Positions 1-64,000 of a stretch of DNA of 64,000 nucleotides are shown piece after piece. Source of the DNA: a virus (lineage: Duplodnaviria > Heunggongvirae > Uroviricota > Caudoviricetes); IMG/VR virus record IMGVR_UViG_2585427754_000004. One strand, 5' to 3'. The number at the start of each line of letters is the position of its first letter. The first letter of the stretch is position 1. The notes under the pieces were generated by a model. That model did no database searches, had not been told where the DNA came from, and worked only from the letters and a program-made list of their open reading frames with translations. Both the position numbers and the translations under genes were made by a program.

Positions 1-568
1 TTCCATCAACAGCGGCTCTGGCGCGTGGATAGATATGCGTAACCAGAACGTCATCTTCGGGAGGAACGCTGTAAGTACAAGCTCTGCACAAGCGTTGTTG
101 AGACAAGACCACGCGGATCGCAAATTCTTCTTGGGTGGCTTGGGAAACAGTCAGTTTGGTTTTTACATGATCAACAACTCACGTACCGCAAACGGCACGG
201 ATGCGAACGCATACCTCCAGAATGATGGTACTTGGGTTTGTGGCGGTAATGGCAGCTTTAATGACGTTTATATCCGCTCTGACCGTCGTAGCAAACGCAA
301 TATTCGCAAGATTGAACGAGCGCTCGACAAGCTGGATCGGATCGAAGGTGTTCTGTACGAGATTCAGGTCTGTGACCGGTATGAGCAGTCTGGCGGCCTC
401 ATCGCTCAGGACGTCCAGAATGTTCAGCCTGAACTGGTAACGGTTGACCATAACGATCAGTCAGGAGAGCCTCGTCTGCGTCTTAACTACAACGGCGTTA
501 TCGGCATGTTGGTCGAGGCTGTCAAAGAGCTGCGCGAGGAAGTGCGCGAACTGAAGGCAAAAATGTAA
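1..568 (+). CDS. Tail fiber protein, C-terminal part with intramolecular chaperone (peptidase S74-like) domain; 5' end outside window
   Basis: Translation contains YIRSDRRSKRNIRKIE and GGLIAQDVQNVQPELV, matching the autoproteolytic chaperone domain of phage tail fibers and endosialidases. Open reading frame runs in from the window edge. Confidence 0.7.
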   Translation, partial: SINSGSGAWIDMRNQNVIFGRNAVSTSSAQALLRQDHADRKFFLGGLGNSQFGFYMINNSRTANGTDANAYLQNDGTWVCGGNGSFNDVYIRSDRRSKRNIRKIERALDKLDRIEGVLYEIQVCDRYEQSGGLIAQDVQNVQPELVTVDHNDQSGEPRLRLNYNGVIGMLVEAVKELREEVRELKAKM

Positions 569-634
569 TCAAGGTGAATGGTGAGGGGCCACCCTCACCA
601 ATTCAGGATATTCACATCAAAAAGGAGATTAGAT

Positions 635-1417
635 GTGCCAATTGTCGGTGTTCCCGGTTGGATTGGGTCTTCGGCTGTCAGTGTGACAGGCCAGAGATGG
701 ATGAGTGCAGCTCGAACGGCGGTGCAATTGTCTGCTGCTGGGAATATGTCTCAGTTAGCAGGTCGTTCTAAGGAAATTCAGTACAGCATCGGTGCGAATC
801 ATAACTACAACAAAGACACACTGATCAACTATTTAAAATCCCAGGGGGCGACGCCAGTCGTTGTTACCATTACAGGGGATCTGGTGTCGTCCAGTAGCGG
901 CGTGCCATGTTTAGATTTCCCGAGTTCACTTACCAACTCTTATATCAGCCTTGTAATCAACGCAGGTGTGACTGTCTATGGACGCGGTGGCAATGGTGGT
1001 AGTAACGCTGCCGGTGCTGCTGGTGGTAACGCAATTAATAATGGCATCGGTACACGCTTGCGTATTACGAATAATGGTGCAATCGCTGGAGGTGGCGGCG
1101 GCGGTGGCGGCGGTAACAGGGGTAAACTAATATTTGGCGGCGGCGGTGGTCGCCCATTCGGTGCTGGTGGGTCTTCCTCTCATATGAGTTCCGGTGCAAC
1201 TGCTGGTACTATTTCCGCTCCTGGTAAAGGATCTGTTGGTGAGGGGTCTCTTAGTGCATATACAGGCGGTTCGGGTGGTAATGTCGGTGCTGCTGGAGGA
1301 AGATGTAATACTCAAGGTAACGGTACAGAATATAACGGCGGAGCAGCTGGTAAAGCTGTTACTGGTAATGCTCCAACTTGGACTAAAGTTGGGGCAATTT
1401 ACGGCGCTCATGTGTAA
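635..1417 (+). CDS. Glycine-rich protein, candidate tail-fiber adhesin or host-range determinant
   Basis: Sits directly after the tail-fiber gene. Several poly-Gly tracts (GGGGGGGGGN, FGGGGGRPFGAGG) separate short variable segments, as in T2-type gp38 adhesins. Start uncertain: GTG at 635 follows AAGGAG by 7 nt; ORF track gives 578. Confidence 0.4.
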   Translation: MPIVGVPGWIGSSAVSVTGQRWMSAARTAVQLSAAGNMSQLAGRSKEIQYSIGANHNYNKDTLINYLKSQGATPVVVTITGDLVSSSSGVPCLDFPSSLTNSYISLVINAGVTVYGRGGNGGSNAAGAAGGNAINNGIGTRLRITNNGAIAGGGGGGGGGNRGKLIFGGGGGRPFGAGGSSSHMSSGATAGTISAPGKGSVGEGSLSAYTGGSGGNVGAAGGRCNTQGNGTEYNGGAAGKAVTGNAPTWTKVGAIYGAHV

Positions 1418-1479
1418 GTACTTACCTACCAAGTGTGGGCGTTTTATGATATAAAACCGCCATCCCGATTTGACGATTC

Positions 1480-1815
1480 ATGGAGGAAATAATGTCGAAC
1501 GAGATGGCAGGCGTAACGCCAGAGCAGGTAGAGCGCATTGCCGCTATCGTTGCGCGTGAAGTTGTCGGCAAATTAGGTAAGGAGTTGCGTGAGGAAATTG
1601 GCCAGGAGGTCAACGACCAGCTCAAAACCTACTTTGGCGATATGACGCCTTCGCAACACAGCATTCAGCACTCCAACCTGGACAAACTACTTAATCGGCT
1701 AGACGCCATCTCCAGCGGGTTCTTTGGCGGCATTATCTCAAAGATAACGTCGTTCCTGATTACCGCGCTGCTGCTGGGTCTGGCCGCTTATGGCGTGAAG
1801 AATGGACTGCAATAA
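1480..1815 (+). CDS. Small protein with C-terminal transmembrane helix (holin candidate)
   Basis: 111 aa with C-terminal hydrophobic segment ITSFLITALLLGLAAYGV; lies at the head of the lysis cassette. Confidence 0.3.
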   Translation: MEEIMSNEMAGVTPEQVERIAAIVAREVVGKLGKELREEIGQEVNDQLKTYFGDMTPSQHSIQHSNLDKLLNRLDAISSGFFGGIISKITSFLITALLLGLAAYGVKNGLQ

Positions 1816-1828
1816 CAGGAGATCAAGG

Positions 1829-2521
1829 ATGAAAACTCCGAGAGGCATTCGTAATAACAACCCTGGCAACCTCGACAAAGGTTCGCCGTGGCAGGGGCTA
1901 ATCGACAACCCTGCCGAACCGCGCTTTTGCACGTTTAAAGACCCTGTTTGGGGGATTCGTGCGCTGGCGGTGACTCTAATTACCTACCACGATAAACGTC
2001 GCGCAAAAGACGGCACAAGTATCGATACCATTCGTGAAGTTATTGAACGCTGGGCACCGCCGAATGAAAACAATACTGACGCCTACATTAATGAGGTGTC
2101 TAAAGCCGTTGGTGTAACCGCAGACATGATCATCGATCTGCATGATTACGACATCCTTCGACCTTTGGTTGAGGCAATCATTCGCCACGAGAATGGCCGA
2201 GGCCCGCTAAAAACGCTGAACACCTGGTATGCGGCAGAAGTTATTGAGGAAGGTCTGCGTCGAGCTGGCGTTGTTAAGCCGGTGAAAACCGTGAAGGCTG
2301 TTCCTGTAACTAAAGAAACCGCAGGCGCAACTGTTACAGCAGGTATTGGTCTGGCGCAGCTGGCCGATGTTATGCCGCAGGTTTCCGCTGCTATGGATAA
2401 AGCACAAGGTCATATCTCTAGCGGGGATACAGTACGCATCATCTTCGGTATTGCCACTATTGTTGTGGCAGGATTCATTGCCTGGTCGCAGGTAAGAAAA
2501 CACCAGAAAGGGATGGTCTAA
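1829..2521 (+). CDS. Conserved phage protein with N-terminal RGIRNNNPGN motif and C-terminal membrane anchor; lysis-associated candidate
   Basis: ATG at 1829 preceded by AGGAG. C-terminal hydrophobic helix IIFGIATIVVAGFIAWSQV. Sits between the holin candidate and the spanins. Enzymatic class not established. Confidence 0.3.
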   Translation: MKTPRGIRNNNPGNLDKGSPWQGLIDNPAEPRFCTFKDPVWGIRALAVTLITYHDKRRAKDGTSIDTIREVIERWAPPNENNTDAYINEVSKAVGVTADMIIDLHDYDILRPLVEAIIRHENGRGPLKTLNTWYAAEVIEEGLRRAGVVKPVKTVKAVPVTKETAGATVTAGIGLAQLADVMPQVSAAMDKAQGHISSGDTVRIIFGIATIVVAGFIAWSQVRKHQKGMV

Positions 2522-2522
2522 T

Positions 2523-2774
2523 ATGCTAGGCAGCCTGATGACAAAGCTAAAAGTTGCTTTGATTACGCTGGCTGCCGTTCTTTTCGTTCTTGTCGGCGCT
2601 TACACGATGGGCGGGAATGCGGCGCGACGAGCAATGGAAGAGAAGGCAAAACAGGAAGACAGAAAACGACTTCAAAACACAGTGAAAGTGGTGAATGAGA
2701 CGAGCAGTAAAATACGTCAGAAAGATGCTTCTGCCGTTCATCGTGAGTTGTATGATAAGTGGGTGCGTCATTAA
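2523..2774 (+). CDS. Inner-membrane spanin (Rz-like)
   Basis: N-terminal transmembrane segment followed by a charged coiled-coil region; overlaps the next gene in the classic Rz/Rz1 arrangement. Confidence 0.5.
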   Translation: MLGSLMTKLKVALITLAAVLFVLVGAYTMGGNAARRAMEEKAKQEDRKRLQNTVKVVNETSSKIRQKDASAVHRELYDKWVRH

Positions 2775-2910
2775 ACCACAAACAGCCAGCGTGTTGTTCT
2801 GCGATGGGGCTGAGCCTATCTATATCAGCAATAATGATGTAATGACTGAAGAAACCGAACGCCAAATCCTTTTTCACAATACGATGGGAGAGAGGGTTTG
2901 TGGTTGGTGA
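2695..2910 (+). CDS. Outer-membrane lipoprotein spanin (Rz1-like), start embedded in the Rz-like gene
   Basis: Signal peptide with lipobox (MISGC), short mature region with Cys residues, +1-frame overlap with 2523..2774. Confidence 0.5.
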   Translation: MRRAVKYVRKMLLPFIVSCMISGCVIKPQTASVLFCDGAEPIYISNNDVMTEETERQILFHNTMGERVCGW

Positions 2911-2942
2911 TGTCGAAGTTCCCCTCAAATGAGGGGAACACA

Positions 2943-3464
2943 TTATTCGTCGAACAATTTTTCGATAGATTTTGTAGGATAGAACAAAGAACGCTCGTTG
3001 TTACCAACCAGCTGGATAAAGCCTAAACTTTTATAAAACGCCTTGGCTTTGTCATTTAACGCCTCAACGAAAAGTCCATGAATGCCTACAGCAAGAGATG
3101 CATTGTACACAACGCGCATTGCATGTGTTACAAGCATTGAGCCAAATCCTTGACCTTGAAGGGACTTGTCCAAAGCCAGCCTACCCAAAGTAACACTTGG
3201 AACATTCCGATAAGGAACCTTCTTTTGTTTGCTTCTTGAAGGTAAGGACTCCTTTTCAAAACAACTACCTGACAAAGTGTAATATCCTAACACTTTTGGC
3301 CTTTCTTCTTGAGTGCAAAGCACATAAGCACGAAGAATTTTTCCCTCATGCTGCCTTTTTAAGTGGTTGGCTAAAAAGGCGTTTAGTGACTCTTCGCCGC
3401 AATCAAAACCGTTTAGATCATAATCTTTCTCTCCAGAGAAAATCTCTATCGTTGTATTGCTCAC
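2943..3464 (-). CDS. GNAT-family acetyltransferase toxin (TacT/KacT-like) of a type II toxin-antitoxin pair
   Basis: 173 aa with acetyl-CoA-binding signature QGQGFGSMLV; 7 bp downstream of a DUF1778-type antitoxin gene on the same strand. Confidence 0.75.
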   Translation of the reverse strand: MSNTTIEIFSGEKDYDLNGFDCGEESLNAFLANHLKRQHEGKILRAYVLCTQEERPKVLGYYTLSGSCFEKESLPSRSKQKKVPYRNVPSVTLGRLALDKSLQGQGFGSMLVTHAMRVVYNASLAVGIHGLFVEALNDKAKAFYKSLGFIQLVGNNERSLFYPTKSIEKLFDE

Positions 3465-3471
3465 GAGTAAA

Positions 3472-3741
3472 CTACTCCATGCTTTTCAGACGATCAGCAG
3501 CTCGTTTCAGCTTGTCGTTCGGTGCCGGAGGATTGCTTATAGCGTCCATAACCAGATTCCAGGATTCTTCATTCAGAACTAGTCTACGGTGTTGCTCTAT
3601 AACTTTCACGGCACGTTCAGATGCACTGCTAACCATAAACTGAGTAATGCTCTGGTTAGACATTGCGGCAGCTTCCTCGATGATGCTTTTATCGTCATCG
3701 GTTAATCTCAAATCGATGCGCTGCTTTTTTAGTGCTGACAT
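3472..3741 (-). CDS. DUF1778 ribbon-helix-helix antitoxin (TacA/KacA-like)
   Basis: Translation MSALKKQRIDLRLTDDDKSIIEEAA ... NPPAPNDKL is typical of DUF1778 antitoxins. ATG at 3741 (minus strand) preceded by AGGAGG; ORF track extends to 3780. Confidence 0.7.
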   Translation of the reverse strand: MSALKKQRIDLRLTDDDKSIIEEAAAMSNQSITQFMVSSASERAVKVIEQHRRLVLNEESWNLVMDAISNPPAPNDKLKRAADRLKSME

Positions 3742-3752
3742 GTATTCCTCCT

Positions 3753-3779
3753 GATGGCCGTGATGTAGGAAGGCCATCA
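3753..3779. promoter_or_regulatory. Inverted repeat TGATGGCC-N11-GGCCATCA upstream of the antitoxin gene (candidate autoregulatory operator)
   Basis: Perfect 8-bp arms immediately 5' of the antitoxin ribosome-binding site. Confidence 0.35.
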
Positions 3780-4059
3780 ATCTCCTCTGTTCAAACTGAG
3801 TTTTCGACTCAAAAATTACTTTAAAAGGCTATAGCCCATTACGTGTGCATTATCAAATTGTGTACGGCATATCACCGTACTTGTAATATAGATGTCATTG
3901 TTACTTTTTTCAACAGACAAATACAAGCTATGTTTGCCAATTGTTAATCACAACCTACCATTTAACCTTTACACCGCAGCCGTAGGCATTTAGGCTATAT
4001 CACATATAAGAAAACAAGTTGTTTCAGACGATAATTATATACGCAAAGGGAACTCTCCA

Positions 4060-4728
4060 ATGACCAAGATCTTTGTGGTTGGCGGCACAAAGGGCGGGCC
4101 TGGCAAATCCACCGTTGCCCAGCAAATTGCCGTTTGCCTGAAAGTCAAAAAGAAGAAGAAGGTTTATATTACCGATATAGATATTCAGCGCACGACAACG
4201 AGCTGGTGTGAAGACCGTCGACAGAACGAAGACCTTGAGCTGATTCCTTTTGCATACGTTCAGGATGACATCATTAAGCACCTAAAATCGCTTCAGGGTA
4301 GAGCTGAGTTTGTAGTGGTAGATGCTGGTGGCTTCGACTCCGAAATTCAGCGACAAGCGATGCTGATGGCTGACGTTATCATTATCCCGCTGCGTCCTAA
4401 GCGTCGTGATTTGAAATCTTTACGTGACATCGATCCTATTATCGACAATGTTCGCAATGTAAACGATAAAGTGAAGGTCCGCGCGGTCATGAACCAGTGC
4501 CCGGCTTTGCCATCACAAGTGTCTCGCATTCTGGCGGCTAAAGAGATTGTTGAGACGTTTGGAATCGAGTCTGCGCCAGTCAATCTATATAACCGCAACG
4601 TCTATGATGATGCGGAAGAGTCTGGTCGCTCTATCTTTGAAATGACCGGTAGCGAGCGCGACAAAAAGGCGGAAGCCGAGTTTGAAGAATTTGTAGATTA
4701 TCTGTTGAGTCTGGAGGAAGAAGAATAA
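4060..4728 (+). CDS. parA: ParA-family partition ATPase (small type Ib)
   Basis: Deviant Walker A GGTKGGPGKST at the N-terminus; 222 aa; followed by a small RHH protein. Confidence 0.75.
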   Translation: MTKIFVVGGTKGGPGKSTVAQQIAVCLKVKKKKKVYITDIDIQRTTTSWCEDRRQNEDLELIPFAYVQDDIIKHLKSLQGRAEFVVVDAGGFDSEIQRQAMLMADVIIIPLRPKRRDLKSLRDIDPIIDNVRNVNDKVKVRAVMNQCPALPSQVSRILAAKEIVETFGIESAPVNLYNRNVYDDAEESGRSIFEMTGSERDKKAEAEFEEFVDYLLSLEEEE

Positions 4729-5087
4729 TGTCCATGAAAATGGGTGACCTAGCAAAGCGCAAAGAGCCTGATGCACCGGCTAAGAACACAACTCCTTTGC
4801 GCCAACCAGTCAGACCACAGGGACGCCCGACTCGTGGCAAAGAGAAAATTAAAAGCCGCACAATGTCACTGGAGGACGAATACTTCGAACTGCTGGAGAT
4901 GATGAAGTTCATCCCTCGCTTCGAGAAATTCACCCGTTCAGACGTGATTCGCGCAGCCATTTTCCATCTGGCAGAGAAGTCACCGCAGGAAATCGAGGAC
5001 ATCGTGAAACTTAACGAGGCGATCACAGCTGCCGATGTCACGATGCGTACCGATGAAATCAAACGAGAGTTGATGAAAAAAGGTTAA
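4728..5087 (+). CDS. Ribbon-helix-helix partition protein (ParG/ParB-like centromere-binding candidate)
   Basis: 119 aa with basic N-terminal tail and C-terminal RHH-like segment (TRSDVIRAAIFHLAE); start overlaps the parA stop. Confidence 0.45.
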   Translation: MSMKMGDLAKRKEPDAPAKNTTPLRQPVRPQGRPTRGKEKIKSRTMSLEDEYFELLEMMKFIPRFEKFTRSDVIRAAIFHLAEKSPQEIEDIVKLNEAITAADVTMRTDEIKRELMKKG

Positions 5088-5092
5088 AAATC

Positions 5093-5123
5093 ATGCATTG
5101 GCGCGTACATTGCGCCAATGCAT
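5093..5123. terminator. Perfect 12-bp inverted repeat between the convergent partition and GIY-YIG genes
   Basis: ATGCATTGGCGC-gtacatt-GCGCCAATGCAT. Confidence 0.5.
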
Positions 5124-5139
5124 AACTACAGTGTCAGCT

Positions 5140-5907
5140 TTATGCCGCGCTAACACTATGTTCAGTCCTAACCACCCCAACCTTCACAAAAGGGCTACCG
5201 TAGCTTGGTGGTTTCTTGATTAATTTGCCTACATACAGTTTTCTAATATGCTCATCGGCTATTCTGCCAACAAATTCATAACGTTTTGTGTCGGGGCCAA
5301 GAGCTATATCCCTTGTAAAGTACTGCTGAGAACCGGCTTTGACCCAGCATTCAATCCGATAAACTTCCATTATCAGCCCACCATATGTAGCGTAGGCATA
5401 TTTGAGATTCTCGTCTCTTGGAACCTTTGCCCATACGCCACGCGTAGCTTCATATAATGCCAGAGCGGACATTCCTGACTTGTAGGTGCTGTTTAGCAGG
5501 AAGGCAAGACCGGCGTGCTCAGGAGCAATTTCAGTTTCCTCTTGCAGCACTAAGTGATGGTAGGCGTCCAGTGATATTCTGCCCATCATGGAACCACTTC
5601 CTCGTACCTTATTCGTAAGCTCTCCGACCCCCATAAGGTCGATGCATGTCGCCTCAACAAGTTTGGCTGTGGTTTCATCCATACCATGACGAAGTATATC
5701 TATGCCTAATTTTTTATTAGCCAAAAGTTCTTTGATCCGCATGGATTTGGGAGAGTCATCGGGATACTTGATGTGATCGAGACAACGAGTCGATTTGCCT
5801 TTTCCTATGTAAAACGGTCTTTTCATCTTGTCTTCTGTATCATAGAGACAGTAAACATAGTATTTAGCCTTATCCAATGATCTCGCGTATACCGATAAAT
5901 CGTCCAT
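5140..5907 (-). CDS. GIY-YIG domain protein (homing-endonuclease-like or other nuclease)
   Basis: N-terminus YYVYCLYD ... PFYIGKGK ... R ... H matches the GIY-YIG fold. Opposite orientation to its neighbours. Confidence 0.45.
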   Translation of the reverse strand: MDDLSVYARSLDKAKYYVYCLYDTEDKMKRPFYIGKGKSTRCLDHIKYPDDSPKSMRIKELLANKKLGIDILRHGMDETTAKLVEATCIDLMGVGELTNKVRGSGSMMGRISLDAYHHLVLQEETEIAPEHAGLAFLLNSTYKSGMSALALYEATRGVWAKVPRDENLKYAYATYGGLIMEVYRIECWVKAGSQQYFTRDIALGPDTKRYEFVGRIADEHIRKLYVGKLIKKPPSYGSPFVKVGVVRTEHSVSAA

Positions 5908-6017
5908 TATTGCATCTCTTAGCTACTGACTAATGCGTTCTATTTTACACATAAGTTTTTAATCAATTTAACAGGCTCAAAGTGTAGAGCTTCTGGGCGT
6001 CTAAGACGACAAGTTAT

Positions 6018-6075
6018 GCCTGCTTCTGTATATATATAAATAATAAGTAACTTATTAAATATATACGGAAGCAGG
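6018..6075. repeat. AT-rich palindromic element of about 58 bp, copy 1
   Basis: GCCTGCTTCTGTATATAT ... ATATACGGAAGCAGG with AATAAGTAACTTATT at the centre; a near-identical element occurs at 51287..51345. Confidence 0.6.
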
Positions 6076-6182
6076 TCTTTTAAAAGACACCACCAGAACA
6101 AGTCCCTTCCGTTTCCACTTCCAAAAACTGCCACCAGTCGCTATCATCCGCTCATTGTGATAAGTAAGTAACTACCTACCAG

Positions 6183-6932
6183 GTGAGCCACATGAGCCAA
6201 ATCTTTTTCGATACCATCGACAACGACCAGTACGACTTCATGACAGAGTGGAATACCGCTGTTATGGACAAGTGGGTCGCTGAAAACATTGGTTTGTCGC
6301 GCTGTAAAGATGAGGCTGAACTCTTCGAGACGAAGTGGTTTGATTACCGCGACATGCATCCTCTGATGGCCACCTGTCTATTTACGGAGGCATACAAACG
6401 TCAGTACTCAAATATCATGCTGACGCACGGTCGCGAACACTTTGAAACAGCTCCGTTCACCACCGGGTTAAAACGCCTGCCTTATCAGGAGTTGTCGACT
6501 GCCAATAAAACGTCGCTATGGAAAGCACGCCAGTTTGCGGATCGCTATTGCTGCTCATACGACTACTTTATCTCCACCGTTCTTTCCGCAGCTGCACGAC
6601 GGCTGTGGGACAAGCTGCCGCGTCCGCAGCATTTGTGGCAGCCAGAACTGATTGAGATATTTGAAGATAAATTAGCCAGACGCGCAACAACCCGTCTGGA
6701 TGACTCTCTGGTTAGCTTTAAGCATATGGGAGACATGCAGTTCAACCCGATTCAGGAAAGCTATTTTGAGTGGATTCTGGAGCGTTTGCGCACCATCCCC
6801 CGCAGCAAGCGCATACGCGCAATTTTCTCCGCTATCTGGCTAATGGAAATCGTTCCAGAGCGCCTTATTTCCGCCCACTTTCCAGAAGAACTGGAAGAAG
6901 CACGGCGGTTTATTGATCCCCTATCTAATTAA
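6183..6932 (+). CDS. Hypothetical protein (immediately upstream of the helicase)
   Basis: 249-aa ORF with upstream TAAGTA palindrome motif; no recognisable motif. Confidence 0.35.
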   Translation: MSHMSQIFFDTIDNDQYDFMTEWNTAVMDKWVAENIGLSRCKDEAELFETKWFDYRDMHPLMATCLFTEAYKRQYSNIMLTHGREHFETAPFTTGLKRLPYQELSTANKTSLWKARQFADRYCCSYDYFISTVLSAAARRLWDKLPRPQHLWQPELIEIFEDKLARRATTRLDDSLVSFKHMGDMQFNPIQESYFEWILERLRTIPRSKRIRAIFSAIWLMEIVPERLISAHFPEELEEARRFIDPLSN

Positions 6933-6975
6933 CTAATACTAGAAAACAATTTGTTTAAAAAACAAAGGAAAGCAC

Positions 6976-8316
6976 ATGACCGAACTTTGCCATACAGGAC
7001 GCGGGCTGTCCGAAGAGTTTGATGAAGATTTTCAGAACAGATTGACGGCCTATTTTTGTCGTGATCACGAGTTTCTTACTCGTGCTGGAGATCTGGTTGT
7101 ACCTAGCCAATTTGCCAATGCGGCCAATGCCATATTGGTTAATATGGTTTCGGGCTATTACCGTATGTACAAGAGCGCGCCCTCTTCATCTGCGATTCTG
7201 GATATGCTTAAGCGTGCGAAACGCGATAAGACTATCCGTGAGGAACTATTCGCCGATGTTGTTGCTGCGTTTAAGCGCATCCTTGCAGAAAAATTGTCTG
7301 ATACCTCGTACATGGTTGACCAGGTATCAACCTTCGCAAAAAGTGTAGCGTTTGATGATGCTCTGATTAAGGCTGCTGAACTGAAAGAGAAAGGCGACTT
7401 TCAGGGGGCGATGGCAATCATGGCCAAGGTTCAGCAGATTGGATCGAACGAAGCGACCGGAATCTATGACTACTACACCTCCGCAAGTGAGCGATTGAAG
7501 GCGCGTGAATATGAGGCTTCAGAGGAGTATGTGCCAAACAGCATTACAACTGGACTCCCTCTGCTCGATAGGTTGCTGTACCAAAAAGGCTGGGCGAAGC
7601 GTGAAATGGTGCTCTTCATGGGGTTCGCTAAATCCGGTAAATCGACCGCAATGGGTGAGTTTTCCATAAACGCAACACTTGCTGGCTACAATGTTCTGTA
7701 TCTCTCGCTGGAGGTTCACACCACCATTTTATCCGACCGTTTTGATGCAAGATTGTCGGAGACAGAAATGTCCAAGCTGGTGGAACGGCGCGATGAGGTT
7801 CATCGTAAGTTGGCAGAGTTGGGAGCCACGAAGGGGATTGGTAGTTTGTGGGTGGTTGAGCGTCCGTCAGGAAGTATGTCACCGGCAGATCTGGACCGTA
7901 TGCTTAACAGCATGAAAGCCAACGGCATGGTACCTGACATGGTTGTTGTCGACTACGCAGATTTGATGCGTGCCAGTTATGACCTTCGTGATGATCGCGC
8001 CAACATTCGTAGTATCTACACCGATTTACGTGCTCTTTATGACAAGCATAACGTTGCTGGGATCACGGCATCGCAGACAAACCGTGAAGGTGGCGCGTCA
8101 GAAGTTGCCACAATGATGCACGCTGCCGACAACATCGAAAAAGTACGTATTGCTGACCTGGTAATAACGATCAACAAAACCGAAGAAGAAGAAGCGAAAG
8201 GAGAGGCTCGTCTCTACTTTGCTGGTTCACGTAACCAGCAGGGAGGGATCAGCATTCGCGTTAAACAAAACCTCGAACAAATGCGCTTCATTGAGCGAAT
8301 CTTAGACGTTACCTAA
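6976..8316 (+). CDS. DnaB-family replicative DNA helicase
   Basis: Walker A GFAKSGKST, Walker B VVVDYADLM, RecA-like C-terminal domain; conserved upstream AAACAAnTTGTTT motif and shared translation-initiation sequence. Confidence 0.7.
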   Translation: MTELCHTGRGLSEEFDEDFQNRLTAYFCRDHEFLTRAGDLVVPSQFANAANAILVNMVSGYYRMYKSAPSSSAILDMLKRAKRDKTIREELFADVVAAFKRILAEKLSDTSYMVDQVSTFAKSVAFDDALIKAAELKEKGDFQGAMAIMAKVQQIGSNEATGIYDYYTSASERLKAREYEASEEYVPNSITTGLPLLDRLLYQKGWAKREMVLFMGFAKSGKSTAMGEFSINATLAGYNVLYLSLEVHTTILSDRFDARLSETEMSKLVERRDEVHRKLAELGATKGIGSLWVVERPSGSMSPADLDRMLNSMKANGMVPDMVVVDYADLMRASYDLRDDRANIRSIYTDLRALYDKHNVAGITASQTNREGGASEVATMMHAADNIEKVRIADLVITINKTEEEEAKGEARLYFAGSRNQQGGISIRVKQNLEQMRFIERILDVT

Positions 8317-8325
8317 AAAATAAGC

Positions 8326-9579
8326 GTGGAGAACACCTCCACGCTTGATTCATTGGTGAAACAACTTTTCTTTTGCCAAACCACAAAAGAAAAACACATG
8401 AGCCTTTATGTTATATCAACATTTAGGTTGGTCACAATATTGCCTGTTAAAAGTGGAATTATCGTGAGCGAGCTGAAAGAGCTAATTACCGAATTAGATT
8501 TTGAACAATGGTTGGATACTGAAGGTATCGTTTATCGACGTGGAGGCGTGAGTACTCGCGGTCGTGAAGTGAATATCAAGGAGTGTCCGGTATGTGGCAG
8601 CTCCAACTGGAAGGTATATTTCAATCTGACCAGTGGCGTCGGTAAATGCTTCGCTGGTGATCATCCCGAAGAGATTCAGTTCAATAAGCTGGTCTTCCTC
8701 AAGCACTACAGCGGCAAATCACGACGACAGTTCGAGGAATATGTGCAGAACGCCCTTCTTTCCCAGGGGTGGGCACCAAAGAAAGAAGAGATAGTGCTTG
8801 CAAGCACAGTCGAGTTAGAGGGACCACTTGCACTCCCTCGTCATTACGAACTTCCTATAGATGGCCGTCTTCCAGACTATCTGGTTGAACGAAACATATC
8901 GCCTGAAATGGCAAAGTATTTTGACCTACGATACTGCGTCGAAGGCAAGCACGCTTATGTAGATCCGTATACAGATCAGGTTAAAGGACAGATATTCGAT
9001 ATGCGAATACTGATACCGGTTTACGATCTGGATGGGGTAATGAAGACATTTCAGGGGCGAGACATTACCGGTACAGCTGAACGTCGCTACCTCTTTCCTA
9101 TGCAGCTTCCAGCTTCAGGTAAGTTTCTCTACAACGGCCATAATGCGGTCGGCAAACAGACTGTAGTTGTCTGTGAGGGGGCGTTCGATGTTATGGGAGT
9201 TAAACGAGCTATTTTTGATGAAGAAACATTACGTGATTACGTGGAACCGATAGGAACGTTCGGGATGCATCTATCTGGTAACACCACTCAGGATGCAGAA
9301 GATCAGTTGGGCGCGTTCCTGACGCTCAAGGCGCGTGGATTACGTAATGTGATCATGATGTGGGATAGTGAAAAGCAAGCTATACGCAACACTATGGCCG
9401 CAGCCAGGCGACTGACCAGTATTGGTCTTAATGTCAAAGTAGCATGTTTGGGCGAGGAAGGACTCGACCCAGGCGATGCAACGCCAGAACAAATTATCAA
9501 AGCCTATTATCGGGCAAAACCGTATACCAAACAGTTGGAGTTGCAAAGCAAGGTTTTGGGCATTAAGGCGCTATCGTAA
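8326..9579 (+). CDS. DNA primase (zinc-binding plus TOPRIM)
   Basis: CPVCGSS ... KCFAGDH zinc-binding element, TOPRIM-like VVVCEGAFDVMGV; adjacent to the helicase. Start may be an internal Met. Confidence 0.6.
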   Translation: MENTSTLDSLVKQLFFCQTTKEKHMSLYVISTFRLVTILPVKSGIIVSELKELITELDFEQWLDTEGIVYRRGGVSTRGREVNIKECPVCGSSNWKVYFNLTSGVGKCFAGDHPEEIQFNKLVFLKHYSGKSRRQFEEYVQNALLSQGWAPKKEEIVLASTVELEGPLALPRHYELPIDGRLPDYLVERNISPEMAKYFDLRYCVEGKHAYVDPYTDQVKGQIFDMRILIPVYDLDGVMKTFQGRDITGTAERRYLFPMQLPASGKFLYNGHNAVGKQTVVVCEGAFDVMGVKRAIFDEETLRDYVEPIGTFGMHLSGNTTQDAEDQLGAFLTLKARGLRNVIMMWDSEKQAIRNTMAAARRLTSIGLNVKVACLGEEGLDPGDATPEQIIKAYYRAKPYTKQLELQSKVLGIKALS

Positions 9580-9654
9580 CAAGTGCCGCTAAAATAAGTA
9601 GATGATTACTTATCTTTCTGTAAGAATACTTTCATCTGTTAGCTAGGAGTTGGT

Positions 9655-10431
9655 ATGAAAGACGAAATTCAGAAATTAGCCTGCGACATCATTGATAAAA
9701 CTGGTTTAGAAATCAGCGAGAGCAATCGACTAGACATCATTGAAAAAGCGGTAAAAACAGCAATGGATCATATCGCCACTCGTTTGGTCGAGATCCCGCT
9801 ACCGGGGCTACCTTATCTGAAGGTTAAGTTACACGTATGGGGTGAACCTTCTTGTGCACGGCGTTCTGCATTAGTTGTTTTTATTAGCAAAGAAAACCCG
9901 CTCAGTCTTAAAGTGCAGGTTGGTGCATGGATGGATGGCAAAGTGATCTACACAAATACCGTTTTTTGTCTTTCAAACGACGAAACTATTGAAGCGGCCA
10001 TTCAAGAAGCAGTTCTAGCAATGCGCAGCAGCGGTTTGATGAAGAATAACTACGAAGAGTACTTGCGTTCGATAAGTGGTGAAAAGACATTATCTCTGAA
10101 AGCAGATTTCGTTACCCCGAAAAACCTGTTGGAAGTCTTGCTTAATAAAGGGGCTAATGATGCCGTAAATGTAATCAGAGAGAGTGAGTATGCGTCTCTT
10201 TGCGACATGTGCAAAAGCCAGTTGGATCTGGTGCATATCGTTATTGATGCTGGGAAGGCATGTGATGGCGTAATGGCGGAATTTGCTTGGAAGGTGGTCA
10301 GGATTGCTAACGAATTACCGATGATAGAGCAAGAGGCCAAATCATACGCCACCAATCATGTCACAGAGCTTCTTGTCCCCTATCGCTTAGAAAGCAATCA
10401 GCGCAAGATGGTTAGCTGGGGAAGTTGGTAA
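9655..10431 (+). CDS. Hypothetical protein
   Basis: 258-aa ORF in the replication block. Confidence 0.3.
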   Translation: MKDEIQKLACDIIDKTGLEISESNRLDIIEKAVKTAMDHIATRLVEIPLPGLPYLKVKLHVWGEPSCARRSALVVFISKENPLSLKVQVGAWMDGKVIYTNTVFCLSNDETIEAAIQEAVLAMRSSGLMKNNYEEYLRSISGEKTLSLKADFVTPKNLLEVLLNKGANDAVNVIRESEYASLCDMCKSQLDLVHIVIDAGKACDGVMAEFAWKVVRIANELPMIEQEAKSYATNHVTELLVPYRLESNQRKMVSWGSW

Positions 10432-10486
10432 TCTCTCCGCGCGTCGTTTTTTACGCAAATAATGATAGGTAAGTACAAGATTATTT

Positions 10487-10969
10487 ATGGCGGTAGTTGT
10501 GAAAGCTGATTTGTCAAAAATCCCTTCTATTTCAGGAAATAACGGTTATTCACTTCGTTGTGAGGAAGTAAAGATAAACGGTGAGTCGGCATATTGCAGC
10601 TATTCCGTTTGCCAGCACACCATTCTTGCCTTCAAAGAAAACCGTCTTCCTCGAACTTCTTTCCAGTCGTGCGCAACCGCTATTAAAGCAGGCAAATGCA
10701 AGGCGTTAAAAATGATGGTTGAAGAGATTCGTAAAGGAGAATCTCTGTATTTCGAAGATATGACCGCGCTCATTAAGGAGGTTGAAGAACGGAATAAACA
10801 AGCCAGAACTATAAAACGAAAACGTGACAGTGTAACGATTAATAGCATGGTTAAGAAGAGCACCACATCACAAACAGCGATCACTGACGTGTATGCGGCG
10901 TTGCTTGAAGAAACAACAAAAGAAACACATGAGCAAATCGATCAACATATGGAGGCAAAACAACAATGA
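10487..10969 (+). CDS. Hypothetical protein
   Basis: 160-aa ORF; stop overlaps the ligase start. Confidence 0.3.
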   Translation: MAVVVKADLSKIPSISGNNGYSLRCEEVKINGESAYCSYSVCQHTILAFKENRLPRTSFQSCATAIKAGKCKALKMMVEEIRKGESLYFEDMTALIKEVEERNKQARTIKRKRDSVTINSMVKKSTTSQTAITDVYAALLEETTKETHEQIDQHMEAKQQ

Positions 10970-12288
10970 AAAAGTTGATCGCACTTAAGCATAAGCTGGA
11001 CGAAATGAAAGCTATGGGAACCAATGCAAAAAAAGAGGCATTGGCCAACATGGATGACTTCGAGCAAAGCATGGTTTCATTGATGCTCAACCCTTTCATC
11101 CGTTTTGGGGTAAAGAAATACAAAGTGGCAGAGCCGCTTAGTGAGTCCGTCCCAAGTGACGAAAAAGCCATTGATATACTGAATAAGCTGGCCTCTCGCG
11201 AGCTGACGGGGAACGCAGCAATAGCTGCTGTTGAGTCTATCGTGGCGTCAATGTGCGCCGATGGGCAGGACGTGTTCCGTCGTTTCCTCTTAAAAGATCC
11301 GAAAGCTGGCGTTGGGATTAGCCTATGCAACAAGGTTTTTGAAAATCCCATTCCGAAATTTGAGGTGCAGCTGGCGTCACCGTATAAAGAAAAAGGCGAC
11401 AAATACCCCTTCAAGCCAAATCCTAAAGCCAAATGGCCGATGATTGGCAGCCTTAAGCTCGATGGTTTGCGAGTAATTTGTGAGGTTATTGTTGACGAGG
11501 AAGAGGTGAACTTCCTTTCTCGTACTGGTAATCCAATCACGTCTCTCGATCACCTAAAGCCAGCCATGCTCGAATTAGGCAAACTTTCAGGCCACAAACA
11601 CATCTTCTTCGATGGTGAAGGAACAGCCGGTTCATTTAACCAGTCCGTATCTGCATTGCGCAAAAAGAACGTGCAGGCAATTGGCGCTATTTATCATGTT
11701 TTCGACTTCTTCCTACCGGAATGGCGGGCACAGGCTAAATCCAAAGAGTATGCAAAGACAGGTATGAAGCTGAAAGAGCGCCTGGCTATGCTCGTGGCGT
11801 TGTTCAAAAACGATCGCAGTGAAGGCTACGCACAAGACATTCACCTGCATCCGTTCTATATCATCCATAGCCACGAAGACTTCATCGAACGCTTCATGAA
11901 ACGCCTGGACGATAACGAAGAAGGGGAGATGGGCAAAGATCCGAACTCTGTTTACGAGTTTAAACGTACCCGCAGCTGGTGGAAGTTAAAAGACGAAGAT
12001 TCAGAAGATGGTGAAATTATCGATTTTGAGCCGGGCGATCCGGACTCTGGTTTTGCCAACACGCTTGGAAAAATTGTTATTCGCCTTGAAAACGGTGTGA
12101 TTGTTCGTGCGAGCGGCATTAAGCATAAATATCTGGACGAGATCTGGAACAACAAAGAGAAGTACCGTGGTCGTATTGTCGAGGTTCATTGTCACGAGAA
12201 AACGCAGGATGGCAGCTTACGCCACCCACGACTGAAATGGCCGCGTTGCTTACGCGATACAGAAGATCGAATCGGAGATAAAGAATGA
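10966..12288 (+). CDS. ATP-dependent DNA ligase
   Basis: Adenylation motif I KLDGLR (KxDGxR) and C-terminal lysine-rich motif; 440 aa. Confidence 0.7.
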   Translation: MKKLIALKHKLDEMKAMGTNAKKEALANMDDFEQSMVSLMLNPFIRFGVKKYKVAEPLSESVPSDEKAIDILNKLASRELTGNAAIAAVESIVASMCADGQDVFRRFLLKDPKAGVGISLCNKVFENPIPKFEVQLASPYKEKGDKYPFKPNPKAKWPMIGSLKLDGLRVICEVIVDEEEVNFLSRTGNPITSLDHLKPAMLELGKLSGHKHIFFDGEGTAGSFNQSVSALRKKNVQAIGAIYHVFDFFLPEWRAQAKSKEYAKTGMKLKERLAMLVALFKNDRSEGYAQDIHLHPFYIIHSHEDFIERFMKRLDDNEEGEMGKDPNSVYEFKRTRSWWKLKDEDSEDGEIIDFEPGDPDSGFANTLGKIVIRLENGVIVRASGIKHKYLDEIWNNKEKYRGRIVEVHCHEKTQDGSLRHPRLKWPRCLRDTEDRIGDKE

Positions 12289-12446
12289 TGCTCGGCTGGA
12301 TGATTGCATTTTTAGCAGTTGGTTTTTCATCGGTATTGTGGTGATGTCCAGTTGCATTAATGACTACATTAAAAACGGTGTTATAGAAAGACGAGGTCGC
12401 ATTTATCGCATTGTAGAAATAACCAACACCGTGAAGGAGATTAAGG

Positions 12447-12662
12447 ATGATCGTATTAAGTAAACGGGAGAAGGAAACGCTTCATGAAATCAGTAAGTGG
12501 CCGGAGTTCCCTGAGTACTGGAAGCCTAAAACGCGAGCTAAGTTAGAGCGGTTAGGGTTGGTTGCAAACGTTTCTGAAACGAAGTGTTCGGCCAACTACC
12601 AGTTAACTGATAAAGGGAAAGTATTGCTACAGCAATTAGTAGAATCAGGAGTGTTAAAATGA
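12447..12662 (+). CDS. Hypothetical small protein
   Basis: 71-aa ORF preceded by AAGGAG. Confidence 0.25.
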   Translation: MIVLSKREKETLHEISKWPEFPEYWKPKTRAKLERLGLVANVSETKCSANYQLTDKGKVLLQQLVESGVLK

Positions 12663-12916
12663 TTCCATACATCTCATTAGCTTTTATGGGTGGCTTCCTT
12701 ATCGGCTTCGGCATCTGTCGTGATTTAATTAAGCAGGAACTTAAAACCAAAACACTGTGCATCGGAAAGCGTGTGTATCGGGTAGTTCATGAAACAAAGG
12801 TGAAAAATGAGCAATTTAACTTCTTGGGAATGGTGGTTGGCCACCTATTTCTTAGCGGCCGGAGTCGCATTCGCCTTTTACGTAGGTCAGTTAGTCGTAA
12901 AACTGTTGCTGATTAA
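12659..12916 (+). CDS. Small membrane protein
   Basis: N-terminal hydrophobic helix; start overlaps previous stop; 3' end overlaps the next ORF by about 110 nt in another frame. Confidence 0.25.
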   Translation: MIPYISLAFMGGFLIGFGICRDLIKQELKTKTLCIGKRVYRVVHETKVKNEQFNFLGMVVGHLFLSGRSRIRLLRRSVSRKTVAD

Positions 12917-13097
12917 ATTTGCTAGTCATAAACGTATCGATGATGGTCTGTGGCGTCTTGGCACCCTGGTGGAAACTCGCTACGGGCAACTTAAGGAGAA
13001 CGAAACCATTACTATCCAGGCGAAACGATTCACTGCCACCATCACAAGAACACCTAGTCGTAGAGTGGCCTTGATCAAAAAAGTCACAACCGAATAA
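12807..13097 (+). CDS. Small membrane protein
   Basis: AAGGTG ribosome-binding site; N-terminal transmembrane helix WWLATYFLAAGVAFAFYV. Confidence 0.3.
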   Translation: MSNLTSWEWWLATYFLAAGVAFAFYVGQLVVKLLLIKFASHKRIDDGLWRLGTLVETRYGQLKENETITIQAKRFTATITRTPSRRVALIKKVTTE

Positions 13098-13875
13098 AAA
13101 CATCATGATAAGTATTTACTTACTTATCTTTTATGTATAAGATGACTTTGTTTTCGTTGAGACGCGACTGTTTGAACTTAAATACAAGTGCAAACGAAGA
13201 AGTCTATCTGGCAGTAGCCTAATAAGCCAAACACCAGCGAGGTCAGTTTCCAGCCTCGTTACCGAAATGGGACACACTGAGCGAGTGTGATTGCATAACG
13301 CAGGAGGGAACATTCATGTTCCCTCCGATGAAGTAACAGAATGGGCGGTTGGTATATTTTCAACTCCATATGACTCCCGGATTCTTAGCCACTGACCGCC
13401 CATCCTGTTACGTCATTTTGTTCAATTATGTCGTTTATACTGGGTTAAAAAGCGGCGACGTAGCCCGGCTGGTATGGTTAGCCAGCACACAACGTTGAGG
13501 CCATTACATTTTTATCAATTCTAAGGTTCTATTCACAGAGATACCGGCGAGCGTTGATATGTAACATGTTGGGCAAACATTCAATCGGAGTAGTGGCCTC
13601 AACGTTGTGAAGACAGGATTGTTGTGTAGGTTTAACCACTGTTGCCATTGGTGCCTGTTTTCACAACAAATGATTCCATACATCACATTGTATAAATTAC
13701 AAAGTAGGTGCTGTCCTCAGAAACATCATCTACTTAAAGATTTTGCCTTCTACTATTGAGCGAAGTCGAAAGCGTCTGGCACTAACGAAAAGTGCAAGTA
13801 GCGGTGCGTTTCCTGGCAGAAACTAAACCGTCGCGATTGGCACTGTTGAGTAATAAATACTGGCAGTGCTGAATT

Positions 13876-13950
13876 GATGGTGTAGCTCAGCGGTAGAGCA
13901 GTTGGCTGTTAACCAACTGGTCGGTGGTTCGAATCCACCCACCATCGCCA
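13876..13950 (+). tRNA. tRNA-Asn (anticodon GTT)
   Basis: Cloverleaf folded by hand: acceptor GATGGTG/CACCATC, anticodon loop CTGTTAA, T-arm GGTGGTTCGAATCCACC, discriminator G then CCA. Confidence 0.85.
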
Positions 13951-13955
13951 ATTTA

Positions 13956-14042
13956 GGGGAGTTAGTCCGTAGGGGCAGCGGGGTAGACTGTAAATCTACT
14001 GTCATTGCGACTCGGGTGGTTCGACTCCATCACTCCCCACCA
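13956..14042 (+). tRNA. tRNA-Tyr (anticodon GTA), type II with long variable arm
   Basis: Acceptor GGGGAGT/ACTCCCC, anticodon stem-loop GTAGA-CTGTAAA-TCTAC, T-arm GGTGGTTCGACTCCAT, CCA encoded. Confidence 0.8.
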
Positions 14043-14046
14043 AATT

Positions 14047-14122
14047 GCCGGTTTAGCTCAGTTGGTAGAGCGTCTGCCTTGTAAGCAGGATGTCAGCGGT
14101 TCGATCCCGTTAACCGGCACCA
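14047..14122 (+). tRNA. tRNA-Thr (anticodon TGT)
   Basis: Acceptor GCCGGTT/AACCGGC, D-arm GCTC ... GAGC, anticodon loop CTTGTAA, T-loop TTCGATC, CCA encoded. Confidence 0.75.
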
Positions 14123-14442
14123 ACACAACAGGTAAGAGCATTGGGCGAATCGGCGATACTGACCCACAAGCCCGTAAATCGATAGAGTCAGACCAGTGCT
14201 CTTACCGTTGTGAGGAAGTGCAGCTCTTTGAAGCAACCAGAAGATAAGCATCTGGCTTCACAACACAACGATAAGATCATTACGGTTAATCGTCGTTCAT
14301 GTGCACAATGACTGGTCGAAAGGTAGTGATCTTACCGTTGTGATGAATGCACAGGCTGATGTGCCGCAACTACAGTAGTGCGCGCTTTGCGGGGCTTGCT
14401 ACAACCCTGTGTCGGAGTTCAGCACCGACCATCACAATAGCT

Positions 14443-14529
14443 GGAGAGTAGGGAGCATGGTGCTCAAGCGGTCTTGAAAACCGTCCCATTGCGCAAGCGA
14501 TGATGGTTCGATTCCATTACTCTCCGCCA
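14443..14529 (+). tRNA. tRNA-Ser (anticodon TGA), type II
   Basis: Acceptor GGAGAGT/ACTCTCC, anticodon loop CTTGAAA, long variable arm, T-loop TTCGATT, CCA encoded. D-arm is atypical. Confidence 0.7.
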
Positions 14530-14684
14530 GACACAGCGTTGAGCGGTTTGGCCTTTTAATCACCCAGATTAAGACTCCGCTAACATAAACCAGACCGCTC
14601 AACGCTGTGATAGACAATTACGGCAGACGTTCTTAACCATAGCTTGCTAACATCCTAGCAACACTTTTTTTCAGCGCAAAATTC

Positions 14685-14708
14685 AAAGGGGCTTCGGCCC
14701 CTTTTTTG
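14685..14708 (+). terminator. Rho-independent terminator after the tRNA cluster
   Basis: GGGGCTTCGGCCCC followed by TTTTTT. Confidence 0.7.
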
Positions 14709-14750
14709 CAACTGAAAGAGTCAAGTCTACGAACTTTGTAGGAAGAAATA

Positions 14751-15101
14751 ATGACCAGCAAAGATAACACACCACTAAAAGTCACCCCTGAACACATTGA
14801 ACAACTCATTCAAAGTGAACATTATTTCACTGCATATGATGCCAGCCACGGGGATAACTTCATCTCTGTTTACAATTCAAAAACAGATATCGACAAAGGT
14901 CATGAGTCGTTAAAACTCTTAACGTTCTGCGTTATGGTTCTCAAAAATGGATATACCGTAACGGGAAAATCTGCGTGCGTAAGACCAGAAATCTTCAACT
15001 TTGATGTTGGTCGCGAGTACGCTCGAAAAGATGCTATCGATCAAATCTGGCCCCTGGAAGGCTATCTCCTGAAGCAAAAGTGGCATGAGGCAAAGCAATG
15101 A
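14751..15101 (+). CDS. Hypothetical protein
   Basis: 116-aa ORF preceded by GGAAG; stop overlaps the glutaredoxin start. Confidence 0.3.
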   Translation: MTSKDNTPLKVTPEHIEQLIQSEHYFTAYDASHGDNFISVYNSKTDIDKGHESLKLLTFCVMVLKNGYTVTGKSACVRPEIFNFDVGREYARKDAIDQIWPLEGYLLKQKWHEAKQ

Positions 15102-15343
15102 CGATCACTATCTACGGACGAGATAACTGCTCATACTGCAAACGTGCGGTCGAGCTGGCGAAGCAACTAAAGGGACATGGCTACGGTGATTATGAGTACA
15201 TCGACATCACCACTGCCGATATCGACAAGGAAAAACTTAGTGAAATTGTTGGTAAACCGGTAGAGACTATCCCCCAGGTGCTGATCGATGGCCAGCCGAT
15301 TGGCGGATACACAGAACTGGCTGCATACGTCAGCACCCTCTGA
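15098..15343 (+). CDS. Glutaredoxin (T4 NrdC-like)
   Basis: Active-site CSYC near the N-terminus and C-terminal IPQVLIDGQPIGGY, matching the glutaredoxin fold. Confidence 0.7.
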   Translation: MTITIYGRDNCSYCKRAVELAKQLKGHGYGDYEYIDITTADIDKEKLSEIVGKPVETIPQVLIDGQPIGGYTELAAYVSTL

Positions 15344-15348
15344 TTTTA

Positions 15349-15371
15349 ACGGCTCACAGGAGCCGTTTTTA
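15349..15371 (+). terminator. Rho-independent terminator
   Basis: ACGGCTC-acag-GAGCCGT followed by TTTTT. Confidence 0.6.
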
Positions 15372-15553
15372 TTCCCACCAAACTCACTCCCATTTCCCTT
15401 AAAATTCAAAAAACAACGTCAAAATGATTCCATACCTACTATGTATGGAATCATTAGTAAAAATGAGTTACTTTTACTCTTGATCCTATAAGAATCTATG
15501 CCTAATATACTGTTTACTTATACAGTACATCGGCGTAACTCGGTGATTGTCAT

Positions 15554-16657
15554 ATGAAAAATAGCTTTGACAGAGCACGCGCTGCGGAGAACACCTCAAA
15601 AGAGGCGATTGAGTATCTCGAAAGAGCATCTCAAATGCAGGCCGTTATGATCTCCCAGGTTAGCAATGACATGAGATTCTCGGACGCATTCATGTTATTC
15701 ACTCGCTTATCTCTGCTGATAACCAGACGTCGGCCAGAGATCGCTGTTCATTGTATTTTGATACATGTTTTGCCGCACATTGCCGATGTAAAAGTAAGTG
15801 ATATTAATAGGTTCATGGTGAACCAACTGGTCAACCCACTAATACTGGATGGCAAAATTGTTATGGGCCGCCGCGTTTTCTCTCTGATGAAGCAGTTCCT
15901 TAGCTGGTGCGCCTTCCAGGGGATGATAGACGTGTCACCGTTAAACGATATGTCACTTAACAAAGTTGCCGGTGGCGCAAAGCCCACGCCCCGCGAGCGG
16001 AAGCTGACTGACGCAGAGGTATGGGTGTTCTGGAATATATGGGACTACTTCAATGTGTGCGCTGGTACAAAATGGGCGGCCAGACTGTGTCTTGTATCAG
16101 CAAGACGACCTGACGAAGTACTGCGGGCTAAAAAAAGTGAGTTCAATCTTAAGCGTGGGGTTTGGAATCAAGGCAAGAGGAACAAATCTGCCCGTGAGCA
16201 TTCTCTGCCTTTAAGCTCATTAATGCGCACTTGTATTGAAGAGTTGTTCGAATATGGTAAAGACAGCCAGTGGCTCGTGCCTTCGAATAAAAAAATCGGG
16301 AAAGACCTTCCTATGTCTAAAGTGGCAATAGCCCAGGCATTACGTCGTATTCTGGAACGACCAGAACTGATGGAGCTTGAGCCATTTACACCCCGAGATT
16401 TGCGCCGTACTGCGCGTAGTTACTTCCCAGCATTAGGCATAAGCCAGGAGGTATCACGTAAAATCATGAACCACAGTCTTGAGGGGATAGATCGGGTCTA
16501 CGACCGTCACGATTATATGGACGAGATGCGAGACGCCTTAGAAAGTTTCTCGACGTACATCGCATCAATCGTAGAGCAACCGGATTTAGACGAAATTGAC
16601 CACAAATTTAAGGGAGATCGTCTATCAACAGAGCTTATTCGTGTAAATTTTTCATAG
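15554..16657 (+). CDS. int: Tyrosine recombinase / integrase
   Basis: C-terminal catalytic-domain pattern with Arg (RRPDEV), His and RDLRRTARS, then HS ... VYDRHDY carrying the putative Tyr. N-terminal start uncertain. Confidence 0.7.
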   Translation: MKNSFDRARAAENTSKEAIEYLERASQMQAVMISQVSNDMRFSDAFMLFTRLSLLITRRRPEIAVHCILIHVLPHIADVKVSDINRFMVNQLVNPLILDGKIVMGRRVFSLMKQFLSWCAFQGMIDVSPLNDMSLNKVAGGAKPTPRERKLTDAEVWVFWNIWDYFNVCAGTKWAARLCLVSARRPDEVLRAKKSEFNLKRGVWNQGKRNKSAREHSLPLSSLMRTCIEELFEYGKDSQWLVPSNKKIGKDLPMSKVAIAQALRRILERPELMELEPFTPRDLRRTARSYFPALGISQEVSRKIMNHSLEGIDRVYDRHDYMDEMRDALESFSTYIASIVEQPDLDEIDHKFKGDRLSTELIRVNFS

Positions 16658-17038
16658 AGACTTTATGGCCTCAACAACCTTTTGTGATGCGCCTTTCTCT
16701 TTACCGAATCGCTCGTTATATGCAGCAAGAACCTGTTTTTCGTCCTCGTTAAGAGGAGCAGTGCCTTCTTTGTATAAAAATGCTGCGAGTTCGGGTTGGC
16801 GTTCTTCCAGCACCATCATCATAAGACGACTTGGCTCAATGCCCAGCGCCAGCGCCAACGGACGAACCTTATCGATAGGCAAAGGAATTTTGCCACTTTT
16901 AATTAAAGAAAGGTTGTTGGCATTTTTGTAACCAATAAGTCTGGCTATTTGGGCCTGACTCATAGGTGAGGATTCAATCAACCCTGCGATAAAAGCAGCG
17001 TAGCGACTTTCTATAAATTCAATCTTGTTATCAGACAT
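16652..17038 (-). CDS. HTH (XRE-family) DNA-binding regulator
   Basis: Helix-turn-helix MSQAQIARLIGYKNANNLSLIKSGK; convergent with the integrase; palindromes in its upstream region. Confidence 0.5.
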   Translation of the reverse strand: MSDNKIEFIESRYAAFIAGLIESSPMSQAQIARLIGYKNANNLSLIKSGKIPLPIDKVRPLALALGIEPSRLMMMVLEERQPELAAFLYKEGTAPLNEDEKQVLAAYNERFGKEKGASQKVVEAIKSL

Positions 17039-17289
17039 GGTTACAACCTTTGCGCGTTCAATTCTCTCTGGTAAGTGCTTACCGATATTACATCAAAGGT
17101 TAGGGTTGTAAAGCTATTATCATTTTTTTCGATAGGCACTTAAAAGACCGGTTAAAGGCCATTGCACGGAGAAAAATTAGCCCAAAATAGGTAAGAAAAT
17201 CAACTTGCATATGATATGAATGTATTCAGTATTGATACAAATTTTAGTAGTATTCCTTACCATAGTATAAGTTAGAATGGATTGATTGA

Positions 17290-17502
17290 ATGAAAACCAC
17301 TATTTCCAGCCTAATCGCTCTTGAGATCGGACACGTACAGAAATTAGCTGATGAGTGTGTAGCTGACATCCTCACCGATCTACCGAATGAGCAGATTCAG
17401 GTTGGTGTGAATGACACAACTGGATTTATATTCGAACTTAACAACAAACGCTTCACGCTTCTCAATACCGGCTCCGGGTCTTTAGCCGTCAGAATCTGTT
17501 AA
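17290..17502 (+). CDS. Hypothetical small protein
   Basis: 70-aa ORF followed by a hairpin. Confidence 0.25.
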   Translation: MKTTISSLIALEIGHVQKLADECVADILTDLPNEQIQVGVNDTTGFIFELNNKRFTLLNTGSGSLAVRIC

Positions 17503-17600
17503 CCCCTCTTCTCCCTGCGCGAATGGCTTAGTTCCCTGTTCGCGCAGTGCTACATTAAACACACTAGTAAATAATTTGTTTTCATAACAAAGGATTAGCC

Positions 17601-19709
17601 ATGTCTAAAAAACGTTCCATCAAAGAGGTTCAGGACTTCCGTGACAGTGTAAAACGAGTAGTCGCTCTCCTTTCAGGTAAAAACATCCCTGTTGCAGAAC
17701 GAGGGGACGACGCTTATGTACGCTATAACGATGATGGAGAGCCAATTCTCGTAAACATCCCATCAATCCCGGATAACGCAACACCGGCATTGATGAATGC
17801 TGTGCGCGGATTTCTCGATCATGAGGTTGCTCACATTTTGTTTACCGATATTCGTGTGTCCAACAAAATGAGAGAAAAAGGACGCGTTCCTTCCTGGTCG
17901 CTATGGAATGCCTTAGAAGACGTGTTCATCGAGCGAAAAATGGGTCAGGTCTTTAACGGAACAAGACGTAATCTGATGGCAACTCAGCGCCTTATAATCG
18001 AAAAAGTCTTTAAACCAAAGGCTTCAGAGGCTATTGCTTATTGTGGCAAAGATCAGCGCGCGCTTTTTCTAAACTTCTTTCTCTGTCCGGTTGTAAGAGC
18101 CTGGGATGGCCAAGCACCGTTCGTAGATTTCATGGATGAATATTGGCCTGTCATTGAGAAACCAATTTCATTATTAAAAGAACATGGTATCGATGTGGCC
18201 GTGCGTAACATGTCTTGCACCGAGGATTGTGTAAAGGTGGCTGCGACCATAGCTAAGATCCTCAAAGACACTGAAAGTGAAAGCAAAGGTAAGGAGTCAG
18301 CTCCGGGAAAAACTTCCGATCCTTCAGACGCTGACCAGACGGATGCCTCTGGAGAAAACAATGAAGACAACGAAGATCATGAGACACCCTCATCGTTAGA
18401 TAATCACAAATCTATTAAATCAGAGTCACATAGTAAGCACAAACATGATAATAACGACAGTGATGATTCAGATAATCCTGAATCATCAGAAACAATATTC
18501 GATGATACAGAAAATGATAAAGCGGTATCAGATTCTGATGCTTCTGATAACGCGGCGTCAGAATCATTAACCGCTGACCACGAAAAAAGAAAAACGACAG
18601 AAGACGGCTCTTCAGACATTCCAACTCCGTCAAAAATGAGTCTGGAAGAGGCTTTAGAGGAGTTGGATAGCATGGAAGATGAAGTCGGAGGCATGACAGA
18701 AGATGCGCTATCCGAAACGATTAAAAGCGAGTTAACAGAAAGCTCGAAAAGCGAATACAGGCCATACAATCGCTCATACGACTTCATCGGCTCGATTGAT
18801 CAGGCAGAAGCCCATATCAAACGGCTTATTAAAACATTCTCCGATATTGATTTAGGTGGATATCCAATCAGCCGTTATCGCATCGTTCCTGAAGGCAACC
18901 AACTCTTCGACAAATATATTGAAAAGCACCTTTCGTCAGGTGTTTCGTCGACGCTGGCAAAAGACCTGGAACGTGCAATAGCAAGCAGAAACAGAGTTCA
19001 GTTTATACCTGGCCAGCGTCGGGGGCGCATTCATGGTTCAAGTATCTACAGATTAACAATGAATGATGATCGCGTGTTTCGTAAAAAAGAAGAATCTAAA
19101 GCCGTTAACGCCTGTGTTCAACAAGTGATTGATTTATCGGGTTCAATGAGTGGCGAAACGATAAAACTAGCTCTTGCAAGTGCATATACCATCGCCGATG
19201 CACTTGATCGAATAAATGTTCCCAACATTATCACCGGCTTCACTACATTTGGCAGTCATATGGCAGCAGGAGAACTTAAGGCTATCAAATATGAGTTCTC
19301 TCGCTTTGAATCTTTAATGCTACCTATCATCAAAAATTGGAATGAAAAAGCAAATTCTCGCGAAGTTCGCTCACGTATGGGGTGCGTAGGCTACACATTC
19401 CCACTTCTTAATAACGTGGATGGTGAAAGCATAGCCAGCCTTGCATCGTTATTTTCCGGTCGCTTGGAGGACAGGAAGATCATGCTTGTTCTGAGTGATG
19501 GCGCGCCGTGGGCTGTTGGGAGAGGTTTTGACGCTCATTTGCGTTCAGTTGCGAAGCAAATTGAAACGCAGACTGACATTGATTTGATGGCAATTGGCAT
19601 CATGACTGATGCACCGGAGAGATTTTACTCAAATCATGCCCTGGTAACGAGCGTTGATAGTCTTGGTTCATCTGTAGTTACTGAACTATCTCGTATCATT
19701 TTAAAGTGA
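17601..19709 (+). CDS. von Willebrand factor A (vWA) domain protein with long acidic Ser/Asp-rich insertion (CobT-like)
   Basis: MIDAS motif DLSGSMSGET in the C-terminal half; roughly 150-aa low-complexity acidic region in the middle; conserved upstream motif. Confidence 0.55.
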   Translation: MSKKRSIKEVQDFRDSVKRVVALLSGKNIPVAERGDDAYVRYNDDGEPILVNIPSIPDNATPALMNAVRGFLDHEVAHILFTDIRVSNKMREKGRVPSWSLWNALEDVFIERKMGQVFNGTRRNLMATQRLIIEKVFKPKASEAIAYCGKDQRALFLNFFLCPVVRAWDGQAPFVDFMDEYWPVIEKPISLLKEHGIDVAVRNMSCTEDCVKVAATIAKILKDTESESKGKESAPGKTSDPSDADQTDASGENNEDNEDHETPSSLDNHKSIKSESHSKHKHDNNDSDDSDNPESSETIFDDTENDKAVSDSDASDNAASESLTADHEKRKTTEDGSSDIPTPSKMSLEEALEELDSMEDEVGGMTEDALSETIKSELTESSKSEYRPYNRSYDFIGSIDQAEAHIKRLIKTFSDIDLGGYPISRYRIVPEGNQLFDKYIEKHLSSGVSSTLAKDLERAIASRNRVQFIPGQRRGRIHGSSIYRLTMNDDRVFRKKEESKAVNACVQQVIDLSGSMSGETIKLALASAYTIADALDRINVPNIITGFTTFGSHMAAGELKAIKYEFSRFESLMLPIIKNWNEKANSREVRSRMGCVGYTFPLLNNVDGESIASLASLFSGRLEDRKIMLVLSDGAPWAVGRGFDAHLRSVAKQIETQTDIDLMAIGIMTDAPERFYSNHALVTSVDSLGSSVVTELSRIILK

Positions 19710-19804
19710 ACAAAACAGCCTTAACGATAAGTAACCACTTACGATAGATAATGATATATTTATATAAGAAGTTGAACGCTCATTAGAAAACAAAGGAAAA
19801 ACGC

Positions 19805-21040
19805 ATGACTACTACTGCACTGCAAAATGAAAAAAATCCTTCTGATTACCTTGTTTGCAAGTGGTGCGGAAAATCATTTCACTATTTTAAGTCCCATGTA
19901 GCCAATGGTAATTGCGAGGGCATTCCTGAGTCAGTAAAAGATGCCGATCCTGACACCGTACTGAAAATGTACACAACACAGTTTCCAGATGAGCCAACGC
20001 TATCGAAAAAGGCACTTGATGCAATTCAAGCTAAACGTGCCGAGCAAAAAAGCGAAATGGCCAAATCATCTGGCGTGACCAGTAGCCCAGGCTACACAGG
20101 CACAGTTGAGTACAAGACAGATCTGGTCGCAGCTCACGAACTGCTAAATGTAACGGTGAAAGAACTCGGAACAAAACGTGGGACGCCGCTCATGGTTAGC
20201 GTCAACGTCAATACGCCGTATCCAGAGTTCGTTCCAGAAGTGAAGAAGGGCTACGTATATGGCGACTTCGAACTGATCAAAGATATTTTCATGATGCTTG
20301 AACTTGGCATACCTGGCTATTTGTGGGGTCATGCAGGAACAGGCAAATCGTCATTGCCTACACAGCTATGTGCTTTGCTCAATCGTCCGTTGATCCGTGC
20401 CCAACATACAGCATCAATGGAAGAGGCACATGTTACGGGGCAAATTCTGGCGCGTGATGGCTCTACGTATTTCGAGCCTGGCTTGCTTGCGCTCGCAATG
20501 AAGCATGGCTGGGTTTACCTCGCGGATGAATACGACTTTGCGTTTCCACAAATTCTTGGCGTGTATCAGCCAGTGCTGGAAGGTGAGGCGTTGGTCATCA
20601 AAGAGGCAACTCCAGAATGGCGTCGCATTACTCCGCATGAACGGTTTGCTTTCATTGGCACTGGCAACACAAACGGTTCTGGTGATGAAACCGGCTTGTA
20701 CCAGGGTACAAACATCCAGAACGCCGCGAACTTTTCGCGTTTTGGCATCGTTTCGAATGTGAAATACATGAGCAAAGAGGCAGAGATCAACATGTTGATA
20801 AATGCCGGTATCGTGGATGAATACGCAGAAAAGATGGTTAAGTTTGCCGGTATCGTTCGCGATGGATACGAAGAACACCTTATCAGTCAGCCAATTGGCC
20901 CTCGTGAACTTTTGTTGTCGGCCAAGATTGGAATGATGCGAGGCGACTTTGTGACAGGTATTGAGCGTTCTTTCATTAACAAACTCCCTTCAGCTTCTGC
21001 ACAAGCGGCTCGTGAAGTTGTTCAAAAAATATTTGGTTAA
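19805..21040 (+). CDS. AAA+ ATPase (MoxR/CobS-like)
   Basis: Walker A GHAGTGKSS, Walker B VYLADEYD; N-terminal Cys/His cluster; directly follows the vWA gene. Confidence 0.6.
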   Translation: MTTTALQNEKNPSDYLVCKWCGKSFHYFKSHVANGNCEGIPESVKDADPDTVLKMYTTQFPDEPTLSKKALDAIQAKRAEQKSEMAKSSGVTSSPGYTGTVEYKTDLVAAHELLNVTVKELGTKRGTPLMVSVNVNTPYPEFVPEVKKGYVYGDFELIKDIFMMLELGIPGYLWGHAGTGKSSLPTQLCALLNRPLIRAQHTASMEEAHVTGQILARDGSTYFEPGLLALAMKHGWVYLADEYDFAFPQILGVYQPVLEGEALVIKEATPEWRRITPHERFAFIGTGNTNGSGDETGLYQGTNIQNAANFSRFGIVSNVKYMSKEAEINMLINAGIVDEYAEKMVKFAGIVRDGYEEHLISQPIGPRELLLSAKIGMMRGDFVTGIERSFINKLPSASAQAAREVVQKIFG

Positions 21041-21220
21041 TCGTGCGTAAAGGATGTTTCGGCTCTCTTATCGCTGCTTCTGAAACTGGTAAGGCTTGTC
21101 TGGTGTGTCCAGACAAGCCCGATTGTCACCAATCAGCAAAAGAAGTTGCGATTTCGATGCATGGGAAGTTCGTAGGCTTCCCCAATGACAAAATCAAAAA
21201 AACCAGAAAGGTAAAAACAC

Positions 21221-24200
21221 ATGAAGGCACTGATGGTTCGAACTGACTTCTCACTTGGGGAGTCGGCTCTAAAAGCAGAAAACGCGGTGAAGATTGCCAG
21301 AGAAGCTGGCTACACCGCTGTAATTTCAGCAGATAGCATGAATATTGCGAGCGTTATTCCACTACAACGTGCCGCTGGTGACGACATGGCGGTTATTTGT
21401 GGTGTGAAACTAAACATTGTTGATGATCCCACATACGAACACCGGGCTAAACTTGCTAAAGAATCTATGAGATGTATGGAATCATTAGAGCGGGGACGTA
21501 ACTACTCGTTTACCGCTCTAATTAAAAATGAGCAAGGATATCGCGACATCTGCGAACTAATGACGGCGGCCAACACACGAGAACAGTTCTACTTTGTACC
21601 GCGTCTCTCGCTCGAACAGTTGGTTTCTACATATGCCAAAGGCAACATCATCCTGCTTACTTCCGACATCGGTAGCGTGTTCCAACGCAACGATTTTGCA
21701 AAAATCATAAGCACACTGATTACAGCGGGTGGAAAAGACAACTTCTATAGTGTGGTTTATCCGCACCCTACCCCATTCTACGACCAGATTAACGTCCGGG
21801 CGATGAAAGTCGCCAGCGCATTGAAAATAGAGCCAGTGGCGTTCTATCCCGCTTATTACGAATCGATCGACGATGCAGACATTAAAGACATCGCGCACAT
21901 GGTTACGAACAACATCAAAATCGACCAGCCGCATCGTCTGCGTATCCCCCACCAGCGAGATAACGCCGTCAATGGTCGCCGCCATCTCCTTGAGGCGCTT
22001 AAAGCCTTCTCCGTTCGCATGGATGTGCCTGTAACAGCTGCAATGGCCTCAACAACGCAGGATACCATTATCGATTCCTGCACATGGCGCTGGCATGAAT
22101 TGCCACCAGCACTGCCAAAGATGGCAGACGACGAGCCTGCAACGCTTATGAAACTGGCTGTTGCAGGGCTGCGTAAACGTCTTACCACAAAAGAGTTTGG
22201 CTACACACCACCTGCTTCTGAGAACAGGGTTTATGTTGAGCGGCTAAAGTACGAAATGGACACGCTGACTCGCCTGGGATTTTGTGGTTACTTCCTGATG
22301 GTACGCGATCTGATGAATCATAGTCGTGAAACTGGCATTCCCGTTGGGCCTGGTCGTGGTTCCTCTGCCGGTTCTCTGGTGGCGTGGTGCATAGGCATAA
22401 CCAACGTCGACCCAATCCGTCACGGTCTTCTGTTTGAGCGTTTCATCAACCCTGAGCGTCTCGACTTGCCGGATGCGGACTTGGACTTCAGCCAGGCACG
22501 TCGCCATGAGGTGATCGAGTATCTGAATGAACGCTACGGCGAAGATTACGTTGCGGGTATTCCGAACTTCACCTACCTGGGCGCAGCCTCTGCACTACGT
22601 GATACCGCTCGTATTTATGGTGTGGAGTCCGCAGATATGGCGGTATCAAAAGAACTGAAGAACGCTGAGGATGATAGCCTTCCATTGGAAGAACTGCGCG
22701 AACAACTGGCAAGTCTCGACAAATACGCAACAAAATATCCTGATGCATTCAATGCAGCCTGCAAGTTACAAAGCCTTATGCGTGGCTTTGGTAGACATGC
22801 GGCAGGGATGATCGTAGCAGGTGTTCCTCTGACAGAACGTACACCGGTTGAGCGCCGTGGTGACGCGCGTTGTATCGCATTTGACAAGCGTTACTGCGAG
22901 GCTATGGGCCTAATTAAGCTGGACGTGCTTGGCCTGGCAACTCTCGATTTGCTCGATAGTGCAAAACGCTACATAAAAGAGAACACAGGTGAAGATATCA
23001 ATCTTGATGCCATTTCTCTTGAAGATCGCAAGGTGCTGGATGGTTTTGCTGCTGGGTACACTCAAGGTGTTTTCCAGCTTGAATCAGGCCCAATGCGCAA
23101 GCTGCTTAAAGATTTAGGTGGTGGAATTGAGCCAATGAGCTTTAAAACGGTCGTCGCTACAACTGCGCTCTTCCGGCCGGGGCCAATTCAATCAGGCATG
23201 TTGGATGACTATGTTTCTGTCGCCAAAGGCTTTATGACGCCGGAATCATTACACCCCGTTCTTGATGAACTTACCGCGGAAACAAATGGCGTGATTCTCT
23301 ATCAGGAACAGACGATGAACGCGACTCGATTGCTTGCCGGCTTCACAATGGCTGAAGCTGACGCTGTGCGTTCCGCAATCGGTAAGAAGAACATGGAAAA
23401 AATGAAGAGCATGGGCGAGAAGTTCATCGTTCAGGCTCAAGCTGGCTGGATAGACGTTGAGCTGGAAGATGGCACTACACAGCGCATTCACCGTGCGGAA
23501 CATTTTAAATGCGAAGACGGAACTCTGAAAACTGTCGAAGAGGCACTTGAGCACGGCGCAAAACTACCTATAAACGCAGTACGCGTTACAGCGTCACATC
23601 CAGGGCTATCAGAGATGAAAGCGAAGGAGATCTGGACCGCATTTGAGAAAAACGGAGCCTATCAGTTCAATAAATCACACTCCGTTGCTTATTCTTTAAT
23701 CAGTTATCAGTCTATGTGGCTAAAGACGCACTACCCTGCTGAGTTCTTCGCAGCTGCGCTCACCATTCTGGGCGAGGATAAGCATCAGGGGCTGGTGAAG
23801 GATGCGCTGACCTATGGCATTCGCGTATTGCCACCAGACGTTAATGTGTCATCTAACCGAATTGAGATCCGCACACTCGAAGACGGCAGTCAGGCACTGT
23901 ATGCGCCATTCTCTGCTGTGAAAGGCTGTTCTGAAAATGGTTGTCAGGCAATTATGCGTGCGCGTGAGAAAGTTGGTGGCAAATTCGAGTCAGTGGCACA
24001 ATTCGATGAAGCGGTCGAGAAGCGTGCATGTAACAGTCGTGTACGCGAGTCGCTTCATAAAGTAGGGGCTTTTGCGTCAATTGAGCCAGGCAGTCTGCCA
24101 GCAACTGATCCTGAACGACTGCGCGACCAGGCTGAGCTGATGGGCAATCTCATCATTGACGCTGTTAAAGCATCACGTCCGTTCGAAATGAATCCTAAGC

Positions 24201-24739
24201 GTTCTGCCGAAATCAACGTACTCATGACACGTATGGCGGCTGAAATGGGCTTGGGTGAGGAGTTGATACGCCCGACTATTGGTATTAAACCCAAAATCAT
24301 GATCATTCTGGACAATGCGAACGGCAATGACGCTCGTACCGGCTACTTCATGGAGAACGGATACGACGACTTTAAGGCAAAACTACTGACAGTTGGAGAT
24401 CTGCGCATGGGCGATCTTTATGTCACGGGTGTTTGTAAGAAGGTTAAGGACAAAGAGAAAGACTATACCAAAGACGAGATAGGCCAGTTCACAGACTTTA
24501 TGCGGGAAGAAATTAATCTTGTACGACCAACCTACATTTTGACGTGTGGTAGTCGTTCAACCGCACTATTTAACAATAAGAGTAAACCATCAGATCTGAT
24601 TGGTCGTAAGGAGTACTTCCCAGAGCTTGATGCAACCGTCTTCTACGGATTTAACCCGAATATCCTGTACTTCCGACCGGAAGAAGGAGAGCGACTGGAG
24701 GCCATTCTGGCTGATATCGCGGAGACAATAAATAAGTAA
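21221..24739 (+). CDS. dnaE: DNA polymerase III alpha subunit (DnaE-type replicative polymerase)
   Basis: 1172 aa; GPGRGSSAGSLVAW, FERFINPER, PDADLDF catalytic triad region and FNKSHSVAYSL ... HYPAEFFAA align with bacterial DnaE signatures. N-terminal PHP-like region lacks the usual His residues. Confidence 0.85.
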   Translation: MKALMVRTDFSLGESALKAENAVKIAREAGYTAVISADSMNIASVIPLQRAAGDDMAVICGVKLNIVDDPTYEHRAKLAKESMRCMESLERGRNYSFTALIKNEQGYRDICELMTAANTREQFYFVPRLSLEQLVSTYAKGNIILLTSDIGSVFQRNDFAKIISTLITAGGKDNFYSVVYPHPTPFYDQINVRAMKVASALKIEPVAFYPAYYESIDDADIKDIAHMVTNNIKIDQPHRLRIPHQRDNAVNGRRHLLEALKAFSVRMDVPVTAAMASTTQDTIIDSCTWRWHELPPALPKMADDEPATLMKLAVAGLRKRLTTKEFGYTPPASENRVYVERLKYEMDTLTRLGFCGYFLMVRDLMNHSRETGIPVGPGRGSSAGSLVAWCIGITNVDPIRHGLLFERFINPERLDLPDADLDFSQARRHEVIEYLNERYGEDYVAGIPNFTYLGAASALRDTARIYGVESADMAVSKELKNAEDDSLPLEELREQLASLDKYATKYPDAFNAACKLQSLMRGFGRHAAGMIVAGVPLTERTPVERRGDARCIAFDKRYCEAMGLIKLDVLGLATLDLLDSAKRYIKENTGEDINLDAISLEDRKVLDGFAAGYTQGVFQLESGPMRKLLKDLGGGIEPMSFKTVVATTALFRPGPIQSGMLDDYVSVAKGFMTPESLHPVLDELTAETNGVILYQEQTMNATRLLAGFTMAEADAVRSAIGKKNMEKMKSMGEKFIVQAQAGWIDVELEDGTTQRIHRAEHFKCEDGTLKTVEEALEHGAKLPINAVRVTASHPGLSEMKAKEIWTAFEKNGAYQFNKSHSVAYSLISYQSMWLKTHYPAEFFAAALTILGEDKHQGLVKDALTYGIRVLPPDVNVSSNRIEIRTLEDGSQALYAPFSAVKGCSENGCQAIMRAREKVGGKFESVAQFDEAVEKRACNSRVRESLHKVGAFASIEPGSLPATDPERLRDQAELMGNLIIDAVKASRPFEMNPKRSAEINVLMTRMAAEMGLGEELIRPTIGIKPKIMIILDNANGNDARTGYFMENGYDDFKAKLLTVGDLRMGDLYVTGVCKKVKDKEKDYTKDEIGQFTDFMREEINLVRPTYILTCGSRSTALFNNKSKPSDLIGRKEYFPELDATVFYGFNPNILYFRPEEGERLEAILADIAETINK

Positions 24740-24744
24740 TAAAG

Positions 24745-24772
24745 AAAACCCGCCTGTTGGCGGGTTTATAAA
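24745..24772 (+). terminator. Terminator hairpin after dnaE
   Basis: AACCCGCC-tgtt-GGCGGGTT followed by TATAAAG. Confidence 0.5.
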
Positions 24773-25042
24773 GAATTATGGCGCTTGTTGAGGAAGTCAC
24801 TCCTCTTACGCACTTTGTTTTGCCATGCCGGCAGTTAGCTTCTGCCTTTGACTATTCATGCGGCAACCCCGCATTTCGCCACAATGGGCAATTCACTTTT
24901 ATGGAATAAACTGGCCGTTGTGTCGATTTAATTAGCATGGCCTTACCATGCTAATTTATTCAACTTGTACAATCCTGCAAATCTATCCACTCAGGCTTAC
25001 ACCGTCTTCGTTATTGTAGAAATGAGGATCATCAGCGTTGAA

Positions 25043-25258
25043 TCAGCTTAGAGCAACGACATTTGCTGCTGCTGGGCCTTTAGCCCCATTCTCGATAGAG
25101 AATTCGACCTGCTGGCCTTCTTCCAAAGTGCGGAAATTATTACTCTGAATTGCCGAAAAATGTACAAAAACATCTTTACTGCCATCAGCAGGAGAAATAA
25201 AGCCAAAGCCTTTATCAGAGTTAAACCATTTTACTAAACCAGTCATTTTATTAGACAT
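25043..25258 (-). CDS. Cold-shock protein (CspA family)
   Basis: [23 protein letters not shown] ... VFVHFSAIQ is near-canonical for a cold-shock domain with RNP1/RNP2 motifs. ATG at 25258 with SD; ORF track start at 25354 is probably too far upstream. Confidence 0.85.
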
Positions 25259-25587
25259 AGATATTACCTTCTTAATTTTGTGAGCCACATAGTGCGGCGA
25301 GAATTTGATCTGTATAGATTGGGACTTACTTAGGCACTTAAGGAGGAGACTCACGAAGAAGGGAAATCAGAAGATAACACTGAACTGAGACTGCTTTACT
25401 AAAACTGCTTACATAAGGTCTGTCTTGCAAACCAACGATGCTATTAACGCATACCCCTTCTTTTCATGCAACCTTTATTTTTCAAAGATAACTAATTTTT
25501 GTCACCATTGGTTTAGTAAACGTTAACGAACCAGACGATGCCAGACACCTTTACAGAGAACAGATGCCCGCCAATTGGCGGGCATCA

Positions 25588-26151
25588 TTATGCGCATTTC
25601 GCAATATCTTTGCGGCGTTTAATCAGTTTCTCCGCAATTTGCTCTATTTCGTTGAAATCTTTCGAGACGCTGTTTCGAAGCGCCAGATTCCATTTACTCA
25701 AAGTTCGGGCATTTTGGACAATTTGATCGCCCTCTTTAAGTCGTCCGTTATTCATGAGCCATTCAGCCACATCAGCCCAATCCCAGAGAGGAGACTGGCC
25801 TTTTATGCGTTGTACAGGGCAAGGGAAGTCGCCGCTTCCGCGCTTACCGTCTTTGAGCAACGCCACTGCCTGGCGAGACAGGTCTGTCAGTTCCGCGATA
25901 TCGCTTAAGCCCACAAGAGCCGAGTCGACGGATTCAACAATTGCACCGATACCGGCTGATTCAATATTGTCGACCGCAGATGCGATAGCTGCATCAAGTG
26001 ATTGTGCTTCGCGGTCAAATTCTACATAGACGGAGTTTCCATATGCGCAAATTAGCGCATCGTCACAGCCGTTTTGGTACAGCGCGTCTTCCAGTCCTTC
26101 CGTCTCATACGATACGCCTGAGAGCGTCAGAGTGAAGTTATAAAGCGCCAT
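25588..26151 (-). CDS. HTH-containing protein, candidate antitoxin or regulator
   Basis: Helix-turn-helix LSDIAELTDLSRQAVALL in the middle; start MALYNF with AAGGA ribosome-binding site; 60 bp downstream of a small ORF on the same strand. Confidence 0.4.
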   Translation of the reverse strand: MALYNFTLTLSGVSYETEGLEDALYQNGCDDALICAYGNSVYVEFDREAQSLDAAIASAVDNIESAGIGAIVESVDSALVGLSDIAELTDLSRQAVALLKDGKRGSGDFPCPVQRIKGQSPLWDWADVAEWLMNNGRLKEGDQIVQNARTLSKWNLALRNSVSKDFNEIEQIAEKLIKRRKDIAKCA

Positions 26152-26211
26152 AGTTTTCCTTTGAAGATAGTTGGACAGTTTCTGCAAAAGGCGGCTAATG
26201 CCGCCTTGAAA

Positions 26212-26436
26212 TCATTTACAACGATCAACCATTCGTTTGATCTGTTTGGCATGGTTTTCGGGATTACCCGGAGTCGACCATACGCTCATTTGGTGAGTTT
26301 TGTGTTCACCTTCTGGATTACCGCATCGCAGTCTGCAAAAACAATGTGCAGCACCACCAGCTGCTACCCAGATCCAGCCTTTACTTAATGCATAGTCAAT
26401 GGCTGCTTGAATATGCTTATTCGGATGTTGCTTCAT
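26212..26436 (-). CDS. Small protein, weak HicA-like toxin candidate
   Basis: 74 aa; LSKGW ... GGAAHCF loosely resembles the HicA fold; GGAGG ribosome-binding site; palindromic operator upstream. Confidence 0.3.
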   Translation of the reverse strand: MKQHPNKHIQAAIDYALSKGWIWVAAGGAAHCFCRLRCGNPEGEHKTHQMSVWSTPGNPENHAKQIKRMVDRCK

Positions 26437-26467
26437 TCGCCTCCGATAATAGTATTCTATTCACAGT

Positions 26468-26483
26468 GTTGACATCTGTCAAC
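26468..26483. promoter_or_regulatory. Palindrome GTTGACA-tc-TGTCAAC overlapping a -35-like hexamer for the small minus-strand gene
   Basis: Perfect 7-bp arms containing TTGACA; TATTAT-like hexamer about 17 bp downstream on the minus strand. Confidence 0.4.
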
Positions 26484-26690
26484 GGCGACTGAATTTCATC
26501 CGTTCATGCCACACCCCCATCCATCTCATGTATGTGACCTAAAGATGGTCAGCACAGCTTACCAAAATAAGACAACTAATTATCTTCGGTGATCTCAATA
26601 TTTTCCCCTGAACAAAGTTGACATGACGCCATAAACCCGTTCTCTGTTTGATATAATTGATACAGATTTTATAAGTAGGAACCTATTAGA

Positions 26691-27122
26691 GTGAACACTG
26701 ATATTTTTTCTAAAATCATGGCCGATCTGGAGTTCGACCGCGACAACCTTGAGGAAGTATGGCGTAAACAGCCACGGCTTTTAATGGAGTATGGGTCAAA
26801 ACTAGCGCAGGCAGATCGAGATGTCGCAGAGGCAAAACTTAACCTTGAAGCTGTTGAAGCAAAGCTATACGACACAGAGCGTAAGAACTTGAGTATGAAC
26901 GGCATTAAGTTCAACGAGTCTGTACTGGACGCTAAGGTTAAAACAAACCCACAGTATCTGTCTAAACGGCAGAAGTTGGATGAAGCACGGCACATCGCAG
27001 ACATATACAAACATGCTGTCGCCGCCTTTTCGCATCGCCGAGACATGATCGTTCAGGCGTCAAAGATGGCCATCGTTGAATTAGAGCGATTAGGCTCTGA
27101 ACGCTTTATTACTCCCCGTTGA
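26691..27122 (+). CDS. Hypothetical protein, possible UvsY-like recombination mediator
   Basis: 143 aa, predicted helical; position next to the SSB gene and loose similarity to T4 UvsY. GTG start. Confidence 0.3.
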   Translation: MNTDIFSKIMADLEFDRDNLEEVWRKQPRLLMEYGSKLAQADRDVAEAKLNLEAVEAKLYDTERKNLSMNGIKFNESVLDAKVKTNPQYLSKRQKLDEARHIADIYKHAVAAFSHRRDMIVQASKMAIVELERLGSERFITPR

Positions 27123-27239
27123 TTTTTGATAGATAATAAGTAAGTACTGATCTATCATTTAACAGCTCGAAAGAGCCACGAATGAACGAAAGCCCAACGC
27201 GCATAGCGCCATCGGCCAAATCACAACAAGGAGAAACAC

Positions 27240-28268
27240 ATGTCTAAGACATTACTTGATTTGCTTAACAAAACTCGTGAAGACATTGCCGCCAAACGTG
27301 GCAACAACGTTGATCTGACTCGCTTAAAAGACGGCGTCAACTATATCCGCATCTTCCCGAATAAAGACGACCCAAACGGTAAGTTCTTCCAGACTTTCGG
27401 TATGCACTACGTTAAGTATCAGAACGAGGAAGGTAAAGAAGCAACCAACGCTTATATTTGTGAGCAACATACTCACGGTCGCGCTTGTCAGCTATGCGAA
27501 ATGGTTATGGAAGGTCGCGCTCGTCACAAGGGCAACAAAGCAATGGAAGAACGCATCGGTCAAATGCGTGCCACTCCTCGCTACCTGGTCAACGGCATTC
27601 TTTCTGCTCGTGAGGATTTCGCAGATGCTGAGAAATGCCAGTTAATCGAGCTGCCGTCTACTGTATTCGATGATATCTGCAAAGCAATCACCGAAGACAT
27701 CGCTGATGATATCGGCAATCCACTGAGCAAAGAGGAAGGCTACGCATTCCTGATTAAACGTACTGGCTCTGGTCGCGATACCAAATATGACGTCTCGCCT
27801 AAGCGTAAAGTCTACAAAGGCGATATCGAAGATAAATTCTGGAACACCCAGCATGATCTGATCGCATACGCAAATCAGGCTGATGAAACTCGTCTTCTGT
27901 CGACAGTTCGCACTATGGGTCGTCTGATTGGCATCGCTGCACCAACTGCCGCAGCATCTGCACCAGCAATTTCCTCAACCGCGAAAACATCGGCTGCGGC
28001 ACTACCTGGATTTGGCTCTGTCACTGGTCATACGGAGGGTGCGACTGCTGTAGCAACCGCTCACACCCCAGCTTCTGAACCAACCAGTCTGGTTGATGAA
28101 GAAATCCTCCGTGCCGTTGAAACTGAATTTAAACCAGAAGCAAGTTCCGCTGCCGTTGCCGTATCAGTCAAAGAGTCTGAAGCAGTCGCAGCGACATCTG
28201 TAGCAGCCGCATCTGCGACGGAAGATGAAGGTCTGGATGACCTACTGAGAGAGCTGGACTCTCTGTAA
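27240..28268 (+). CDS. Single-stranded DNA-binding protein (T4 gp32-like)
   Basis: N-terminal YIRIFPNKDDPNG (compare gp32 RFLPSKNDEQ), Zn-binding HTHGRACQLCE, Ala/Ser-rich linker and acidic C-terminal tail DDLLRELDSL. Confidence 0.6.
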   Translation: MSKTLLDLLNKTREDIAAKRGNNVDLTRLKDGVNYIRIFPNKDDPNGKFFQTFGMHYVKYQNEEGKEATNAYICEQHTHGRACQLCEMVMEGRARHKGNKAMEERIGQMRATPRYLVNGILSAREDFADAEKCQLIELPSTVFDDICKAITEDIADDIGNPLSKEEGYAFLIKRTGSGRDTKYDVSPKRKVYKGDIEDKFWNTQHDLIAYANQADETRLLSTVRTMGRLIGIAAPTAAASAPAISSTAKTSAAALPGFGSVTGHTEGATAVATAHTPASEPTSLVDEEILRAVETEFKPEASSAAVAVSVKESEAVAATSVAAASATEDEGLDDLLRELDSL

Positions 28269-28285
28269 TCCCATTACGTGACCAG

Positions 28286-28313
28286 TAAGGCGTCTACGGA
28301 CGCCTTACTTTTT
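28286..28313 (+). terminator. Terminator hairpin (AGGCGTC family)
   Basis: GTAAGGCGTC-tacg-GACGCCTTAC followed by TTTTT. Confidence 0.6.
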
Positions 28314-28328
28314 GGAAGGAATGTACCG

Positions 28329-29273
28329 GTGAATTATCTCTTCGTAGATGGCAATAGCCTTGGTTATTACCACCAACAATCTGACAAATTGCACAACGGC
28401 GAAATGGAAGTACAGGCTGCTTTCGGCTTTGTTAAGAACGTCCGTCGTTATGCCTCCATCCTCCATGCCCGACCTATGATTCTTTGGGATGGATTTAGTG
28501 ACAAGCGTCGCGACTTTTACCCGGACTACAAAGCAAATCGCGACGACGATCCTGATATGAAAAAGATGAAGGAAGGCTTTGCTATCCAGAAGCCATACAT
28601 CCTAAAAATGATGACCGCGCTTGGAGTTACCCAACTCATTGCAAAAGATGCAGAAGCGGATGATCTGGCCGGGCTGCTGGTATCCCGCATGGCACCGCAG
28701 CCAACCGTTGAACACATCTATCTGTTAACAGGCGATAGCGACTGGCTTCAGTTAGTTCGTGAAAACGTAAGCTGGGTAAGCCTGCGTGAAGACGCCAAAA
28801 ACAAGCAGGTTAATTTTGAGCAATTTGCGGAGCTGACAGGATTCGCCACGCCTCGCGCATTTTTGGAAGCAAAAGCATTACAAGGCGATAACTCGGACAA
28901 CATTAGCGGTGTTGGTGGCATTGGTGCTGGCGGTGCGAAAGAGCTGCTGCATGAATGGGGAAGTGTCGCAACGATGGTACGCGGCATCAACGACGGCTCA
29001 ATCGTGGTTAATAAAGGGCGTCATAAGACCGCCTTCAACAAACTAGCGAAGAATGCCTTCAACGAGAAAACAGGCTGTCGAATGCTCGAAGCGTTCAAGA
29101 GAAACATCACGCTAATGAACCTGATTGAGACGAAGTTTCCGCCTACCGAAATCGAAACAATCAAAGGCAATCGTGACGTGAAAGCATTCGAGCAACTGTG
29201 CTACGAGCTGAATTTCCGTTCGTTCCTTGAAGACCTTGAAGTGTTTGTTCTTCCATTCGAAAGGTATTGCTAA
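28329..29273 (+). CDS. 5'-3' exonuclease / flap endonuclease (FEN family)
   Basis: DAEADDLAG, GDSDWLQL and H3TH motif LQGDNSDNISGVGGIGAGGAKEL. Start set at in-frame GTG after the upstream terminator; ORF track 28278. Confidence 0.75.
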   Translation: MNYLFVDGNSLGYYHQQSDKLHNGEMEVQAAFGFVKNVRRYASILHARPMILWDGFSDKRRDFYPDYKANRDDDPDMKKMKEGFAIQKPYILKMMTALGVTQLIAKDAEADDLAGLLVSRMAPQPTVEHIYLLTGDSDWLQLVRENVSWVSLREDAKNKQVNFEQFAELTGFATPRAFLEAKALQGDNSDNISGVGGIGAGGAKELLHEWGSVATMVRGINDGSIVVNKGRHKTAFNKLAKNAFNEKTGCRMLEAFKRNITLMNLIETKFPPTEIETIKGNRDVKAFEQLCYELNFRSFLEDLEVFVLPFERYC

Positions 29274-29539
29274 TGCTTAAATCGATTATCAATGGCGCTA
29301 CAACCACCCCTGCCCAACTGGCAAAAGAGATTGTCTTTTATCACGGTGAGTACGCTGTCATCGCACTGCCGTCAATTCTAGGCGCTGCCGGAATGAAAGC
29401 GACAGATCGCGAGTTTGGATTAGTCAGCGAGCAGGTCGTAAAAATCCTCGCTCGTGTATCCAGACTCCTTAACCACGATGCGATTGTATTCGATGAATCC
29501 GCCGCTTTAAAACGAATCAACGAAACAAAAGGAGCCTGA
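29267..29539 (+). CDS. Hypothetical protein
   Basis: 90-aa ORF overlapping neighbouring stop and start codons. Confidence 0.3.
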   Translation: MLMLKSIINGATTTPAQLAKEIVFYHGEYAVIALPSILGAAGMKATDREFGLVSEQVVKILARVSRLLNHDAIVFDESAALKRINETKGA

Positions 29540-29541
29540 TC

Positions 29542-30615
29542 ATGGCAAAAGGAAAATCCGCACTGGCACTTGCTCTGAAAAAGAAAATCGGTAGCAACGA
29601 CGAAATTCAGAAAGTAACTCATTGGATTGATACAGGCTTTCCACCGTTAAACAAAGCTATTTCTGGTCGTTACGATGGCGGCTTCCCATGTGGTCGTATC
29701 GTCGAAGTATTCGGTCCTCCAAGTGCAGGGAAAACGTTCCTTGCAACAGCAGCGATGATCTCCGCTCAAAAACAAGATGGTCTGGCGGTATTCCTCGATC
29801 ATGAAAACAGTTTTGACGTTGGCCTGGCTGTAGCCAATGGCCTGAACGCAGATGAGGATGACGGTCAGTGGGTATACAAGCAGCCAGATACCTTCGAAGA
29901 CTCTGTAGAGTTGATCGGCACAATACTTAAATTGGTTCGTGATGAAGAGCTTATCCCCGAATCAGCACCTATCTGTATCGTGGCTGACTCTCTTGCGTCT
30001 ATGGTTCCGAACTCCAAAGCCGAGAAGTTCGAAAAGATGGCTGAAGGCACTGCCAAAGACAAAGATCAGCTAAACATGAACGACAATACGGCACTGGCTC
30101 GTGCGACGAGTGCGAACTTCCCTACTCTGGCTTTGTGGGCACGCAAATACAACGCCTGCATCATCTTCTTGAATCAGGTTCGCACAAAAATCGGTGTAAT
30201 GTTTGGCGACCCTACTACGTCGCCAGGTGGAGATTCACCGAAGTTCTACGCTTCTGTACGTATCCGTCTTGGTGCATCGGTGATGAAGGATGGTAAAGAG
30301 AAGATCGGCCAGGACGTAGGCGCAGAATGCATCAAAAACAAAGTTGCACCACCGTATGGCAAATGCACCTGGAAATTCTACTTCGATCCTACTCGTGGCC
30401 TCGACGTTATCGAATCGCTCGTCGAGTACATGCTGGAAGAAGGATACCTGCCAAAGAACGCCAGCGGGCGAGTTGAAATTGGTGACAAGAAATACACAAA
30501 ATCGCAGATCGTCGAGATGTATCGGGAGAAGCCATTAGCAGAAATCATTGCTGCGTTACAGACGATAGATGACCGACGAGAGAAGACATCACCAACAGAA
30601 GAACTAGAAGATTAA
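29542..30615 (+). CDS. recA: RecA-family recombinase
   Basis: GRIVEVFGPPSAGKTFLA Walker A and IFLNQVRTKIGVMFGDPTTSPGGDSPKFYASVR closely match bacterial RecA core motifs. Confidence 0.85.
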   Translation: MAKGKSALALALKKKIGSNDEIQKVTHWIDTGFPPLNKAISGRYDGGFPCGRIVEVFGPPSAGKTFLATAAMISAQKQDGLAVFLDHENSFDVGLAVANGLNADEDDGQWVYKQPDTFEDSVELIGTILKLVRDEELIPESAPICIVADSLASMVPNSKAEKFEKMAEGTAKDKDQLNMNDNTALARATSANFPTLALWARKYNACIIFLNQVRTKIGVMFGDPTTSPGGDSPKFYASVRIRLGASVMKDGKEKIGQDVGAECIKNKVAPPYGKCTWKFYFDPTRGLDVIESLVEYMLEEGYLPKNASGRVEIGDKKYTKSQIVEMYREKPLAEIIAALQTIDDRREKTSPTEELED

Positions 30616-30620
30616 TTATC

Positions 30621-30646
30621 AGGCGTCCAAACGGACGCCTTTTTTG
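30621..30646 (+). terminator. Rho-independent terminator (AGGCGTCC family)
   Basis: AGGCGTCC-aaac-GGACGCCT followed by TTTTTTG. Confidence 0.7.
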
Positions 30647-30708
30647 TATATTGAAAATGTATAAGCACTTACTTATCATTAGCACACAATAACCACATAG
30701 GAAAACAC

Positions 30709-30909
30709 ATGATCAAACTCTATCTTATGGCAGTAGTTACAGGTCTATCTGTAGTTTTCATCTACTGTTTGCTGGTTCCGTCGCTGATCTCTACTAAAAG
30801 CGACATTGCCGTAATGCTTGGAATCATCGTTGCTTTTGGCGCTCCTGTGATCGGGTTTATTGCAGGTCGTAAGTTTCTAAAGTCACTCATCAATTCGAAG
30901 GAGAAGTAA
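30709..30909 (+). CDS. Small two-helix membrane protein (possible partner of the SPFH protein)
   Basis: 66 aa, two hydrophobic segments; stop 3 nt before the next start. Confidence 0.35.
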   Translation: MIKLYLMAVVTGLSVVFIYCLLVPSLISTKSDIAVMLGIIVAFGAPVIGFIAGRKFLKSLINSKEK

Positions 30910-30912
30910 GTA

Positions 30913-31743
30913 ATGAAGAAAGGTTTACTGGCAGTGATCGTGGCCGCTGTTTGCACAATGGGTCTTACTGGCTGCGATCGCGTGGAGCCTGGATACGTTG
31001 GCATCAAAGTAAACAAATTAGGTGAAGACAAAGGGATTGGTGAAGTGGTTGGCGTTGGTCGCCAATGGACAGGTCTTAACACCGAACTTTACGTATTCCC
31101 GACCTTCAAACAAATGAAGACCTACGACGAGCCGTTCACATTCCAGATGAGTGACGGTACTGCTATTGGTCACAAAATTGGCGTTGCGTATCTGGTTAAT
31201 CGTGACAAGGTAACGACGGTGTTCCAGACCTATCGCAAAGGCGTAGACGATATCACCGAATCAGATCTGCGTCAGAAAATTGCCGACTCTCTAAACCGTT
31301 TGGCCAGCCGTATGACCACTGACTCATTTATCGACGGTGGTAAGGCACAATTGCTGGACAACGCACTGAAAGATATTCAGAAAGAGATGTCTCCGGTTGG
31401 TATTGAGGTACTGAGCCTGTCATGGGTTGGAAAGCCTGATTACCCAAAAACCGTCATAGAATCTATCAACGCCAAAGTAACGGCTAACCAGCGTACTCTG
31501 CAACGTCAGCAGGAAGTAGAACAACGTAAAGCTGAGGCGAATATGCTGCGTGAACAGGCTAATGGTGAAGCTGATGCTATCCGTGCTCGTGCGCAGGCAG
31601 AAGCAGATGCCATTCGTCTGCGCGGTGAAGCTCTGCGTCAAAACCCGAACGTTATGGAACTGGAAGCCATCAATAAATGGAATGGCCAGTTACCGCAGTA
31701 CATGACTCAAGGGGCTAACACTCCTTTCATTACAGTGAAATAA
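30913..31743 (+). CDS. SPFH/Band-7 domain lipoprotein
   Basis: Signal peptide with lipobox LTGC; C-terminal Ala/Glu/Arg-rich helix (EQRKAEANMLREQANGEADAIRARAQAEADAIRLRGEA) typical of the prohibitin/HflK fold. Confidence 0.55.
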   Translation: MKKGLLAVIVAAVCTMGLTGCDRVEPGYVGIKVNKLGEDKGIGEVVGVGRQWTGLNTELYVFPTFKQMKTYDEPFTFQMSDGTAIGHKIGVAYLVNRDKVTTVFQTYRKGVDDITESDLRQKIADSLNRLASRMTTDSFIDGGKAQLLDNALKDIQKEMSPVGIEVLSLSWVGKPDYPKTVIESINAKVTANQRTLQRQQEVEQRKAEANMLREQANGEADAIRARAQAEADAIRLRGEALRQNPNVMELEAINKWNGQLPQYMTQGANTPFITVK

Positions 31744-31758
31744 CTCCCCTAAAAAGTT

Positions 31759-31785
31759 CAGGCGTCCAGTTGGACGCCTTTTTTA
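31759..31785 (+). terminator. Rho-independent terminator (AGGCGTCC family)
   Basis: AGGCGTCC-agtt-GGACGCCT followed by TTTTTT. Confidence 0.7.
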
Positions 31786-31834
31786 TCGCAATTATCTTAT
31801 TAAGAAAACAATTTGTTTAAAAGGATAAGAAAAC

Positions 31835-32260
31835 ATGACAGCTATTAAGAAACTCTACGATGCCGCAAACGTGGCTCTGGATGTTATTGATGATGAAGTA
31901 GCAAAAGGCTTTCCTGAACCTGATTGGGCGCATCAGCTACGAAACGCTATCGCAGAAATGACCCCACCAGATCCAACCCCCGACGAGACAGACTGGCAGC
32001 GATTCATCCGTATGTACGCTCAGGAAATAGGTCCAACGCCAACGGCAGAGCAGGCAATGCTGCTGAAATACTTCAAAGAGGCGGGAGAGGATTTACCAAT
32101 TGATGACTCAGCATATTGGTTCCACTGCGCATGGCGTAAGTATGACGTGATATTCACACAAGGCATGGGAAGCAAAGATATGGTTGTGTGGCATCTACTC
32201 CATATAGACACAGCCGTTGACAGAGTTATTGAACAGTTTTTCCCTAAACAAGAAGATTGA
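31835..32260 (+). CDS. Hypothetical protein
   Basis: 141-aa ORF with conserved upstream AAACAATTTGTTTAAAA motif. Confidence 0.35.
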   Translation: MTAIKKLYDAANVALDVIDDEVAKGFPEPDWAHQLRNAIAEMTPPDPTPDETDWQRFIRMYAQEIGPTPTAEQAMLLKYFKEAGEDLPIDDSAYWFHCAWRKYDVIFTQGMGSKDMVVWHLLHIDTAVDRVIEQFFPKQED

Positions 32261-32315
32261 TCGCCTATTCATAACTAACAAAATAAGTAAACACTAACCA
32301 CAAAAGGAAAAACAC

Positions 32316-32591
32316 ATGAGAGTTTTAGTTCGAATCGTTACCAGCACTGTCTATGACGTGTTTCCGCTTTTTATGGTCAAAGCCGATGGCCTTAACGACG
32401 AAGAAACTGACGCGCTGATCCAGCGTATTCTCGTTGAATATACAGGTCATGACGCTGATTCAGTGATGGTTGATGATGATGGTGTTTGTTGGCATAACGG
32501 CAACTGTTGGTACGTAGAAGAGACTCAACAAATCAGTGATGAAGATGCCGAACATCTTGAGCGTATTTTAAGCATCAGCACTTTTGAGTGA
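32316..32591 (+). CDS. Hypothetical acidic protein
   Basis: 91-aa ORF with the shared AAAGGAAAAACACATG initiation sequence. Confidence 0.35.
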   Translation: MRVLVRIVTSTVYDVFPLFMVKADGLNDEETDALIQRILVEYTGHDADSVMVDDDGVCWHNGNCWYVEETQQISDEDAEHLERILSISTFE

Positions 32592-32806
32592 GTTTACAGT
32601 AAAATTTATATAAGTTAGTATCTACCTATCATGAAGATTTTTATTGAATACTTGTTACTCATCGTTTCAATAGCTTTTGTCATCGACTGCATTTTCACTG
32701 GTGTCATTCGTAAAGTCTTTTCCCCGGTGCACGACGTAGTCATAAACGCTTTGGCTATCGTGCTCGTATTTAATTCAGCATTTGATGTAATCAAAGAGGT
32801 GGCAGC

Positions 32807-33142
32807 ATGAAGGCCATCCCATTCGCGCTGTTGTTCCTTTCTTCGATCGTTGTGGCCGACACCACTGTTTATCAGTGTGAAATGTCTGTAGCCGACGTTA
32901 AGAATGGCGCTCTTACCGACGTCATAAAAGCACCATATGGAGCGATGGTCGTAGACAGCGGCGACCAGTTCTATGTTGTGCGTGACGATCGAGTGTTGTC
33001 ATCCCCATATCTCACAAATCGTAATGGCAAATTAACCGGCGTCGGAGAAGACCACTTCGTATACAACAAATACAAGGGCTTCTATGGCGTTCACGCTTCT
33101 CAGCAAAGCTACCTTTTCGATGACTGCAAGGAGGTTGGATAA
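32807..33142 (+). CDS. Secreted/periplasmic hypothetical protein
   Basis: N-terminal signal peptide MKAIPFALLFLSSIVVA. Confidence 0.35.
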   Translation: MKAIPFALLFLSSIVVADTTVYQCEMSVADVKNGALTDVIKAPYGAMVVDSGDQFYVVRDDRVLSSPYLTNRNGKLTGVGEDHFVYNKYKGFYGVHASQQSYLFDDCKEVG

Positions 33143-33354
33143 TGGCATTAACACTGGCAGGTCTGGAAATCGAGAAAACAAGCGGCTACTGGCGTGCTAA
33201 GGGTTTCAAGCAGCCTGGCATTCTTGAGCGTCTGGAACGTGAAGATGGGTATATCGTCCACCAGCGGCGTGAATGGCGTATGTACGATCCAGAAACAGGA
33301 AAACTGACTACAAAAGCCGGAACACTTTGGGGTCTGTTGAAGAAAATTCACTGA
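33142..33354 (+). CDS. Hypothetical small protein
   Basis: 70-aa ORF, start overlaps previous stop. Confidence 0.25.
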   Translation: MALTLAGLEIEKTSGYWRAKGFKQPGILERLEREDGYIVHQRREWRMYDPETGKLTTKAGTLWGLLKKIH

Positions 33355-33360
33355 TAACAC

Positions 33361-33843
33361 CAACCACTGCGGTGAGTAGTCTGCTCACCGCATTCGTATC
33401 CAGCTCATTATCCACTGTAGTCAGTAACAAAACCTTCCTACATATCTGCTAACCACTGTAGCGAGTAGACAGCCTTTCATTCGCATCAAACAACCACTAT
33501 GGTGAGTATTGGAGTGAGATGTCCAGCGGGTATCCACTATGGTGAGTAAGCCTTTGCTGTTTTCAGTGGATATCCACTCGCCACAGTGGATACGCTCAAA
33601 GATGAGGGCGACAACAACCACTATAGACAGTAAATTTTCCAAGATACCCAGTGACCACTAACCTCGCAGCCCTTGTTTCATCAGTGTTAGTGATCACTAA
33701 CATTTAATTCAGTATTTGCATTCTACTGCCTACAGTGGTTATCAACAGATAACGATACTCACTATAGTGGATAGCGAATTACAGATATAAGTAAGGCTCA
33801 CTACAGTGGATAGTGAGCCTTACTACTAACTACAGTGGTTGGG
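33361..33843. repeat. Iteron array downstream of repA (about 10 copies, both orientations; incA-like copy-control candidate)
   Basis: Repeated AACCACTRTGGTGAGTA / CTAYAGTGGWT units, e.g. at 33363, 33446, 33492, 33530, 33614, 33757, 33795, 33828. Confidence 0.6.
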
Positions 33844-34899
33844 CTATTTGCGAGTCTTTGCCTTGCGCAACTCTTCGAGAAGCGCCAGTTCTTCTTTACT
33901 CAACATGACCATTTTGCCTTCTTTTTCGTCAGGCACAACGTCGATAATGTCATCTTGATTCTCATCTGGGAGGCTATATTCCGTCTCATCATTATCGATT
34001 TTTGTTGATATTTGTGCCTGGCGTAACTTTGGCCGCCTATAGTGGATGACGAAGTAGACCGAGTTTCCGCGCTTAACTTCCGTGTAATCGAGATATCCTA
34101 TCTCTCGCAGCTGTTCCATAGCCTTTCTTACCGTCGCATTCTGAGTAATAGTGCGACTTGTCAGATTAAGTCTGGCGCGTAAACGGGCTAGTGATATTGG
34201 TGCCGGATCAGGCGGCAAACTTTCAATAAAAGTATAAAGCGCCTGAGCGGATTCTTTTCTTGAGAGTTCGTTTATAGCCCGGAGTTGCAGAAGAACCTTT
34301 TTGTCGAACTGGTAGAGTTCGAAAATCTTGGGATCTGCTTTCAGTTCGACCGTATCGTGCTTGACACTATATTTTGCCGTTTGCACAAGATGCGTTACGT
34401 AAAACTCATCAGAGCCTTTGCTACGGAACGAGATGGTATTTGTGGCAATACGGCTTAGCGAACTGTCCAGGCGTTTGCGTAACTTCGCTGATGACCTGGC
34501 GGTCGGAATGCCACACAGCCTTACAAACTCAACGAACGGCAACGTGACAGTATCGCCAACGACCTTGTGTTTGGCAAACGCGTGGATTATTCCCACCCAC
34601 GTTTTAAAGTCGTTATCCATATCAAGCCGAAGGCCAGAGATCCTTATGTCTTCGTACCCTTCGGCTTTTGCCAGAGACAGCTGTTTGAGTTCAGCAGAGG
34701 CATCCATAGAGACCATTTGCCCCTTTCTTCCTCTGGATGTCGATTTCAGCGTCGGAACGAAGAGGCCCAGACGCATCAAAGCAACAGGCTGAACAGTGTT
34801 ATTAGTGTTAGGAACCAACGTAACAACTTCGCCTGTCTTTTTATCTGTTTCTGAAAATGCTTCAACGATCGCTATGTTTTTATTGCCGTTTTCGCTCAT
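33844..34899 (-). CDS. repA: Iteron-type plasmid replication initiator (RepA-like)
   Basis: 351 aa with winged-helix-like C-terminal region; flanked on both sides by iterons of the same sequence family; DnaA box and GATC cluster upstream. Confidence 0.55.
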
Positions 34900-34987
34900 T
34901 CCAAATGTCTCTTGTTATTCGACGGCTTTGGTGGCCTTTGCTGATTACAGTGGATAGTAGCACTCATCACAGCGGTTATCCTACCGT

Positions 34988-35059
34988 CTATAGTGGTTTT
35001 TCTCCTCTCTATAGTGGTTGCTTTGCTCCCTATAGTGGATTATTCGCTCTCTATAGTGG
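34988..35059. repeat. Four direct iterons (CTATAGTGG core) at exact 21-bp spacing upstream of repA
   Basis: Core starts at 34988, 35009, 35030, 35051. Confidence 0.7.
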
Positions 35060-35173
35060 ATATCGATCATGTCTGAAGGCAGATGGCACAACGGTTTGAG
35101 GTTGGCGGGGATCTTATTGGGTCTTTATGGGTCTCTTTGGTTCTCTTTGTGATCTGAATTACTGGATCGGGCC

Positions 35174-35182
35174 TGTGGATAA
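35174..35182 (-). promoter_or_regulatory. DnaA box (TTATCCACA on minus strand)
   Basis: TGTGGATAA on the plus strand is a perfect 9-mer consensus; two 8/9 matches nearby (35221..35229, 35548..35556). Confidence 0.5.
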
Positions 35183-35345
35183 AAATCAGAGGATTTCAAG
35201 AACAGGTAACTCTACTCTTCTGTGGATATTTAAGGACATAAGAATCATGACTAAGAGTAGAGTTTAAAATATATCTATTTATATCAGTATGTTAATGAAG
35301 AATTAAGTCATTAAGTTATCCATAAAAGACAATGTGCTCTACTCT

Positions 35346-35440
35346 CTACAGTGGATATATACAGCTCTCCAGAGTGGTTGTTTTACTCTTCATAGCGGTT
35401 ATTCAGCTCTCTACAGAGGTTTCTTTGCTCTCCATAGTGG
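35346..35440. repeat. Second array of five iterons at about 21-bp spacing
   Basis: CTACAGTGG, CAGAGTGG, CATAGCGG, CTACAGAGG, CATAGTGG cores at about 35346, 35369, 35390, 35411, 35432. Confidence 0.6.
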
Positions 35441-35483
35441 ATGGCAACACCCTTTCAGACCAGTAACCGCAACGGCTAGAGGC

Positions 35484-35541
35484 GATCGGGGATCTCTTTG
35501 GATCTTCTATTTGATCTTACTTGGGATCTCTTATTTGGATC
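35484..35541. promoter_or_regulatory. Cluster of six GATC sites in 58 bp (candidate Dam/SeqA-regulated origin region)
   Basis: GATC at 35484, 35491, 35501, 35513, 35525, 35538; a smaller cluster at 35065..35168. Confidence 0.5.
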
Positions 35542-35642
35542 TATCCAGTGGATAACTGGGATAAGTAAAACAGGCAAATGCAGATTAAGGTATGCCTAAT
35601 GAGTTATCGTAGCATCGGCCAATAACTACTGAAAAAACGATT

Positions 35643-36287
35643 ATGGATCTAAAACGCACGCGCTGGGTTCGTCGTCTTGATGACGGCTCCTACACTATCG
35701 AATCAAATTCCAACCTGAATAAGCAGAAGTTACTTTGTGATATCTGCGGTATAGCGGCGAAGTGCCCGATCTACGAAACCAGAATTAAACTTGATAAGGC
35801 TGGTGTGAACTTTCATTTGAATAGTTGTATCAGGTACGTTCCATTGCTCGCATTTCGTAAACCGATCATCGGATTGGATGCGCCCTACTTCAACACACTC
35901 CGTTCAGGAGTAACGTGGCGAGATCGTTTATCACCAGACAAACTGATTTGCCTTGTATCCGCAGATACAGGAAAAATCATTCGTTTTGGGAAAGTAGACA
36001 AGGTTTACTCAGGCCCAGTTGACGAGATGTTGCGGAAACACAGCCGGTTTAATCACCTCTGCATGGGTGGTGAGAAAATCGAGAAGGTTGAAGAAGTGAT
36101 CCGCAAATCCTACGGACACTTCCTGACCAAAGATAGCCTGCTCACTGCAATCTACATCAGACATGTAAAACGTGAGTTCGACCTTGAATACCATAGCGAA
36201 GAAGAACTGAACCTTGTCGATCCACGTCCTAAAGCTGGCGTCATAAGCATAAATGCAGCGCGTAAAAAGCCCACTGACGCGCTGTAA
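35643..36287 (+). CDS. Hypothetical protein adjacent to the origin
   Basis: 214-aa ORF preceded by a GATC-rich region. Confidence 0.3.
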   Translation: MDLKRTRWVRRLDDGSYTIESNSNLNKQKLLCDICGIAAKCPIYETRIKLDKAGVNFHLNSCIRYVPLLAFRKPIIGLDAPYFNTLRSGVTWRDRLSPDKLICLVSADTGKIIRFGKVDKVYSGPVDEMLRKHSRFNHLCMGGEKIEKVEEVIRKSYGHFLTKDSLLTAIYIRHVKREFDLEYHSEEELNLVDPRPKAGVISINAARKKPTDAL

Positions 36288-36541
36288 CCCTCCAGATCGT
36301 ATATTGGCGTAGATAGAATCTACGCCCCCTCAAAATAGCTCTCATAGCGTTCTACAGTGATCCTGTCTTATTTTTAGTCATACAGACAAGCAAAGTTGCG
36401 CCACGATAAATAGGTATATACTTACTTATAAATTTTGTATATTAAGGCGCTCGTTTCATTCCTAACATACCGTTATGCATAGTTGTTTACCTCCTCATTG
36501 CTCTTAGAATTTGTATCAAAATAACCACAAAGGAAAAACAC

Positions 36542-37627
36542 ATGACTTTGCCATACGGCGTCATTTCTGACTGCCACTACCACAAATGGGATGCGTTCTC
36601 CACGACGAACGCTGAGGGGCTTAACTCCAGACTTGAAATACAGTTGGAAGCAACGAAAGAAGCAGCCATCGCCATGAAGAAGGCCGGTTGTAAGTACATG
36701 TTGGTTGCCGGTGATACATTTCACGTCCGAGGAACTGTGTCCCCTTCTGTTTTGCATTACGTAACTGAAACGTACAAGTGGATTATCAACGAGCTTGATC
36801 TGACAGTAGTAATGCTGGCCGGTAATCACGATCTTGAAACCAACGATTCAGTATATAGCGCCAACGCAGCAGCATCGCTGAGTTCTATCGGCGTGGTAAT
36901 CGTATGTGGCAAGCGCCCACACTCAATAAAAATTGGCGATGTGACTGTCCACCTGATTAGCTGGCGTAACAATCATGCGGAGCTTATCAGCGATCTGAAA
37001 GCATTACGTAAGAGCGTAGAAGGTGATAATCATGACGTTGTTATCCATACATCCATTAACAAAGCCATTCCAACAATGCCTGACGTCGGTATCGATGCGC
37101 AGGAGTTAAAGGATATCGGCTTTCGTCTCGTGCTTAGTGGGCATTACCACAACCACAAAGAGGTCATTCCTGGAGTTATCAGTGTCGGTGCACTGACTCA
37201 TCAAAATTGGGGAGATGTTGGATCTCTGGCTGGCTACATGATCGTAAACCCGGACGGCAGTTTCAGTCACTACGAAACCAGTGCGCCTAAATTCATTAAC
37301 CTGGAAGATGATGTTGCTGATGACCAAATTCGCGGCAACTACGTGCGTTTCCGCGCCGTAATTGAGAACGATGAAGAAGGCATTAAGTACCAGAACATCC
37401 TCAAAACAATGGGTGCAAAAGGTGTCGTGTGCAACTTCATCCGTAAGTCATCAATGATGGAAGGTACAGCCAGCACAACTGAAACCAGCAAAATCGATAG
37501 CCTGGGAGAGTCGGTATCTGCTTATTGCAAGATTGTCCACGATACTGACGGCGGATTTGATCTGAGCAAATTGGATATTTTGTGTCAGGAAATCCTCACC
37601 GAAGCGGAGAGTTCGGAGGCTGTGTGA
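36542..37627 (+). CDS. Mre11/SbcD-family nuclease (T4 gp47-like)
   Basis: Calcineurin-like phosphoesterase motifs DCHYH, AGDTFH, LAGNHD, SGHYHNH; shared initiation sequence. Confidence 0.8.
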   Translation: MTLPYGVISDCHYHKWDAFSTTNAEGLNSRLEIQLEATKEAAIAMKKAGCKYMLVAGDTFHVRGTVSPSVLHYVTETYKWIINELDLTVVMLAGNHDLETNDSVYSANAAASLSSIGVVIVCGKRPHSIKIGDVTVHLISWRNNHAELISDLKALRKSVEGDNHDVVIHTSINKAIPTMPDVGIDAQELKDIGFRLVLSGHYHNHKEVIPGVISVGALTHQNWGDVGSLAGYMIVNPDGSFSHYETSAPKFINLEDDVADDQIRGNYVRFRAVIENDEEGIKYQNILKTMGAKGVVCNFIRKSSMMEGTASTTETSKIDSLGESVSAYCKIVHDTDGGFDLSKLDILCQEILTEAESSEAV

Positions 37628-37856
37628 AGCAAAGTCGTTATGGGAGCTTTCGAGACTTTGCCATCACGATGAAAAGACTTGAACGAGGCCAGACGGTGAT
37701 GTTTCACAAGCCCTACCCGCCACAAGGAAATCCCGTAGCGTTTTATCTTGGAAGGTTAACAAGAAAAGGCGTATTGAGGCGCAGATCCTTCCCGGCGCAT
37801 ACGGAGTTCAGATTGAAAGAAGGCCAAAAGCTAACACGCGGTATCAGAGGTGTTAT

Positions 37857-39773
37857 ATGAAGTTTTTAAAGCTCCAGGTTGAGAATTTTATGGCTATCGC
37901 CAGCGCGGAGGTCGAGTTAGATCAGCGTGGTTTAGTGCTTATTCAGGGTGTTAATAGTGATGATAGTTCCGCATCAAGTAATGGCTCTGGAAAGTCAACT
38001 CTAATGAATAGCCTGATGTGGTGTCTTTATGGCGAAACAGCTCATGGTGTGAAGGGTGACGATGTGTTGTCTACCGACCATGAAAAGAACTGTCGTGTTG
38101 CAGTAACCATCGAGGATGAAGGCAAGAGATACGCAATCATTCGTCACCGTAAACACAAAGAGTTCAAAAATCGTCTTATCGTTCGTGGTGAAGATGGCGA
38201 TATGACGAAAGGCAAAGATGCGCTGACGCAGGAGTTCGTCGAGCGTCTGATCGGTGCATCTAAAGAGGTTTTCATGGCTTCCATCTATGCGAGCCAAGAA
38301 GCTATGCCAGATTTACCTGGAATGTCCGACAAAAACCTCAAAACCATCGTAGAAGAAGCCGCTGGCGTTGACAGACTGACACGCGCCTACGCTATTGCTC
38401 GTGAGCGAGCTAATGCAGCTGCCGCACGTATGGATGTGGTTAAAACCAAATTGGAGTCGACAATCTCGACCATTGAGGCAACACAGTCAGAAATTGAGTC
38501 AGCGAAAGCCTCCTCTGAATCATGGGAGCAAGAGCGTTCTAAACGTTATGACGATGCCCTGGCTGGGCTGGCCAGTGCCGAAGTTGAGTTAACGGAAGTT
38601 GAACTTGAGATCCGCACTCTTCCCGAACAGATACGTGATACCGAGAAGGCAATCGAAAGTGAGCGCAAAAAGTTAGCCTCAAAAGAAGAACATGACGCCA
38701 AGTTGCTCAAAGTTCGTGGTGCGATAACTGATATTCGGGCAAGCATCAAAGCTACAGAAAATAGTCAGGCTGATGCAATGAACCGCGCGCGTAATTTTAA
38801 GACCAAAGCAGAAGAGGTTGGTACTAAAGTGGGATCACCATGCCCTACTTGTGGCAAAGCCTACTGCGAAGAAGATCTATCAACGGTGAAGGAGAGTTTC
38901 ATTGAACAAGCACGTCAGGAAATTGGTCAGGCGAAGACACTTGCAGAGGCAATGGCTAAACACAAAACGAATCTTGAGAAAGCGTTAAGCATTGAGTCTG
39001 CCCTTGTTAAAACGACACCTGATGTAACGGCTATCATTGCCCGGATTGAAGAGCTTACGAAACAACTCTCATCTTTGCGTCATCGTGAGAAGGAGGTTGT
39101 TGCTATTGAGTCTCTTGTGACTCGTGCTCGTACTGAGGTCGATCGTATATCAAAAGAGATTAATCCGTTTATTGCTCTTATCGCCAGACACGAAGATAAC
39201 TTGGTATCCAGTAAGTCTACCTTCAAGTCCTTAAAAGATGAGTTGAAGGCTATTCAGGAACAAACGTTGCTATTGGAAAAAGCTCGTCAGGTCTACTCTC
39301 CTGCCGGGGTGCGTTCTCATATTTTGACGTCTGTTACGCCTTTCCTGAATACACGCACTGCCGAGTATCTCAATACGTTGTCTGACGGGAATATTACTGC
39401 TGAGTGGTCGACGATGGATGTCACTAAAAAAGGTGAGTATCGCGACAAATTCAACATTAGTGTGCAGAAGAAAGGTTCAAGTAAGTCGTTCCAGACCCTC
39501 TCTGGTGGTGAGAAGCGGAAGGTTCGCATTGCGTGTTCTTTGGCATTGCAGGATCTGGTTAGTAACCGGGCGAGTAAAAACATCGATTTGTTTATCGGCG
39601 ACGAAATTGACGATGCACTCGATACAGCCGGTCTTGAACGCCTCATGGGTATTCTGGAGTCCAAAGCTCGCGAGCGAGGTACTGTGCTGATTATCTCCCA
39701 TAAAGAGATGAAGTCATGGTTCCGGGAAACTATTACGCTGGAAGTTAAAGAGGGGCGCAGCTATGTCGTTTAA
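37857..39773 (+). CDS. Rad50/SbcC-family ATPase (T4 gp46-like)
   Basis: Walker A GSGKST, long coiled coil with CPTCGKAYC zinc-hook-like motif, C-terminal signature LSGGEKRKVRIA and Walker B FIGDEIDDALD. Confidence 0.8.
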   Translation: MKFLKLQVENFMAIASAEVELDQRGLVLIQGVNSDDSSASSNGSGKSTLMNSLMWCLYGETAHGVKGDDVLSTDHEKNCRVAVTIEDEGKRYAIIRHRKHKEFKNRLIVRGEDGDMTKGKDALTQEFVERLIGASKEVFMASIYASQEAMPDLPGMSDKNLKTIVEEAAGVDRLTRAYAIARERANAAAARMDVVKTKLESTISTIEATQSEIESAKASSESWEQERSKRYDDALAGLASAEVELTEVELEIRTLPEQIRDTEKAIESERKKLASKEEHDAKLLKVRGAITDIRASIKATENSQADAMNRARNFKTKAEEVGTKVGSPCPTCGKAYCEEDLSTVKESFIEQARQEIGQAKTLAEAMAKHKTNLEKALSIESALVKTTPDVTAIIARIEELTKQLSSLRHREKEVVAIESLVTRARTEVDRISKEINPFIALIARHEDNLVSSKSTFKSLKDELKAIQEQTLLLEKARQVYSPAGVRSHILTSVTPFLNTRTAEYLNTLSDGNITAEWSTMDVTKKGEYRDKFNISVQKKGSSKSFQTLSGGEKRKVRIACSLALQDLVSNRASKNIDLFIGDEIDDALDTAGLERLMGILESKARERGTVLIISHKEMKSWFRETITLEVKEGRSYVV

Positions 39774-40506
39774 ATTAAGCCGCTCGCAGTTTTTGCAGGT
39801 ATTTGCAGTGATGCAGTCGATAAAACTGATCAATGGGCATACTTCCAATGGTGCGGCTCCACGTATTCTGTGGGGCAGCAACAATATTGACGGAGTACAA
39901 TTCGCCGCGTTGCTTGGTCTAATATCCGAGACGCCATTGATGCAAAGTTTGAAATCACTACCACCTGGATGTATTGCGCCGATCCTGATTAATCCTTTTG
40001 TTGAGGGGGGATATCTTCCCAACGTCGGGCCTGGGTTTATTGCATCCCATGAAACTGAAGATCTTAACATTAATAGCGAAGGGTTCTTTGGGGGAATGGG
40101 TGCGCATCACTGTATGGCTTTCACGAACCTTATTCGACTTGCCAATAAGCGGGTGGATAGTTTGGCATCGCCAGGTGATGCTTTTACTGGTTTCCTTATC
40201 CAAAGGAGGGATAAAAAGTACAGTGCGGACAAACTACAGTTTGTTGGTAAGTATGGAGAAATGGTAGAAATCGAACTTCAGCTCCCTCATGTTTTAGCAA
40301 ACGATAGTGCAGACAGTCGGAGGCTATTGGGCATCATGCGTCATTTCATAGCAAGTGGTGTTAAACATGCCGCAGATAAACGTGTCACGCAGGAAAATGA
40401 GTATTCAGACTTTGCAAACTATCCCCAACCAACGTTGCAAACGGCAATAGTAGCCAATTCGTTGGAGGCGAGATTATTGGAAAACCCTATATGGGGAACA
40501 TGGTAA
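39763..40506 (+). CDS. Hypothetical protein
   Basis: 247-aa ORF overlapping the SbcC-like stop. Confidence 0.3.
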   Translation: MSFKLSRSQFLQVFAVMQSIKLINGHTSNGAAPRILWGSNNIDGVQFAALLGLISETPLMQSLKSLPPGCIAPILINPFVEGGYLPNVGPGFIASHETEDLNINSEGFFGGMGAHHCMAFTNLIRLANKRVDSLASPGDAFTGFLIQRRDKKYSADKLQFVGKYGEMVEIELQLPHVLANDSADSRRLLGIMRHFIASGVKHAADKRVTQENEYSDFANYPQPTLQTAIVANSLEARLLENPIWGTW

Positions 40507-40515
40507 GGAGACTAT

Positions 40516-41085
40516 ATGAGTAAAAAAATCAGCGTAGTTGGTGTTGATCCCTCAATGAGCAACTTTGGGCTTGCTGTGGGCACTTTAGACCTTGAGACGG
40601 ACGAACTTGAGATTCACGGCCTTACTCTTGTTGAGACTAAAGCGGGGAGTAACAAAAAGACCGTTCGTGTGAACAGTGACGATCTGCGCCGCGCCAGTGA
40701 AATATGGCGTGTTGCGAAGCCAATCATTGATAAGGCAAATATGGTTTTTTGTGAGCTACCGGTTGGGAGCCAAAACTCTCGTTCGCAGACGTCTTACGGT
40801 ATTTGTATCGGTGTACTTGCGTGTGTGGATAAGCCATTGATCCAGGTTACTCCAAACGAAATCAAGCATTTTGTCGGCAATAAACTTACTACATCGAAAG
40901 AAGAGATTATCCAGTGGGCTACGAAAAAACACCCTAAAGCACCGTGGCTGCGTCGTAAGCAATCTGGACAGGATGTTCTCGTGAACAAAAACGAACATTT
41001 GGCTGATGCGGTGGCTGCCATCCATACCGGTATGCAAACAGATCAGTTCCGCCAGGTGCGCGATGTTCTTAAGTCTCTCATTTGA
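40516..41085 (+). CDS. RuvC-like Holliday junction resolvase candidate
   Basis: N-terminal ISVVGVDPSMSNFGLAVG (compare RuvC ILGIDPGSRVTGYGV) and C-terminal EHLADAVAAIH (compare RuvC DAADALA). Confidence 0.45.
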   Translation: MSKKISVVGVDPSMSNFGLAVGTLDLETDELEIHGLTLVETKAGSNKKTVRVNSDDLRRASEIWRVAKPIIDKANMVFCELPVGSQNSRSQTSYGICIGVLACVDKPLIQVTPNEIKHFVGNKLTTSKEEIIQWATKKHPKAPWLRRKQSGQDVLVNKNEHLADAVAAIHTGMQTDQFRQVRDVLKSLI

Positions 41086-41118
41086 TTTCATTGATAGGTA
41101 AGTGCTTATCTATTAACA

Positions 41119-41149
41119 TGGGCCACTATATTTAGTGGCCCTCTTTATT
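41119..41149 (+). terminator. Rho-independent terminator
   Basis: GGGCCACTA-tattt-AGTGGCCC followed by TCTTTATTT. Confidence 0.6.
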
Positions 41150-41158
41150 TGGTGATAC

Positions 41159-43474
41159 ATGATAAGCATCGTAAAACGTAACGGCCAAACAGAGCCGTTA
41201 TCCGAAGAAAAATACAACCGCGTCGTAATGTATGGCGTAGAAGGCATTCGTGGTGTAAGCGCATCCGCTGTAGCAATGGGAGCTGCGGCCAGCATTTTTG
41301 ATGGGATTACCACCAGCCAGTTGCATGAGGCTTTGGTTAAATCTGCCGCTGATTTGATCTCACCAGAAGCACCAAATTACTCACAGGTGGCTGCCCGCCT
41401 GAACATTTTTAAAATCCGCAAAGATGCCTTCGGTCGTTACGACTATCCGAACTTCTACCAACACATTGTCAAGAACGTTAACAAGGGCGTTTATGACAAG
41501 GATTTGCTGACACATTATTCGTTTGAAGAGATCGAAGAACTCGGCAATTACATTAAGCCGAAACGTGACGATCTTTTTGGCTATGCAGCTACGGTGCAGT
41601 TGCAAAGCAAATACCTCGTTCAAAACCGTGTTACTGGTGAGATTCATGAGGGGCCGCAACATATCTATATGCTGGTAGGCATGTGTCTGTTCCAGAATTG
41701 GGAAGACGACTGCGCTGGCAAAACACGTATGGAGATGGTCAAAGGTTTCTATGACGTTACAAGTACGTTCAAACTGTCTCTGCCCACACCAATCATGGCC
41801 GGCGTCCGTACTCCAACCCGTCAGTTCTCCAGTTGTGTGCTGATTGAGTCTGGCGATAGTCTGAAAGGGATTAGTGCAGCTTCAGCCGCAATTATCGACT
41901 ACGTTTCACGTCGTGCTGGAATTGGTATTGGTTTTGGCCGTATCCGTGCGCTGGGCAGCGAGATCCGCAATGGTGAAGCCACCCATACTGGAGTTATTCC
42001 ATTCCTGAAGCATTTCCAGACGGCTGTTAAATCTTGTTCGCAAGGTGGTGTTCGTGGTGGCGCAGCAACAGCGTTTTACCCGATCTGGCATCTTGAAGTT
42101 GAAAGTCTGCTGGTGGTGAAAAATAACCGTGGTATTGATGAAAACCGCGTTCGCCATCTTGATTACGGCGTCATGAGTAACCGTCTAATGTACCGTCGAC
42201 TCGTCAGAAGCGAGAACATCACTCTGTTCAGCCCGCATGATGTGCCTGATATGTACGAAGCCTTCTTCACAGACCAGGAGCTGTTTGAAAAGCTGTACCA
42301 TAAATACGAAGCCGATGATTCAATTCGCAAGAAGTCAGTACCTGCCATTGAGCTGTTCTCATCTCTGATGCAGGAACGAGCGTCCACGGGCCGAATTTAT
42401 ATTGCGAACGTCGATCATATTAACGAGCATGGCGCTTTCATTCCTGCTCTTGCACCTGTTCGCCAGTCAAACCTGTGCATGGAGATCACTCTACCCACTC
42501 GTCCACTGGCATTTACCGACGACCCGAACGGTGAGATCGCGCTATGCACTTTATCCGCTTTTAACCTCGGAGCCATCCGTTCACTGGAGTCTCTTAAAGA
42601 GGTGGCGTTCTATGCCGTTGCTGCACTGGATTCGTTACTGGATTATCAAGACTATCCGATGGAGGCAGCCGAAGTGCCTGCCAAAGCTCGTCGTAGCTTG
42701 GGAATTGGTGTAACCAACTTTGCTTATTACCTGGCAAAGAATGGCGTTCGTTATTCTGATACCGCTGGCAATAAACTGGTGCATGAAACGTTCGAAGCTA
42801 TCCAGTATTACCTTCTTGATGCCAGCTGCCGACTTGCTGAAGCAAAAGGTGAGTGTGACTGGTTTGAGCAGACCAAGTACGCAATTGGTCAGTTGCCGAT
42901 CGACCATTACCGTTCTTCATTAGACGAAAGTGGCGAAACCAACTTTGAGTTAAAGATGCCGTGGGAAGAACTGCGTGAACGTATTGCAAAATACGGCCTT
43001 CGCAACTCCACACTGACGGCACAAATGCCATGCGAGACTTCCAGCCAGATCACTAATTCCACCAACGGCATCGAACCGCCTCGTGGACCGGTGTCGGTGA
43101 AATCTTCTAAGGACGGCATCGTTAAGATGGTCGTGCCTGAGTTTGAAAAACTGAAGGAACAGTATGAATACCTGTGGGATATGCCGGACAACCGCGGCTA
43201 TCTGACAAAGGTGGCGATCATCCAGAAGTTCTTTGACCAGGCTATTTCAGCCAATACCAACTATGACCCTTCTCGCTTTGAAGGCGATAAAGTCCCAATG
43301 ATGACGCTACTGTCAGATTTGCTTCTCGCCTACAAGATGGGAGTTAAAACGCTTTACTACCACAACACCAGAGATGGTGCAGGAAAGCGTGATGACGACG
43401 AAGCGCAGAATCCACTTACGCAAGCTGTAGCCGTCGAGCCAGAAGATGAGTGCGACGGAGCCTGCAAAATCTGA
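41159..43474 (+). CDS. nrdA: Ribonucleotide reductase class Ia alpha subunit
   Basis: N-terminal ATP-cone, active-site region NLCMEI and C-terminal CDGACKI redox tail; 771 aa. Confidence 0.9.
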   Translation: MISIVKRNGQTEPLSEEKYNRVVMYGVEGIRGVSASAVAMGAAASIFDGITTSQLHEALVKSAADLISPEAPNYSQVAARLNIFKIRKDAFGRYDYPNFYQHIVKNVNKGVYDKDLLTHYSFEEIEELGNYIKPKRDDLFGYAATVQLQSKYLVQNRVTGEIHEGPQHIYMLVGMCLFQNWEDDCAGKTRMEMVKGFYDVTSTFKLSLPTPIMAGVRTPTRQFSSCVLIESGDSLKGISAASAAIIDYVSRRAGIGIGFGRIRALGSEIRNGEATHTGVIPFLKHFQTAVKSCSQGGVRGGAATAFYPIWHLEVESLLVVKNNRGIDENRVRHLDYGVMSNRLMYRRLVRSENITLFSPHDVPDMYEAFFTDQELFEKLYHKYEADDSIRKKSVPAIELFSSLMQERASTGRIYIANVDHINEHGAFIPALAPVRQSNLCMEITLPTRPLAFTDDPNGEIALCTLSAFNLGAIRSLESLKEVAFYAVAALDSLLDYQDYPMEAAEVPAKARRSLGIGVTNFAYYLAKNGVRYSDTAGNKLVHETFEAIQYYLLDASCRLAEAKGECDWFEQTKYAIGQLPIDHYRSSLDESGETNFELKMPWEELRERIAKYGLRNSTLTAQMPCETSSQITNSTNGIEPPRGPVSVKSSKDGIVKMVVPEFEKLKEQYEYLWDMPDNRGYLTKVAIIQKFFDQAISANTNYDPSRFEGDKVPMMTLLSDLLLAYKMGVKTLYYHNTRDGAGKRDDDEAQNPLTQAVAVEPEDECDGACKI

Positions 43475-43479
43475 CATAT

Positions 43480-43510
43480 GGTGGGGTATATCCCCACCTT
43501 ATCTTTGATT
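43480..43510 (+). terminator. Terminator hairpin after nrdA
   Basis: GGTGGGG-tatat-CCCCACC followed by a T-rich run. Confidence 0.6.
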
Positions 43511-43574
43511 TGTAAGCCTTGTTTAAACACATAAGATAACAACTTGTTTAAACACATCAAAAAAGGAAAAACAC

Positions 43575-44717
43575 ATGTCATATTCAACGTTCCGTTTGGG
43601 TGCTAATGATGCAACCAAAGAGCCTATGTTCCTCGGACAATCTGTCAACGTGGCACGTTACGATCAGCAAAAATACCGTGATTTTGAAAAGTTGATTGAA
43701 CGTCAATTGTCTTTCTTCTGGCGGCCGGAAGAAGTTGATATTTCGAGTGATCGTATCGACTTCAACACGAAGCTGCGGGACCACGAACGTCACATTTTTC
43801 TGAGCAATCTCCGTTATCAAACGTTACTCGATTCAGTTCAGGGACGTAGCCCAAATGCAACGCTTCTGCCGCTTATCTCTATTCCTGAACTGGAAACGTG
43901 GGTTGAAACATGGTCTTTCTCTGAGACTATCCATAGCCGCAGCTACACCCACATTATTCGTGGCATGGTGGACGATCCGAGTATTGTTTTTGACGGTATT
44001 GTTACGGATGAAGAAATCATCAACCGAGCGATCAGTATCTCTGCTGAATATGACAGGCTTTATGGGATGACCTGCGAGCGCCAGTCGTTAGGTGAGAAAG
44101 AGTTTGAACGTCTGTACGTAAATGAATATGGCTGGGAGCCATACCCTTTGCACCGTCAGCTTTTCCGCACGTTGGTGTCCATTAATGCGCTTGAGGCGAT
44201 CCGTTTCTATGTAAGTTTTGCATGTACGTTTGCCTTTGGCGAACGGAAGTTGCTTGAGGGTAACACCAAAATTATGCGCTTTATTGCCCGTGATGAAGCT
44301 CTGCATTGCGAAGGAACTGAACGCATGATCCGCTTCATGCGTACCGGTCGCGAAGGCTTATTGTGGAAAGAGATTGCTGCTGATGAAGAAAACGTCATTT
44401 ACGACACCATGAAATCAGTCGCCGAACAAGAAATGAACTGGGCAGACTATCTCTTCAAAGACGGTTCGATGATTGGTTTAAACGCGGATATTCTGAAGAC
44501 CTATGTAAAATACCGCACCAATCTGGCTATGAATCGTCTTGGCCTGAAGGCTTTATTTCCAGAAGTTACCACAGATCCGCTGGTCTGGATGAACAAGTGG
44601 TTGTTAACCGACACACTGCAAATTGCACCACAAGAGGCAGAGCAAAGCACATATCTGGTAGGTCAGATCGATTCTACCGTGGATAAGGCTTCTCTAAGCC
44701 AGTTTGCAGACCTGTAA
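43575..44717 (+). CDS. nrdB: Ribonucleotide reductase class Ia beta subunit
   Basis: Di-iron/tyrosyl radical motifs ([23 protein letters not shown]); 380 aa; no intron interruption seen. Confidence 0.9.
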
Positions 44718-44794
44718 ACCGATACAAAGCATTATGTGGCCTGGCAACGCTGGGCCACAATGGATCACAAGAATTAAGAAGGAACAAAACTAGC

Positions 44795-45664
44795 ATGAAC
44801 TTTACCAAACTGACTGACCACCTGAAACTTGCCACCGATCGTCTCATTGGATTTAAGCCAGAACCATATGAGTTGCATGAAGGTCATGGTGTAGCTACTG
44901 AAAGTATTTACAAGATGGTCGATCAGTTTCATGAACTCTTCCTGCATCCGAGACGCGTTATGCCGACACCAGAGCTGCTTCGTCTCCGTGCAAGCCTGAT
45001 TCATGAAGAAGCTGTAGTGGAAGGTATTCCAGCCGCAATGAATGGGGATATTGAGCAACTGCTGGATGCAATGGCCGACTTTTTATACGTTGGTGTTGGT
45101 ACGATGGTCGCCATCAAAGGTGGTATTTCTACCGGCATGACCTATTACACGCAGGAACAGAGCATTGATCGCTTTATGCAGACAATTTTTGTGCCCGGTA
45201 ACACTGTTTTCGATGATATGGCAATGCCATTTCAGGAAGCTCGTGAGGCGTCATGTATGCTCGAAGAGCTGGCAGATAAACTTGAGAACAAGACTGTTAA
45301 GGATTCTGAGCTGATTCAGGAACTGCGCCGTGTCATGAACAAAATCTATGTGGCGTGCATGATGACCTATCGACTGGCTGATTTCCTCGGTATCAATGTA
45401 GTCGAGCTGGTTGGAGAAATTCATCGGTCTAACATGACAAAATTATGGCCTGCTGATGTAGAGGAACGTCGCCAGGCTGTGGCCAACTGCAAATACGACT
45501 CTTCAGACCTGGGATTTCGCCATGCTGATGGTACCGATAAGATGATCGGTTTTCGAATTTCCGATGGAAAGATTCTGAAGTCTCCAACCTATAGTGATGT
45601 CGATTTATCCTCCTTTGTTGAGCAAGCTAAAGCCTCAGCAATGTACGGAATGATCAAAAAATAA
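44795..45664 (+). CDS. Hypothetical protein, possible all-alpha NTP pyrophosphohydrolase (MazG-like)
   Basis: Segment EEAVVEGIPAAMNGDIEQLLDAMADFLYVGVG resembles the MazG/HisE metal-binding helix pair; weak. Confidence 0.3.
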   Translation: MNFTKLTDHLKLATDRLIGFKPEPYELHEGHGVATESIYKMVDQFHELFLHPRRVMPTPELLRLRASLIHEEAVVEGIPAAMNGDIEQLLDAMADFLYVGVGTMVAIKGGISTGMTYYTQEQSIDRFMQTIFVPGNTVFDDMAMPFQEAREASCMLEELADKLENKTVKDSELIQELRRVMNKIYVACMMTYRLADFLGINVVELVGEIHRSNMTKLWPADVEERRQAVANCKYDSSDLGFRHADGTDKMIGFRISDGKILKSPTYSDVDLSSFVEQAKASAMYGMIKK

Positions 45665-45732
45665 TTGTAGGTAGTTATCTATCTGTGTATATTTAACATG
45701 CGTAATAAAACTCTGGAATGACTATTCGTTTT

Positions 45733-45758
45733 GGTGGCCTATGGCCACCATTTTTTTA
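45733..45758 (+). terminator. Rho-independent terminator
   Basis: TGGTGGCC-tat-GGCCACCA followed by TTTTTTT. Confidence 0.7.
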
Positions 45759-45834
45759 TCTGTCTGGTCTTGTTCTCTCAATGAATGTAAACTCACACGA
45801 TGAATAAGTAATTACTTATCTTTGTGAGGTTTTT

Positions 45835-46938
45835 GTGTCACTCCTTTTGAATCGAGAGCATACGAACGGTCAGGTAACAAACGCATCGTATGCAAAAGTT
45901 ATTGAGACGGTGCTTAAAAGCGGCGTGCAGGCTGATGATCGCACAGGCACTGGTACTTTAAGCACCTGCTACGTTCCCTCTTACTACATGCTTACTGGTG
46001 GGACTGTGCCGCTTATTTCTGGAAAGGCGGTAAATCTTAAGCCACTACTTGTCGAACTTGAGTGGTATCTGAAAGGCACGGGCAACATCCAATTTCTCAA
46101 GGATAACGGCGTTAAGATTTGGGATGCATGGGCCGATGAGAATGGCGATTTGGGGCCGGTTTACGGTAAGCAGTGGCGTCGATGGGAAGATACCCGCATC
46201 GTGAGCCATAGTGAATATCTGAGCAAGATCGCTACTTTCCGTGAACGCGGGTACAAAGTCGAGGGATACCTGGGTATCAGTGAAGATCGCGTAGTGCTGT
46301 CCCGTGAAATCGATCAGCTACAGCGTATTGTCGATACACTGCGCACGAACCATACCGATCGTCGCATCATGCTTAACGCATGGAACGTAGGCGAGCTTGA
46401 GGATATGAAACTGCCACCTTGCCACTTTGTCTTCTCTTTGTGGAGTCGTGAGCTGGATTTTGAAACCCGTTTAACGATGGCAACTGACATTGGTCTTCAA
46501 CACAGTCGCCTCGGTTACGAGTCTATCTACACCAAGATGCTATACGATCTGGAGATGGACGGCAGTGTTACTGAAGCTGAACTGGATGAACTTGGAATCC
46601 CCAAACGCATCCTCAACTCCTGCCTCGTACAGCGTAGCGTAGACACTTTTGTTGGTATGCCATTCAATATTGCTGGCTATGGCATTCTCACTCATTTTCT
46701 CGCGAAGATTACGGGTCACATGGCCGGTGCATTTGTGCATTTTGGCTTTGACGTGCATTTGTACAACAACCACATGGAAGGTGTGTGTGAGCTAATGAAA
46801 CGACAGGCTCCAGAGCATTCAGATCCGGTCGTTATTTTCCCTCATGAATGGTCAGAGTTGGATGATTTCAAATGGGACGAGGTTTTAATTCTTGGCTATG
46901 ACCCTCTACCGTGGATCAAGGTTCCAGTGGCGGTGTGA
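45835..46938 (+). CDS. thyA: Thymidylate synthase (ThyA family) with two internal insertions
   Basis: DRTGTGT, catalytic PPCH, QRSVD ... PFNIAGY (Asn indicates dUMP specificity), DVHLYNNHMEG and C-terminal GYDPLPWIKVPVAV. GTG start. Confidence 0.8.
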   Translation: MSLLLNREHTNGQVTNASYAKVIETVLKSGVQADDRTGTGTLSTCYVPSYYMLTGGTVPLISGKAVNLKPLLVELEWYLKGTGNIQFLKDNGVKIWDAWADENGDLGPVYGKQWRRWEDTRIVSHSEYLSKIATFRERGYKVEGYLGISEDRVVLSREIDQLQRIVDTLRTNHTDRRIMLNAWNVGELEDMKLPPCHFVFSLWSRELDFETRLTMATDIGLQHSRLGYESIYTKMLYDLEMDGSVTEAELDELGIPKRILNSCLVQRSVDTFVGMPFNIAGYGILTHFLAKITGHMAGAFVHFGFDVHLYNNHMEGVCELMKRQAPEHSDPVVIFPHEWSELDDFKWDEVLILGYDPLPWIKVPVAV

Positions 46939-46939
46939 T

Positions 46940-47353
46940 ATGGCAAGAGGTATGTATGTCTTATGCGAAATTGAAGGTGTGCTGGCAAATGCCAGCCATC
47001 GTAAATCAGTATCTGACGCGGATGCAGGCCAGCTCATTGCCGGTGATGAACTCATTTTCCCCACCAGCCGTATGTTGCGTGGTTTTGCTCGCTCAGGGGC
47101 TGAAGTGGTGCTTATCAGTAGCCGCTCTGAAACTCTTGAAGCGCCAACTAAACGATGGCTGAAAGATTTTGGCGTTGATTATGACTGGCTTCATCTTGTA
47201 CCGAATGGCACCAGTTATGAGAAGCATATTAAGCGCACATTAGCGGAGCATAAAGGCGATCTGCTTATCGCTGCGCTGGTGCACGATCCTCGACTCCGTG
47301 CCGCTTTAGCCGACTCTCACCATCGACCGGTCATCTATGAGGTGAGCAAATGA
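46940..47353 (+). CDS. Hypothetical protein
   Basis: ORF between thyA and the DHFR gene; start set at first ATG after the thyA stop. Confidence 0.3.
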   Translation: MARGMYVLCEIEGVLANASHRKSVSDADAGQLIAGDELIFPTSRMLRGFARSGAEVVLISSRSETLEAPTKRWLKDFGVDYDWLHLVPNGTSYEKHIKRTLAEHKGDLLIAALVHDPRLRAALADSHHRPVIYEVSK

Positions 47354-47826
47354 AGATGATCGCTGCTGTTGGCCGTAACTATGAGATCGGCATAGCGAAT
47401 GAACTCCCCTGGCGTTGTTCTACCGATCTGAAGCTATTTAAGAGACTCACCAAAAACGCCACTGTCGTTATGGGGCGTAAAACGATGGAAAGTCTCAAAC
47501 GCCCTCTTCCAGAGCGTCATAACCTCGTTTTGACGCGCTCTCATGGCTTTGTACCAAATGGATTCTACCCTGCTGGTGTGGATGATGTGTTGCGATTACC
47601 AGAGCCTGTGTGGGTGATTGGCGGGGAACAAATTTACTCGCTATTCATGCCGCATGTTGAAGAGATTTGGCTCTCCCACATCGGCGTTGATGTACCAAAC
47701 GCCGATGCATTCTTCCCGGCAAGCATGATGCGTAACTTAGGCTTTGTGCCTGTTGAAACAGCTTATACCCAACGAGCCAGCGAGGAAGAGCCTGGCTTTT
47801 CGCAGATCGTATACAGAAGGTCGTAA
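47350..47826 (+). CDS. Dihydrofolate reductase
   Basis: MIAAVGRNYEIGIANELPW ... VMGRKT ... VWVIGGEQIY matches the DHFR fold signature; 158 aa. Confidence 0.8.
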   Translation: MKMIAAVGRNYEIGIANELPWRCSTDLKLFKRLTKNATVVMGRKTMESLKRPLPERHNLVLTRSHGFVPNGFYPAGVDDVLRLPEPVWVIGGEQIYSLFMPHVEEIWLSHIGVDVPNADAFFPASMMRNLGFVPVETAYTQRASEEEPGFSQIVYRRS

Positions 47827-48470
47827 TGGATTACCGGATTGGGATCACTGGTGCTCAGGGCAGTGGGAAAACAACCCTGGCAAAATATATCGACAAACAT
47901 TACGGAATCCCTTACGTGGATGCTGGTGTCGGAAGTTTGATGAGCCGCCTCGGTGTTCGAGTAGGTGAGTCTATGCCTCTATATGAGCGGCTTCAGATTC
48001 AAATGGAAATAGCAAAGCATATAGAGCTACTTACGCGTGGTGTTGAAGGCTTTGTTATCGATCGCACACCTGCTGATGTTATGGCCTACACGTTGGATTT
48101 GGTCGGCCATACCAATGAAGATCGATGTATTGAGTTAGCCCTCGATATCGAAAAGTTTTGCCACAAAACTGCTATTTCAAACTTTAACGCCATTGCTGGC
48201 TTACGCCCGGGAGTCGCTCTCTCAGAGCGAGATTACTTGCGATCACAACGAGCATCATTAGACCGTCTGTATGTCGCTCGTATTGATGCGTTGATGTGCG
48301 GGGAACTGACAAAAATTCACCTGCATCCGCAAAGGGGGGATCTGCAAACCTTCGTCGTTTCCAACCGATATCGCACGGTTGAAGCAAGAGCCAGATCAGT
48401 GATGAGAATGCTAGATAACGCTGTAGAAAAGATAGAAAACCGGTTCTGTGGCCGAGTGACCGTTCATTAG
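47826..48470 (+). CDS. P-loop nucleotide kinase-like protein (dNMP kinase candidate)
   Basis: N-terminal Walker A GITGAQGSGKTT; sits in the nucleotide-metabolism block. Confidence 0.45.
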   Translation: MDYRIGITGAQGSGKTTLAKYIDKHYGIPYVDAGVGSLMSRLGVRVGESMPLYERLQIQMEIAKHIELLTRGVEGFVIDRTPADVMAYTLDLVGHTNEDRCIELALDIEKFCHKTAISNFNAIAGLRPGVALSERDYLRSQRASLDRLYVARIDALMCGELTKIHLHPQRGDLQTFVVSNRYRTVEARARSVMRMLDNAVEKIENRFCGRVTVH

Positions 48471-48531
48471 AAATTGTTCGCCTCTTCGACATTGCGACAA
48501 TAAAACTCTCAAAATGGGTTAAGGATAAAAA

Positions 48532-48951
48532 ATGTTTAGTGAAATGTTGCTTGAAGATGAACTGGATCGGAAAACAACAGAGGCTTTGATTCGTGTAGCG
48601 GACGAACATTCCCGGTCGCTTATGAGCGATCGAGAGGCTCGTCTGGCTATTCGTGCCATATTCGAAACTGCGCAGGGGCTTGTTGGCGCACAAGTAGGTG
48701 AAGCCATTAACATCGCCATGTCTCAGTTCAGTGAAGACAGTAAAAAGCCTCTGTTTCCTATGCATTTGATGCTGGCTGGTGGCACGGTGCTTTATATCTC
48801 TGTTTGTCTGGATAGCAACCAAATCAATATTCTCAACACTGCGTCAGGTAAGTGGAAAGATCCGATTGTCTGTGAAACCAGTGAAGAAACTTTGAAAAAA
48901 GCGGCTCAATTTGTACGTAGCGCACTACTTAAGGGCGCTAAGAAGTTGTAA
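48532..48951 (+). CDS. Hypothetical protein
   Basis: 139-aa ORF. Confidence 0.3.
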   Translation: MFSEMLLEDELDRKTTEALIRVADEHSRSLMSDREARLAIRAIFETAQGLVGAQVGEAINIAMSQFSEDSKKPLFPMHLMLAGGTVLYISVCLDSNQINILNTASGKWKDPIVCETSEETLKKAAQFVRSALLKGAKKL

Positions 48952-48960
48952 GGAGTTCTG

Positions 48961-49518
48961 ATGACAACGATTGTTGCAGGCATCGATATCGAGTCTACGG
49001 GACTGGATTTCCTTGCTGGTCATAAAATTATTGAAATCGCAATTACCCGCTATGAACTGGAGACACAGAGACATATTGATAGTCTGGAGATGCGTTTTAA
49101 CCCTCGCAGAAACATAGATCCGAAAGCTCAAGCCGTTCATGGCATTTCATTAGAACAGCTCGCAGCTGAACCTTTGTTGTCAAATCATGCCAGCGAAATT
49201 GGCGCTTATATGGGGGCATGTAGTGCGTGGATTGCTCATAACGGCGAAGCGTTTGATATACCATTTATTCGACACGAGTTTTCAGGGTATGGAGTAAGAC
49301 TGCCAGACGTTCCCGTTATAGATACTATGTTATCGGGATTGTGGGCCACAGAAGACGGTAAACGTCCTCGCCTTGAAGAGTTGGCCTTCTCTCTTGGCTT
49401 TATATACGATCATGCCAAAGCACATAGTGCCTTATATGACACAAACTTAATGATGCAATGCTTCTTTAAGGCACGTAATAAGTACGGATTTTTTAAATTA
49501 CCCTCTGAAATTGTGTAA
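48961..49518 (+). CDS. DnaQ-like 3'-5' exonuclease (DEDDh family), likely proofreading partner of DnaE
   Basis: Exo I GIDIESTGL, Exo II AHNGEAFDIPF, Exo III HSALYDT. Confidence 0.75.
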   Translation: MTTIVAGIDIESTGLDFLAGHKIIEIAITRYELETQRHIDSLEMRFNPRRNIDPKAQAVHGISLEQLAAEPLLSNHASEIGAYMGACSAWIAHNGEAFDIPFIRHEFSGYGVRLPDVPVIDTMLSGLWATEDGKRPRLEELAFSLGFIYDHAKAHSALYDTNLMMQCFFKARNKYGFFKLPSEIV

Positions 49519-49678
49519 AACAAAAGCCTACTTTAAAGAGAGTTTAAAGTAGGCTTTCTTTTAAAGAACAGCCGCCTTTCAATCATTTCCTGCCTGTATT
49601 TAATACTTTTCCGCCTGATAGGTTTAGTCAAAATGTAGCTATCGAAACGCAAATGTAACCAAGCAGAAGGAGACTTAC

Positions 49679-50488
49679 ATGAGTTCGGTTGAAAATGTAA
49701 TGACAAATGATGATCTGGACGAGCTGACAGCCATGTTGCAATCACTTGATGAACCAGTAAAAAAAGCCGCACAGGTTGAAAATACTGATGATATTGACGA
49801 TCTGCTGCTCGGCCTCGATGCTGGCGTAGCCATGAGTTCTGATGATGTTGCCGAAGAACTGTTCAATGAAGAAAAAGCAGGTGATTTCAGCTCTGCTTTA
49901 AATGAGTTGGAGTTAGCGCATGAGCCTATAAACGTAATTAACGCTGAAAGTGTTGAATCTGCCGAAAACGAGCCAGAACAATTGGGATTGATTGAGGTTG
50001 AAGAGTGTGTTGATGTTAATGATGAATTAAAAGTTCAACAGTCAAATGATAGCAACACAAATAAAAAAGCGCGTACTGCAAGAGGTCCTCGTTTTACTTT
50101 AAGTGATAAAGATGATTCGTTTTTCAATAAAGCAGGCTTAGAAACAGATATTTTCTTAGACGCTTACGAAAACGCGCCTGTCAAAGCAAAGGATAAGATA
50201 TTAAACCTTCTTAATTGGTTTAGCGGAGGTCCAGATATTAGTGTTTACACGGTAATTTCCATGAGACACCTTCTCACAGAAAAGAAGGCTACAAGTAATA
50301 GTATTAAGATTGCTTTAATGAGCAATCCAGAAAAACCGTATCCGCTTAACACTGCGTCAACTCAGGCTGGGCAAATGATGGCTGTATTTCCAGCGACAGG
50401 AATTGCCGTTAGAGACGGTGGAAATCTAACATTGAACGAAGAATCACCGATCGTTAAGAAGTTTGTAGCGGAGTACACTATTGGATGA
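49679..50488 (+). CDS. Highly acidic hypothetical protein
   Basis: N-terminal 120 aa dominated by Asp/Glu; 269 aa. Confidence 0.3.
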   Translation: MSSVENVMTNDDLDELTAMLQSLDEPVKKAAQVENTDDIDDLLLGLDAGVAMSSDDVAEELFNEEKAGDFSSALNELELAHEPINVINAESVESAENEPEQLGLIEVEECVDVNDELKVQQSNDSNTNKKARTARGPRFTLSDKDDSFFNKAGLETDIFLDAYENAPVKAKDKILNLLNWFSGGPDISVYTVISMRHLLTEKKATSNSIKIALMSNPEKPYPLNTASTQAGQMMAVFPATGIAVRDGGNLTLNEESPIVKKFVAEYTIG

Positions 50489-50671
50489 CGTCCCCCTACT
50501 GAAAATAAAGCCCATAGAGAGCTTTATAGTGCTGGGTAAGCCAATCACATATCCAGCACCACAAAAACGCGCCAGAGAGCTTCTCGTTTGCATTTCTGGC
50601 GCGTTTTATTTGATTGCCAGACATAAAATCAAATGCAAAAATAGGTAATCACTTACCTATCGAGAAAGACG

Positions 50672-51265
50672 ATGATTGCAGCCGAAAAAATCAAACAGCG
50701 AAAGCGCGACAACTCTCTTCGTGACCTCTGGAGAACACCTGACTGGCTGTTTTCTGCCATTCAACGTTATCTTGGAGTGACATTTGATGTTGACGTTGCC
50801 TGCAACAAGGACAATGCGAAGCTGCCTAATTTCATAGGCGTTGAGCGTGATGCTTTGAAATCTGAATGGGGACAGCCAGGTACAATTGCCTTCCTCAATC
50901 CACCCTACTCCAAAATCTCCCCCTGGATTGATGCGGCTATACGTGAGCAGGCTCGCGGAGTTACAACAGTGATGCTAATTCCTCAATCCCTCGATACAAA
51001 GTGGTATGAGCGTGCAACAGAGTGTGCGAATGAGACGATTATTCTGTCTGGTGGCCGCGTAGCGTTTGTCGAGCCTGACGTCAATTTGGGTCAGGTAGAA
51101 GTAAACATCAACCCCGGTGGCAGTATGCTCGTTGTTTTTCGAGGATTTTGTCAGGACGCTGGGCACTCTATAAGCAAGATCCCTTTGGATGTCATGAAAA
51201 GTCTGGGAGGGTATGATCCTGCGAATGTGATCAGGAAAAAAAGACCATCAAAGAAGGCTGCTTAG
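50672..51265 (+). CDS. Small phage-type DNA N6-adenine methyltransferase
   Basis: Motif IV NPPYS in a roughly 190-aa protein. Confidence 0.55.
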   Translation: MIAAEKIKQRKRDNSLRDLWRTPDWLFSAIQRYLGVTFDVDVACNKDNAKLPNFIGVERDALKSEWGQPGTIAFLNPPYSKISPWIDAAIREQARGVTTVMLIPQSLDTKWYERATECANETIILSGGRVAFVEPDVNLGQVEVNINPGGSMLVVFRGFCQDAGHSISKIPLDVMKSLGGYDPANVIRKKRPSKKAA

Positions 51266-51286
51266 TTTGTTCTGGCGTCTGTAATT

Positions 51287-51345
51287 AGCCTGCTTCTGTA
51301 TATATAAATAACTACATATTAATTATTAATATACGGAAGCAGGCT
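51287..51345. repeat. AT-rich palindromic element, copy 2 (also a likely terminator)
   Basis: AGCCTGCTTCTGTATATA ... TATACGGAAGCAGGCT followed by TGTTTTA; near-identical arms to the element at 6018..6075. Confidence 0.6.
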
Positions 51346-51427
51346 GTTTTATATCAGAGACTCCCAGACCTGAACACCACTACAGAATCCACTAGAACCC
51401 CTTCCCAGACGCTTTAAAATCGATTTT

Positions 51428-51682
51428 ATGAACCACTTTAAGGAAACCAACATGTCATACCCGACTAATGTCGTTGCGCTCGTAGAGAGCGATTTTCTGG
51501 CCCAGGCTCGTGAAATGATGAAAGATCGTGAGCAGGCTTTCAACTTGTACGAGTGGGCAATTAAGTGCTTACATCTTGGCGAGCATCGCGAACTTGTTGA
51601 ACAGCTTTTAGGTGAGTTGATCAATGAGGTGTTTGCCTTGAATGTTCAACTACATGGTCGAGAAAATAATCAATCACAATGA
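51428..51682 (+). CDS. Hypothetical protein
   Basis: 84-aa ORF preceded by GGAAACC. Confidence 0.3.
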   Translation: MNHFKETNMSYPTNVVALVESDFLAQAREMMKDREQAFNLYEWAIKCLHLGEHRELVEQLLGELINEVFALNVQLHGRENNQSQ

Positions 51683-52263
51683 TAGATAAGTACAAACTAT
51701 TCATAAAGTGAATTGTAAGTGCTAAGATCTGATAGTTTCCAGTCGTAGACTGGAGGCTCGACCTGATGGGTGGGGGTAAGCGTCACTGGCGTCAGGTTTA
51801 AAAAAGCTCACTACCAGCGTAGAACCGGTGCCGTATAGGTGTCGGGGAAGGGGGAACCAAAGTGAGCAGAGACAAGGGTCACTTTATGATTGTCGAGTCT
51901 GGGGTGTTTCGAGAGGTTGAATCCAGTACTCCCCTTCATAAAGTGTGGGAAGATCTCGGTTCTGGGGTGCTGTCATCCATAACTTCCCAAGTCTAAGCTG
52001 GCAGTAGACTTAGACCATAGCTTTTCAGGTTATGAAACGACCAGGTTGGTGAGGAATTTTATACTCACCTCCCTGGGAGAGTATTACCTGAAAAGACAAC
52101 CTCTCACTTCGTTCGAGGTGAACTTCACTCACTTCGTTCGTTCAGTTCAGGTTTATAAAAACCTGTTCTGGGAAGTAATTTGTTTATTTTAATAATTATT
52201 AACACGCACGCGTGTGCGCACGCGCGAGGAAAAATCGGCGCGGCGCTTGATTCAGGAGTTTAT
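51683..52263. other. 580-bp non-coding region with G-rich blocks, a 13-bp direct repeat and an alternating GC palindrome
   Basis: No convincing ORF. CTCACTTCGTTCG at 52103 and 52128; ACACGCACGCGTGTGCGCACGCGCG at 52201..52229; GTCTGGGG repeats. Confidence 0.4.
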
Positions 52264-52854
52264 ATGACGACGAAGACACCAGCCCGATCGCAAGCAAAAA
52301 CTCGCAAAAAAGACAAAAACAAAAATTCTCCCCGCACCAATCCCACAACGCCTGTCGTAGAGTTCAATCCCCAGCTCAAAACCGTGAAAATCTTTAGTGA
52401 TGGCTCTTGCCTTAAAAATCCGGGTGGCCCGGGCGGTTACGGTATCGTTCTCCAGTATCGTGGTGAGGAACGCGAGTTCTCAGATGGTTTTCATAGCACC
52501 ACCAATAACCGCATGGAGATGATGGGGGCACTTATCGGGCTGGAGCGTTTGAAATATCCATGCAACGTTATTTTGCACTCTGATAGCCAGTATCTGAAAA
52601 ACGGCATGACACAGTGGATGAAATGGTGGAAACGCAATGGATGGATGACTTCTGACAAAAAACCGGTAAAGAATGTTGATCTGTGGAAGCGTCTGGATGA
52701 GGCCGCAAGTCGACATAATGTTCGCTGGAAGTGGGTTAAAGGTCACGCCGGGCATCGTGAAAATGAAATATGTGATCGACTCGCGAAGATCGCAGCTTTT
52801 TCAGCAGCAGATATGCCTCACAAGAAAGATATTGGTTTTGTTTATAACAAATAG
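52264..52854 (+). CDS. rnhA: Ribonuclease HI
   Basis: FSDGSC ... GGPGGYG ... HSDSQY ... [18 protein letters not shown] matches RNase H catalytic motifs. Start at MTTKT; ORF track begins at 52180. Confidence 0.8.
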
Positions 52855-53002
52855 TAAGTAAGTGTTTACCTATCATTTTAAATCATGTATCTTATCGGCG
52901 TCAGGATGACAATGTGTCGGTAAGACACAGTTCCAGGATGGAACGAGAAAGGCGGCTGGCAATCGCCAGCCGCAACTCTTTCTGACACTGGATGGAGTCC
53001 AC

Positions 53003-53497
53003 ATGGCACGTCAAACCTATTTCACTTCTGCAACTAAACGTCCTCGTTCACTACGTCAAATTTTGGCCGAATTATTTAGCGGTCGTGTTCTGTCACGTCT
53101 TGATGAACTGGAGACTACCGTTCGGTTGCTGAATGAACGTTTAGATAAGCAAGCGTCAGTTGTTGCGAACGTGGGGGCGATTGTTACCTCTGGTTCTTCA
53201 CACCAAGCGAAAAATGCACGGCCTTTAGTGAAGGAGAAAAACAACAAGGACAGTTCGAATGGAAAATTTTCAAAGAAAGAGGCTGAAACCAATGGCCTAC
53301 GTTCTCATTATAGTTTCACTGGCGACGGTAGCTGTTCCAGCCGGCCAGAGCCTTTTGATGCCGGATTCATCCATCACCACACCTCCGTCGACGACAATTA
53401 CCACCACTCCAGTAGAGCGTCCTGTCACTCTGGATGGGATGACGGTGGATGCGATACCTCAATTTCATCCAGTTACTCAGGATCATGTTGTGACTAA
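53003..53497 (+). CDS. Hypothetical protein (frame conflict with 53292..53510)
   Basis: N-terminal 90 aa look coiled-coil; C-terminal part is Ser/Cys/His-rich and overlaps a second frame that encodes a signal-peptide protein. Confidence 0.25.
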   Translation: MARQTYFTSATKRPRSLRQILAELFSGRVLSRLDELETTVRLLNERLDKQASVVANVGAIVTSGSSHQAKNARPLVKEKNNKDSSNGKFSKKEAETNGLRSHYSFTGDGSCSSRPEPFDAGFIHHHTSVDDNYHHSSRASCHSGWDDGGCDTSISSSYSGSCCD

Positions 53498-53506
53498 GGC
53501 GGTTGT

Positions 53507-53695
53507 ATGAACTTGTTTTCAAATCACTTTGGAAAAATTTGGCTGGCAATTCTGGCCCTCATGGCCGCCGGTTGGGTATCGAACATTATAAAACTTGTTT
53601 GCTCTGGCGATCTCCAGTTTCAGGCTGGCATGACCTTGGCTCGTGTAGTTGGGGTTTTTGTTTTTCCAGTCGGTTCGGTACTTGGTTATTTCTGA
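53507..53695 (+). CDS. Small membrane protein
   Basis: 62 aa, two hydrophobic segments. Confidence 0.3.
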   Translation: MNLFSNHFGKIWLAILALMAAGWVSNIIKLVCSGDLQFQAGMTLARVVGVFVFPVGSVLGYF

Positions 53696-53788
53696 CGGCT
53701 GTTAGTGCATATGCATTGACCATCTTTGCGTAAGCAATTTATGAAACTATAAAACAACTTGTTTTGACAAATAACAAAAGGAAAACAC

Positions 53789-54214
53789 ATGTTAGGTTTC
53801 TTCAAAAAGAAAACTCGTAAAGCTGTTATCGAAGTCAAAAAAATGGAGAACCGTGATGCGGTTGAGGCCACCGTGTGGGGCGCGTACATGATCTCCTATG
53901 CCGACGGCACATGTGACGCAAAAGAAATTGCCATTCTTGAGAAGACAATTGCAGCTCTGCCTGCGTTTTCTCCGTTTGCTGGTGAAATTGCCCAAATGAG
54001 CGCCAATATCCGTGCTCGTTACGAAGCGTCCCCTCGTTCTGCTAATGCACAGGCTATTCGTGAGCTGTCTGATATTGCGGGTACTCCAGAGGCGGTCGAT
54101 GTTCTGTGTCTGTGCCTTGATATTGCCGATCAGGACGGCATTGGCGAACAAGAAGAGCAGGCACTTAAAAAGATCGCCCAGGCGCTTCAGTTGTCACTGG
54201 ATGCTTATCTCTAA
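53789..54214 (+). CDS. TerB-like domain protein
   Basis: MLGFFKKK ... ISYADGTCDAKEIAILEK ... CLCLDIADQDGIGEQEEQALKKIA follows the TerB two-repeat pattern; conserved upstream motif. Confidence 0.45.
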   Translation: MLGFFKKKTRKAVIEVKKMENRDAVEATVWGAYMISYADGTCDAKEIAILEKTIAALPAFSPFAGEIAQMSANIRARYEASPRSANAQAIRELSDIAGTPEAVDVLCLCLDIADQDGIGEQEEQALKKIAQALQLSLDAYL

Positions 54215-54374
54215 TGCTTGAGAGATTCCGGCTTGTGATCGTCATTGCTCTTCTGGTGATGGCGGTGTTGGTGGATTTTACGGGAAAGATGATGTCTGTC
54301 ATTTCTGATGGCGTCCTCATTGGTCTGGCGATCTACTTCGCTTATCCGCTAGTCCGTAAAGCAACGTGTTAATG

Positions 54375-54403
54375 ACAAGGGCCAAATGGCCCTTGTGTTT
54401 CGT
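54375..54403 (+). terminator. Rho-independent terminator
   Basis: ACAAGGGCC-aaat-GGCCCTTGT followed by GTTTCGTT. Confidence 0.6.
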
Positions 54404-54511
54404 TGACCGAAATAGAGAGTTTGCACCTTTACGTTTAGCTTGCTCCCCTTTTATGCCACATCACAATAAAGCCAATAAGAAAACAACTTGTTTAAGCATT
54501 AGGAAAAACAC

Positions 54512-55081
54512 ATGTGCAAGAAATGCAAAGCGATAGCTGATGAACAAAACGCCTTATTCGAAGAAATGGATGCTAATGAACTGGTCAAAATGTTAGCCAT
54601 TCTTCGAGGAATAGAAGACGTTTCCATATTTGAGAGAGTGGTTACAGCACTTAATTTTGAGTCCACCTTTGAAGAGCCAACTCAGGTTGTAGCTTTAGCA
54701 CATCATTTCGGTGTTCATTATCTTGCTGAAAAAGAGCGCGCTGATAAGTTGCAGGCGACTTTGGATATGGTGAGCGAGACTCAACGAACTGATGACACTA
54801 ACAAGAGTGAGGCGATTATTGCCAGCAAAGATCGTGAAATTGCTGGGCTTAAATCCTCTCTAACGATGTTGATGTCTGCGTTCAATCTTATGTCTTCTCA
54901 GGCGGGTTATAAAATGCCATCACTAAACAGCGATGATCCGATGGCCGTTCGTCAGCTTTTGGGAGCAATGGCCGACCAACTCGACGACACAAAGAGTCGG
55001 CTTGAAGACATGATGCGTGAGTTAAGCCATCGACATAACCTCGCAACACAGCCACACAAAGCCTTTCAAAGCTCTAATTGA
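54512..55081 (+). CDS. Hypothetical protein
   Basis: 189-aa ORF with conserved upstream motif. Confidence 0.35.
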   Translation: MCKKCKAIADEQNALFEEMDANELVKMLAILRGIEDVSIFERVVTALNFESTFEEPTQVVALAHHFGVHYLAEKERADKLQATLDMVSETQRTDDTNKSEAIIASKDREIAGLKSSLTMLMSAFNLMSSQAGYKMPSLNSDDPMAVRQLLGAMADQLDDTKSRLEDMMRELSHRHNLATQPHKAFQSSN

Positions 55082-55136
55082 TCTGATATGGCCGCATGAT
55101 CGGCCATATTGTGTTGATAAAAAACAAGGATGAAAA

Positions 55137-55418
55137 ATGGCATACGGTACAGGGATTTACAACAATAAAGGAATTAACGTTACTGGCTTCCTTACTCCTA
55201 TTTTTTTTCTTGATCGATTTACTGCGTCATCAGGCTCTAAGACGTACTCCAATCCGCCACCGGGTAAATCGCTACATGCCGTGTGGTCATTGATGCCTCT
55301 TAACAACGACAACTACATTAATTTACCTGTTCCAACAGTTACTATTAATGGAAATACGGTTAGTTGGTCAAATTTATATACGGGGCTTGGTTCTTACATA
55401 TACACATACTGGGGATAA
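55137..55418 (+). CDS. Hypothetical protein in low-GC segment (contains T8 tract)
   Basis: 93-aa ORF; T8 at 55201..55208; 3' end overlaps the next ORF by 55 nt. Confidence 0.3.
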   Translation: MAYGTGIYNNKGINVTGFLTPIFFLDRFTASSGSKTYSNPPPGKSLHAVWSLMPLNNDNYINLPVPTVTINGNTVSWSNLYTGLGSYIYTYWG

Positions 55419-56035
55419 TTATGTTCGGGATGTCAATTACTCAATCAGATGGAAGTTTGTGGATGAGTCCAGAATTTACTCCGCAAAATCTGATTAATAA
55501 AGGGACAATGTCTACATCTAAAGGTTCTGTTTTTCAAACATCAATCCCATCAAACAAATCATGTTTTTTTTTCATAAAAAGCAGTAATAAGGCGAACATG
55601 ATGTTTATTCATGAGCATAGTAACGGATACAATGCTCTCAGATTGCATCAGGTAAATGGTAGCCCCGGAACAATAACAGTTTATGCTTTTTCTGATATGG
55701 TGTTACCACATTCTGGCTATGGCATTGCCATGTATAACAGCGCAGGCGCAATGGTGTATCACGGTGAGATGATGCCCCTTGATGCGAAACTTATCACTAT
55801 TTCTGACCCTCAATTTACAATAGATATGGGGTATCCATGTGCGGTAATGCCTGCTATGGTTGGGGTATATAACTATAGACGAACCGATTACGACAGACCT
55901 GTCTATGTAACAATGACAGGTGCAACTGGAAACCAAGTATATAACGGTCAATGGTATTCCGGTAATGTCACATGGGATATTAAGAAGATTTATACAAACA
56001 AAATTCTGGTGATAAATACCTCCAAGTATGATTAG
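55364..56035 (+). CDS. Hypothetical aromatic-rich protein in low-GC segment (contains T9 tract)
   Basis: 223-aa ORF; T9 at 55564..55572 encodes CFFF. Confidence 0.35.
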   Translation: MVKFIYGAWFLHIHILGIIMFGMSITQSDGSLWMSPEFTPQNLINKGTMSTSKGSVFQTSIPSNKSCFFFIKSSNKANMMFIHEHSNGYNALRLHQVNGSPGTITVYAFSDMVLPHSGYGIAMYNSAGAMVYHGEMMPLDAKLITISDPQFTIDMGYPCAVMPAMVGVYNYRRTDYDRPVYVTMTGATGNQVYNGQWYSGNVTWDIKKIYTNKILVINTSKYD

Positions 56036-56138
56036 CCAATGCCTTTATTTGAACGATTGCCTGTTTATTTCTATTTAGTACCTTTTCATTTTTGAAATAA
56101 TTGCACCATTAAACAAATCACTTCTTAATGGTGCAATT

Positions 56139-57824
56139 ATGAATACAGCCCTTTCCATCATCGACGATGCCAACTCAAACACTGCTATCGACTATCGGCA
56201 GGAAATGAACGTCATCCACGAAATTGTGGCCGAGTGCGAGAAAGAGATCGCCTTCATGTATCAGGTACACGACTTCGTTTATGGCGACGAACGCCACAAC
56301 ATGATTAATCGCCTGCTGAGACTAAACCATCGACCAGATGAAGATCGCTCGCGTTTAAATCGAGGTTGGTTGGATAAAGTCGATCTGGAATGGGTGAAAC
56401 AGAATATTTGGGCCGAGTACTGGAGTAAGGTCACGGACATGACTAACGTTTTGCTGATCATGCCAGCTTCCCGTCGAGATGAGTGGCGCGAGCAGTTTAT
56501 AGAGGGCAAACAGGAAGTCATCAAAACTGACAGAACCGGCTACCAGATGAAGGTTAAAGAGTTCGTTGGTGTACCGGAGTTCAAAGCAGAAACGGTCATA
56601 CCCACGATGCTTAATTTGCTGAATGACAGGCACAAATATCTCTCTGAGCGCGTGTATGGCTTGTTTAAGGCGCTGAGTCCTGCGCACAAGACAAATAAGA
56701 CAAACGGTTTCAGCGAGCGTCTGATAATCGCTGACTGCATTTCTGATTTCTGGCGGGACAGCGTTAGCGTGAACTATCGCAAAGAGGACTACATCGACGA
56801 TCTGCGTGTCTTGCTTCATTTCTTCGCGCACAAAGAATTTATTACCATCAACCGCACTGCTGAGGTGCTATCAGCTGCGTATCGAGCAAACGACTGCCAG
56901 ACCGGTGACTGGATGAACGTCGATGGAAATCTGATGCGCGTGAAGATGTTCAAGAACGGCAACGTTCACTTTGAAATACATCCTGACGTGGCCTGGAAGT
57001 TGAATGAGGTGCTGGCTTACAGTATGCCTGCTGCAATCCCCGCGCCATGCCGAACTGCGCCAAAAACACGGGCACCAAAGCAGTTCGGGTTAATCCAGAA
57101 GACGATCTCCGTGCCGGTTCGCACTGCGCTTCGTGACGGGCGATTGAGCAAAGACAAAGGCGTATGGTACTTCTCTGATTCAGCTCTCCAGAAGTCGCAG
57201 GTGGAAGAGCTTGAGCGCACACTGAGCTTCATTGGCGGCGTGCAGGAGAAAAAGCACTGGCAGTTCCCGTATGACATCGGCCATACGCTAAATACGATTG
57301 TGGCTACCGGTTTAATACCGGATACAAAATCACACCAGTTCTACCCTACCCCACGCTTGATTGCTGAGTACGTTGCCAGAGCCACTGAATTGAAGCCTGG
57401 TGAGAAGCTGCTGGAGCCTCAAGCCGGACGTGGGGATCTTCTGGCCTATATTAACGCCGATCTGGAAGATGTTACCTGCATAGAAATCGCACCTCTCTTC
57501 GCTGATATCCTGCGTGGAAAAGGGTATACGAACACGATTTGCTGCGACTTCATAAAGTGGTCTGAGGACAACGCAGGTTATCAGTTCGACAAAATCGTTA
57601 TGAACCCGCCGTACTCGCTTGGTCGTCATAGAGAGCACACGCTGGCTGCGCTGGGGCATCTGAAAGTCGGCGGGCGTCTTGTAGCAGTATTGCCGGGCAC
57701 TGCGCCAATACTGGACTGGATGACGATGGATAATTACGTTTATGCCAGAGGGAAGTCGTTTACCAACGAGTTTGAAGACACAGGGATCACAGTCAGCGTA
57801 TACGTTTTCAAACGCGTTAAATGA
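56139..57824 (+). CDS. Large protein with C-terminal SAM-dependent N6-adenine methyltransferase domain
   Basis: Motif I LEPQAGRGDL followed by motif IV MNPPYS in the C-terminal third; about 370-aa N-terminal region of unknown function. Confidence 0.5.
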   Translation: MNTALSIIDDANSNTAIDYRQEMNVIHEIVAECEKEIAFMYQVHDFVYGDERHNMINRLLRLNHRPDEDRSRLNRGWLDKVDLEWVKQNIWAEYWSKVTDMTNVLLIMPASRRDEWREQFIEGKQEVIKTDRTGYQMKVKEFVGVPEFKAETVIPTMLNLLNDRHKYLSERVYGLFKALSPAHKTNKTNGFSERLIIADCISDFWRDSVSVNYRKEDYIDDLRVLLHFFAHKEFITINRTAEVLSAAYRANDCQTGDWMNVDGNLMRVKMFKNGNVHFEIHPDVAWKLNEVLAYSMPAAIPAPCRTAPKTRAPKQFGLIQKTISVPVRTALRDGRLSKDKGVWYFSDSALQKSQVEELERTLSFIGGVQEKKHWQFPYDIGHTLNTIVATGLIPDTKSHQFYPTPRLIAEYVARATELKPGEKLLEPQAGRGDLLAYINADLEDVTCIEIAPLFADILRGKGYTNTICCDFIKWSEDNAGYQFDKIVMNPPYSLGRHREHTLAALGHLKVGGRLVAVLPGTAPILDWMTMDNYVYARGKSFTNEFEDTGITVSVYVFKRVK

Positions 57825-57884
57825 TAGGTAAATACTTACTTAATTTGTGTAAGAATGTAATAACTAAACGATAAGAGAAAACAC

Positions 57885-58589
57885 ATGAACAACCTCCAGT
57901 TAGAGCATTTTAACGTCACAGGCCATTCTGATTTTCCTTTCAAGTTTACATTGAAAGGTTATGCAGAGGATGCGGTAGGCCAGATCATTATTGATAAAGG
58001 CATCGTTAAGTTTGAGGGGGATTTTGATGAATCCGCGAAAACATTCATAGACTTCGTTGCCAAACGTTGGAGCGAGCAATGGAAAGACCTGGAAAAGCGC
58101 GCTAGTGAGTTTGATCGGTTCATGGATGCAATGGATACAGCAAAAGAGGCTCTTGCTGCCGGGACTCCGTTAGATCTGGAGTCACTTTTCAACGGCGAAG
58201 TGGCCTCTGCGATGTTCGCCACCATGTTCGCGGGTGAGTTCGTCCGCAGCGGTGCCAAAAACTACCTTGAGCTGGATTACAACGTCCCTGCAATTGGCGA
58301 TTTCGTCGTTACCATCCAACGCAAAGAAGGTAAGACGCCAGGTGAACGCGTCGCAGAGCTTGAGGCCGTTGTGGATCAGCGTAACGGAGAGTGTGACCGT
58401 TTGATCAACGAGCTTCATGCACTTCGGGAAGAAAGAATATGCGCGGGTAGCAATACACGTAATGCAGCGGATATCTACTTCCAGTTAGTTGAGGAATGCC
58501 AGATTCCACCAGGCGGCTCTCTTGTCGATTACGTCAGACATTTAATGACGGAAGTTAACTCCAGCCATAAAGATGGTGAGGTGCGCTGA
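57885..58589 (+). CDS. Hypothetical protein
   Basis: 234-aa ORF with AAAACACATG initiation sequence. Confidence 0.35.
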   Translation: MNNLQLEHFNVTGHSDFPFKFTLKGYAEDAVGQIIIDKGIVKFEGDFDESAKTFIDFVAKRWSEQWKDLEKRASEFDRFMDAMDTAKEALAAGTPLDLESLFNGEVASAMFATMFAGEFVRSGAKNYLELDYNVPAIGDFVVTIQRKEGKTPGERVAELEAVVDQRNGECDRLINELHALREERICAGSNTRNAADIYFQLVEECQIPPGGSLVDYVRHLMTEVNSSHKDGEVR

Positions 58590-58969
58590 TGTTTGGCATT
58601 GACGCACAGCGTGTAGCCGCTTTTGCAAAAAGCCCTCTTGATAATCCCTTGTCTCGTAGTGAGCAAATGGAGCTGGCAAGGCTTTTTCTTCACATTCAAA
58701 AACAGGCAGACATTTTCAATAACATGCCTAATCAACCTATTCTGGATGGTCACATCCAGATGGTCATTAACAGTCATGAGAAAGGCTGGGCTGCAATCGT
58801 CCCCTGCACAATTACATACAAGTTGGCGAAAGAGGTTCAAGAGTTTCGAAAAGCCAGTGTCGAATCGGAGTCTACCAAAGCCGCAATAAACACTCTTATT
58901 CGCATGGGGTTCACATGGACCGGTGGAGCCTACTGGCAAGCACCTCAACCCATTTTATCCGGCAATTAG
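58589..58969 (+). CDS. Hypothetical protein
   Basis: 126-aa ORF, start overlaps previous stop. Confidence 0.3.
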   Translation: MFGIDAQRVAAFAKSPLDNPLSRSEQMELARLFLHIQKQADIFNNMPNQPILDGHIQMVINSHEKGWAAIVPCTITYKLAKEVQEFRKASVESESTKAAINTLIRMGFTWTGGAYWQAPQPILSGN

Positions 58970-59107
58970 GCGCTACAAATCCTTCTGCATGAATAAATAA
59001 AGGCCATAAGTTATGGCCTTAAATAAATTGTTTTCTACCTTTTCTTATTTGTGAAAATAAACCAGCACTTGGTAGTGCTTATGTAACAGCAAAGAAGAGA
59101 AAAACAC

Positions 59108-59659
59108 ATGAGTAACAAAATCGAAAATCCCGTAGTTCTCATTCACAAGCGCGAGAACCACGACTCCTATGCGGTGGCGATCACCAATGGGAGTCACGAT
59201 TTTTACGATGGCCTGCTAATGGCCTCAGTGTCGCCTGATGAGGCAGATAACTCTTTTGCCGTCTTCGCTATGGTTGGTTACTACATGGCTGCCGAAATTG
59301 AGAAGTTGCGGGCGCAGAGAGACGCATTAGCGGCGGAGAATGTGGCATTGCGATCTAAGGCTGCGGAACTGGCACATGAAGCGTCAAAAATTTACTCGGC
59401 ATATAACGCCACTATCACAGAGCCTGACGGGGATTTTATGGACATGCAGACATTGCATGAAATGCAGTGCATAGAAACTCCAGCCACCGATGCTTTTCTG
59501 GCTGAAGTACGTGCGCAGGGCGTGGATATGGCTCGTAACGCGATGATTGATTTTGTTGATGGTGAAGTTGGGCCAAACAAGAACGTTCCGGGGCTGATTA
59601 GAGGCGCAGAGATATGCGTAAGTATTGCTGAACAGCTTCGCAAAGGAGGCAACCAGTGA
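59108..59659 (+). CDS. Hypothetical protein
   Basis: 183-aa ORF with AAAACACATG initiation sequence. Confidence 0.35.
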   Translation: MSNKIENPVVLIHKRENHDSYAVAITNGSHDFYDGLLMASVSPDEADNSFAVFAMVGYYMAAEIEKLRAQRDALAAENVALRSKAAELAHEASKIYSAYNATITEPDGDFMDMQTLHEMQCIETPATDAFLAEVRAQGVDMARNAMIDFVDGEVGPNKNVPGLIRGAEICVSIAEQLRKGGNQ

Positions 59660-60732
59660 GCAAGATTGACTATCAGGCACTGCGTGAAAAGGCAGAGAAA
59701 GCAACGTGTGGCGAGTGGTCGCTAGAATATGGAGATGGCAGATTTGATGGTGATGATGCACTAATTCATCGCGAGGCTGCTGGATATATTCCCATTTGCA
59801 GAATTGAAGGAGCGCATCCTGAAAGCGGTTTCGATGAAGATTTCCAAATGGAGCAGCAGGCCAATGCTGAATTCATCGCCGCAGCCAACCCGGCTACTGT
59901 GCTGGTATTACTGGATGAACGGGAAAGGAACCAGCAATACATCAAACGCCGTGACCAGGAGAACGAGGATATTGCGCTAACGGTTGGGAAGCTGCGCGTT
60001 GAGCTGGAAGCCGCAGAGAAGCGCATTGCTGAACTGGAGTCACTGATGGAACCAAAGTTACCGCAGCCAGCGGTGGTTGACAACGATAAGTTCCGAGCGG
60101 ATTTTGAACGGTGGATGGTTGAGGATGAAAAGTGCATCGTAGGAAGCTCTGACCCTTATCCAGCTGGGATTGAGTCACGCAACTGGAGAGCATGGAACGC
60201 CTGCCGCGCCGCCATGCTTCAGAGTCAAGATAGTGGCATTAAGGATAGCTGGATAAGCTGTAGTGAGCGAATGCCTGTAATCGGCGAGCTAAATTGGAGA
60301 ACTGGTTTTCCTTTGCTGATTACGTGTGAGATCGGCGTTATACCAGCTTATTACGGCTTTGTGAGCGTTAATGGGGGTAAGCATTATGGTTTTATGGAAA
60401 GTTTTAAATACGGAGACGATAACGGCAACCATCCTCAAACTAATGAATATGGTCTGATTAGCAATGTCACACACTGGATGCCACTACCAGAACGCCGCAG
60501 GAGTCGAACAGTGAATAATGCAGAGTTATTTCAGAAAATATCGGCTCTCGCGACTGAATGCCACGCTATAGCATCTGAGCTTGATGTTGGCGATGAACGA
60601 ACCGAGATGTTCGAAATATACAGTGTGCTGCGCAATCTCTGTCGGCGTGGCTACGCCACTCAAGTAGGGCGAATGACTAACCCACTACTCTCATCCTGTG
60701 ATGAGGATGACTCGGATGAGGATGACGAATGA
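59656..60732 (+). CDS. Hypothetical protein with central coiled coil (possibly Ead/Ea22-like)
   Basis: 358-aa ORF overlapping neighbours; coiled-coil segment LTVGKLRVELEAAEKRIAELESL. Confidence 0.3.
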   Translation: MSKIDYQALREKAEKATCGEWSLEYGDGRFDGDDALIHREAAGYIPICRIEGAHPESGFDEDFQMEQQANAEFIAAANPATVLVLLDERERNQQYIKRRDQENEDIALTVGKLRVELEAAEKRIAELESLMEPKLPQPAVVDNDKFRADFERWMVEDEKCIVGSSDPYPAGIESRNWRAWNACRAAMLQSQDSGIKDSWISCSERMPVIGELNWRTGFPLLITCEIGVIPAYYGFVSVNGGKHYGFMESFKYGDDNGNHPQTNEYGLISNVTHWMPLPERRRSRTVNNAELFQKISALATECHAIASELDVGDERTEMFEIYSVLRNLCRRGYATQVGRMTNPLLSSCDEDDSDEDDE

Positions 60733-61112
60733 TGCATAAATCAGTAGCCGGTGAGTTTCAGAAGGAAGTCGATAATACCACTGATCTATTGGACGATATT
60801 TTAAGCATTCTCGCGCTGCTTGAGGCTGGCGATTGGTCAGAACATTGCACTAAAACAGAGCTAGGCGGTCGGCTTGAAAGAGAGATTACACGACTGATTA
60901 GCGATGCCCAAAATGATTTGTCACCTGAGCATCTCCCCTGCGATGTAGTTCTTGTGCCAGGGATGAGGATACACGAAGGCGTCAGAACGAAAACATTATT
61001 AACCGCATTACAGAGAAGAGCCGAACTAAGCTCGCGGATAAAGTTGATGCCATCCAAAATATTTGATGTCGTCAAATTTACGCCATCGCAACATACCGAG
61101 AGAGATAAATGA
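60729..61112 (+). CDS. Hypothetical protein
   Basis: 127-aa ORF, translationally coupled to neighbours. Confidence 0.3.
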   Translation: MMHKSVAGEFQKEVDNTTDLLDDILSILALLEAGDWSEHCTKTELGGRLEREITRLISDAQNDLSPEHLPCDVVLVPGMRIHEGVRTKTLLTALQRRAELSSRIKLMPSKIFDVVKFTPSQHTERDK

Positions 61113-61735
61113 GCACGGTAGCGAAAGATCTCACAGAAGATATTCTCAATGAAATTATTGCTGGTGCAAATACCTCGCTTGAGCAACTTCTTGCGTTAGC
61201 ACTGAGAGCCGAACGTCGAGACAGAAATCGTTTTTATGAGCGATTACCAGGGAAGCGACCAGATAGATCGGATGAAGAAGGTTGCGATATAGACTACATG
61301 GAGCCTTCAGAGATTTATCAACTTGGTAAAGATGACGGCTGGAACGCTTATCACGATGCTGTGATGAAGTTGGATGAAAAAGTTAAACCTCTTTCTCGAC
61401 CGGTAGATCACGGTTTCCGCGATAACTGCGAATGCTCTAGTTGCCAGACCACGGCCCGTATTTGTTCCGAATTGACAGATAAGTCCAGCCTAATCTACGA
61501 AGTTAATGTAGGCGGTAATACATGGGTCGAATGCACAAGAGCTGCATACGTAAGAGCAAAAGACAAGGGTGAATTAACCAGAGTTGTTACCAATCACCCA
61601 AATAATGAGCTTAAAGATCACCAGATTCGAGAACTGGTGAACGAGTTGAGAGATATTGCGGTTCAGTACCACGGAACGCAGCAATTGCGGGAGAAGATTG
61701 CCAGAGCAGTGAACAACTCAGTCCGTAAAAAATAA
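61109..61735 (+). CDS. Hypothetical protein (last gene of the co-directional block)
   Basis: 208-aa ORF followed by a hairpin at 61753..61777. Confidence 0.3.
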   Translation: MSTVAKDLTEDILNEIIAGANTSLEQLLALALRAERRDRNRFYERLPGKRPDRSDEEGCDIDYMEPSEIYQLGKDDGWNAYHDAVMKLDEKVKPLSRPVDHGFRDNCECSSCQTTARICSELTDKSSLIYEVNVGGNTWVECTRAAYVRAKDKGELTRVVTNHPNNELKDHQIRELVNELRDIAVQYHGTQQLREKIARAVNNSVRKK

Positions 61736-61948
61736 GCAATAGTACGATAAAGAGGCCCCATGCTCTTGATGGGGCCTGTAGCAACTAGCGTTATGGACGC
61801 TGGTTTACGTACTCAATGATCGCTTTGATAATCGCGAACATCGGCGGCACGATTTTGAACAGTAAGTTAACCATAACAGGCCTCACTTAGTTTTATCGCG
61901 CCTAGCTGCAAATACCTTTGGGATTGCCTTTGCAGTTGCAATATCTGT

Positions 61949-61968
61949 AGTCGCCAGATACTTACGGC
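61949..61968 (+). repeat. 20-bp direct repeat, copy 1 (AGTCGCCAGATACTTACGGC)
   Basis: 19/20 identical to the copy at 62122..62141, 173 bp away, in the non-coding stretch between the mobile element and the umuD-like gene. Confidence 0.6.
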
Positions 61969-62121
61969 ACGATTTCGAGTTAAGGTAAGGTTTTAGAGTC
62001 ACCAAAAACCTGGACTTAAATCTTCTTTGAGAACAACGATGTTTAGTAAATGGTCATTATTACCTGGTATGACCACTCAACGTTTCTTGATGAATCCAGT
62101 ACATTCGGTTAATCTTAATTC

Positions 62122-62141
62122 AGTCGCCAGATACTTATGGC
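62122..62141 (+). repeat. 20-bp direct repeat, copy 2 (AGTCGCCAGATACTTATGGC)
   Basis: See copy 1. Confidence 0.6.
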
Positions 62142-62174
62142 TCAGGAACAGAGCCTCAAACTCTGTTTCCCTTT

Positions 62175-62205
62175 AAAAAGCCCAGCCTAGTCAACTGGGC
62201 TTTTT
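62175..62205. terminator. Bidirectional terminator hairpin
   Basis: AAAAAGCCCAG-cctagtcaa-CTGGGCTTTTT, preceded by a second hairpin at 62145..62170. Confidence 0.6.
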
Positions 62206-62500
62206 AATGTCTATTTTTAACCCAACATACCCTCAATACTGCAACATCAGTGTCTTGCGAATTAAGATAGTGTGAATAGATTTTTCATGCAAGTGCATAA
62301 GCCTGTGGATAACTCAGGAAGGAAAAAGTGACTTCTGCGCACTTTAGACCGGACAAGGCGTTCGAAAAAGTCAATGGGAAGAAAAAATTTGTTAAAAATA
62401 ACGTTTGTTTGAATTGTATATATTTATGCCTTTCAATAGTTAGCATCTTATTAACATCTTTTTTAAGAGATAGAGTTCAAAAATATATAGCTTCAATATA

Positions 62501-62520
62501 TACTGTATGTGTATACAGTA
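62501..62520 (+). promoter_or_regulatory. LexA (SOS) box
   Basis: TACTGTATGTGTATACAGTA fits CTGT-N8-ACAG and is nearly a perfect palindrome; 16 bp upstream of the umuD-like start, with AAGAGG ribosome-binding site between. Confidence 0.75.
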
Positions 62521-62536
62521 TTAAGAGGCGAGTATT

Positions 62537-62926
62537 ATGGGCTTCCCTTCTCCTGCGGCGGATTATGCTGAGAGCCGTATTTCTCTTGATCAGCAGATAA
62601 TTAGACATCCTTCAGCGACCTACTTCATGAGGGCAGCTGATAGTCATCATCGTGAGGGAATATTACAGGGTGCATTGCTGGTGGTCGATTCCTCACTTAC
62701 CCCGGTTGATGGTTCTCTGCTTGTATGCGCTCTGGATGGGGAATATCGCGTAAAAAGATACCGGAAGTACCCACGTCAGCATCTGGAGGATTTAAGAACC
62801 GGTAAGAAGGAAGCATTGCCAAAGGATGACGATGGATGCACGGGCAGCAATGCCGTGTTTGGTGTGATCACTCACATTATCAACGACGCAAGAAGTGGCG
62901 AGTTTGATGATTGTCCCGTGATGTAG
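62537..62926 (+). CDS. umuD: UmuD'-like protein (LexA/S24 peptidase fold) encoded without the N-terminal arm
   Basis: Starts MGFPSPAADY, i.e. at the Cys-Gly cleavage site of UmuD; retains the Ser (AADSH) and Lys (RVKR) dyad and GVITHII near the C-terminus. No umuC follows. Confidence 0.65.
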   Translation: MGFPSPAADYAESRISLDQQIIRHPSATYFMRAADSHHREGILQGALLVVDSSLTPVDGSLLVCALDGEYRVKRYRKYPRQHLEDLRTGKKEALPKDDDGCTGSNAVFGVITHIINDARSGEFDDCPVM

Positions 62927-62938
62927 GAGAACTGATTA

Positions 62939-62963
62939 GGCGGTGCAATGCACCGCCTTTTTA
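62939..62963. terminator. Bidirectional terminator between the umuD-like gene and apbC
   Basis: GGCGGTGCA-a-TGCACCGCC followed by TTTTTA. Confidence 0.65.
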
Positions 62964-64000
62964 TCACACTGCGCGGAATGCGATTTCGCCAGGTATTACT
63001 TCACCTTGCCAATACATTTGGGCGGCAACGCGATCTGCGAGGTCACGATAAATAGCCGTAAATTCGCTATCTGGACGACTAATAACGGTTGGTGTTCCGT
63101 TATCCAGATCTTCACGAAGAGAGATATGAAGTGGCATTTGGCCTAACAACTGCGTGTTGTATTTCTCGGCCAGTTTCTGTGCGCCACCGGTGCCAAAAAT
63201 TGGCTCGTGATGACCGCAGTTACTGCAAATATGCACACTCATGTTTTCGACGATACCCAGTACCGGCACTTCGACTTTTTCGAACATCACAATGCCTTTC
63301 TTCGCATCGATCAGCGCGATGTCTTGCGGCGTAGTTACCACAACCGCACCAGTTACAGGAATGTTCTGCGCCAGCGTCAACTGAATATCACCAGTGCCCG
63401 GCGGCATATCGAGAACGAGATAGTCCAGATCAGGCCATAGAGTTTCCTGCAACATCTGCATCAGCGCCTTGCTGGCCATCGGTCCACGCCACACCATTGC
63501 ATTGTCGTCGGTGACCAGATAACCAATAGAGTTGGTTGCCAGGCCATGAGACATGATAGGTGCCATGTGAGTACCGTCAGGTGAGGTTGGACGTTGGTTT
63601 TCCGCGCCCAGCATGGTTGGAATTGATGGACCATAGATATCGGCATCCAAAATACCAACTTTCGCACCTTCAGCAGCCAACGCCAGTGCCAGGTTTACCG
63701 CCGTGGAGGATTTACCCACGCCGCCCTTGCCTGAGCTGACGGCGATAATGTTCTTAACGCCATTAATGCCTGGTTGGTTTTTGACGCGCTTAAGCGTGGC
63801 AATGTTGTACGACAGCTTCCAGTCAATAGCCTTTGCGCCAGTGATACGGAGCAGATCACCACTACATTGCTCTTTCAGGTCTTCAAAAGGCTTATTCCAC
63901 ACGAAAGGCATGATTAGTTCGACATGCAGTGTGTCATCCATCAACGCAACATGGTGTAACGCTTTAAGCGTAGTCAGGTTGTGTTTCAGGGTTGGGTGCT
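62964..64000 (-). CDS. apbC: Fe-S cluster carrier ATPase ApbC/Mrp, 3' portion (5' end outside window)
   Basis: Near-identical to enterobacterial ApbC over the visible length: Walker A SSGKGGVGKSSTAVNLALALA, CSNCGHHEP and C-terminal WQGEVIPGEIAFRAV. ORF runs off the window end. Confidence 0.9.
   Translation of the reverse strand, partial: HPTLKHNLTTLKALHHVALMDDTLHVELIMPFVWNKPFEDLKEQCSGDLLRITGAKAIDWKLSYNIATLKRVKNQPGINGVKNIIAVSSGKGGVGKSSTAVNLALALAAEGAKVGILDADIYGPSIPTMLGAENQRPTSPDGTHMAPIMSHGLATNSIGYLVTDDNAMVWRGPMASKALMQMLQETLWPDLDYLVLDMPPGTGDIQLTLAQNIPVTGAVVVTTPQDIALIDAKKGIVMFEKVEVPVLGIVENMSVHICSNCGHHEPIFGTGGAQKLAEKYNTQLLGQMPLHISLREDLDNGTPTVISRPDSEFTAIYRDLADRVAAQMYWQGEVIPGEIAFRAV

Follow-up and report, generated by a model that had tools for sequence, protein, structure and literature searches.

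Flanked by the lysis genes and by the parA region, a two-gene cassette in the window (the whole 64,000-nt stretch of viral DNA analysed here) had been read, from its letters, as a toxin–antitoxin pair under an operator of its own. The locus raises the question of which family the pair belongs to, which element controls its expression, and what it does for the DNA that carries it. The explanation that we favour as a whole, with a probability of about 0.7, is a cassette of the AtaRT/KacAT type with an upstream operator, an RNA hairpin in the leader, and a likely role in addiction and competition. The features on which this explanation is built are collected in Table 1.

Table 1. Features of the toxin–antitoxin cassette, in window coordinates
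Feature	Position	Strand	Remarks
Whole accessory cassette	2908..3952	-	1,045 bp; terminator, toxin, antitoxin, leader, operator, promoter
GC-rich hairpin (probable terminator)	2918..2939	-	10-bp perfect arms, 2-nt gap; 3 nt past the toxin stop codon
GNAT toxin, AtaT/KacT clade (aminoacyl-tRNA N-acetyltransferase)	2943..3464	-	173 aa; GTG start
RHH antitoxin (DUF1778/TacA1; AtaR/KacA orthologue)	3472..3741	-	89 aa; ATG start
Toxin Shine-Dalgarno GGAG, weak	3475..3478	-	Inside the 3' end of the antitoxin gene, at 10 nt from the GTG; read from the sequence
Antitoxin Shine-Dalgarno AGGAGG	3747..3752	-	5 nt before ATG 3741
Inverted repeat / leader stem-loop	3752..3779	-	8-nt perfect arms (3752-3759 and 3772-3779), 12-nt spacer
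5' leader, predicted	3742..3878	-	~120-137 nt; start inferred from the promoter position
Operator, probable	3862..3880	-	GTACGG-TGATATG-CCGTAC (minus strand); begins 4 nt past the -10 element
Sigma-70 promoter	3885..3913	-	TTGAAA, 17-nt spacer, TATATT; 10/12 matches

Identity of the gene pair

Assignment of the pair to the AtaRT/KacAT clade (clade A), as an ordinary type II system with a GNAT toxin and an RHH antitoxin, was strongly supported by profile, PDB, and residue comparisons. The toxin exceeded the curated cut-offs of the Pfam families Acetyltransf_7, Acetyltransf_1, and Acetyltransf_10, and among PDB sequences it matched AtaT (E ~1e-79; 1.4e-79) and KacT (E 3.5e-75), while the more distant GNAT toxins in the PDB matched far more weakly (E 1e-21 to 1e-11). 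The antitoxin was recognized as TacA1/DUF1778 (PF08681, E 5.7e-26), and it matched the PDB sequences of KacA (E 6.6e-42) and AtaR (E 1.3e-40) with identities of 79.5% and 76%, respectively. The sequence-only reading had named the pair as TacAT/KacAT-like, with a small RHH antitoxin followed by a GNAT toxin 7 bp further on, and both statements were borne out: the antitoxin gene comes first, and the gap is exactly 7 nt (3465-3471). A single promoter lies upstream of the two genes and a single hairpin lies downstream.

The same reading had named the acetyl-CoA-binding residues as a point at which the toxin assignment could fail, and alignment found these residues and the catalytic tyrosine conserved. 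The toxin aligned without gaps to AtaT of E. coli O157 at an identity of 69.4%. Its residues 103-108 read QGQGFG, corresponding to the acetyl-CoA-binding Q-x-x-G-x-G loop, and include the conserved G108, for which the substitution G108D abolishes AtaT toxicity; Y144 (AtaT numbering), which has a catalytic role in AtaT, was also retained (PMC7595197). Further AtaT residues conserved in the toxin included L27, F30, H34, R37, S76, S78, K79, K81, and K82, as well as P84, Y85, R95, L136, and K165, while the substitutions A26S, R40E, N41G, R71K, and K77R were observed. Eight of the 11 residues at the tRNA acceptor end (H34, R37, R40, R71, K77, K79, K81, K82, Y85, R95, and F30) were identical, and among the changes R71K and K77R are conservative, whereas R40E is not. 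R40E, N41G, and A26S fall in the region of the tRNA and aminoacyl pocket; the first two would alter a helix that touches tRNA in AtaT, and the substrate range may consequently differ somewhat. The pattern expected for clade A is acetylation of Gly plus Trp, Tyr, Phe, and Met. Other clades of GNAT toxins have a different and narrower tRNA specificity (PMC9177977).

In the antitoxin, the residues R8, D10, and R12, by which KacA reads its operator DNA (PMC6698736), were all identical. The C-terminal half shares 31 of 43 residues with AtaR, and likewise with KacA. Among the toxin-contact residues, M65 and I68 were kept, while Q70N and R77K changed two residues that matter for the neutralization of KacT, and the cognate specificity may thus differ from that of KacAT. 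The weak start codon of the toxin and the long spacing from its Shine-Dalgarno sequence would fit a lower translation of the toxin than of the antitoxin.

Two characterized systems are close enough for a detailed comparison. The AtaR-AtaT system of E. coli O157:H7 (PDB 6GTS, 6AJM, 7CHD) has the same gene order with a gap of 6-7 nt, a toxin without indels relative to that of the window, the half-sites GTACGG/CCGTAC with a 7-nt spacer, and the same promoter layout. However, ataRT is chromosomal, lying between livJ and panM, and has a leader of 26 nt without a hairpin, whereas the window pair is phage-plasmid-borne, with a structured leader of ~120-137 nt and a GTG start for the toxin. The KacA-KacT system of Klebsiella pneumoniae (PDB 5ZGN, 5XUN), whose toxin is 68% identical, has an identical layout of TATATT, 4 nt, and GTACGG, but it is also chromosomal and has a leader of 30 nt. 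More distantly related, TacAT of Salmonella and GmvAT of the Shigella plasmid pINV follow the same logic of a DUF1778 antitoxin with a GNAT aminoacyl-tRNA acetyltransferase, and GmvAT is plasmid-borne (PMC9431474).

The carrier and its variable slot

The window is 99.3-99.6% identical to the phage-plasmid Cyrano (pLF82; ~99.5%) and to CMS-2020a, and the carrier is an SSU5-like phage-plasmid, essentially Escherichia phage Cyrano. The pair is already known: it is annotated in RefSeq and GenBank, and the paper on Cyrano names it as a KacT toxin with its antitoxin (PMC9928086). As had been pointed out from the letters, it lies beside parA, which is the next gene (4060-4728) and is transcribed divergently from the pair. 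A par system and a second toxin–antitoxin pair, hicAB, are present on the same element.

The slot that the cassette occupies, with the lysis genes on one side and the parA region on the other, is variable. Its junctions were placed at 2907/3953, as homology to SSU5 and PhiR41_1 ends at 2902-2907 on the left and restarts at 3953 on the right. SSU5 and PhiR41_1 carry a different two-gene module in the same slot, for which searches of Pfam and PADLOC returned no match and all families matched in PHROGs are of unknown function. Other SSU5-like elements hold at least five divergent GNAT-RHH alleles in this slot, with toxins 60-63% identical to that of the window (93% for the ET220 type) next to ParA proteins that are 83-100% identical. 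The same parA-side slot holds the toxin–antitoxin pair across several genera.

Among E. coli genomes with this parA region, the cassette was found in 152 of 262 (~58%), always on plasmids, and the remaining ~42% of related E. coli phage-plasmids are without it. The flanking parA region itself was on plasmids in all of its 263 E. coli matches, and 145 plasmids in PLSDB have the cassette.

The hairpin behind the toxin gene is the probable terminator of the operon, shared with the convergent Rz1 gene. The 70 nt past the toxin stop fold with -19.4 kcal/mol, with the hairpin as the main stem, and an equivalent hairpin follows the toxin stop in all other cassette classes, in most of them with a U-tract behind it. 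The U-tract behind the window hairpin is weak, and a simple terminator scan gave no call at this site.

Promoter and probable operator

The sequence-only reading had described an inverted repeat at the promoter and had taken it for the regulatory operator. The repeat itself (3752-3779) was confirmed and is unique in the window, but its placement at the promoter was not: the predicted -10 element lies ~105 nt further upstream, and the Shine-Dalgarno sequence follows the repeat directly. A palindrome of the KacA type was found instead ~100 bases further upstream, at 3862-3880, and 3752-3779 behaves as a leader hairpin.

The palindrome at 3862-3880 is the probable operator of the pair and overlaps the predicted transcription start. 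Its half-sites and 7-nt spacer are the same as in the crystallized KacAT operator AAATGTACGGTTATTAACCGTACATGA, from which the motif GTACGG-N7-CCGTAC is known (PMC6698736), and this motif occurs once in the 64-kb window, where 0.05 occurrences would be expected. Of 45 genomic relatives, 44 have it upstream, as do nearly all viral ones. Two natural variants (L077 and L094) differ by a single base in the operator. The motif recurs at ataRT, at kacAT, and at nearly all of 94 related loci, where neither the 7-nt spacer nor its distance from conserved -35 and -10 elements varies, and most of the related loci show the layout GTTGAA-17-TATAnT-4 nt-GTACGG, including kacAT of K. pneumoniae (TATATT-AAAT-GTACGG). 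This arrangement of operator and promoter is almost invariant across the clade.

The transcription start was predicted, at about 3876-3879, from the promoter position and from the literature on kacAT, where the palindrome spans the start (PMC6698736); a second promoter within the leader is possible. About 30% of complete E. coli genomes have a chromosomal ataRT with the same half-sites, and cross-regulation between this locus and the phage-plasmid pair is therefore likely, as judged from the shared motif.

A probable stem-loop in the 5' leader

The inverted repeat at 3752-3779, with the arms TGATGGCC/GGCCATCA, is most likely an RNA leader hairpin, an interpretation drawn from comparison with related leaders. 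It would form a stem of 7-8 bp with a pyrimidine-rich 12-nt loop, UUCCUACAUCAC, and its last base is the first of the Shine-Dalgarno sequence. None of 100 shuffles matched the repeat. The local hairpin had a fold z-score of -2.6, and it alone stood out, since the leader as a whole was not more stable than its shuffles (z = -0.3).

Stems at the homologous position were found in relatives, with the arms GACCGCCC/GGGTGGTC, GACCATTT/AAATGGTC, and CTGACCGTTCTT/AAGAGTGGTCAG. When the structure was given by hand on the leader alignment, 91% of cells were paired, against 30-50% for slid controls. In a covariance-model alignment, 93% of cells were paired, five of nine pairs showed compensatory changes, and none of 500 shuffles reached the score, although the sequences are few and related, and part of the covariation count comes from an alignment fitted to the structure. 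The most stable local hairpin ended 7-20 nt before the ATG in 23 of the 28 non-redundant leaders that are 45 nt or longer, compared with ~5.8 expected under a uniform distribution. When nine leaders were consensus-folded by RNAalifold from the raw MAFFT alignment, the hairpin was not recovered, because the window-type sequences were one column out of register; the output was the operator palindrome and a weak pairing of the loop with the Shine-Dalgarno sequence.

That the repeat is instead a DNA operator, through which the antitoxin or another regulator would control the operon, is very improbable. Such a reading would draw on the perfect 8-bp palindromic pair, its uniqueness in the window, its location upstream of the antitoxin gene, and the fact that RHH dimers do bind inverted repeats. 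However, the repeat is unlike the GTACGG half-site that is read by R8, D10, and R12, and its distance downstream of the -10 element also argues against it. Short-leader loci such as ataRT and kacAT are without the repeat. In relatives, the stem sequence varies freely with compensatory substitutions and can be wholly different yet self-complementary, while the DNA-reading residues of the antitoxin are invariant. Since relatives keep the hairpin in place with unrelated or compensated stems, it most likely acts in RNA. With the operator placed at 3862-3880, binding of the antitoxin at 3753-3779 would probably be negative.

As a guess, the leader hairpin could shield the mRNA from 5'-end-dependent attack by RNase E, or insulate the ribosome binding site from the variable leader. 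A sequestration of the Shine-Dalgarno sequence by the loop (CUUCCU with AGGAGG) was considered and rejected, as this pairing is far weaker than the stem and relatives do not consistently allow it. The leader lies outside described RNA families: an Rfam scan of 2850-4100 at E <= 10 gave only chance-level matches to miRNA, snoRNA, and CRISPR-DR families (best E 0.26), and a literature search for a leader stem-loop in GNAT-RHH operons returned nothing relevant.

Two more small palindromes in the leader, at 3822-3841 and 3797-3809, were spotted by eye in the leader alignment.

The open reading frame list gives a longer antitoxin that would run through the repeat (3472-3780, TTG start), and an N-terminally extended form (ATG 3777 / TTG 3780) is annotated in Cyrano. 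This extension was rejected because relatives do not preserve its reading frame: the loop of the 90%-identical ET220 variant has one extra nucleotide, which shifts the frame, and another class of cassette (L010) has no in-frame start for it. The ATG at 3741 agrees with the start seen in the family and gives the 89 aa.

Proposed regulation and role of the pair

The proposed mechanism was inferred from characterized orthologues that are 68-80% identical. By analogy with these, the toxin would act as an aminoacyl-tRNA N-acetyltransferase that stalls translation, and the C-terminus of the antitoxin would wrap around the toxin and block both its acetyl-CoA site and its dimerization. A T-A2-A2-T hexamer would bind GTACGG-N7-CCGTAC at 3862-3880; since the transcription start of the promoter at 3913-3885 falls within this palindrome, the operon would repress itself with conditional cooperativity, in line with the hexamer-on-palindrome model of KacAT (PMC6698736).

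Judged by analogy, the cassette most likely serves the phage-plasmid as a module of post-segregational killing (addiction) and competition, alongside hicAB. An addiction role is plausible from location and from comparison with known modules, and it agrees with the location on a plasmid and with the expression reported for the lysogen. In the LF82 lysogen, transcription of CYRAN_26 lies 35x, and that of CYRAN_27 60x, above the local background, and the cell maintains Cyrano at 5.5 copies (PMC9928086). Given the par system, hicAB, and ~5 copies per cell, the share of the pair in stability may be small.

A classic addiction module of a temperate, low-copy phage-plasmid is the type II system Phd-Doc of P1. 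It differs from the window pair in belonging to unrelated families, with a Fic-fold kinase toxin that targets EF-Tu and an antitoxin of a different fold. Phd-Doc is also under conditional cooperativity (PMC6698736).

An abortive-infection role had been suggested alongside addiction, and it found no support here. If the pair were chiefly a means of anti-phage defence or superinfection exclusion, the antitoxin would be depleted or sequestered when another phage invades, and the toxin thus released would halt translation before the cycle of the invader ends. In favour of this, the temperate element carries the cassette at a variable accessory position, the lysogen expresses it, SSU5 and PhiR41_1 have alternative gene pairs with unknown functions there, and the alleles diverge unusually far compared with the backbone, as is often the case for conflict genes. 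In addition, toxins directed at tRNA are known to serve as immune effectors in other systems. However, neither protein of the pair matched the PADLOC-DB v2 models (E <= 0.01), a literature search returned no report of a GNAT-RHH pair that protects against phage, and the diversity of alleles is equally explained by competition between related plasmids. We consider defence as the chief role unlikely.

Quite unlikely, too, is that the pair is a moron whose benefit goes to the host, as stress tolerance or persistence of the kind proposed for chromosomal kacAT and tacAT, and not to the stability of the phage-plasmid. Expression of KacT or TacT induces antibiotic tolerance (PMC6698736, PMC9431474), the pair is listed as a prophage moron in the Cyrano paper (PMC9928086), and in many Enterobacterales most of the close relatives lie on the chromosome. 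The tolerance phenotypes of KacT and TacT, however, come mostly from overexpression, and the cassette is found here on plasmids only, beside parA, and in the same slot in several genera. This plasmid-only, parA-side pattern indicates that it is the element that benefits.

Implications

The pair itself adds little to what is known, being a clear orthologue of two structurally solved systems and already annotated. A broader proposal, which we put forward tentatively and regard as possible though doubtful, is that long-leader GNAT-RHH operons of clade A share an undescribed stem-loop abutting the Shine-Dalgarno sequence, with a conserved position and a variable sequence, that sets antitoxin translation or mRNA lifetime, and that the parA-side slot for allele exchange reflects addiction-based competition between related phage-plasmids rather than simple stabilization. 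The near-identical Cyrano resides in LF82, a strain associated with Crohn's disease. The recurrent leader hairpin and the multi-allelic toxin–antitoxin slot of SSU5-like phage-plasmids bear on the persistence of phage-plasmids and on the competition between them.

Identity and organization of the gene pair

The region matched Escherichia phage Cyrano (OV696614; the LF82 phage-plasmid pLF82) and 'phage CMS-2020a' at 99.3-99.6% identity, with Salmonella phage SSU5 as a more distant relative. The pair is already known at annotation level, as the Cyrano record labels it 'KacT Acetyltransferase-type toxin' and 'putative antitoxin' (OV696614), RefSeq plasmids label it GNAT family N-acetyltransferase and DUF1778 or TacA-family antitoxin, and the LF82 prophage paper names KacT-CYRAN27 among the Cyrano morons (PMC9928086). 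In the LF82 lysogen, transcription exceeded the local background 35-fold for the toxin and 60-fold for the antitoxin, at a plasmid copy number of 5.5 per cell (PMC9928086). No functional experiment on this particular pair was found.

The TacAT/KacAT-type assignment of the sequence-only reading, which is itself in the public record, proved correct. The antitoxin matched TacA1/DUF1778 (Pfam, E 5.7e-26), and the toxin matched several GNAT families in Pfam, each above the curated cut-off. Among PDB sequences, the toxin matched AtaT of E. coli O157 (6GTS, 6AJM, and 7CHD; E about 1e-79) and KacT of K. pneumoniae (5ZGN and 5XUN; E 3.5e-75), and the antitoxin matched KacA (E 6.6e-42) and AtaR (E 1.3e-40). 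The toxin shares an identity of 69.4% with AtaT (global alignment, zero gaps) and 68% with KacT (tblastn), and the antitoxin 76% with AtaR and 79.5% with KacA (global alignments).

The AtaT residues backed by mutational evidence, namely G108 (acetyl-CoA binding), Y144 (catalysis), and L27, F30, H34, R37, S76, S78, K79, K81, K82, Y85, and R95 (tRNA and aminoacyl recognition) (PMC7595197), were all identical in the toxin. R71K and K77R are conservative, and the only notable differences are A26S, R40E, and N41G. The acetyl-CoA-binding residues, whose loss the sequence-only reading had named as a refutation, are retained, and the GNAT-toxin call stands. AtaT and KacT fall in basal clade A by phylogeny and LC-MS data, and this clade acetylates Gly-tRNA and tRNAs with hydrophobic or aromatic amino acids (PMC9177977); by analogy, the same pattern would be expected of the toxin. 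Two of four KacA neutralisation residues (M65 and I68) are retained in the antitoxin, while Q70 is replaced by N and R77 by K. Additionally, the window has a cluster of four tRNA genes at 13876-14529 (plus strand; Asn-GTT, Tyr-GTA, Thr-TGT, and Ser-TGA). Only three of them (Asn, Thr, and Ser) are annotated in the Cyrano record; Tyr-tRNA has been reported as an AtaT substrate.

The small RHH antitoxin, the 7-nt gap (3465-3471), the GNAT toxin, and the proximity to parA that had been described from the sequence were all found, with the pair on the minus strand (see table). The toxin start is weak (GTG, with GGAG 10 nt upstream) compared with the strong antitoxin start. An ORF lister opened the antitoxin frame at TTG 3780. 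The upstream in-frame ATG 3777 of the Cyrano annotation was rejected as a start, as it is not conserved as coding: a 1-base loop insertion in ET220, a 90%-identical variant, breaks the frame but keeps the stem.

Features of the toxin-antitoxin cassette and its neighbour
Feature	Coordinates	Strand	Remarks
Strong hairpin (likely terminator)	2918-2939		In cassette; -19 kcal/mol; 3 nt after toxin stop
Toxin	GTG 3464 to 2943	-	173 aa
Antitoxin	ATG 3741, TAG 3472-3474	-	89 aa; N-terminus MSALKKQRIDLRL; start by family fit
Shine-Dalgarno of antitoxin	3747-3752	-	AGGAGG; 5 nt before ATG 3741
Palindrome (predicted operator)	3880-3862	-	GTACGG-TGATATG-CCGTAC; half-sites with 7-nt spacer
-10	3890-3885	-	TATATT; then ACAA, then palindrome
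-35	3913-3908	-	TTGAAA; 17 nt before -10
parA	4060-4728	Divergent from pair	Neighbouring gene

Probable operator and promoter

The duplex crystallised with KacA4KacT2 is 5'-AAATGTACGGTTATTAACCGTACATGA, a palindrome spanning the kacAT transcription start, and R8, D10, and R12 are the DNA-reading residues of KacA (PMC6698736). All three are identical in the antitoxin, and on this basis the palindrome at 3862-3880 is, with high probability, the operator. The motif GTACGG-N7-CCGTAC had a single match in the 64-kb window with one mismatch allowed (0.05 expected). Both half-sites and the 7-nt spacer were also found upstream of O157 ataRT, a pair on plasmid pGF130, and the ET220 variant. The half-sites recurred at 41 more genomic loci from many Enterobacterales genera (one with a 6-nt spacer) and at nearly all of 49 close viral-contig loci, where the motif had a single-base change in two and was moved upstream by a long repeat array in one. 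Across related loci, the half-sites were constant and the spacer was variable, mostly AT-rich. The predicted promoter is 3913-3885; a GTTGAA-17-TATAnT arrangement ending 4 nt before the palindrome recurred in most related loci, and K. pneumoniae reads TATATT-AAAT-GTACGG.

The inverted repeat that the sequence-only reading had taken for the promoter operator does exist, with perfectly complementary arms TGATGGCC (3752-3759) and GGCCATCA (3772-3779) set 12 nt apart, but it is not the predicted operator. An EMSA would be expected to be negative on 3753-3779 and positive on about 3855-3887. In two loci, L077 and L094 (2501 upstream), one half-site carries a single-base change (GTACAG / CTGTAC for CCGTAC), and these variants would be convenient natural tests of operator function.

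A probable conserved hairpin in the leader

The repeat is unique in the window, and none of 100 shuffles contained one. The predicted leader that contains it is about 137 nt long, and the last base of the repeat's 3' arm is also the first Shine-Dalgarno base. In relatives whose homologous leader is about 142 nt long, the arms found at this position differed in sequence yet were still self-complementary: GACCGCCC/GGGTGGTC in L010, L013, and L014 (the L010 loop being exactly that of the window, TTCCTACATCAC), GACCATTT/AAATGGTC in Morganella, and CTGACCGTTCTT/AAGAGTGGTCAG in pGF130. When the structure was given by hand to a nine-sequence alignment, 91% of cells were paired, compared with 30-50% when the 3' arm was slid by 1-3 columns. 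With a covariance model built from this alignment, 14 distinct sequences were aligned, the window among them; 93% of cells were paired, both-side changes occurred in five of nine pairs (12 cells), and the observed score was reached by 0/500 shuffles, for sequences that are few and related and an alignment that is fitted to the model.

Even in leaders that could not be aligned to that of the window, a hairpin occupied this position. For non-redundant leaders 45 nt or longer, the 40-nt local fold of highest stability ended 7-20 nt before the ATG in 23 of 28, where a uniform position would give about 5.8. Shuffle z-scores of the fold were mostly -1 to -4.6 per locus (-2.6 for the window). The short leaders of ataRT (26 nt) and kacAT (30 nt) lack the hairpin, which places it outside their repression apparatus. 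Taken together, the covariation, the positional rule, the absence from short leaders, and the non-coding character argue that the repeat acts as a structure rather than a protein-binding sequence, and it was concluded to be, most likely, a leader RNA hairpin. Our best guess is that it protects the transcript against 5'-end-dependent scanning by RNase E or insulates the ribosome-binding site from the highly variable leader. Rfam gave no match for the hairpin, and no description of it was found in the searched literature.

Two more small palindromes lie in the leader on the minus strand, at 3797-3809 and 3822-3841 (GAGTCGAAAACTC and GGGCTATAGCC). At similar positions, relatives have different but self-complementary sequences, such as CAGGCTCGAAGCCTG and GAGCCTTTGGCTC (judged by eye, the MAFFT alignment being out of register), which suggests a leader with three hairpins. 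In Kluyvera-type leaders (L007:2317-2500, L087-L093, L098, and L099), the stretch from the operator to the SD-adjacent hairpin includes tandem repeats whose copy number varies. The units are GAAAACT (with a GAAAATC variant) or the 14-nt CCTGAAACCTAGAA, copies of which extend over more than 300 nt in L098. One GAAAACT is present in the window, within the small hairpin at 3797-3809.

A multi-allelic slot beside parA

Homology to SSU5 and PhiR41_1 stops at 2902-2907 and restarts at 3953, and these break points define a cassette of 1,045 bp (2908-3952) with its own promoter, operator, and leader. Its post-stop hairpin is likely a terminator, as other cassette classes have an equivalent, usually with a U-tract. 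Between Rz1 and parA, SSU5 (L003:2797-3953) and PhiR41_1 (L002:3701-4876) instead carry a plus-strand module of a 132-140 aa phrog_2594 protein followed by a 233-258 aa phrog_3307 protein. Both PHROGs are of unknown function, and the proteins had no Pfam or PADLOC matches; this small-plus-larger pair alternates with the TA cassette and may likewise serve in addiction or defence.

The parA region was found in 262 complete E. coli genomes, plasmid-borne every time, and the cassette in 152 of these (about 58%; at least 80% coverage). PLSDB held 145 plasmids with the cassette, 140 of them from Escherichia. Other SSU5-like elements, represented by a Kluyvera contig of 108.7 kb and many IMG/VR contigs, had GNAT-RHH pairs in this slot and in this orientation. 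These pairs fell into at least five allele classes that differed in their leaders. Most were 60-63% identical to the window in the toxin and 83-88% in the antitoxin, while the flanks were 83-92% (ParA) and 87-96% (endolysin) identical; the ET220-type allele was closer (93% and 98% for toxin and antitoxin). This contrast between divergent alleles and more conserved flanks points to the slot as a site of exchange between members of this TA family, or of diversification that outpaces the backbone.

In the SSU5-like plasmid pTIC (MF554642.1; L115:1539-2227 = window 2946-3634), aac(6')-Ib-cr takes the place of the entire toxin gene and of the antitoxin downstream of about codon 36. The incoming and the replaced segments are exactly equal in length (689 bp), and the exchange starts directly at the stop codon of the toxin. 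The plasmid still has the promoter, operator, and leader hairpin of the TA pair as well as the RHH N-terminus. Either natural replacement of the cassette or an engineered marker could explain this.

Immediately beyond the par genes lies a 255-aa ORF (5140-5907, minus strand) in which Pfam detected a LEM-3-like GIY-YIG nuclease domain (E 5.6e-07). PhiR41_1 and ET220 share this ORF, but tblastn did not detect it in Cyrano, where a plus-strand hypothetical gene is found; this is another variable slot. The 119-aa gene at 4728-5087 (plus strand), whose ATG overlaps the parA stop, is labelled 'RelE/ParE putative toxin' in Cyrano (CYRAN_29). It had no Pfam matches, and the PHROG to which it belongs is of unknown function. 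Judging from its position, it would be the centromere-binding partner of ParA, and the toxin label looks like a misannotation.

Possible role of the pair

From its orthologues, free toxin would acetylate aminoacyl-tRNAs and halt translation, and the C-terminal half of the antitoxin would block the acetyl-CoA site and toxin dimerisation. A T-A2-A2-T hexamer would repress the promoter and toxin excess would derepress it, as in conditional cooperativity (PMC6698736). Post-segregational killing on behalf of the phage-plasmid appeared to be the most likely role, with a probability of roughly 0.5-0.6. Expression in the plasmid state, about five copies, the place beside parA, and the weak toxin and strong antitoxin starts suit it; the presence of hicAB, the partition system, and the 42% of relatives without the cassette disfavour it. 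The classic precedent in a phage-plasmid is Phd-Doc of P1. A further GNAT-RHH pair carried by a plasmid is GmvAT, from Shigella pINV (PMC9431474). The hicA/hicB pair at 25588-26436 is 99.9% identical to CYRAN_50/51, so the GNAT-RHH pair is not the sole candidate addiction module on the element. Competition among phage-plasmids that are related and presumably incompatible would be consistent with the allele diversity of the slot, and an anti-phage defence module would be equally consistent with it. For defence, neither PADLOC on the proteins nor the searched literature gave positive evidence.

Chromosomal ataRT occurred on about 1,626 E. coli chromosomes (about 30% of complete genomes), lying between livJ and panM in O157:H7 (L004:1477-2277), and in 71 genomes this family was present twice, each time on separate replicons. 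As ataRT and the phage-plasmid pair have operator half-sites and antitoxin DNA-reading residues in common, mutual cross-repression would be expected. Partial cross-neutralisation is conceivable, with 31/43 residues identical in the antitoxin C-terminal half, and chromosomal ataRT may possibly act in anti-addiction. The main value of these observations lies in the conserved leader hairpin and the multi-allelic slot, and not in the TA pair itself.

Follow-up and report, generated by a model that had tools for sequence, protein, structure and literature searches.

The window considered in this study is a stretch of 64,000 nucleotides from an SSU5-like phage-plasmid, with 97.5% identity to Escherichia phage Cyrano. 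It was compared with four relatives from Enterobacteriaceae (Cyrano itself, SSU5, pJN2-26 and pFF979_1, the proteins of the last having a median identity of 53%) and with a further relative, a Moellerella plasmid. Intergenic DNA makes up 12% of the window, and in unbiased counts of its 7-mers the top ranks go to words from a palindrome, from a motif in the start region of genes, and from TAAGTA sites. The first two are both real and conserved across relatives, and their positions are given in Table 1. The TAAGTA/GGTAAG..CTTACC sites form a system distinct from that of the palindrome: they cluster around the gene for a CI-like repressor (class-1 half-sites at 17038-17290, the repressor/divergent-gene region) and are probably the operators of that protein. 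The original prediction was thus right to set two signal classes apart from the TAAGTA class.

Table 1. Positions of palindromes (class 2), start-region motifs and a candidate binding protein in the window.
Feature	Position	Strand	Start codon	Remarks
119-aa partner of small ParA	4728..5087	+		putative binder; invariant KSRTMS(L/I)EDE and FTRSDVIRAAI segments
Palindrome AGA-AAACAAGTTGTTT	4009..4024	+	4060	exact; 35 nt 5' of parA ATG
Palindrome AGA-AAACAATTTGTTT	6941..6956	+	6976	exact; 19 nt 5' of DnaB-like helicase ATG
Palindrome AAACAACTTTTCT	8359..8371	+	8398	degenerate, 2 mismatches; 5' of primase; uncertain
Palindrome AAATAATTTGTTT	17566..17581	+	17601	1 mismatch; 19 nt 5' of CobT/vWA ATG
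Palindrome AGA-AAACAATTTGTTT	31803..31818	+	31835	exact; 16 nt 5' of ATG
Palindrome TAACAACTTGTTT	43534..43549	+	43575	1 mismatch; 25 nt 5' of nrdB ATG
Palindrome AAACAACTTGTTT	53749..53764	+	53789	exact; 24 nt 5' of TerB/TciA-like ATG
Palindrome AGA-AAACAACTTGTTT	54478..54493	+	54512	exact; 18 nt 5' of ATG
Upstream-type module AAATAAATTGTTT-TCTACCTT-N11-(TGt)GAAAAT	59021..59062	+	59108	5' of gene 59108
Start region, helicase	6963..6978	+	6976	AAAGGAAAGCACATG
Start region, primase	8385..8400	+	8398
Start region, CobS/AAA gene	19792..19807	+	19805	CGC for CAC
Start region, Pol III alpha	21208..21223	+	21221	inside upstream ORF, no promoter context
Start region, gp32-like SSB	27227..27242	+	27240
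Start region, 66-aa membrane protein gene	30696..30711	+	30709
Start region, 91-aa gene	32303..32318	+	32316	exact 16-mer
Start region, SbcD-like gene	36529..36544	+	36542	exact 16-mer
Start region, nrdB	43562..43577	+	43575	exact 16-mer
Start region, TerB/TciA-like gene	53776..53791	+	53789
Start region, 189-aa gene	54499..54514	+	54512
Start region, Ead/Ea22-like gene	57872..57887	+	57885
Start region, Eae-like gene	59095..59110	+	59108

Five exact copies of the palindrome AAACAAnTTGTTT are present in the window, as against 0.01 expected (mean of 100 shuffles), along with three copies bearing one mismatch. Exact matches to AAACAANTTGTTT lie at 4012, 6944, 31806, 53752 and 54481, and the one-mismatch copies at 17569 (AAATAA..), 43537 (TAACAA..) and 59021, so that the seven coordinates originally predicted were accurate to 1-2 nt. 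The eight copies all lie in intergenic DNA, on the + strand; seven of them stand 16-35 nt (palindrome end to ATG) ahead of a start codon, confirming a palindrome upstream of seven genes and making the predicted distance of 20 to 30 nt an approximation. The eighth (59021) is differently placed, 74 nt ahead of its ATG and upstream of a -10 element. The palindrome spans 13-19 bp; the full site, AGAAAACAA-n-TTGTTTTCT, has a strict 1-nt centre, and in the 19-mer the centres of the half-sites are 10 bp apart. For AACAA-N1-TTGTT the count is 12 in Cyrano and 18 in pFF979_1, and for every other spacing from N0 to N11 it is at most one. A search allowing two mismatches came near chance (12 found, 5.5 expected).

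The palindrome at promoters of diverged relatives

The palindrome is a feature of the whole family, a point beyond the original prediction: there are 18 sites in Cyrano, 20 in SSU5, 17 in pJN2-26 and 21 (15 exact) in pFF979_1, at orthologous and at additional promoters, with diverged flanks. The site upstream of parA is kept in all four and in GArcari-2022b, that of nrdB is found also in SSU5, that of the TerB/TciA-like gene has an orthologous site in pFF979_1 and pJN2-26, and Cyrano, SSU5 and pFF979_1 share the architecture of the module at 59021..59062. When orthologous intergenic regions are aligned, conservation is confined to the palindrome, the start region and a -10-like hexamer, for example at 54478..54493 (alignment A3); at the helicase gene the palindrome forms a conserved island beside diverged flanks (three-way alignment A2).

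Some modules are alike over 25-35 bp (e.g., AATAACCACAAAGGAAAAACACATG before 32316 and 36542), as they might be if the motifs were copies of one recently duplicated promoter/RBS cassette devoid of regulatory meaning, a circumstance that the original prediction had itself named as counting against it. However, the flanks of the window sites are unrelated, sites stay at orthologous positions at a median protein identity of about 53%, and the cobT site, imperfect in the window, is an exact palindrome in SSU5 and in pJN2-26. Recent duplication, rejected by this cross-lineage comparison, is therefore extremely unlikely.

The palindrome belongs to a longer promoter-operator module not foreseen originally, and it is placed either before or after the -10 element. 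Sites of the downstream type (35) have the consensus TGnGATAAT-N13-palindrome, and those of the upstream type (16) palindrome-TCTGCCTT-N11-GATAAT. The best copies, outside the window, have the palindrome 13 nt past an extended -10 element, TGnGATAAT, and at some promoters a second copy lies 51 bp upstream. Hexamers resembling a -10 element are weak at the seven sites of the window, and their distance from the palindrome varies (4-13 nt; e.g., TGcTACATT, 12 nt upstream at CobT/vWA, and CACAAT, 13 nt upstream at 54478..54493), and a scan for consensus sigma-70 promoters found no -35/-10 pair at any window palindrome. Five window sites are preceded by terminator-like hairpins (e.g., 31760-31779 ahead of the site of gene 31835 and 43480-43498 ahead of that of nrdB), which indicates that the sites open new transcription units; a hairpin at 59000-59020 adjoins the upstream-type module.

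From this arrangement I infer the assignment of promoters and start sites, as well as binding by a protein at the level of DNA. The palindrome would be the core of a 19-bp dyad-symmetric operator. In rightward (lytic-strand) transcription units this would lie between an A/T-rich promoter that lacks a -35 element and the Shine-Dalgarno sequence, and its reader would be a dimer, a regulator that SSU5-type phage-plasmids of Enterobacteriaceae encode or that is specific to them. At the clearest copies the extended -10 element would serve as promoter and the operator would cover about +1 to +20, so that a protein bound there would obstruct RNA polymerase. A site so positioned is most likely that of a repressor, and the reader of the palindrome is probably one. 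The second copy, centred near -38 and about five helical turns upstream, could allow cooperative binding on either side of the promoter. An operator centred at -38 would equally suit an activator.

Expression in a lysogen of strain LF82 bears on the sign of regulation: genes with the palindrome are near background (helicase 21, cobT 7.8, nrdB 12.9, tciA 7.0), while the parA operon is on, at 50-89 (PMC9928086, supplementary file 2). The co-regulation by a repressor originally proposed is thus reasonable for the palindrome, given its dyad, spacing, position and the near-background expression. The same silence would fit a missing activator, or a factor that modifies RNA polymerase, acting at lytic promoters without -35 elements as at a middle-class element. 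The region has fewer consensus -35/-10 promoters than expected (7, 5 and 15 found against 23, 11 and 20, respectively), so promoters there may need help, and the upstream-type palindromes sit at a typical activator position. But 35 of 57 sites, about two thirds, lie past a -10-like element and 16-35 nt from the ATG, too close for a promoter to fit in between, and action from +14 is rare among activators. I regard positive control as rather improbable.

Placed near the Shine-Dalgarno sequence in a leader that is probably transcribed, the palindrome might instead act in RNA, as a hairpin with a part in antitermination, processing or the control of translation, and at 6944 and 17569 its right half can pair with downstream AACAAAGG. 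A 1-nt centre does not permit a loop, however, and predicted folds of the leaders are weak (-0.6 to -5.2 kcal/mol) and not above those of shuffled sequences (z from -0.5 to +1.5). The leaders match no Rfam family, and upstream-type copies, preceding the -10 element, would not be transcribed from that promoter. A role in RNA is very unlikely.

The Moellerella plasmid lacks both the palindrome and the start-region motif. At a few of its promoters ATAAGAAAACAA, the left half of the palindrome, occurs by itself, and this half may therefore also serve as a promoter or leader element. Presence in elements of Escherichia, Salmonella and Klebsiella and absence from one of Morganellaceae would be expected also if a protein of the Enterobacteriaceae host bound the palindrome. 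It is not known to resemble the consensus of any E. coli regulator. Against a host protein, loci in IMG/VR with several copies are essentially confined to SSU5-like contigs; three loci lacking any match to a Cyrano protein had 3-4 one-mismatch matches, two of the three in low-GC DNA, and the non-SSU5 matches inspected looked like isolated chance hits. A host binder is accordingly quite unlikely.

The shared start region

The start-region motif, aACAAAGGAAAaCACATG, is found on 12-13 genes of the window, all of them early genes on the + strand. AAAGGAAAAACACATG occurs three times exactly and 10 times within two mismatches, as against 0.10 expected. The 16-nt initiation region originally described is therefore real, except that the vWA gene (17601), counted among its bearers, fits it in part (aacaaaggattagccATG). 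Of the gene starts listed with this motif in Table 1, twelve are preceded by a Shine-Dalgarno sequence and end in (A/G)CACATG, and that of gene 19805 ends in CGCATG. CAC is the commonest trinucleotide before ATGs with a Shine-Dalgarno sequence in the window, Cyrano, SSU5, pFF979_1 and pJN2-26, and is not the commonest in the Moellerella plasmid. In pFF979_1, 17 gene starts carry the motif by a strict pattern and 21 end in CACATG; its RuvC and RecA genes have the motif, their window counterparts do not, and the motif has been gained or lost gene by gene.

I infer from these features that the start region is probably a selected translation start module, separate from the operator: an AAGGA Shine-Dalgarno sequence and an unstructured spacer of 7-8 nt made of A and C only, which selection would maintain on early genes and on those of DNA metabolism. 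The near-invariance of CAC at -3 to -1 exceeds what an unstructured spacer needs.

The start region is possibly a translational operator. A repressor was originally suggested here also, and it is one option; another is that an efficient ribosome-binding site free of structure was simply selected. The analogy is with RegA of T4, a translational repressor of early mRNAs, where genes of replication and nucleotide metabolism likewise share sequence over the start codon. Here, too, conservation is sequence-specific, including CAC, across lineages and unrelated genes of replication, recombination and nucleotide metabolism. RegA sites are loose and AU-rich, whereas the present motif is tight and A/C-rich, and phmmer with a T4 RegA sequence as query found no RegA-like protein (a weak test). 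A possible reader is a protein of the FljA family whose gene lies outside the window (the product of Cyrano gene 114 has a Pfam match to Flag1_repress at 1e-80), since FljA-like proteins are reported to block translation of fliC mRNA (PMC2652032). The Moellerella plasmid lacks both this gene and the motif, but that is one lineage only, host flagellin is the usual presumed target of FljA homologues on mobile elements, and an efficient ribosome-binding site can be selected without any regulator. A translational repressor encoded by the phage-plasmid has a small chance of being the explanation. The roles, putative as they are, are most likely those of a protein operator for the palindrome and a shared translation start module for the start region.

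Candidate binding proteins and known systems

A 71-aa winged-helix-like protein was considered as binder of the palindrome and is disfavoured. The 119-aa partner of ParA is a candidate ribbon-helix-helix protein by its pattern of residues: in 12 homologues, down to 48% identity, its invariant segments resemble the strand and second helix of that fold. It might bind the palindromes as dispersed, centromere-like partition sites, regulating parA and silencing other promoters, by analogy with omega of pSM19035 or KorB of IncP plasmids. The parA promoter region holds a palindrome in every lineage with the motif, and no conventional repeat array was found near parA. The 6-1-6 geometry amounts to two 7-bp units; omega recognises heptads of 7 bp, and the operator of KorB has 13 bp. 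In tblastn searches of a plasmid collection, matches per host genus are about as numerous for the partner as for the helicase, so the partner seems to travel with SSU5-like plasmids of Enterobacterales. It is also expressed in the LF82 lysogen (PMC9928086, supplementary file 2).

However, the fold is unconfirmed, with no match in Pfam, a PDB sequence search or Foldseek and a low-confidence AF2 model (pLDDT 63, pTM 0.23), and the palindromes stand singly rather than in arrays. The Moellerella relative, devoid of the palindrome, keeps homologues of two candidate binders with their DNA-binding segments nearly unchanged (IKSRTVSMEDE and SRSDVFRAAL in that of the ParA partner). Dispersed partition sites are thus conceivable but improbable; were they real, control would be sensitive to copy number.

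The preferred reading as a whole, an operator for a dimeric phage-plasmid regulator plus a separate translation start module, seems to me reasonably likely, and parts of it have parallels. Operators of the lambdoid/434 type, read by helix-turn-helix dimers, are dyads of 14-19 bp over the promoter and start site, with half-site centres about 10 bp apart, but number two or three in one immunity region; here about 20 are scattered over the genome, and it is the other motif class that occupies the immunity region. KorB/KorA of IncP (RK2) offer a 13-bp 6-1-6 palindrome at about a dozen plasmid promoters, some operators just upstream of -35, and a partition protein that doubles as global repressor. 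The KorB operator (TTTAGCSGCTAAA) is unrelated in sequence, and the ParB_N-domain protein of the present family is encoded outside the window, in an operon other than that of parA, and nothing ties it to the sites. Omega, which represses several further promoters, and ParG of TP228 are small ribbon-helix-helix partners of type Ib ParA. As putatively here, a small ParA is followed by a small DNA-binding partner whose site lies in the par promoter in 7-bp units, but they bind arrays of many contiguous repeats, not single palindromes, and the ribbon-helix-helix fold of the present partner is putative.

Phage P1, also living as a plasmid, has one short operator at many replication and accessory promoters. 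Its operators are asymmetric 17-mers bound by C1, a monomeric 283-aa protein, whereas the present site is a strict dyad, and a separate repressor of the element, CI-like, appears to act at the TAAGTA/GGTAAG sites. In both, scattered transcription units would be made into one regulon by a dispersed operator.

The palindrome in the window and in related phage-plasmids

Across 8 kb the window and Escherichia phage Cyrano (OV696614.1) are 97.5% identical. Cyrano is the SSU5-like phage-plasmid found in E. coli LF82, and its annotation places tail-fibre and lysis genes at one end of the window and a MinD-like gene at the other. Between them lie genes for ParA, a helicase, primase, ligase, tRNAs, an integrase, a CI-like repressor and cobT/cobS-like proteins, and for Pol III alpha, UvsY, a gp32-like SSB, RecA, RepA, SbcCD, NrdAB, ThyX and many small proteins, the + strand carrying nearly all window genes. 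ARAGORN finds four tRNA genes, as against three (Asn, Thr, Ser) in the Cyrano annotation, so tRNA-Tyr is extra in the window. Cyrano gene 43 is missing from the window and is therefore a variable accessory gene; in the LF82 lysogen no other Cyrano gene is expressed more highly (723-fold over background; PMC9928086). The Rfam cspA thermoregulator is matched over its full length, which indicates that the phage-plasmid carries a gene of the CspA cold-shock family together with the 5' UTR that regulates it, and the repeated words flanking the RepA gene are probably iterons of a plasmid origin. An inverted-repeat element of about 60 bp is present in two copies and also makes up the termini of the linear genome records of Cyrano and SSU5. 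It may serve as a site of packaging, recombination or resolution that recurs within the genome.

The palindrome AAACAANTTGTTT (AAACAA-n-TTGTTT) has five exact matches in the window, where shuffled sequence gives 0.01, and three more copies with one mismatch (Table). All eight are intergenic, intergenic DNA making up 12% of the window, and seven end 16-35 nt 5' of an ATG. The genes behind these seven are parA, the helicase gene, cobT/vWA, a 141-aa gene, nrdB, a TerB/TciA-like gene and a 189-aa gene. Directly 5' of each of these palindromes stands (A/T)AGA or a near variant. The seven coordinates given in the original prediction are right, and the observation is confirmed. When intergenic 7-mers are counted without bias, TAAGTA words come first, followed by words of the palindrome and of the start region considered below.

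Table. Coordinates of features in the window.
Feature	Position (nt)	Strand	Remarks
Consensus-type promoter match nearest to any palindrome	3934-3961		TTGCCA-16-TACCAT, 50 nt upstream of parA palindrome
Palindrome of parA	4012
parA	4060-4728
ParA partner gene	4728-5087	+	119 aa
Inverted-repeat element, two copies	6018-6078; 51288-51346		GCCTGCTTCTGTATATATAAATAA...TATATACGGAAGCAGG
19-codon ORF	10929-10988		start-region motif (aaaagaaacacATG)
71-aa protein gene	12447-12662
tRNA genes	13876-14529		Asn, Tyr, Thr, Ser
Place of missing Cyrano gene 43	15343-15554		Cyrano 40083-41090
SOS box	15508-15527		directly 5' of integrase gene (15554)
CI-like repressor gene	16652-17038	-
Concentration of class-1 half-sites	17038-17290
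Palindromes with one mismatch	17569; 43537; 59021
cspA thermoregulator	25018-25436	-	185.7 bits
Words around RepA gene	33412-33838; 35346		CTACAGTGG(ATA) / CCACTGTAG
RepA gene	33844-34899	-
SOS box	62501-62520		5' of S24-peptidase gene
S24-peptidase gene	62537-62926		129 aa
Class-1 upstream regions	1480; 6134/6183; 9655; 10487; 17067-17085; 19805; 30709; 41159; 45835; 50672; 57885

With at most one mismatch allowed, the palindrome occurs 18 times in Cyrano (9 exact), 20 times in SSU5 (11 exact), 17 times in Klebsiella phage pJN2-26 (11 exact) and 21 times in the K. pneumoniae plasmid pFF979_1 (15 exact). The median protein identity of pFF979_1 to Cyrano is 53%, and its helicase is only 70% identical to that of the window. 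The spacing between half-sites is strict: AACAA-N1-TTGTT is found 12 times in Cyrano and 18 times in pFF979_1, and any other spacing tried, 0-1 times. A scan of IMG/VR outside the SSU5-like family gave only isolated, apparently chance matches, many in low-GC contigs.

Recent duplication of one promoter cassette, which the original prediction had named as what might explain the uniformity, does not account for it. The flanks of the window palindromes are unrelated to one another, and in three-way alignments of the regions upstream of the helicase gene and of the 189-aa gene (54512) just three islands are kept relative to pFF979_1: a -10-like hexamer (CATAAT/CACAAT), AGAAAACAAnTTGTT and the start region. 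The cobT palindrome is imperfect in the window and perfect in SSU5. These patterns, seen in sequence comparison, indicate that the palindromes are under purifying selection.

Promoter context and level of action

An alignment of 57 family sites shows two placements. In the downstream type (35 of the 57), TGnGATAAT is followed by about 13 nt (aACACCAAcAAGA), the palindrome, 10-30 nt containing the Shine-Dalgarno (SD) sequence, and ATG; in the upstream type (16 of the 57, with window site 59021 an example) the palindrome is followed by TCTGCCTT, 11 nt and (TGn)GATAAT. Since AGA is conserved to the left of downstream-type sites and TCT to the right of upstream-type sites, the full site is taken to be a 19-bp dyad, AGAAAACAA-n-TTGTTTTCT, with 10 bp between half-site centres. 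Where both types surround one promoter, as in three genomes, they are 51 bp apart. Pairs 25 bp apart occur before the small terminase gene (Cyrano and SSU5) and before another gene in pFF979_1. In the former case (Cyrano 57-140, SSU5 56-140) the two palindromes are followed by a GC-rich hairpin, a T-run and the small terminase ATG, a leader that resembles a terminator placed between promoter and late operon, a hint that the late genes may be controlled by antitermination.

An extended -10 element (TG at -15/-14, one base 5' of a TAnnnT-type hexamer) is clear at many family sites beyond the window (TGcGATAAT, TGtGAAAAT) and, in the window, at 17569 (TGcTACATT) and 59021 (TGtGAAAAT). The remaining window sites have weak A/T-rich hexamers at a variable distance, 4-13 nt, 5' of the palindrome. 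A + strand scan for consensus sigma-70 promoters (at least 9 of 12 matches to TTGACA and TATAAT with 16-18 nt spacing) found no match at any of the class-2 (palindrome) sites in the window, so the putative promoters would lack a -35 element; consensus promoters are also depleted over the scanned region as a whole. Two known arrangements were considered for TCTGCCTT-N11-GATAAT and set aside, both by eye: for a T4 MotA box the gap to the -10 is about 3 bp too short, and for sigma-28 the -35 part is mismatched. Terminator-like hairpins lie 0-96 nt 5' of five window palindromes, which therefore appear to begin new transcription units.

Does the palindrome act as DNA or as RNA? Folded as RNA, the seven leaders reach -0.6 to -5.2 kcal/mol (z -0.5 to +1.5), no better than shuffles, and an Rfam search of the leaders gave no match; a hairpin or structured cis-regulatory RNA was rejected on these grounds. 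Upstream-type palindromes, moreover, precede their own -10 and so would not be transcribed from that promoter. The dyad symmetry, the fixed half-site spacing and the symmetric AGA...TCT of the consensus fit binding by a dimeric DNA-binding protein. Given the -10 assignment, the operator would span about +1 to +20, a repressing position. In agreement with this, RNA-seq of the LF82 lysogen, which provides per-gene levels only, puts the genes behind palindromes near background and the parA operon on (PMC9928086, supplementary file 2). This silence in the lysogen would also be explained by a missing activator in place of a repressor.

The start region and the other signal classes

The uniform start region of the original prediction is equally well founded: the 16-mer AAAGGAAAAACACATG has 10 matches at up to 2 mismatches, as compared to 0.1 expected, and 12 SD-preceded starts end in (A/G)CACATG, the - strand having none. 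CAC is the top trinucleotide 5' of SD-preceded ATGs. The consensus, aACAAAGGAAA(a/g)CACATG, is confined to + strand early genes, and its distance from the palindrome, 22-31 nt, is not constant. The motif occurs behind promoters and also within an upstream coding region (at Pol III alpha, 21221), and hence is more than part of a promoter. A strict pattern finds it at 17 gene starts in pFF979_1, with 21 ending in CACATG, and these include RuvC and RecA, whose starts in the window are without it; individual genes have thus acquired and lost the motif, which selection retains.

Predicted folding leaves the leaders unstructured, and the simplest reading of the start region is a family-specific module for efficient translation initiation, an AAGGA SD followed by an unpairable A/C spacer of 7-8 nt. 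The near invariance of CAC and the restriction of the motif to DNA-metabolism genes leave room for a second reading, by analogy with T4 RegA, in which the region would be a translational operator. A phmmer search of the ORFs of three genomes with a T4 RegA query, a weak test, matched no RegA-family protein. Outside the window there is a gene for a FljA-family protein (Pfam 1e-80), FljA-like proteins are reported to stop translation of fliC mRNA (PMC2652032), and both the FljA-family gene and the start-region motif are missing from the Moellerella plasmid, a single lineage.

The start region also resembles an operator half-site (AAGGAAAACAC vs AAGAAAACAA), and at some pFF979_1 promoters the half-site passes directly into the SD. 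I infer from these sequences that starts with and without an operator are variants of one modular promoter-leader cassette. A 19-codon ORF bearing the start-region motif sits within the last part of gene 10487-10969 and, in a different frame, extends over the ligase start (10966); it may have a coupling or leader function or be due to chance.

The TAAGTA (class-1) sites are ATAgGTAA..TTACcTAT inverted repeats with a centre of 0-6 nt, a variability odd for a dimer site, and several have TGTAAGAAT-type extended -10 elements 3' of them. The gap separating the CI-like repressor gene from its divergent neighbour, a 70-aa gene, contains one GGTAAGTGCTTACC palindrome and three half-sites like GGTAAG/CTTACC. 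The gathering of class-1 sites at this gene suggests that they are operators of the CI-like repressor, leaving the AAACAA palindrome to a second regulator. The classes, distinct as had been proposed, take turns along the early region, with, for example, TAAGTA at nrdA and cobS and the palindrome at nrdB and cobT.

Nor is the palindrome a LexA box, for it does not fit TACTGT-N8-ACAGTA. That pattern has exactly two matches in the window, and their positions suggest direct SOS control of the integrase gene and of a gene encoding an S24 peptidase, UmuD/HumD-like in appearance and without a DNA-binding domain.

Candidate regulators and relation to known systems

The ParA partner is the protein encoded directly 3' of parA. 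In all lineages with the motif its gene follows a promoter that has a palindrome, and it is expressed in the LF82 lysogen. Its KSRTMS(L/I)EDE and FTRSDVIRAAI segments, invariant in 12 homologues down to 48% identity, look like the strand and second helix of a ribbon-helix-helix fold; the AF2 monomer (pLDDT 63) has helices at 48-60 and 70-84 following the conserved SRTMS segment. Annotation by Pfam, PHROGs, PDB sequence search, AF2 and Foldseek gave nothing usable for it and did not back this fold. A second candidate is Cyrano gene 123 (outside the window), encoding an 88-aa winged-helix-like protein just 5' of terS, with 78% identity in pFF979_1. The Moellerella wisconsensis plasmid pW18-2-b has no exact palindrome, and its three one-mismatch matches are unlike promoter sites, but it retains ParA, the ParA partner (IKSRTVSMEDE) and gene 123 homologues with putative DNA-binding segments near unchanged, which makes both candidates less likely. 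That plasmid, in which both motifs are missing, seems to use another regulatory vocabulary: its intergenic DNA is enriched in TTATATAA, and two copies of a 12-nt direct repeat, AAATAACAAGGC, lie just 5' of parA.

Two further proteins are disfavored. The 71-aa protein is winged-helix-like in appearance, yet Klebsiella phage GArcari-2022b, without the ligase and 71-aa genes, has exact palindromes at parA, helicase and cobT; the gene is seemingly missing from about 150 Klebsiella plasmids too. The 189-aa CxxC protein is an unlikely binder, having no pFF979_1 homologue at E<1e-5 although the pFF979_1 site has not changed. Three small genes from the site-dense cluster at Cyrano 93-98.5 kb, a Cra-like gene and the FljA-family gene are among those that every motif-bearing genome has and that are missing from Moellerella, the one lineage on which this co-absence rests. 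Pfam was uninformative for eight small genes of that cluster, one other Cyrano gene and the 189-aa gene, and ranking the candidates pinpointed no binder.

In logic the arrangement resembles the many dispersed C1 operators of P1 and the global plasmid regulons of KorB and omega, and in geometry the lambdoid operators. The KorB operator, TTTAGCSGCTAAA, is the target of a ParB-family HTH protein whose gene lies with that of its ParA. The present palindrome differs from it in sequence, and the gene 3' of parA has no ParB domain by Pfam, a ParB_N-domain protein being encoded elsewhere in the genome. As in omega/ParG systems, a small parA is followed by a small partner gene and the par promoter contains the palindrome; unlike their centromere arrays, the palindromes are single or in pairs 25 or 51 bp apart, with no repeat array near parA. 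Because the sequences differ, no homologous regulator was found and the omega/ParG array is lacking, membership in the P1 C1, KorB, omega or lambdoid systems cannot be claimed. A literature search on regulation in SSU5-type elements found no relevant paper. The palindrome and start region form a genuine signal at regulon level, familiar in kind though itself not described before.

A two-layer, family-specific control can be imagined, improbable as I judge it, in which the ParA partner or another conserved small protein would bind about 20 single palindromes and so silence lytic-strand promoters genome-wide, and an RNA-binding protein, for example of the FljA family, would read the start region. 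Such control would tie partition and copy number to the silencing of phage genes, and the repressor would be titrated out as copies multiply. If true, it would concern a widespread group of clinical phage-plasmids: SSU5-type elements are common in Escherichia, Klebsiella, Salmonella and Enterobacter, and about 750-800 records of a plasmid collection have SSU5-type helicase or ParA-partner genes.

What is gained is a map of two modules, one a promoter-operator and the other for translation start, which are separate from the CI-like repressor's own sites and mark genes of replication, recombination, nucleotide metabolism and partition. The modules reveal no new principle; they are compact, portable control elements, whose usefulness is raised by the frequency of these phage-plasmids in clinical Enterobacteriaceae, and with a 19-bp probe and a few candidate proteins they allow direct tests of how these elements switch between plasmid life and lytic growth.

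Follow-up and report, generated by a model that had tools for sequence, protein, structure and literature searches.

A probable single-protein type IV restriction endonuclease of the PD-T4-3/CMoRE family in a cargo cassette of an SSU5-like phage-plasmid

The window analysed here, a stretch of 64,000 nucleotides from a virus of the Caudoviricetes (IMG/VR record IMGVR_UViG_2585427754_000004), is an E. coli phage-plasmid of the SSU5-like type, and the 255-residue GIY-YIG protein that it encodes on the minus strand is most likely a one-protein, modification-dependent restriction enzyme (type IV) from the PD-T4-3/CMoRE family, carried in a self-contained cargo cassette. A defence family lodged in an accessory slot is an ordinary arrangement, of which this gene is a further member; PD-T4-3 has already been reported, using DefenseFinder, in phage-plasmids of the SSU5 group from E. 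coli and Shigella (bioRxiv 10.1101/2025.09.12.675607). The gain is one of annotation: its database labels are 'hypothetical' and 'LEM-3-like GIY-YIG', and a reader could easily take it for a homing endonuclease. The first-pass annotation of this DNA had preferred that reading and kept a defence nuclease as a fallback, and it is the fallback that is now favoured by the match of both domains to PD-T4-3/CMoRE.

CMoRE, encoded by one gene, is a type IV enzyme that cleaves the 5hmC- or glucosyl-5hmC-containing (5ghmC) DNA of T-even phages and protects against T2, T4 and T6 (PDB entries 9U75 and 9U7U; Liu et al., 2026; PMC12923530). The sources of PD-T4-3/CMoRE are E. coli O157:H7 and APEC O1, the system having first been found in ECOR68 by functional selection (PMC12923530). 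Canonical members do not cut DNA containing C or 5mC, and they protect against T-even phages without abortive infection; the cuts of CMoRE follow a CN11/N9G pattern, leaving 3' overhangs of 2 nt. PD-T4-3 is active in its native E. coli host, where vertical plasmid transmission is unaffected. A homologue from Capnocytophaga, PD-T4-3Capno, is 48% identical to PD-T4-3 and still acts in E. coli as a nuclease that depends on modification, which indicates that the function of the family survives divergence (Rodriguez-Rodriguez et al., 2025; PMC12366544).

Table 1. Features of the nuclease cassette and its surroundings (window coordinates).
Feature	Coordinates	Strand	Basis
parA-type partition ATPase gene, backbone	4060..4728	+	Pfam MipZ, AAA_31, CbiA and ParA matches
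Small parB-like gene	4728..5087	+	phrog_5111, E = 4.5e-80
Cargo cassette, 933 bp: hairpin, CMoRE-like gene and 111-bp upstream region	5086..6018	.	Comparison with relatives
Perfect hairpin with 12-bp arms	5093..5123	-	Arm complementarity, RNA fold
PD-T4-3/CMoRE-like GIY-YIG nuclease gene	5140..5907	-	PADLOC, PDB, HHalign and Foldseek matches
C-terminal domain, residues 125-243, homologous to the CMoRE modified-base-sensing domain	5179..5535	-	Domain-only AlphaFold model
GIY-YIG domain with catalytic residues	5596..5874	-	Residue alignment to CMoRE; Pfam PF22945 on residues 32-104
Upstream region of the nuclease gene, 111 bp	5908..6018	-	Within conserved cassette; sequence read directly
Backbone palindrome, 57 bp, right edge of the slot	6019..6075	+	Alignment of relatives, RNA fold

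The open reading frame begins with ATG and has the coordinates given to it in the first pass. Its identification as a GIY-YIG protein is borne out by Pfam model PF22945 (LEM-3-like GIY-YIG domain; E = 5.6e-7, above the curated cutoff), and its RefSeq/PGAP label is 'LEM-3-like GIY-YIG domain-containing protein'; an NCBIfam search returned no family for the nuclease. PD-T4-3 was the sole PADLOC match (E = 1.6e-23), with residues 11-231 aligned to positions 11-238 of the 256-position model and a score of 82 bits, compared with 463 bits for a canonical member. A sequence search of the PDB matched only the CMoRE entries 9U7U and 9U75 (E = 2-3e-15, residues 12-230), and an HHalign profile-profile comparison with canonical CMoRE gave 99.7% (E = 8e-27) over 211 columns covering both domains, with an identity to the characterized CMoRE of only 27-32%. 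Residues Y17, Y19, Y33, R41, H45, E85 and N99 align with CMoRE Y17, Y19, Y31, R39, H43, E93 and N105, and the aligned catalytic residues, including the GIYxY-YIG tyrosines and the Arg, His, Glu and Asn, are invariant in both the canonical branch and that of the window protein, as judged over 35 + 30 sequences from the two branches.

The four top PDB matches in a Foldseek search with the full-length model (pLDDT 84.7) were CMoRE structures (E = 5e-11, probability 1.0), despite which the global TM-score against CMoRE was low (0.37, with an rmsd of 17 Å); the low value is attributed, not provably, to a presumably flexible linker between the domains. Because of this result the C-terminal domain was modelled alone using AlphaFold (pLDDT 82.5), and its best PDB match was 9u75_D (TM 0.64, rmsd 3.8 Å, E = 4e-7), the set of 9u75_D, 9u75_A, 9u7z and 9u7u spanning TM-scores of 0.60-0.64, rmsds of 3.8-4.2 Å and E values of 4e-7 to 2.5e-5. 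Beyond the CMoRE structures the fold search with this domain gave no significant match, the next E values being 0.07 or higher; a YTH-like resemblance of the sensor domain, which recurred among the weak matches (E = 0.07-0.3, probability < 0.4, TM about 0.3), was rejected as not significant. No partner gene is present in the 933-bp cassette, and the organization is thus that of a single gene, as in PD-T4-3/CMoRE. Judged from sequence and structural models, the window protein is homologous to PD-T4-3/CMoRE over its full length and in both domains, and belongs to a diverged branch. It resembles CMoRE in being the product of a single gene, in its length of about 255 residues, in homology across both domains and in the fold of the C-terminal domain; on the other hand, its gene is borne by a phage-plasmid and that of CMoRE by the chromosome.

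Enzymes of the PvuRts1I/AbaSI family likewise unite a nuclease domain and a reader of modified cytosine in one polypeptide aimed at T-even DNA, but their folds, a PD-(D/E)XK nuclease and an SRA-like reader, are unrelated to those of GIY-YIG/CMoRE. The likeness to the window protein is one of role, and no member of that family matched it in the PDB sequence or fold searches. Two reports describe these enzymes as 5hmC-dependent type IV restriction enzymes (PMC4027163, PMC4081097).

The gene is, as had been noticed, encoded on the opposite strand of an otherwise co-directional region, being the sole minus-strand gene between the parA/parB-like genes (4060-5087, plus strand), of which the parA counterpart is annotated as ParA in phages Cyrano, SSU5 and PhiR41_1, and a plus-strand block with phrog_2500 and DnaB-like helicase/primase genes (6183-9579). 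It is inserted there in the comparative sense, in that relatives lack this DNA at the position concerned. All comparisons put the breakpoints at 5085/5086 and 6018/6019. The variable slot is bounded on the left by the parB-like stop codon (5085-5087), and homology with relatives bearing other cargo stops at 5085. The cassette is absent, with the flanks still aligning, from Cyrano, SSU5, CP054387 and the relatives L009-L012 and L014/L015. Between the parB-like stop and the palindrome, the slot holds at least six unrelated alternative cassettes, the occupants including a DUF2971 gene (PADLOC candidate PDC-S31), a KAP NTPase gene (PDC-S49), two pairs of unknown genes and a minus-strand gene for a 225-residue protein; contiguous flanks, that is, an empty slot, were found in eight of 802 plasmid records (about 1%), an example being L014 (NZ_CP113488) at its positions 1480-1600.

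In NZ_CP086388 the cassette is 98.2% identical to that of the window and the flanks are only 86.8% and 83.8% identical. A near-identical cassette in a backbone of 84-87% identity points to exchange by recombination, and mosaic tracts of identity surround the slot; the GC content of the cassette (0.41-0.48) offers no useful difference from the backbone. Of 5426 complete E. coli genomes, 107 have the cassette, in every case on a plasmid; it is the commonest allele seen in this species, present in 107 of the 264 genomes that have this par locus, with the nuclease reading frame intact and 95-99.8% identical across the 107 plasmids. A plasmid search placed window-type genes in about 140 SSU5-type phage-plasmids, and among its sampled matches no canonical CMoRE lay in such an element. 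These comparisons indicate that the cassette travels as a unit and that the slot serves as an accessory-cargo site, with a fixed position, interchangeable unrelated cargo and an identity of the cassette that is uncoupled from that of the backbone. As a defence hotspot it is no more than a candidate, because two of the alternative occupants are only 'candidate' defence genes in PADLOC.

The site resembles the defence and cargo hotspots known from temperate phages and satellites, such as those of P2 and P4 (PMC13586616), in its fixed position between conserved genes, in its interchangeable and often single-gene defence cargo and in the decoupling of cassette from backbone, and differs from them in lying between the stop of the partition operon and a terminator-like palindrome of an SSU5-like phage-plasmid, and in that only some of its occupants are recognized defence genes. 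A literature search on SSU5 and hotspots yielded no title or abstract describing this par-side slot. It is a compact and well delimited cargo site, and its unknown occupants are candidate new defence genes.

By homology to CMoRE, the nuclease would be made from its own promoter during the plasmid state of the element. The C-terminal domain would bind the modified bases of incoming phage DNA, upon which the N-terminal GIY-YIG domain would cut the modified DNA and spare the unmodified DNA of the host and of the phage-plasmid; the lysogen, and hence the phage-plasmid, would be protected from T4-like competitors. The cassettes would be swapped among related phage-plasmids by recombination in the conserved flanks. 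The promoter of the nuclease gene presumably lies in 5908-6018, where a Shine-Dalgarno-like AAGAGA occurs at 5915-5920, and a scan of 4900-6300 on both strands for consensus promoters and terminators called nothing, including no σ70 consensus promoter. If the predicted activity holds, it is most likely through this enzyme that some 40% of SSU5-like phage-plasmids from complete E. coli genomes confer resistance to T4-like phages, which bears on the host range of phages used in therapy and on the persistence of widespread 'cryptic' plasmids.

The branch to which the window protein belongs departs from CMoRE in several features. A hallmark of CMoRE, shared by 'most' members, is an autoinhibitory loop of negative charge that covers the active site, formed by a 15-residue insert with four consecutive acidic residues (PMC12923530); the canonical lid reads GEVAATDDDEL. 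In the window protein the loop between H45 and K54 is five to six residues shorter and has the sequence YPDDSP, where two acidic residues stand in place of the four of CMoRE, and the short loop is common to the whole branch; since the hallmark was claimed for 'most' members only, its truncation marks a variant and does not exclude the protein from the family. CMoRE Tyr127, invariant in the canonical branch, is replaced by Val120, at a position that is variable within the window branch (L, Q, I, R and others). CMoRE is a tetramer, a dimer of dimers, and needs this assembly for function; of its interface residues, V92 aligns with V84, conserved as Val or Ile in the branch, and Leu96 aligns with Cys88, an invariant Cys in the branch. 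As a consequence of the short lid, the loss of Tyr127 and the change of Leu96 to Cys, the substrate could differ from 5hmC/5ghmC. We tentatively suggest, as an idea with perhaps more against it than for it, that this short-lid branch, with its truncated acidic safety catch, reads another modification or tells self from non-self in another manner, and that the 3' end of the par operon in SSU5-like phage-plasmids, from stop codon to palindromic terminator, may be a dedicated exchange site for defence cassettes. Enzymes specific for modified bases serve as epigenomic tools, and a branch without the full lid and Tyr127 may offer another such specificity.

The same features, conserved across the branch, could be taken further, to a CMoRE-like nuclease whose role is other than defence against T-even phages, for instance excluding competing plasmids or phage-plasmids with a different modification, or reading another hypermodified base. 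The plasticity of PD-T4-3Capno, which also cuts Mu DNA containing N6-carbamoylmethyl-adenine (PMC12366544), would accommodate such a role, as would the two-domain homologues in virulent jumbo phages, which suggest a use in competition between phages. We regard this as improbable. The overall fold and the catalytic core are those of CMoRE, and PD-T4-3 has no effect on vertical plasmid transmission in its native host; moreover, the 5-hydroxyl of 5hmC is contacted in CMoRE by the main-chain oxygen of Tyr127 (PMC12923530), so that a changed side chain at this position is not in itself proof of a new specificity.

A free-standing GIY-YIG homing endonuclease, as first proposed, would cut the cassette-less allele of a co-resident relative, after which repair would copy the cassette in. 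The GIY-YIG domain is common to the Seg and I-TevI-type enzymes, and the gene, like those for SegA-G of T4 and I-TevI, is intergenic, self-contained and polymorphic among relatives; the cassette is the commonest E. coli allele, and distant homologues occur in jumbo phages, some of them annotated as 'homing nuclease'. The C-terminal domain, however, has the fold of the CMoRE modified-base sensor, and a Pfam search matched no NUMOD, helix-turn-helix or zinc-finger domain, whereas viral proteins of the homing type, including those bearing NUMODs, align with no more than some 80-100 residues, all in the catalytic domain (E >= 1e-3). The nearest homologues outside phage-plasmids are, in the main, lone chromosomal genes amid housekeeping genes in Salmonella, Providencia, Shewanella and other Enterobacteria. 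The site itself is multi-allelic, not simply occupied or empty, and since empty slots make up about 1% of records, a homing target spanning the junction would almost never exist; in addition, alleles that have the cassette and alleles that lack it do not differ in their flanking sequences. The 98% identity of the cassette against 84-87% in the flanks, with identity slightly raised in a left-hand tract of about 85 bp and a right-hand one of about 50-100 bp, could be read as co-conversion, but such tracts do not discriminate between homing and ordinary recombination. Mosaic tracts also surround other alleles, such as that of L011, as general recombination would produce, and the rise at 4800-5000 reflects general conservation, since a relative with different cargo shows it too; the part specific to the cassette-bearing relative is limited to the 85 bp and 50-100 bp given above. 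Taken together, the evidence makes homing highly improbable. Least credible of all is the view that the gene is an inactive or decaying passenger that does nothing at present, for which the absence of a called consensus promoter and an IS100-family element within the matched 3-kb region of one relative (H52) might be cited, but against which stand the intact reading frame in 107 E. coli plasmids, the retention by the gene of its own hairpin and upstream region, and the fact that, although identity within the branch falls to about 51%, all catalytic residues and dozens of sites spread over the two domains do not vary.

The inverted repeats on either side of the gene, which had been taken as part of the footprint expected of a homing endonuclease gene, also have another reading, and both count against homing. 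The repeat on the left is indeed perfect, with 12-nt arms (5093-5104 and 5112-5123) that are 100% complementary around a 7-nt loop. Its minus-strand RNA folds at -25.1 kcal/mol (z = -7.0, with none of 200 shuffles as good) and is followed on that strand by the tail GAUUUUUAACCUUUUUU, so that it looks like the intrinsic terminator of the nuclease gene and could also end the convergent par operon. This hairpin is cassette DNA; of the other cassette types examined, most carry a different GC-rich hairpin in its place. The palindrome on the right is likewise real, at 57 bp as against the 58 bp first given, yet it does not adjoin the gene, from which it is separated by the 111 bp of cassette DNA upstream of the start codon. 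It has outer arms of 21 nt at 90% and inner arms of 16 nt at 88% complementarity (fold z = -7.2, again with none of 200 shuffles as good); the plus-strand RNA folds at -28.1 kcal/mol and runs into UCUUUU, and the minus-strand fold is weaker (-23.3 kcal/mol) and has no U-run. The palindrome thus looks like the plus-strand terminator of a transcription unit comprising par and any cargo. As the consensus scan called no terminator, the proposed roles of both structures draw on the RNA folds and on U-tails read by eye.

The palindrome is part of the backbone, being present in ten of ten aligned relatives regardless of cargo, and in empty-slot alleles it lies 30 bp past the parB-like stop. It shares no sequence with the left hairpin, and the two are therefore not the terminal repeats of one element. 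A transposon-like element was also considered and rejected, the search for terminal repeats or target duplications linking the ends of the cassette having found only pairs at chance level (I10 and I11; 12-14 nt, 79-92%). A second copy of the palindrome lies at 51289-51343 of the window.

The minus-strand gene under study lies in an otherwise co-directional region of an SSU5-like phage-plasmid, between the partition and replication genes, and the GIY-YIG domain assigned to its 255-amino-acid product by the first-pass annotation was recovered above the curated cutoff (E = 5.6e-7; see table). The region is 98.6–99.1% identical to those of the SSU5-like E. coli phage-plasmids Escherichia phage CMS-2020a (CP053388) and PhiR41_1, approximately 84% identical to that of Salmonella phage SSU5, and is matched by 734 PLSDB plasmids, mostly non-mobilizable and of ~110 kb, from Klebsiella, Escherichia, Enterobacter and Salmonella. 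Beside the partition genes, just upstream of parA, lies another accessory module on the minus strand, a toxin–antitoxin pair; in two relatives the matching gene is annotated as DUF1778.

Features of the window and corresponding loci in related elements
Feature	Sequence	Position	Strand	Annotation
Toxin–antitoxin pair	window	2943-3464; 3472-3780	-; -	GNAT acetyltransferase-type toxin (KacT-like) and antitoxin
parA-type ATPase	window	4060-4728	+	
Small parB-like gene	window	4728-5087	+	phrog_5111
Cassette	window	5086-6018		933 bp
Perfect inverted repeat, arms	window	5093-5104; 5112-5123		12 nt, 100% complementary
Perfect inverted repeat, loop	window	5105-5111		GTACATT
CMoRE-like gene	window	5140-5907	-	GIY-YIG domain, Pfam PF22945
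Palindrome, first copy	window	6019-6075		57 bp
Conserved gene of unknown function	window	6183-6932	+	phrog_2500
DnaB-like helicase	window	6976-8316	+	
Primase	window	8326-9579	+	
Palindrome, second copy	window	51289-51343		
Hairpin with inverted loop	NZ_CP086388	1589-1621		AATGTAC
Empty slot	NZ_CP113488	1500-1580		
Empty slot	NZ_CP014707	1495-1585		
Slot cargo	Cyrano; many E. coli, Enterobacter and Salmonella plasmids			DUF2971 protein (PADLOC candidate PDC-S31)
Slot cargo	NZ_OW849379; CP054387 (sequence identity at both junctions)			KAP-family P-loop NTPase (PDC-S49)
Slot cargo	NZ_AP023193			two unknown genes
Slot cargo	SSU5; Citrobacter plasmid			another two unknown genes; in SSU5 then DUF2971
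Slot cargo	pLAO4		-	225-aa gene
Slot occupants other than the CMoRE-like gene	relatives' loci L001; L002; L009; L010; L011	2585-3388; 3741-4499; 1640-2807; 1640-3334; 1621-2298		
CMoRE-like homologue	Serratia phage Moabite	3968-4732		

The only PADLOC match of the window protein is PD-T4-3 (E = 1.6e-23; residues 11–231 against model positions 11–238 of 256), and its only sequence matches in the whole PDB are 9U7U/9U7Z and 9U75/9U8D (E = 2–3e-15; residues 12–230), which are entries for CMoRE, as PD-T4-3 has been renamed (PMC12923530). In CMoRE, a type IV restriction endonuclease made of one protein, the C-terminal domain binds 5hmC or glucosyl-5hmC and the N-terminal GIY-YIG domain cuts DNA (CN11/N9G, leaving 2-nt 3' overhangs); T2, T4 and T6 plate some five orders of magnitude less efficiently in its presence, and no abortive infection is involved (PMC12923530). 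Profile–profile comparison of the window's branch (35 sequences) with canonical CMoRE (30 sequences) gave a probability of 99.7% (E = 8e-27) over 211 columns that include both domains. The tyrosines of the GIYxY-YIG motif (Y17, Y19 and Y33), R41, H45, E85 and N99 align with experimentally essential CMoRE residues and are invariant across both branches. The four CMoRE entries are also the top PDB matches of the AlphaFold model (pLDDT 84.7; E = 5e-11, probability 1.0, ~270 aligned columns), with a global TM of just 0.37, attributed to a presumably flexible interdomain linker. Modelled alone (pLDDT 82.5), the C-terminal domain superposes on CMoRE with a TM of 0.60–0.64 (r.m.s.d. 3.8–4.2 Å) and has no significant match among PDB folds besides CMoRE. 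The next fold matches, consistently, are YTH domains, which are readers of m6A, at nonsignificant levels (E = 0.07–0.3, probability < 0.4, TM ~0.3), a hint from modelling that the fold of the CMoRE sensor may be very distantly PUA/YTH-like. In BFVD, the top match of the model is a myoviral 'PD-(D/E)XK nuclease superfamily protein' (130 columns, r.m.s.d. 2.8 Å). Homology to an experimentally and structurally characterized enzyme thus strongly supports a defence nuclease, which the first-pass annotation had held as its second choice, and assignment to the CMoRE-type restriction endonucleases is well supported.

The window protein nevertheless departs from characterized CMoRE, with which it shares 27–32% identity; its PADLOC PD-T4-3 score is 82 bits (79–98 bits in other members of its branch), compared with 463 bits for E. 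coli CMoRE. The negatively charged autoinhibitory lid of CMoRE (D52-D53-D54-E55 within a 15-residue insert) is 5–6 residues shorter in the window protein (YPDDSP), and the short loop is found throughout its branch. Tyr127 of CMoRE, the main-chain oxygen of which touches the 5-hydroxyl of 5hmC, is invariant in the canonical set, whereas the aligned position is Val120 in the window protein and variable in its branch; the interface residue Leu96 is replaced by a Cys that is invariant in this branch. The exact DNA modification recognized by the window protein is presumed from its homology to CMoRE. In Capnocytophaga, a homologue sharing 48% identity with PD-T4-3 has remained modification-dependent and also cuts Mu DNA (PMC12366544), which indicates that the family tolerates divergence with some plasticity. 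In a clinical E. coli strain that carries it natively, PD-T4-3 was one of just two systems found to be active. The short-lid branch may have another specificity or other means of avoiding self-cleavage.

Comparison with relatives, as proposed in the first-pass annotation, placed the limits of the insertion at 5085/5086, within the parB-like stop codon, and at 6018/6019, where the palindrome begins. The intervening cassette comprises a hairpin, the gene and a 111-bp upstream region, and in other elements the same slot holds different cargo: besides DUF2971 proteins and KAP-family NTPases, several of the other occupants are without a family match and are candidates for uncharacterized defence genes. 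When both flanks were joined and searched against PLSDB, they were contiguous in just eight of 802 plasmid records; in these empty alleles the parB-like stop is followed by 30 bp, part of which matches the SSU5 sequence directly before the palindrome, and then by the palindrome itself. Given the many cargo types and the rarity of empty alleles, the slot is multi-allelic and nearly always occupied. The par locus was found in 264 of 5426 complete E. coli genomes, 107 of which carry the cassette, on plasmids only. The NZ_CP086388 cassette and that of the window share 98.2% identity, against 86.8% and 83.8% for the flanks; binned identity revealed only short extra tracts adjoining the cassette, and other alleles are flanked by independent mosaic tracts of their own. 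This pattern fits cassette exchange through homologous recombination within the conserved flanks, and the slot may be a dedicated exchange site for defence cassettes. In NZ_CP017847.1 (H52) an IS100-family (IS21-like) element lies inside the matched 3-kb par–cassette–rep region, splitting the match in two.

The reading preferred in the first-pass annotation, a free-standing homing endonuclease, draws only on the catalytic fold shared with such enzymes and on the mobility of the cassette between backbones, which recombination accounts for equally well. It fails on three testable points, namely a DNA-binding module, an occupied/empty polymorphism and a phage- or intron-centred distribution. Homing-type viral GIY-YIG proteins match only the catalytic domain. 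Hundreds of proteins of ~246 amino acids make up the window's branch. All four neighbourhoods read are chromosomal, and in each the gene is a singleton surrounded by genes for housekeeping or for ordinary metabolism and regulation, with no recognizable phage or intron setting: near mutS/rpoS on a contig whose protein-cluster name is Providencia heimbachae, near metH in Shewanella baltica, near guaA/guaB in Salmonella, and in another enterobacterium. Such lone genes are usual for orphan type IV restriction enzymes and not for homing endonucleases. Besides two near-identical phage-plasmids, the phage collection contained only distant two-domain homologues (25–30% identity, residues 10–236) in virulent jumbo phages that infect Serratia and Pectobacterium (Moabite and about ten others); these proteins may serve as weapons against rival phages whose DNA is modified. 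In Moabite the gene's neighbours are small consecutive genes with the annotation 'hypothetical'. These homologues are annotated 'GIY-YIG endonuclease', 'endonuclease' or 'nuclease'; the label 'homing nuclease' is given to jumbo-phage proteins of Klebsiella and Pseudomonas that match in part.

A DefenseFinder survey lists PD-T4-3 in phage-plasmids of the SSU5 group from E. coli and Shigella sonnei (bioRxiv 10.1101/2025.09.12.675607). A partial S. sonnei protein is identical to the window protein. Canonical CMoRE (at least 80% identity) occurs in 12 PLSDB plasmids, and neither of the two among the matches listed is of the ~110-kb phage-plasmid type; among those sampled from 169 distant matches, most are ~110-kb E. 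coli phage-plasmids with the window-type gene. On these grounds, the calls in the survey most probably refer to the window-type gene. The family is already known and the kind of location ordinary; what is new is this predicted member.

Both repeats described as bounding the gene are present, the palindrome not adjoining it but lying 111 bp from its start; they are unrelated in sequence, and both fold far better than shuffled sequences (z ~ -7, 0/200 shuffles). The palindrome belongs to the backbone, since it is kept in ten of ten aligned relatives whatever the cargo and, where the slot is empty, comes straight after the par operon. Its plus-strand RNA folds at -28.1 kcal/mol before UCUUUU, and arm differences in nine of the ten sequences form Watson–Crick or G-U pairs on that strand; the minus-strand RNA folds more weakly and lacks a U-run. 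We read the palindrome as terminating the par transcription unit, the cargo sitting between stop codon and terminator; it could have a protein-binding role. The second copy has the same outer arms (CCTGCTTCTGTATATA / TATATACGGAAGCAGG) and T/C asymmetry around a different centre, and both copies directly follow the end of a plus-strand ORF and precede a T-run. Four occurrences of the 16-nt arm pattern were counted (0.42 expected by chance), and the common sequence suggests a duplicated terminator or protein-binding site.

The perfect repeat is part of the cassette, and its minus-strand RNA folds into a stem of 16 bp (-25.1 kcal/mol) with GAUUUUUAACCUUUUUU after it. Since a simple terminator scan did not call it, we infer rather than assign its role as the intrinsic terminator of the nuclease gene, positioned so that it would halt the convergent par operon as well. 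In most of the other cassette types that were examined, the parB-like stop is directly followed by the cassette's own, different GC-rich hairpin; the SSU5/Citrobacter type has none there. In NZ_CP086388 the 7-nt loop is exactly inverted between unchanged arms, having flipped in place. The E. coli search returned 145 places in 107 records, at most two per genome, and the second places, in ~38 records, possibly reflect the same flip.
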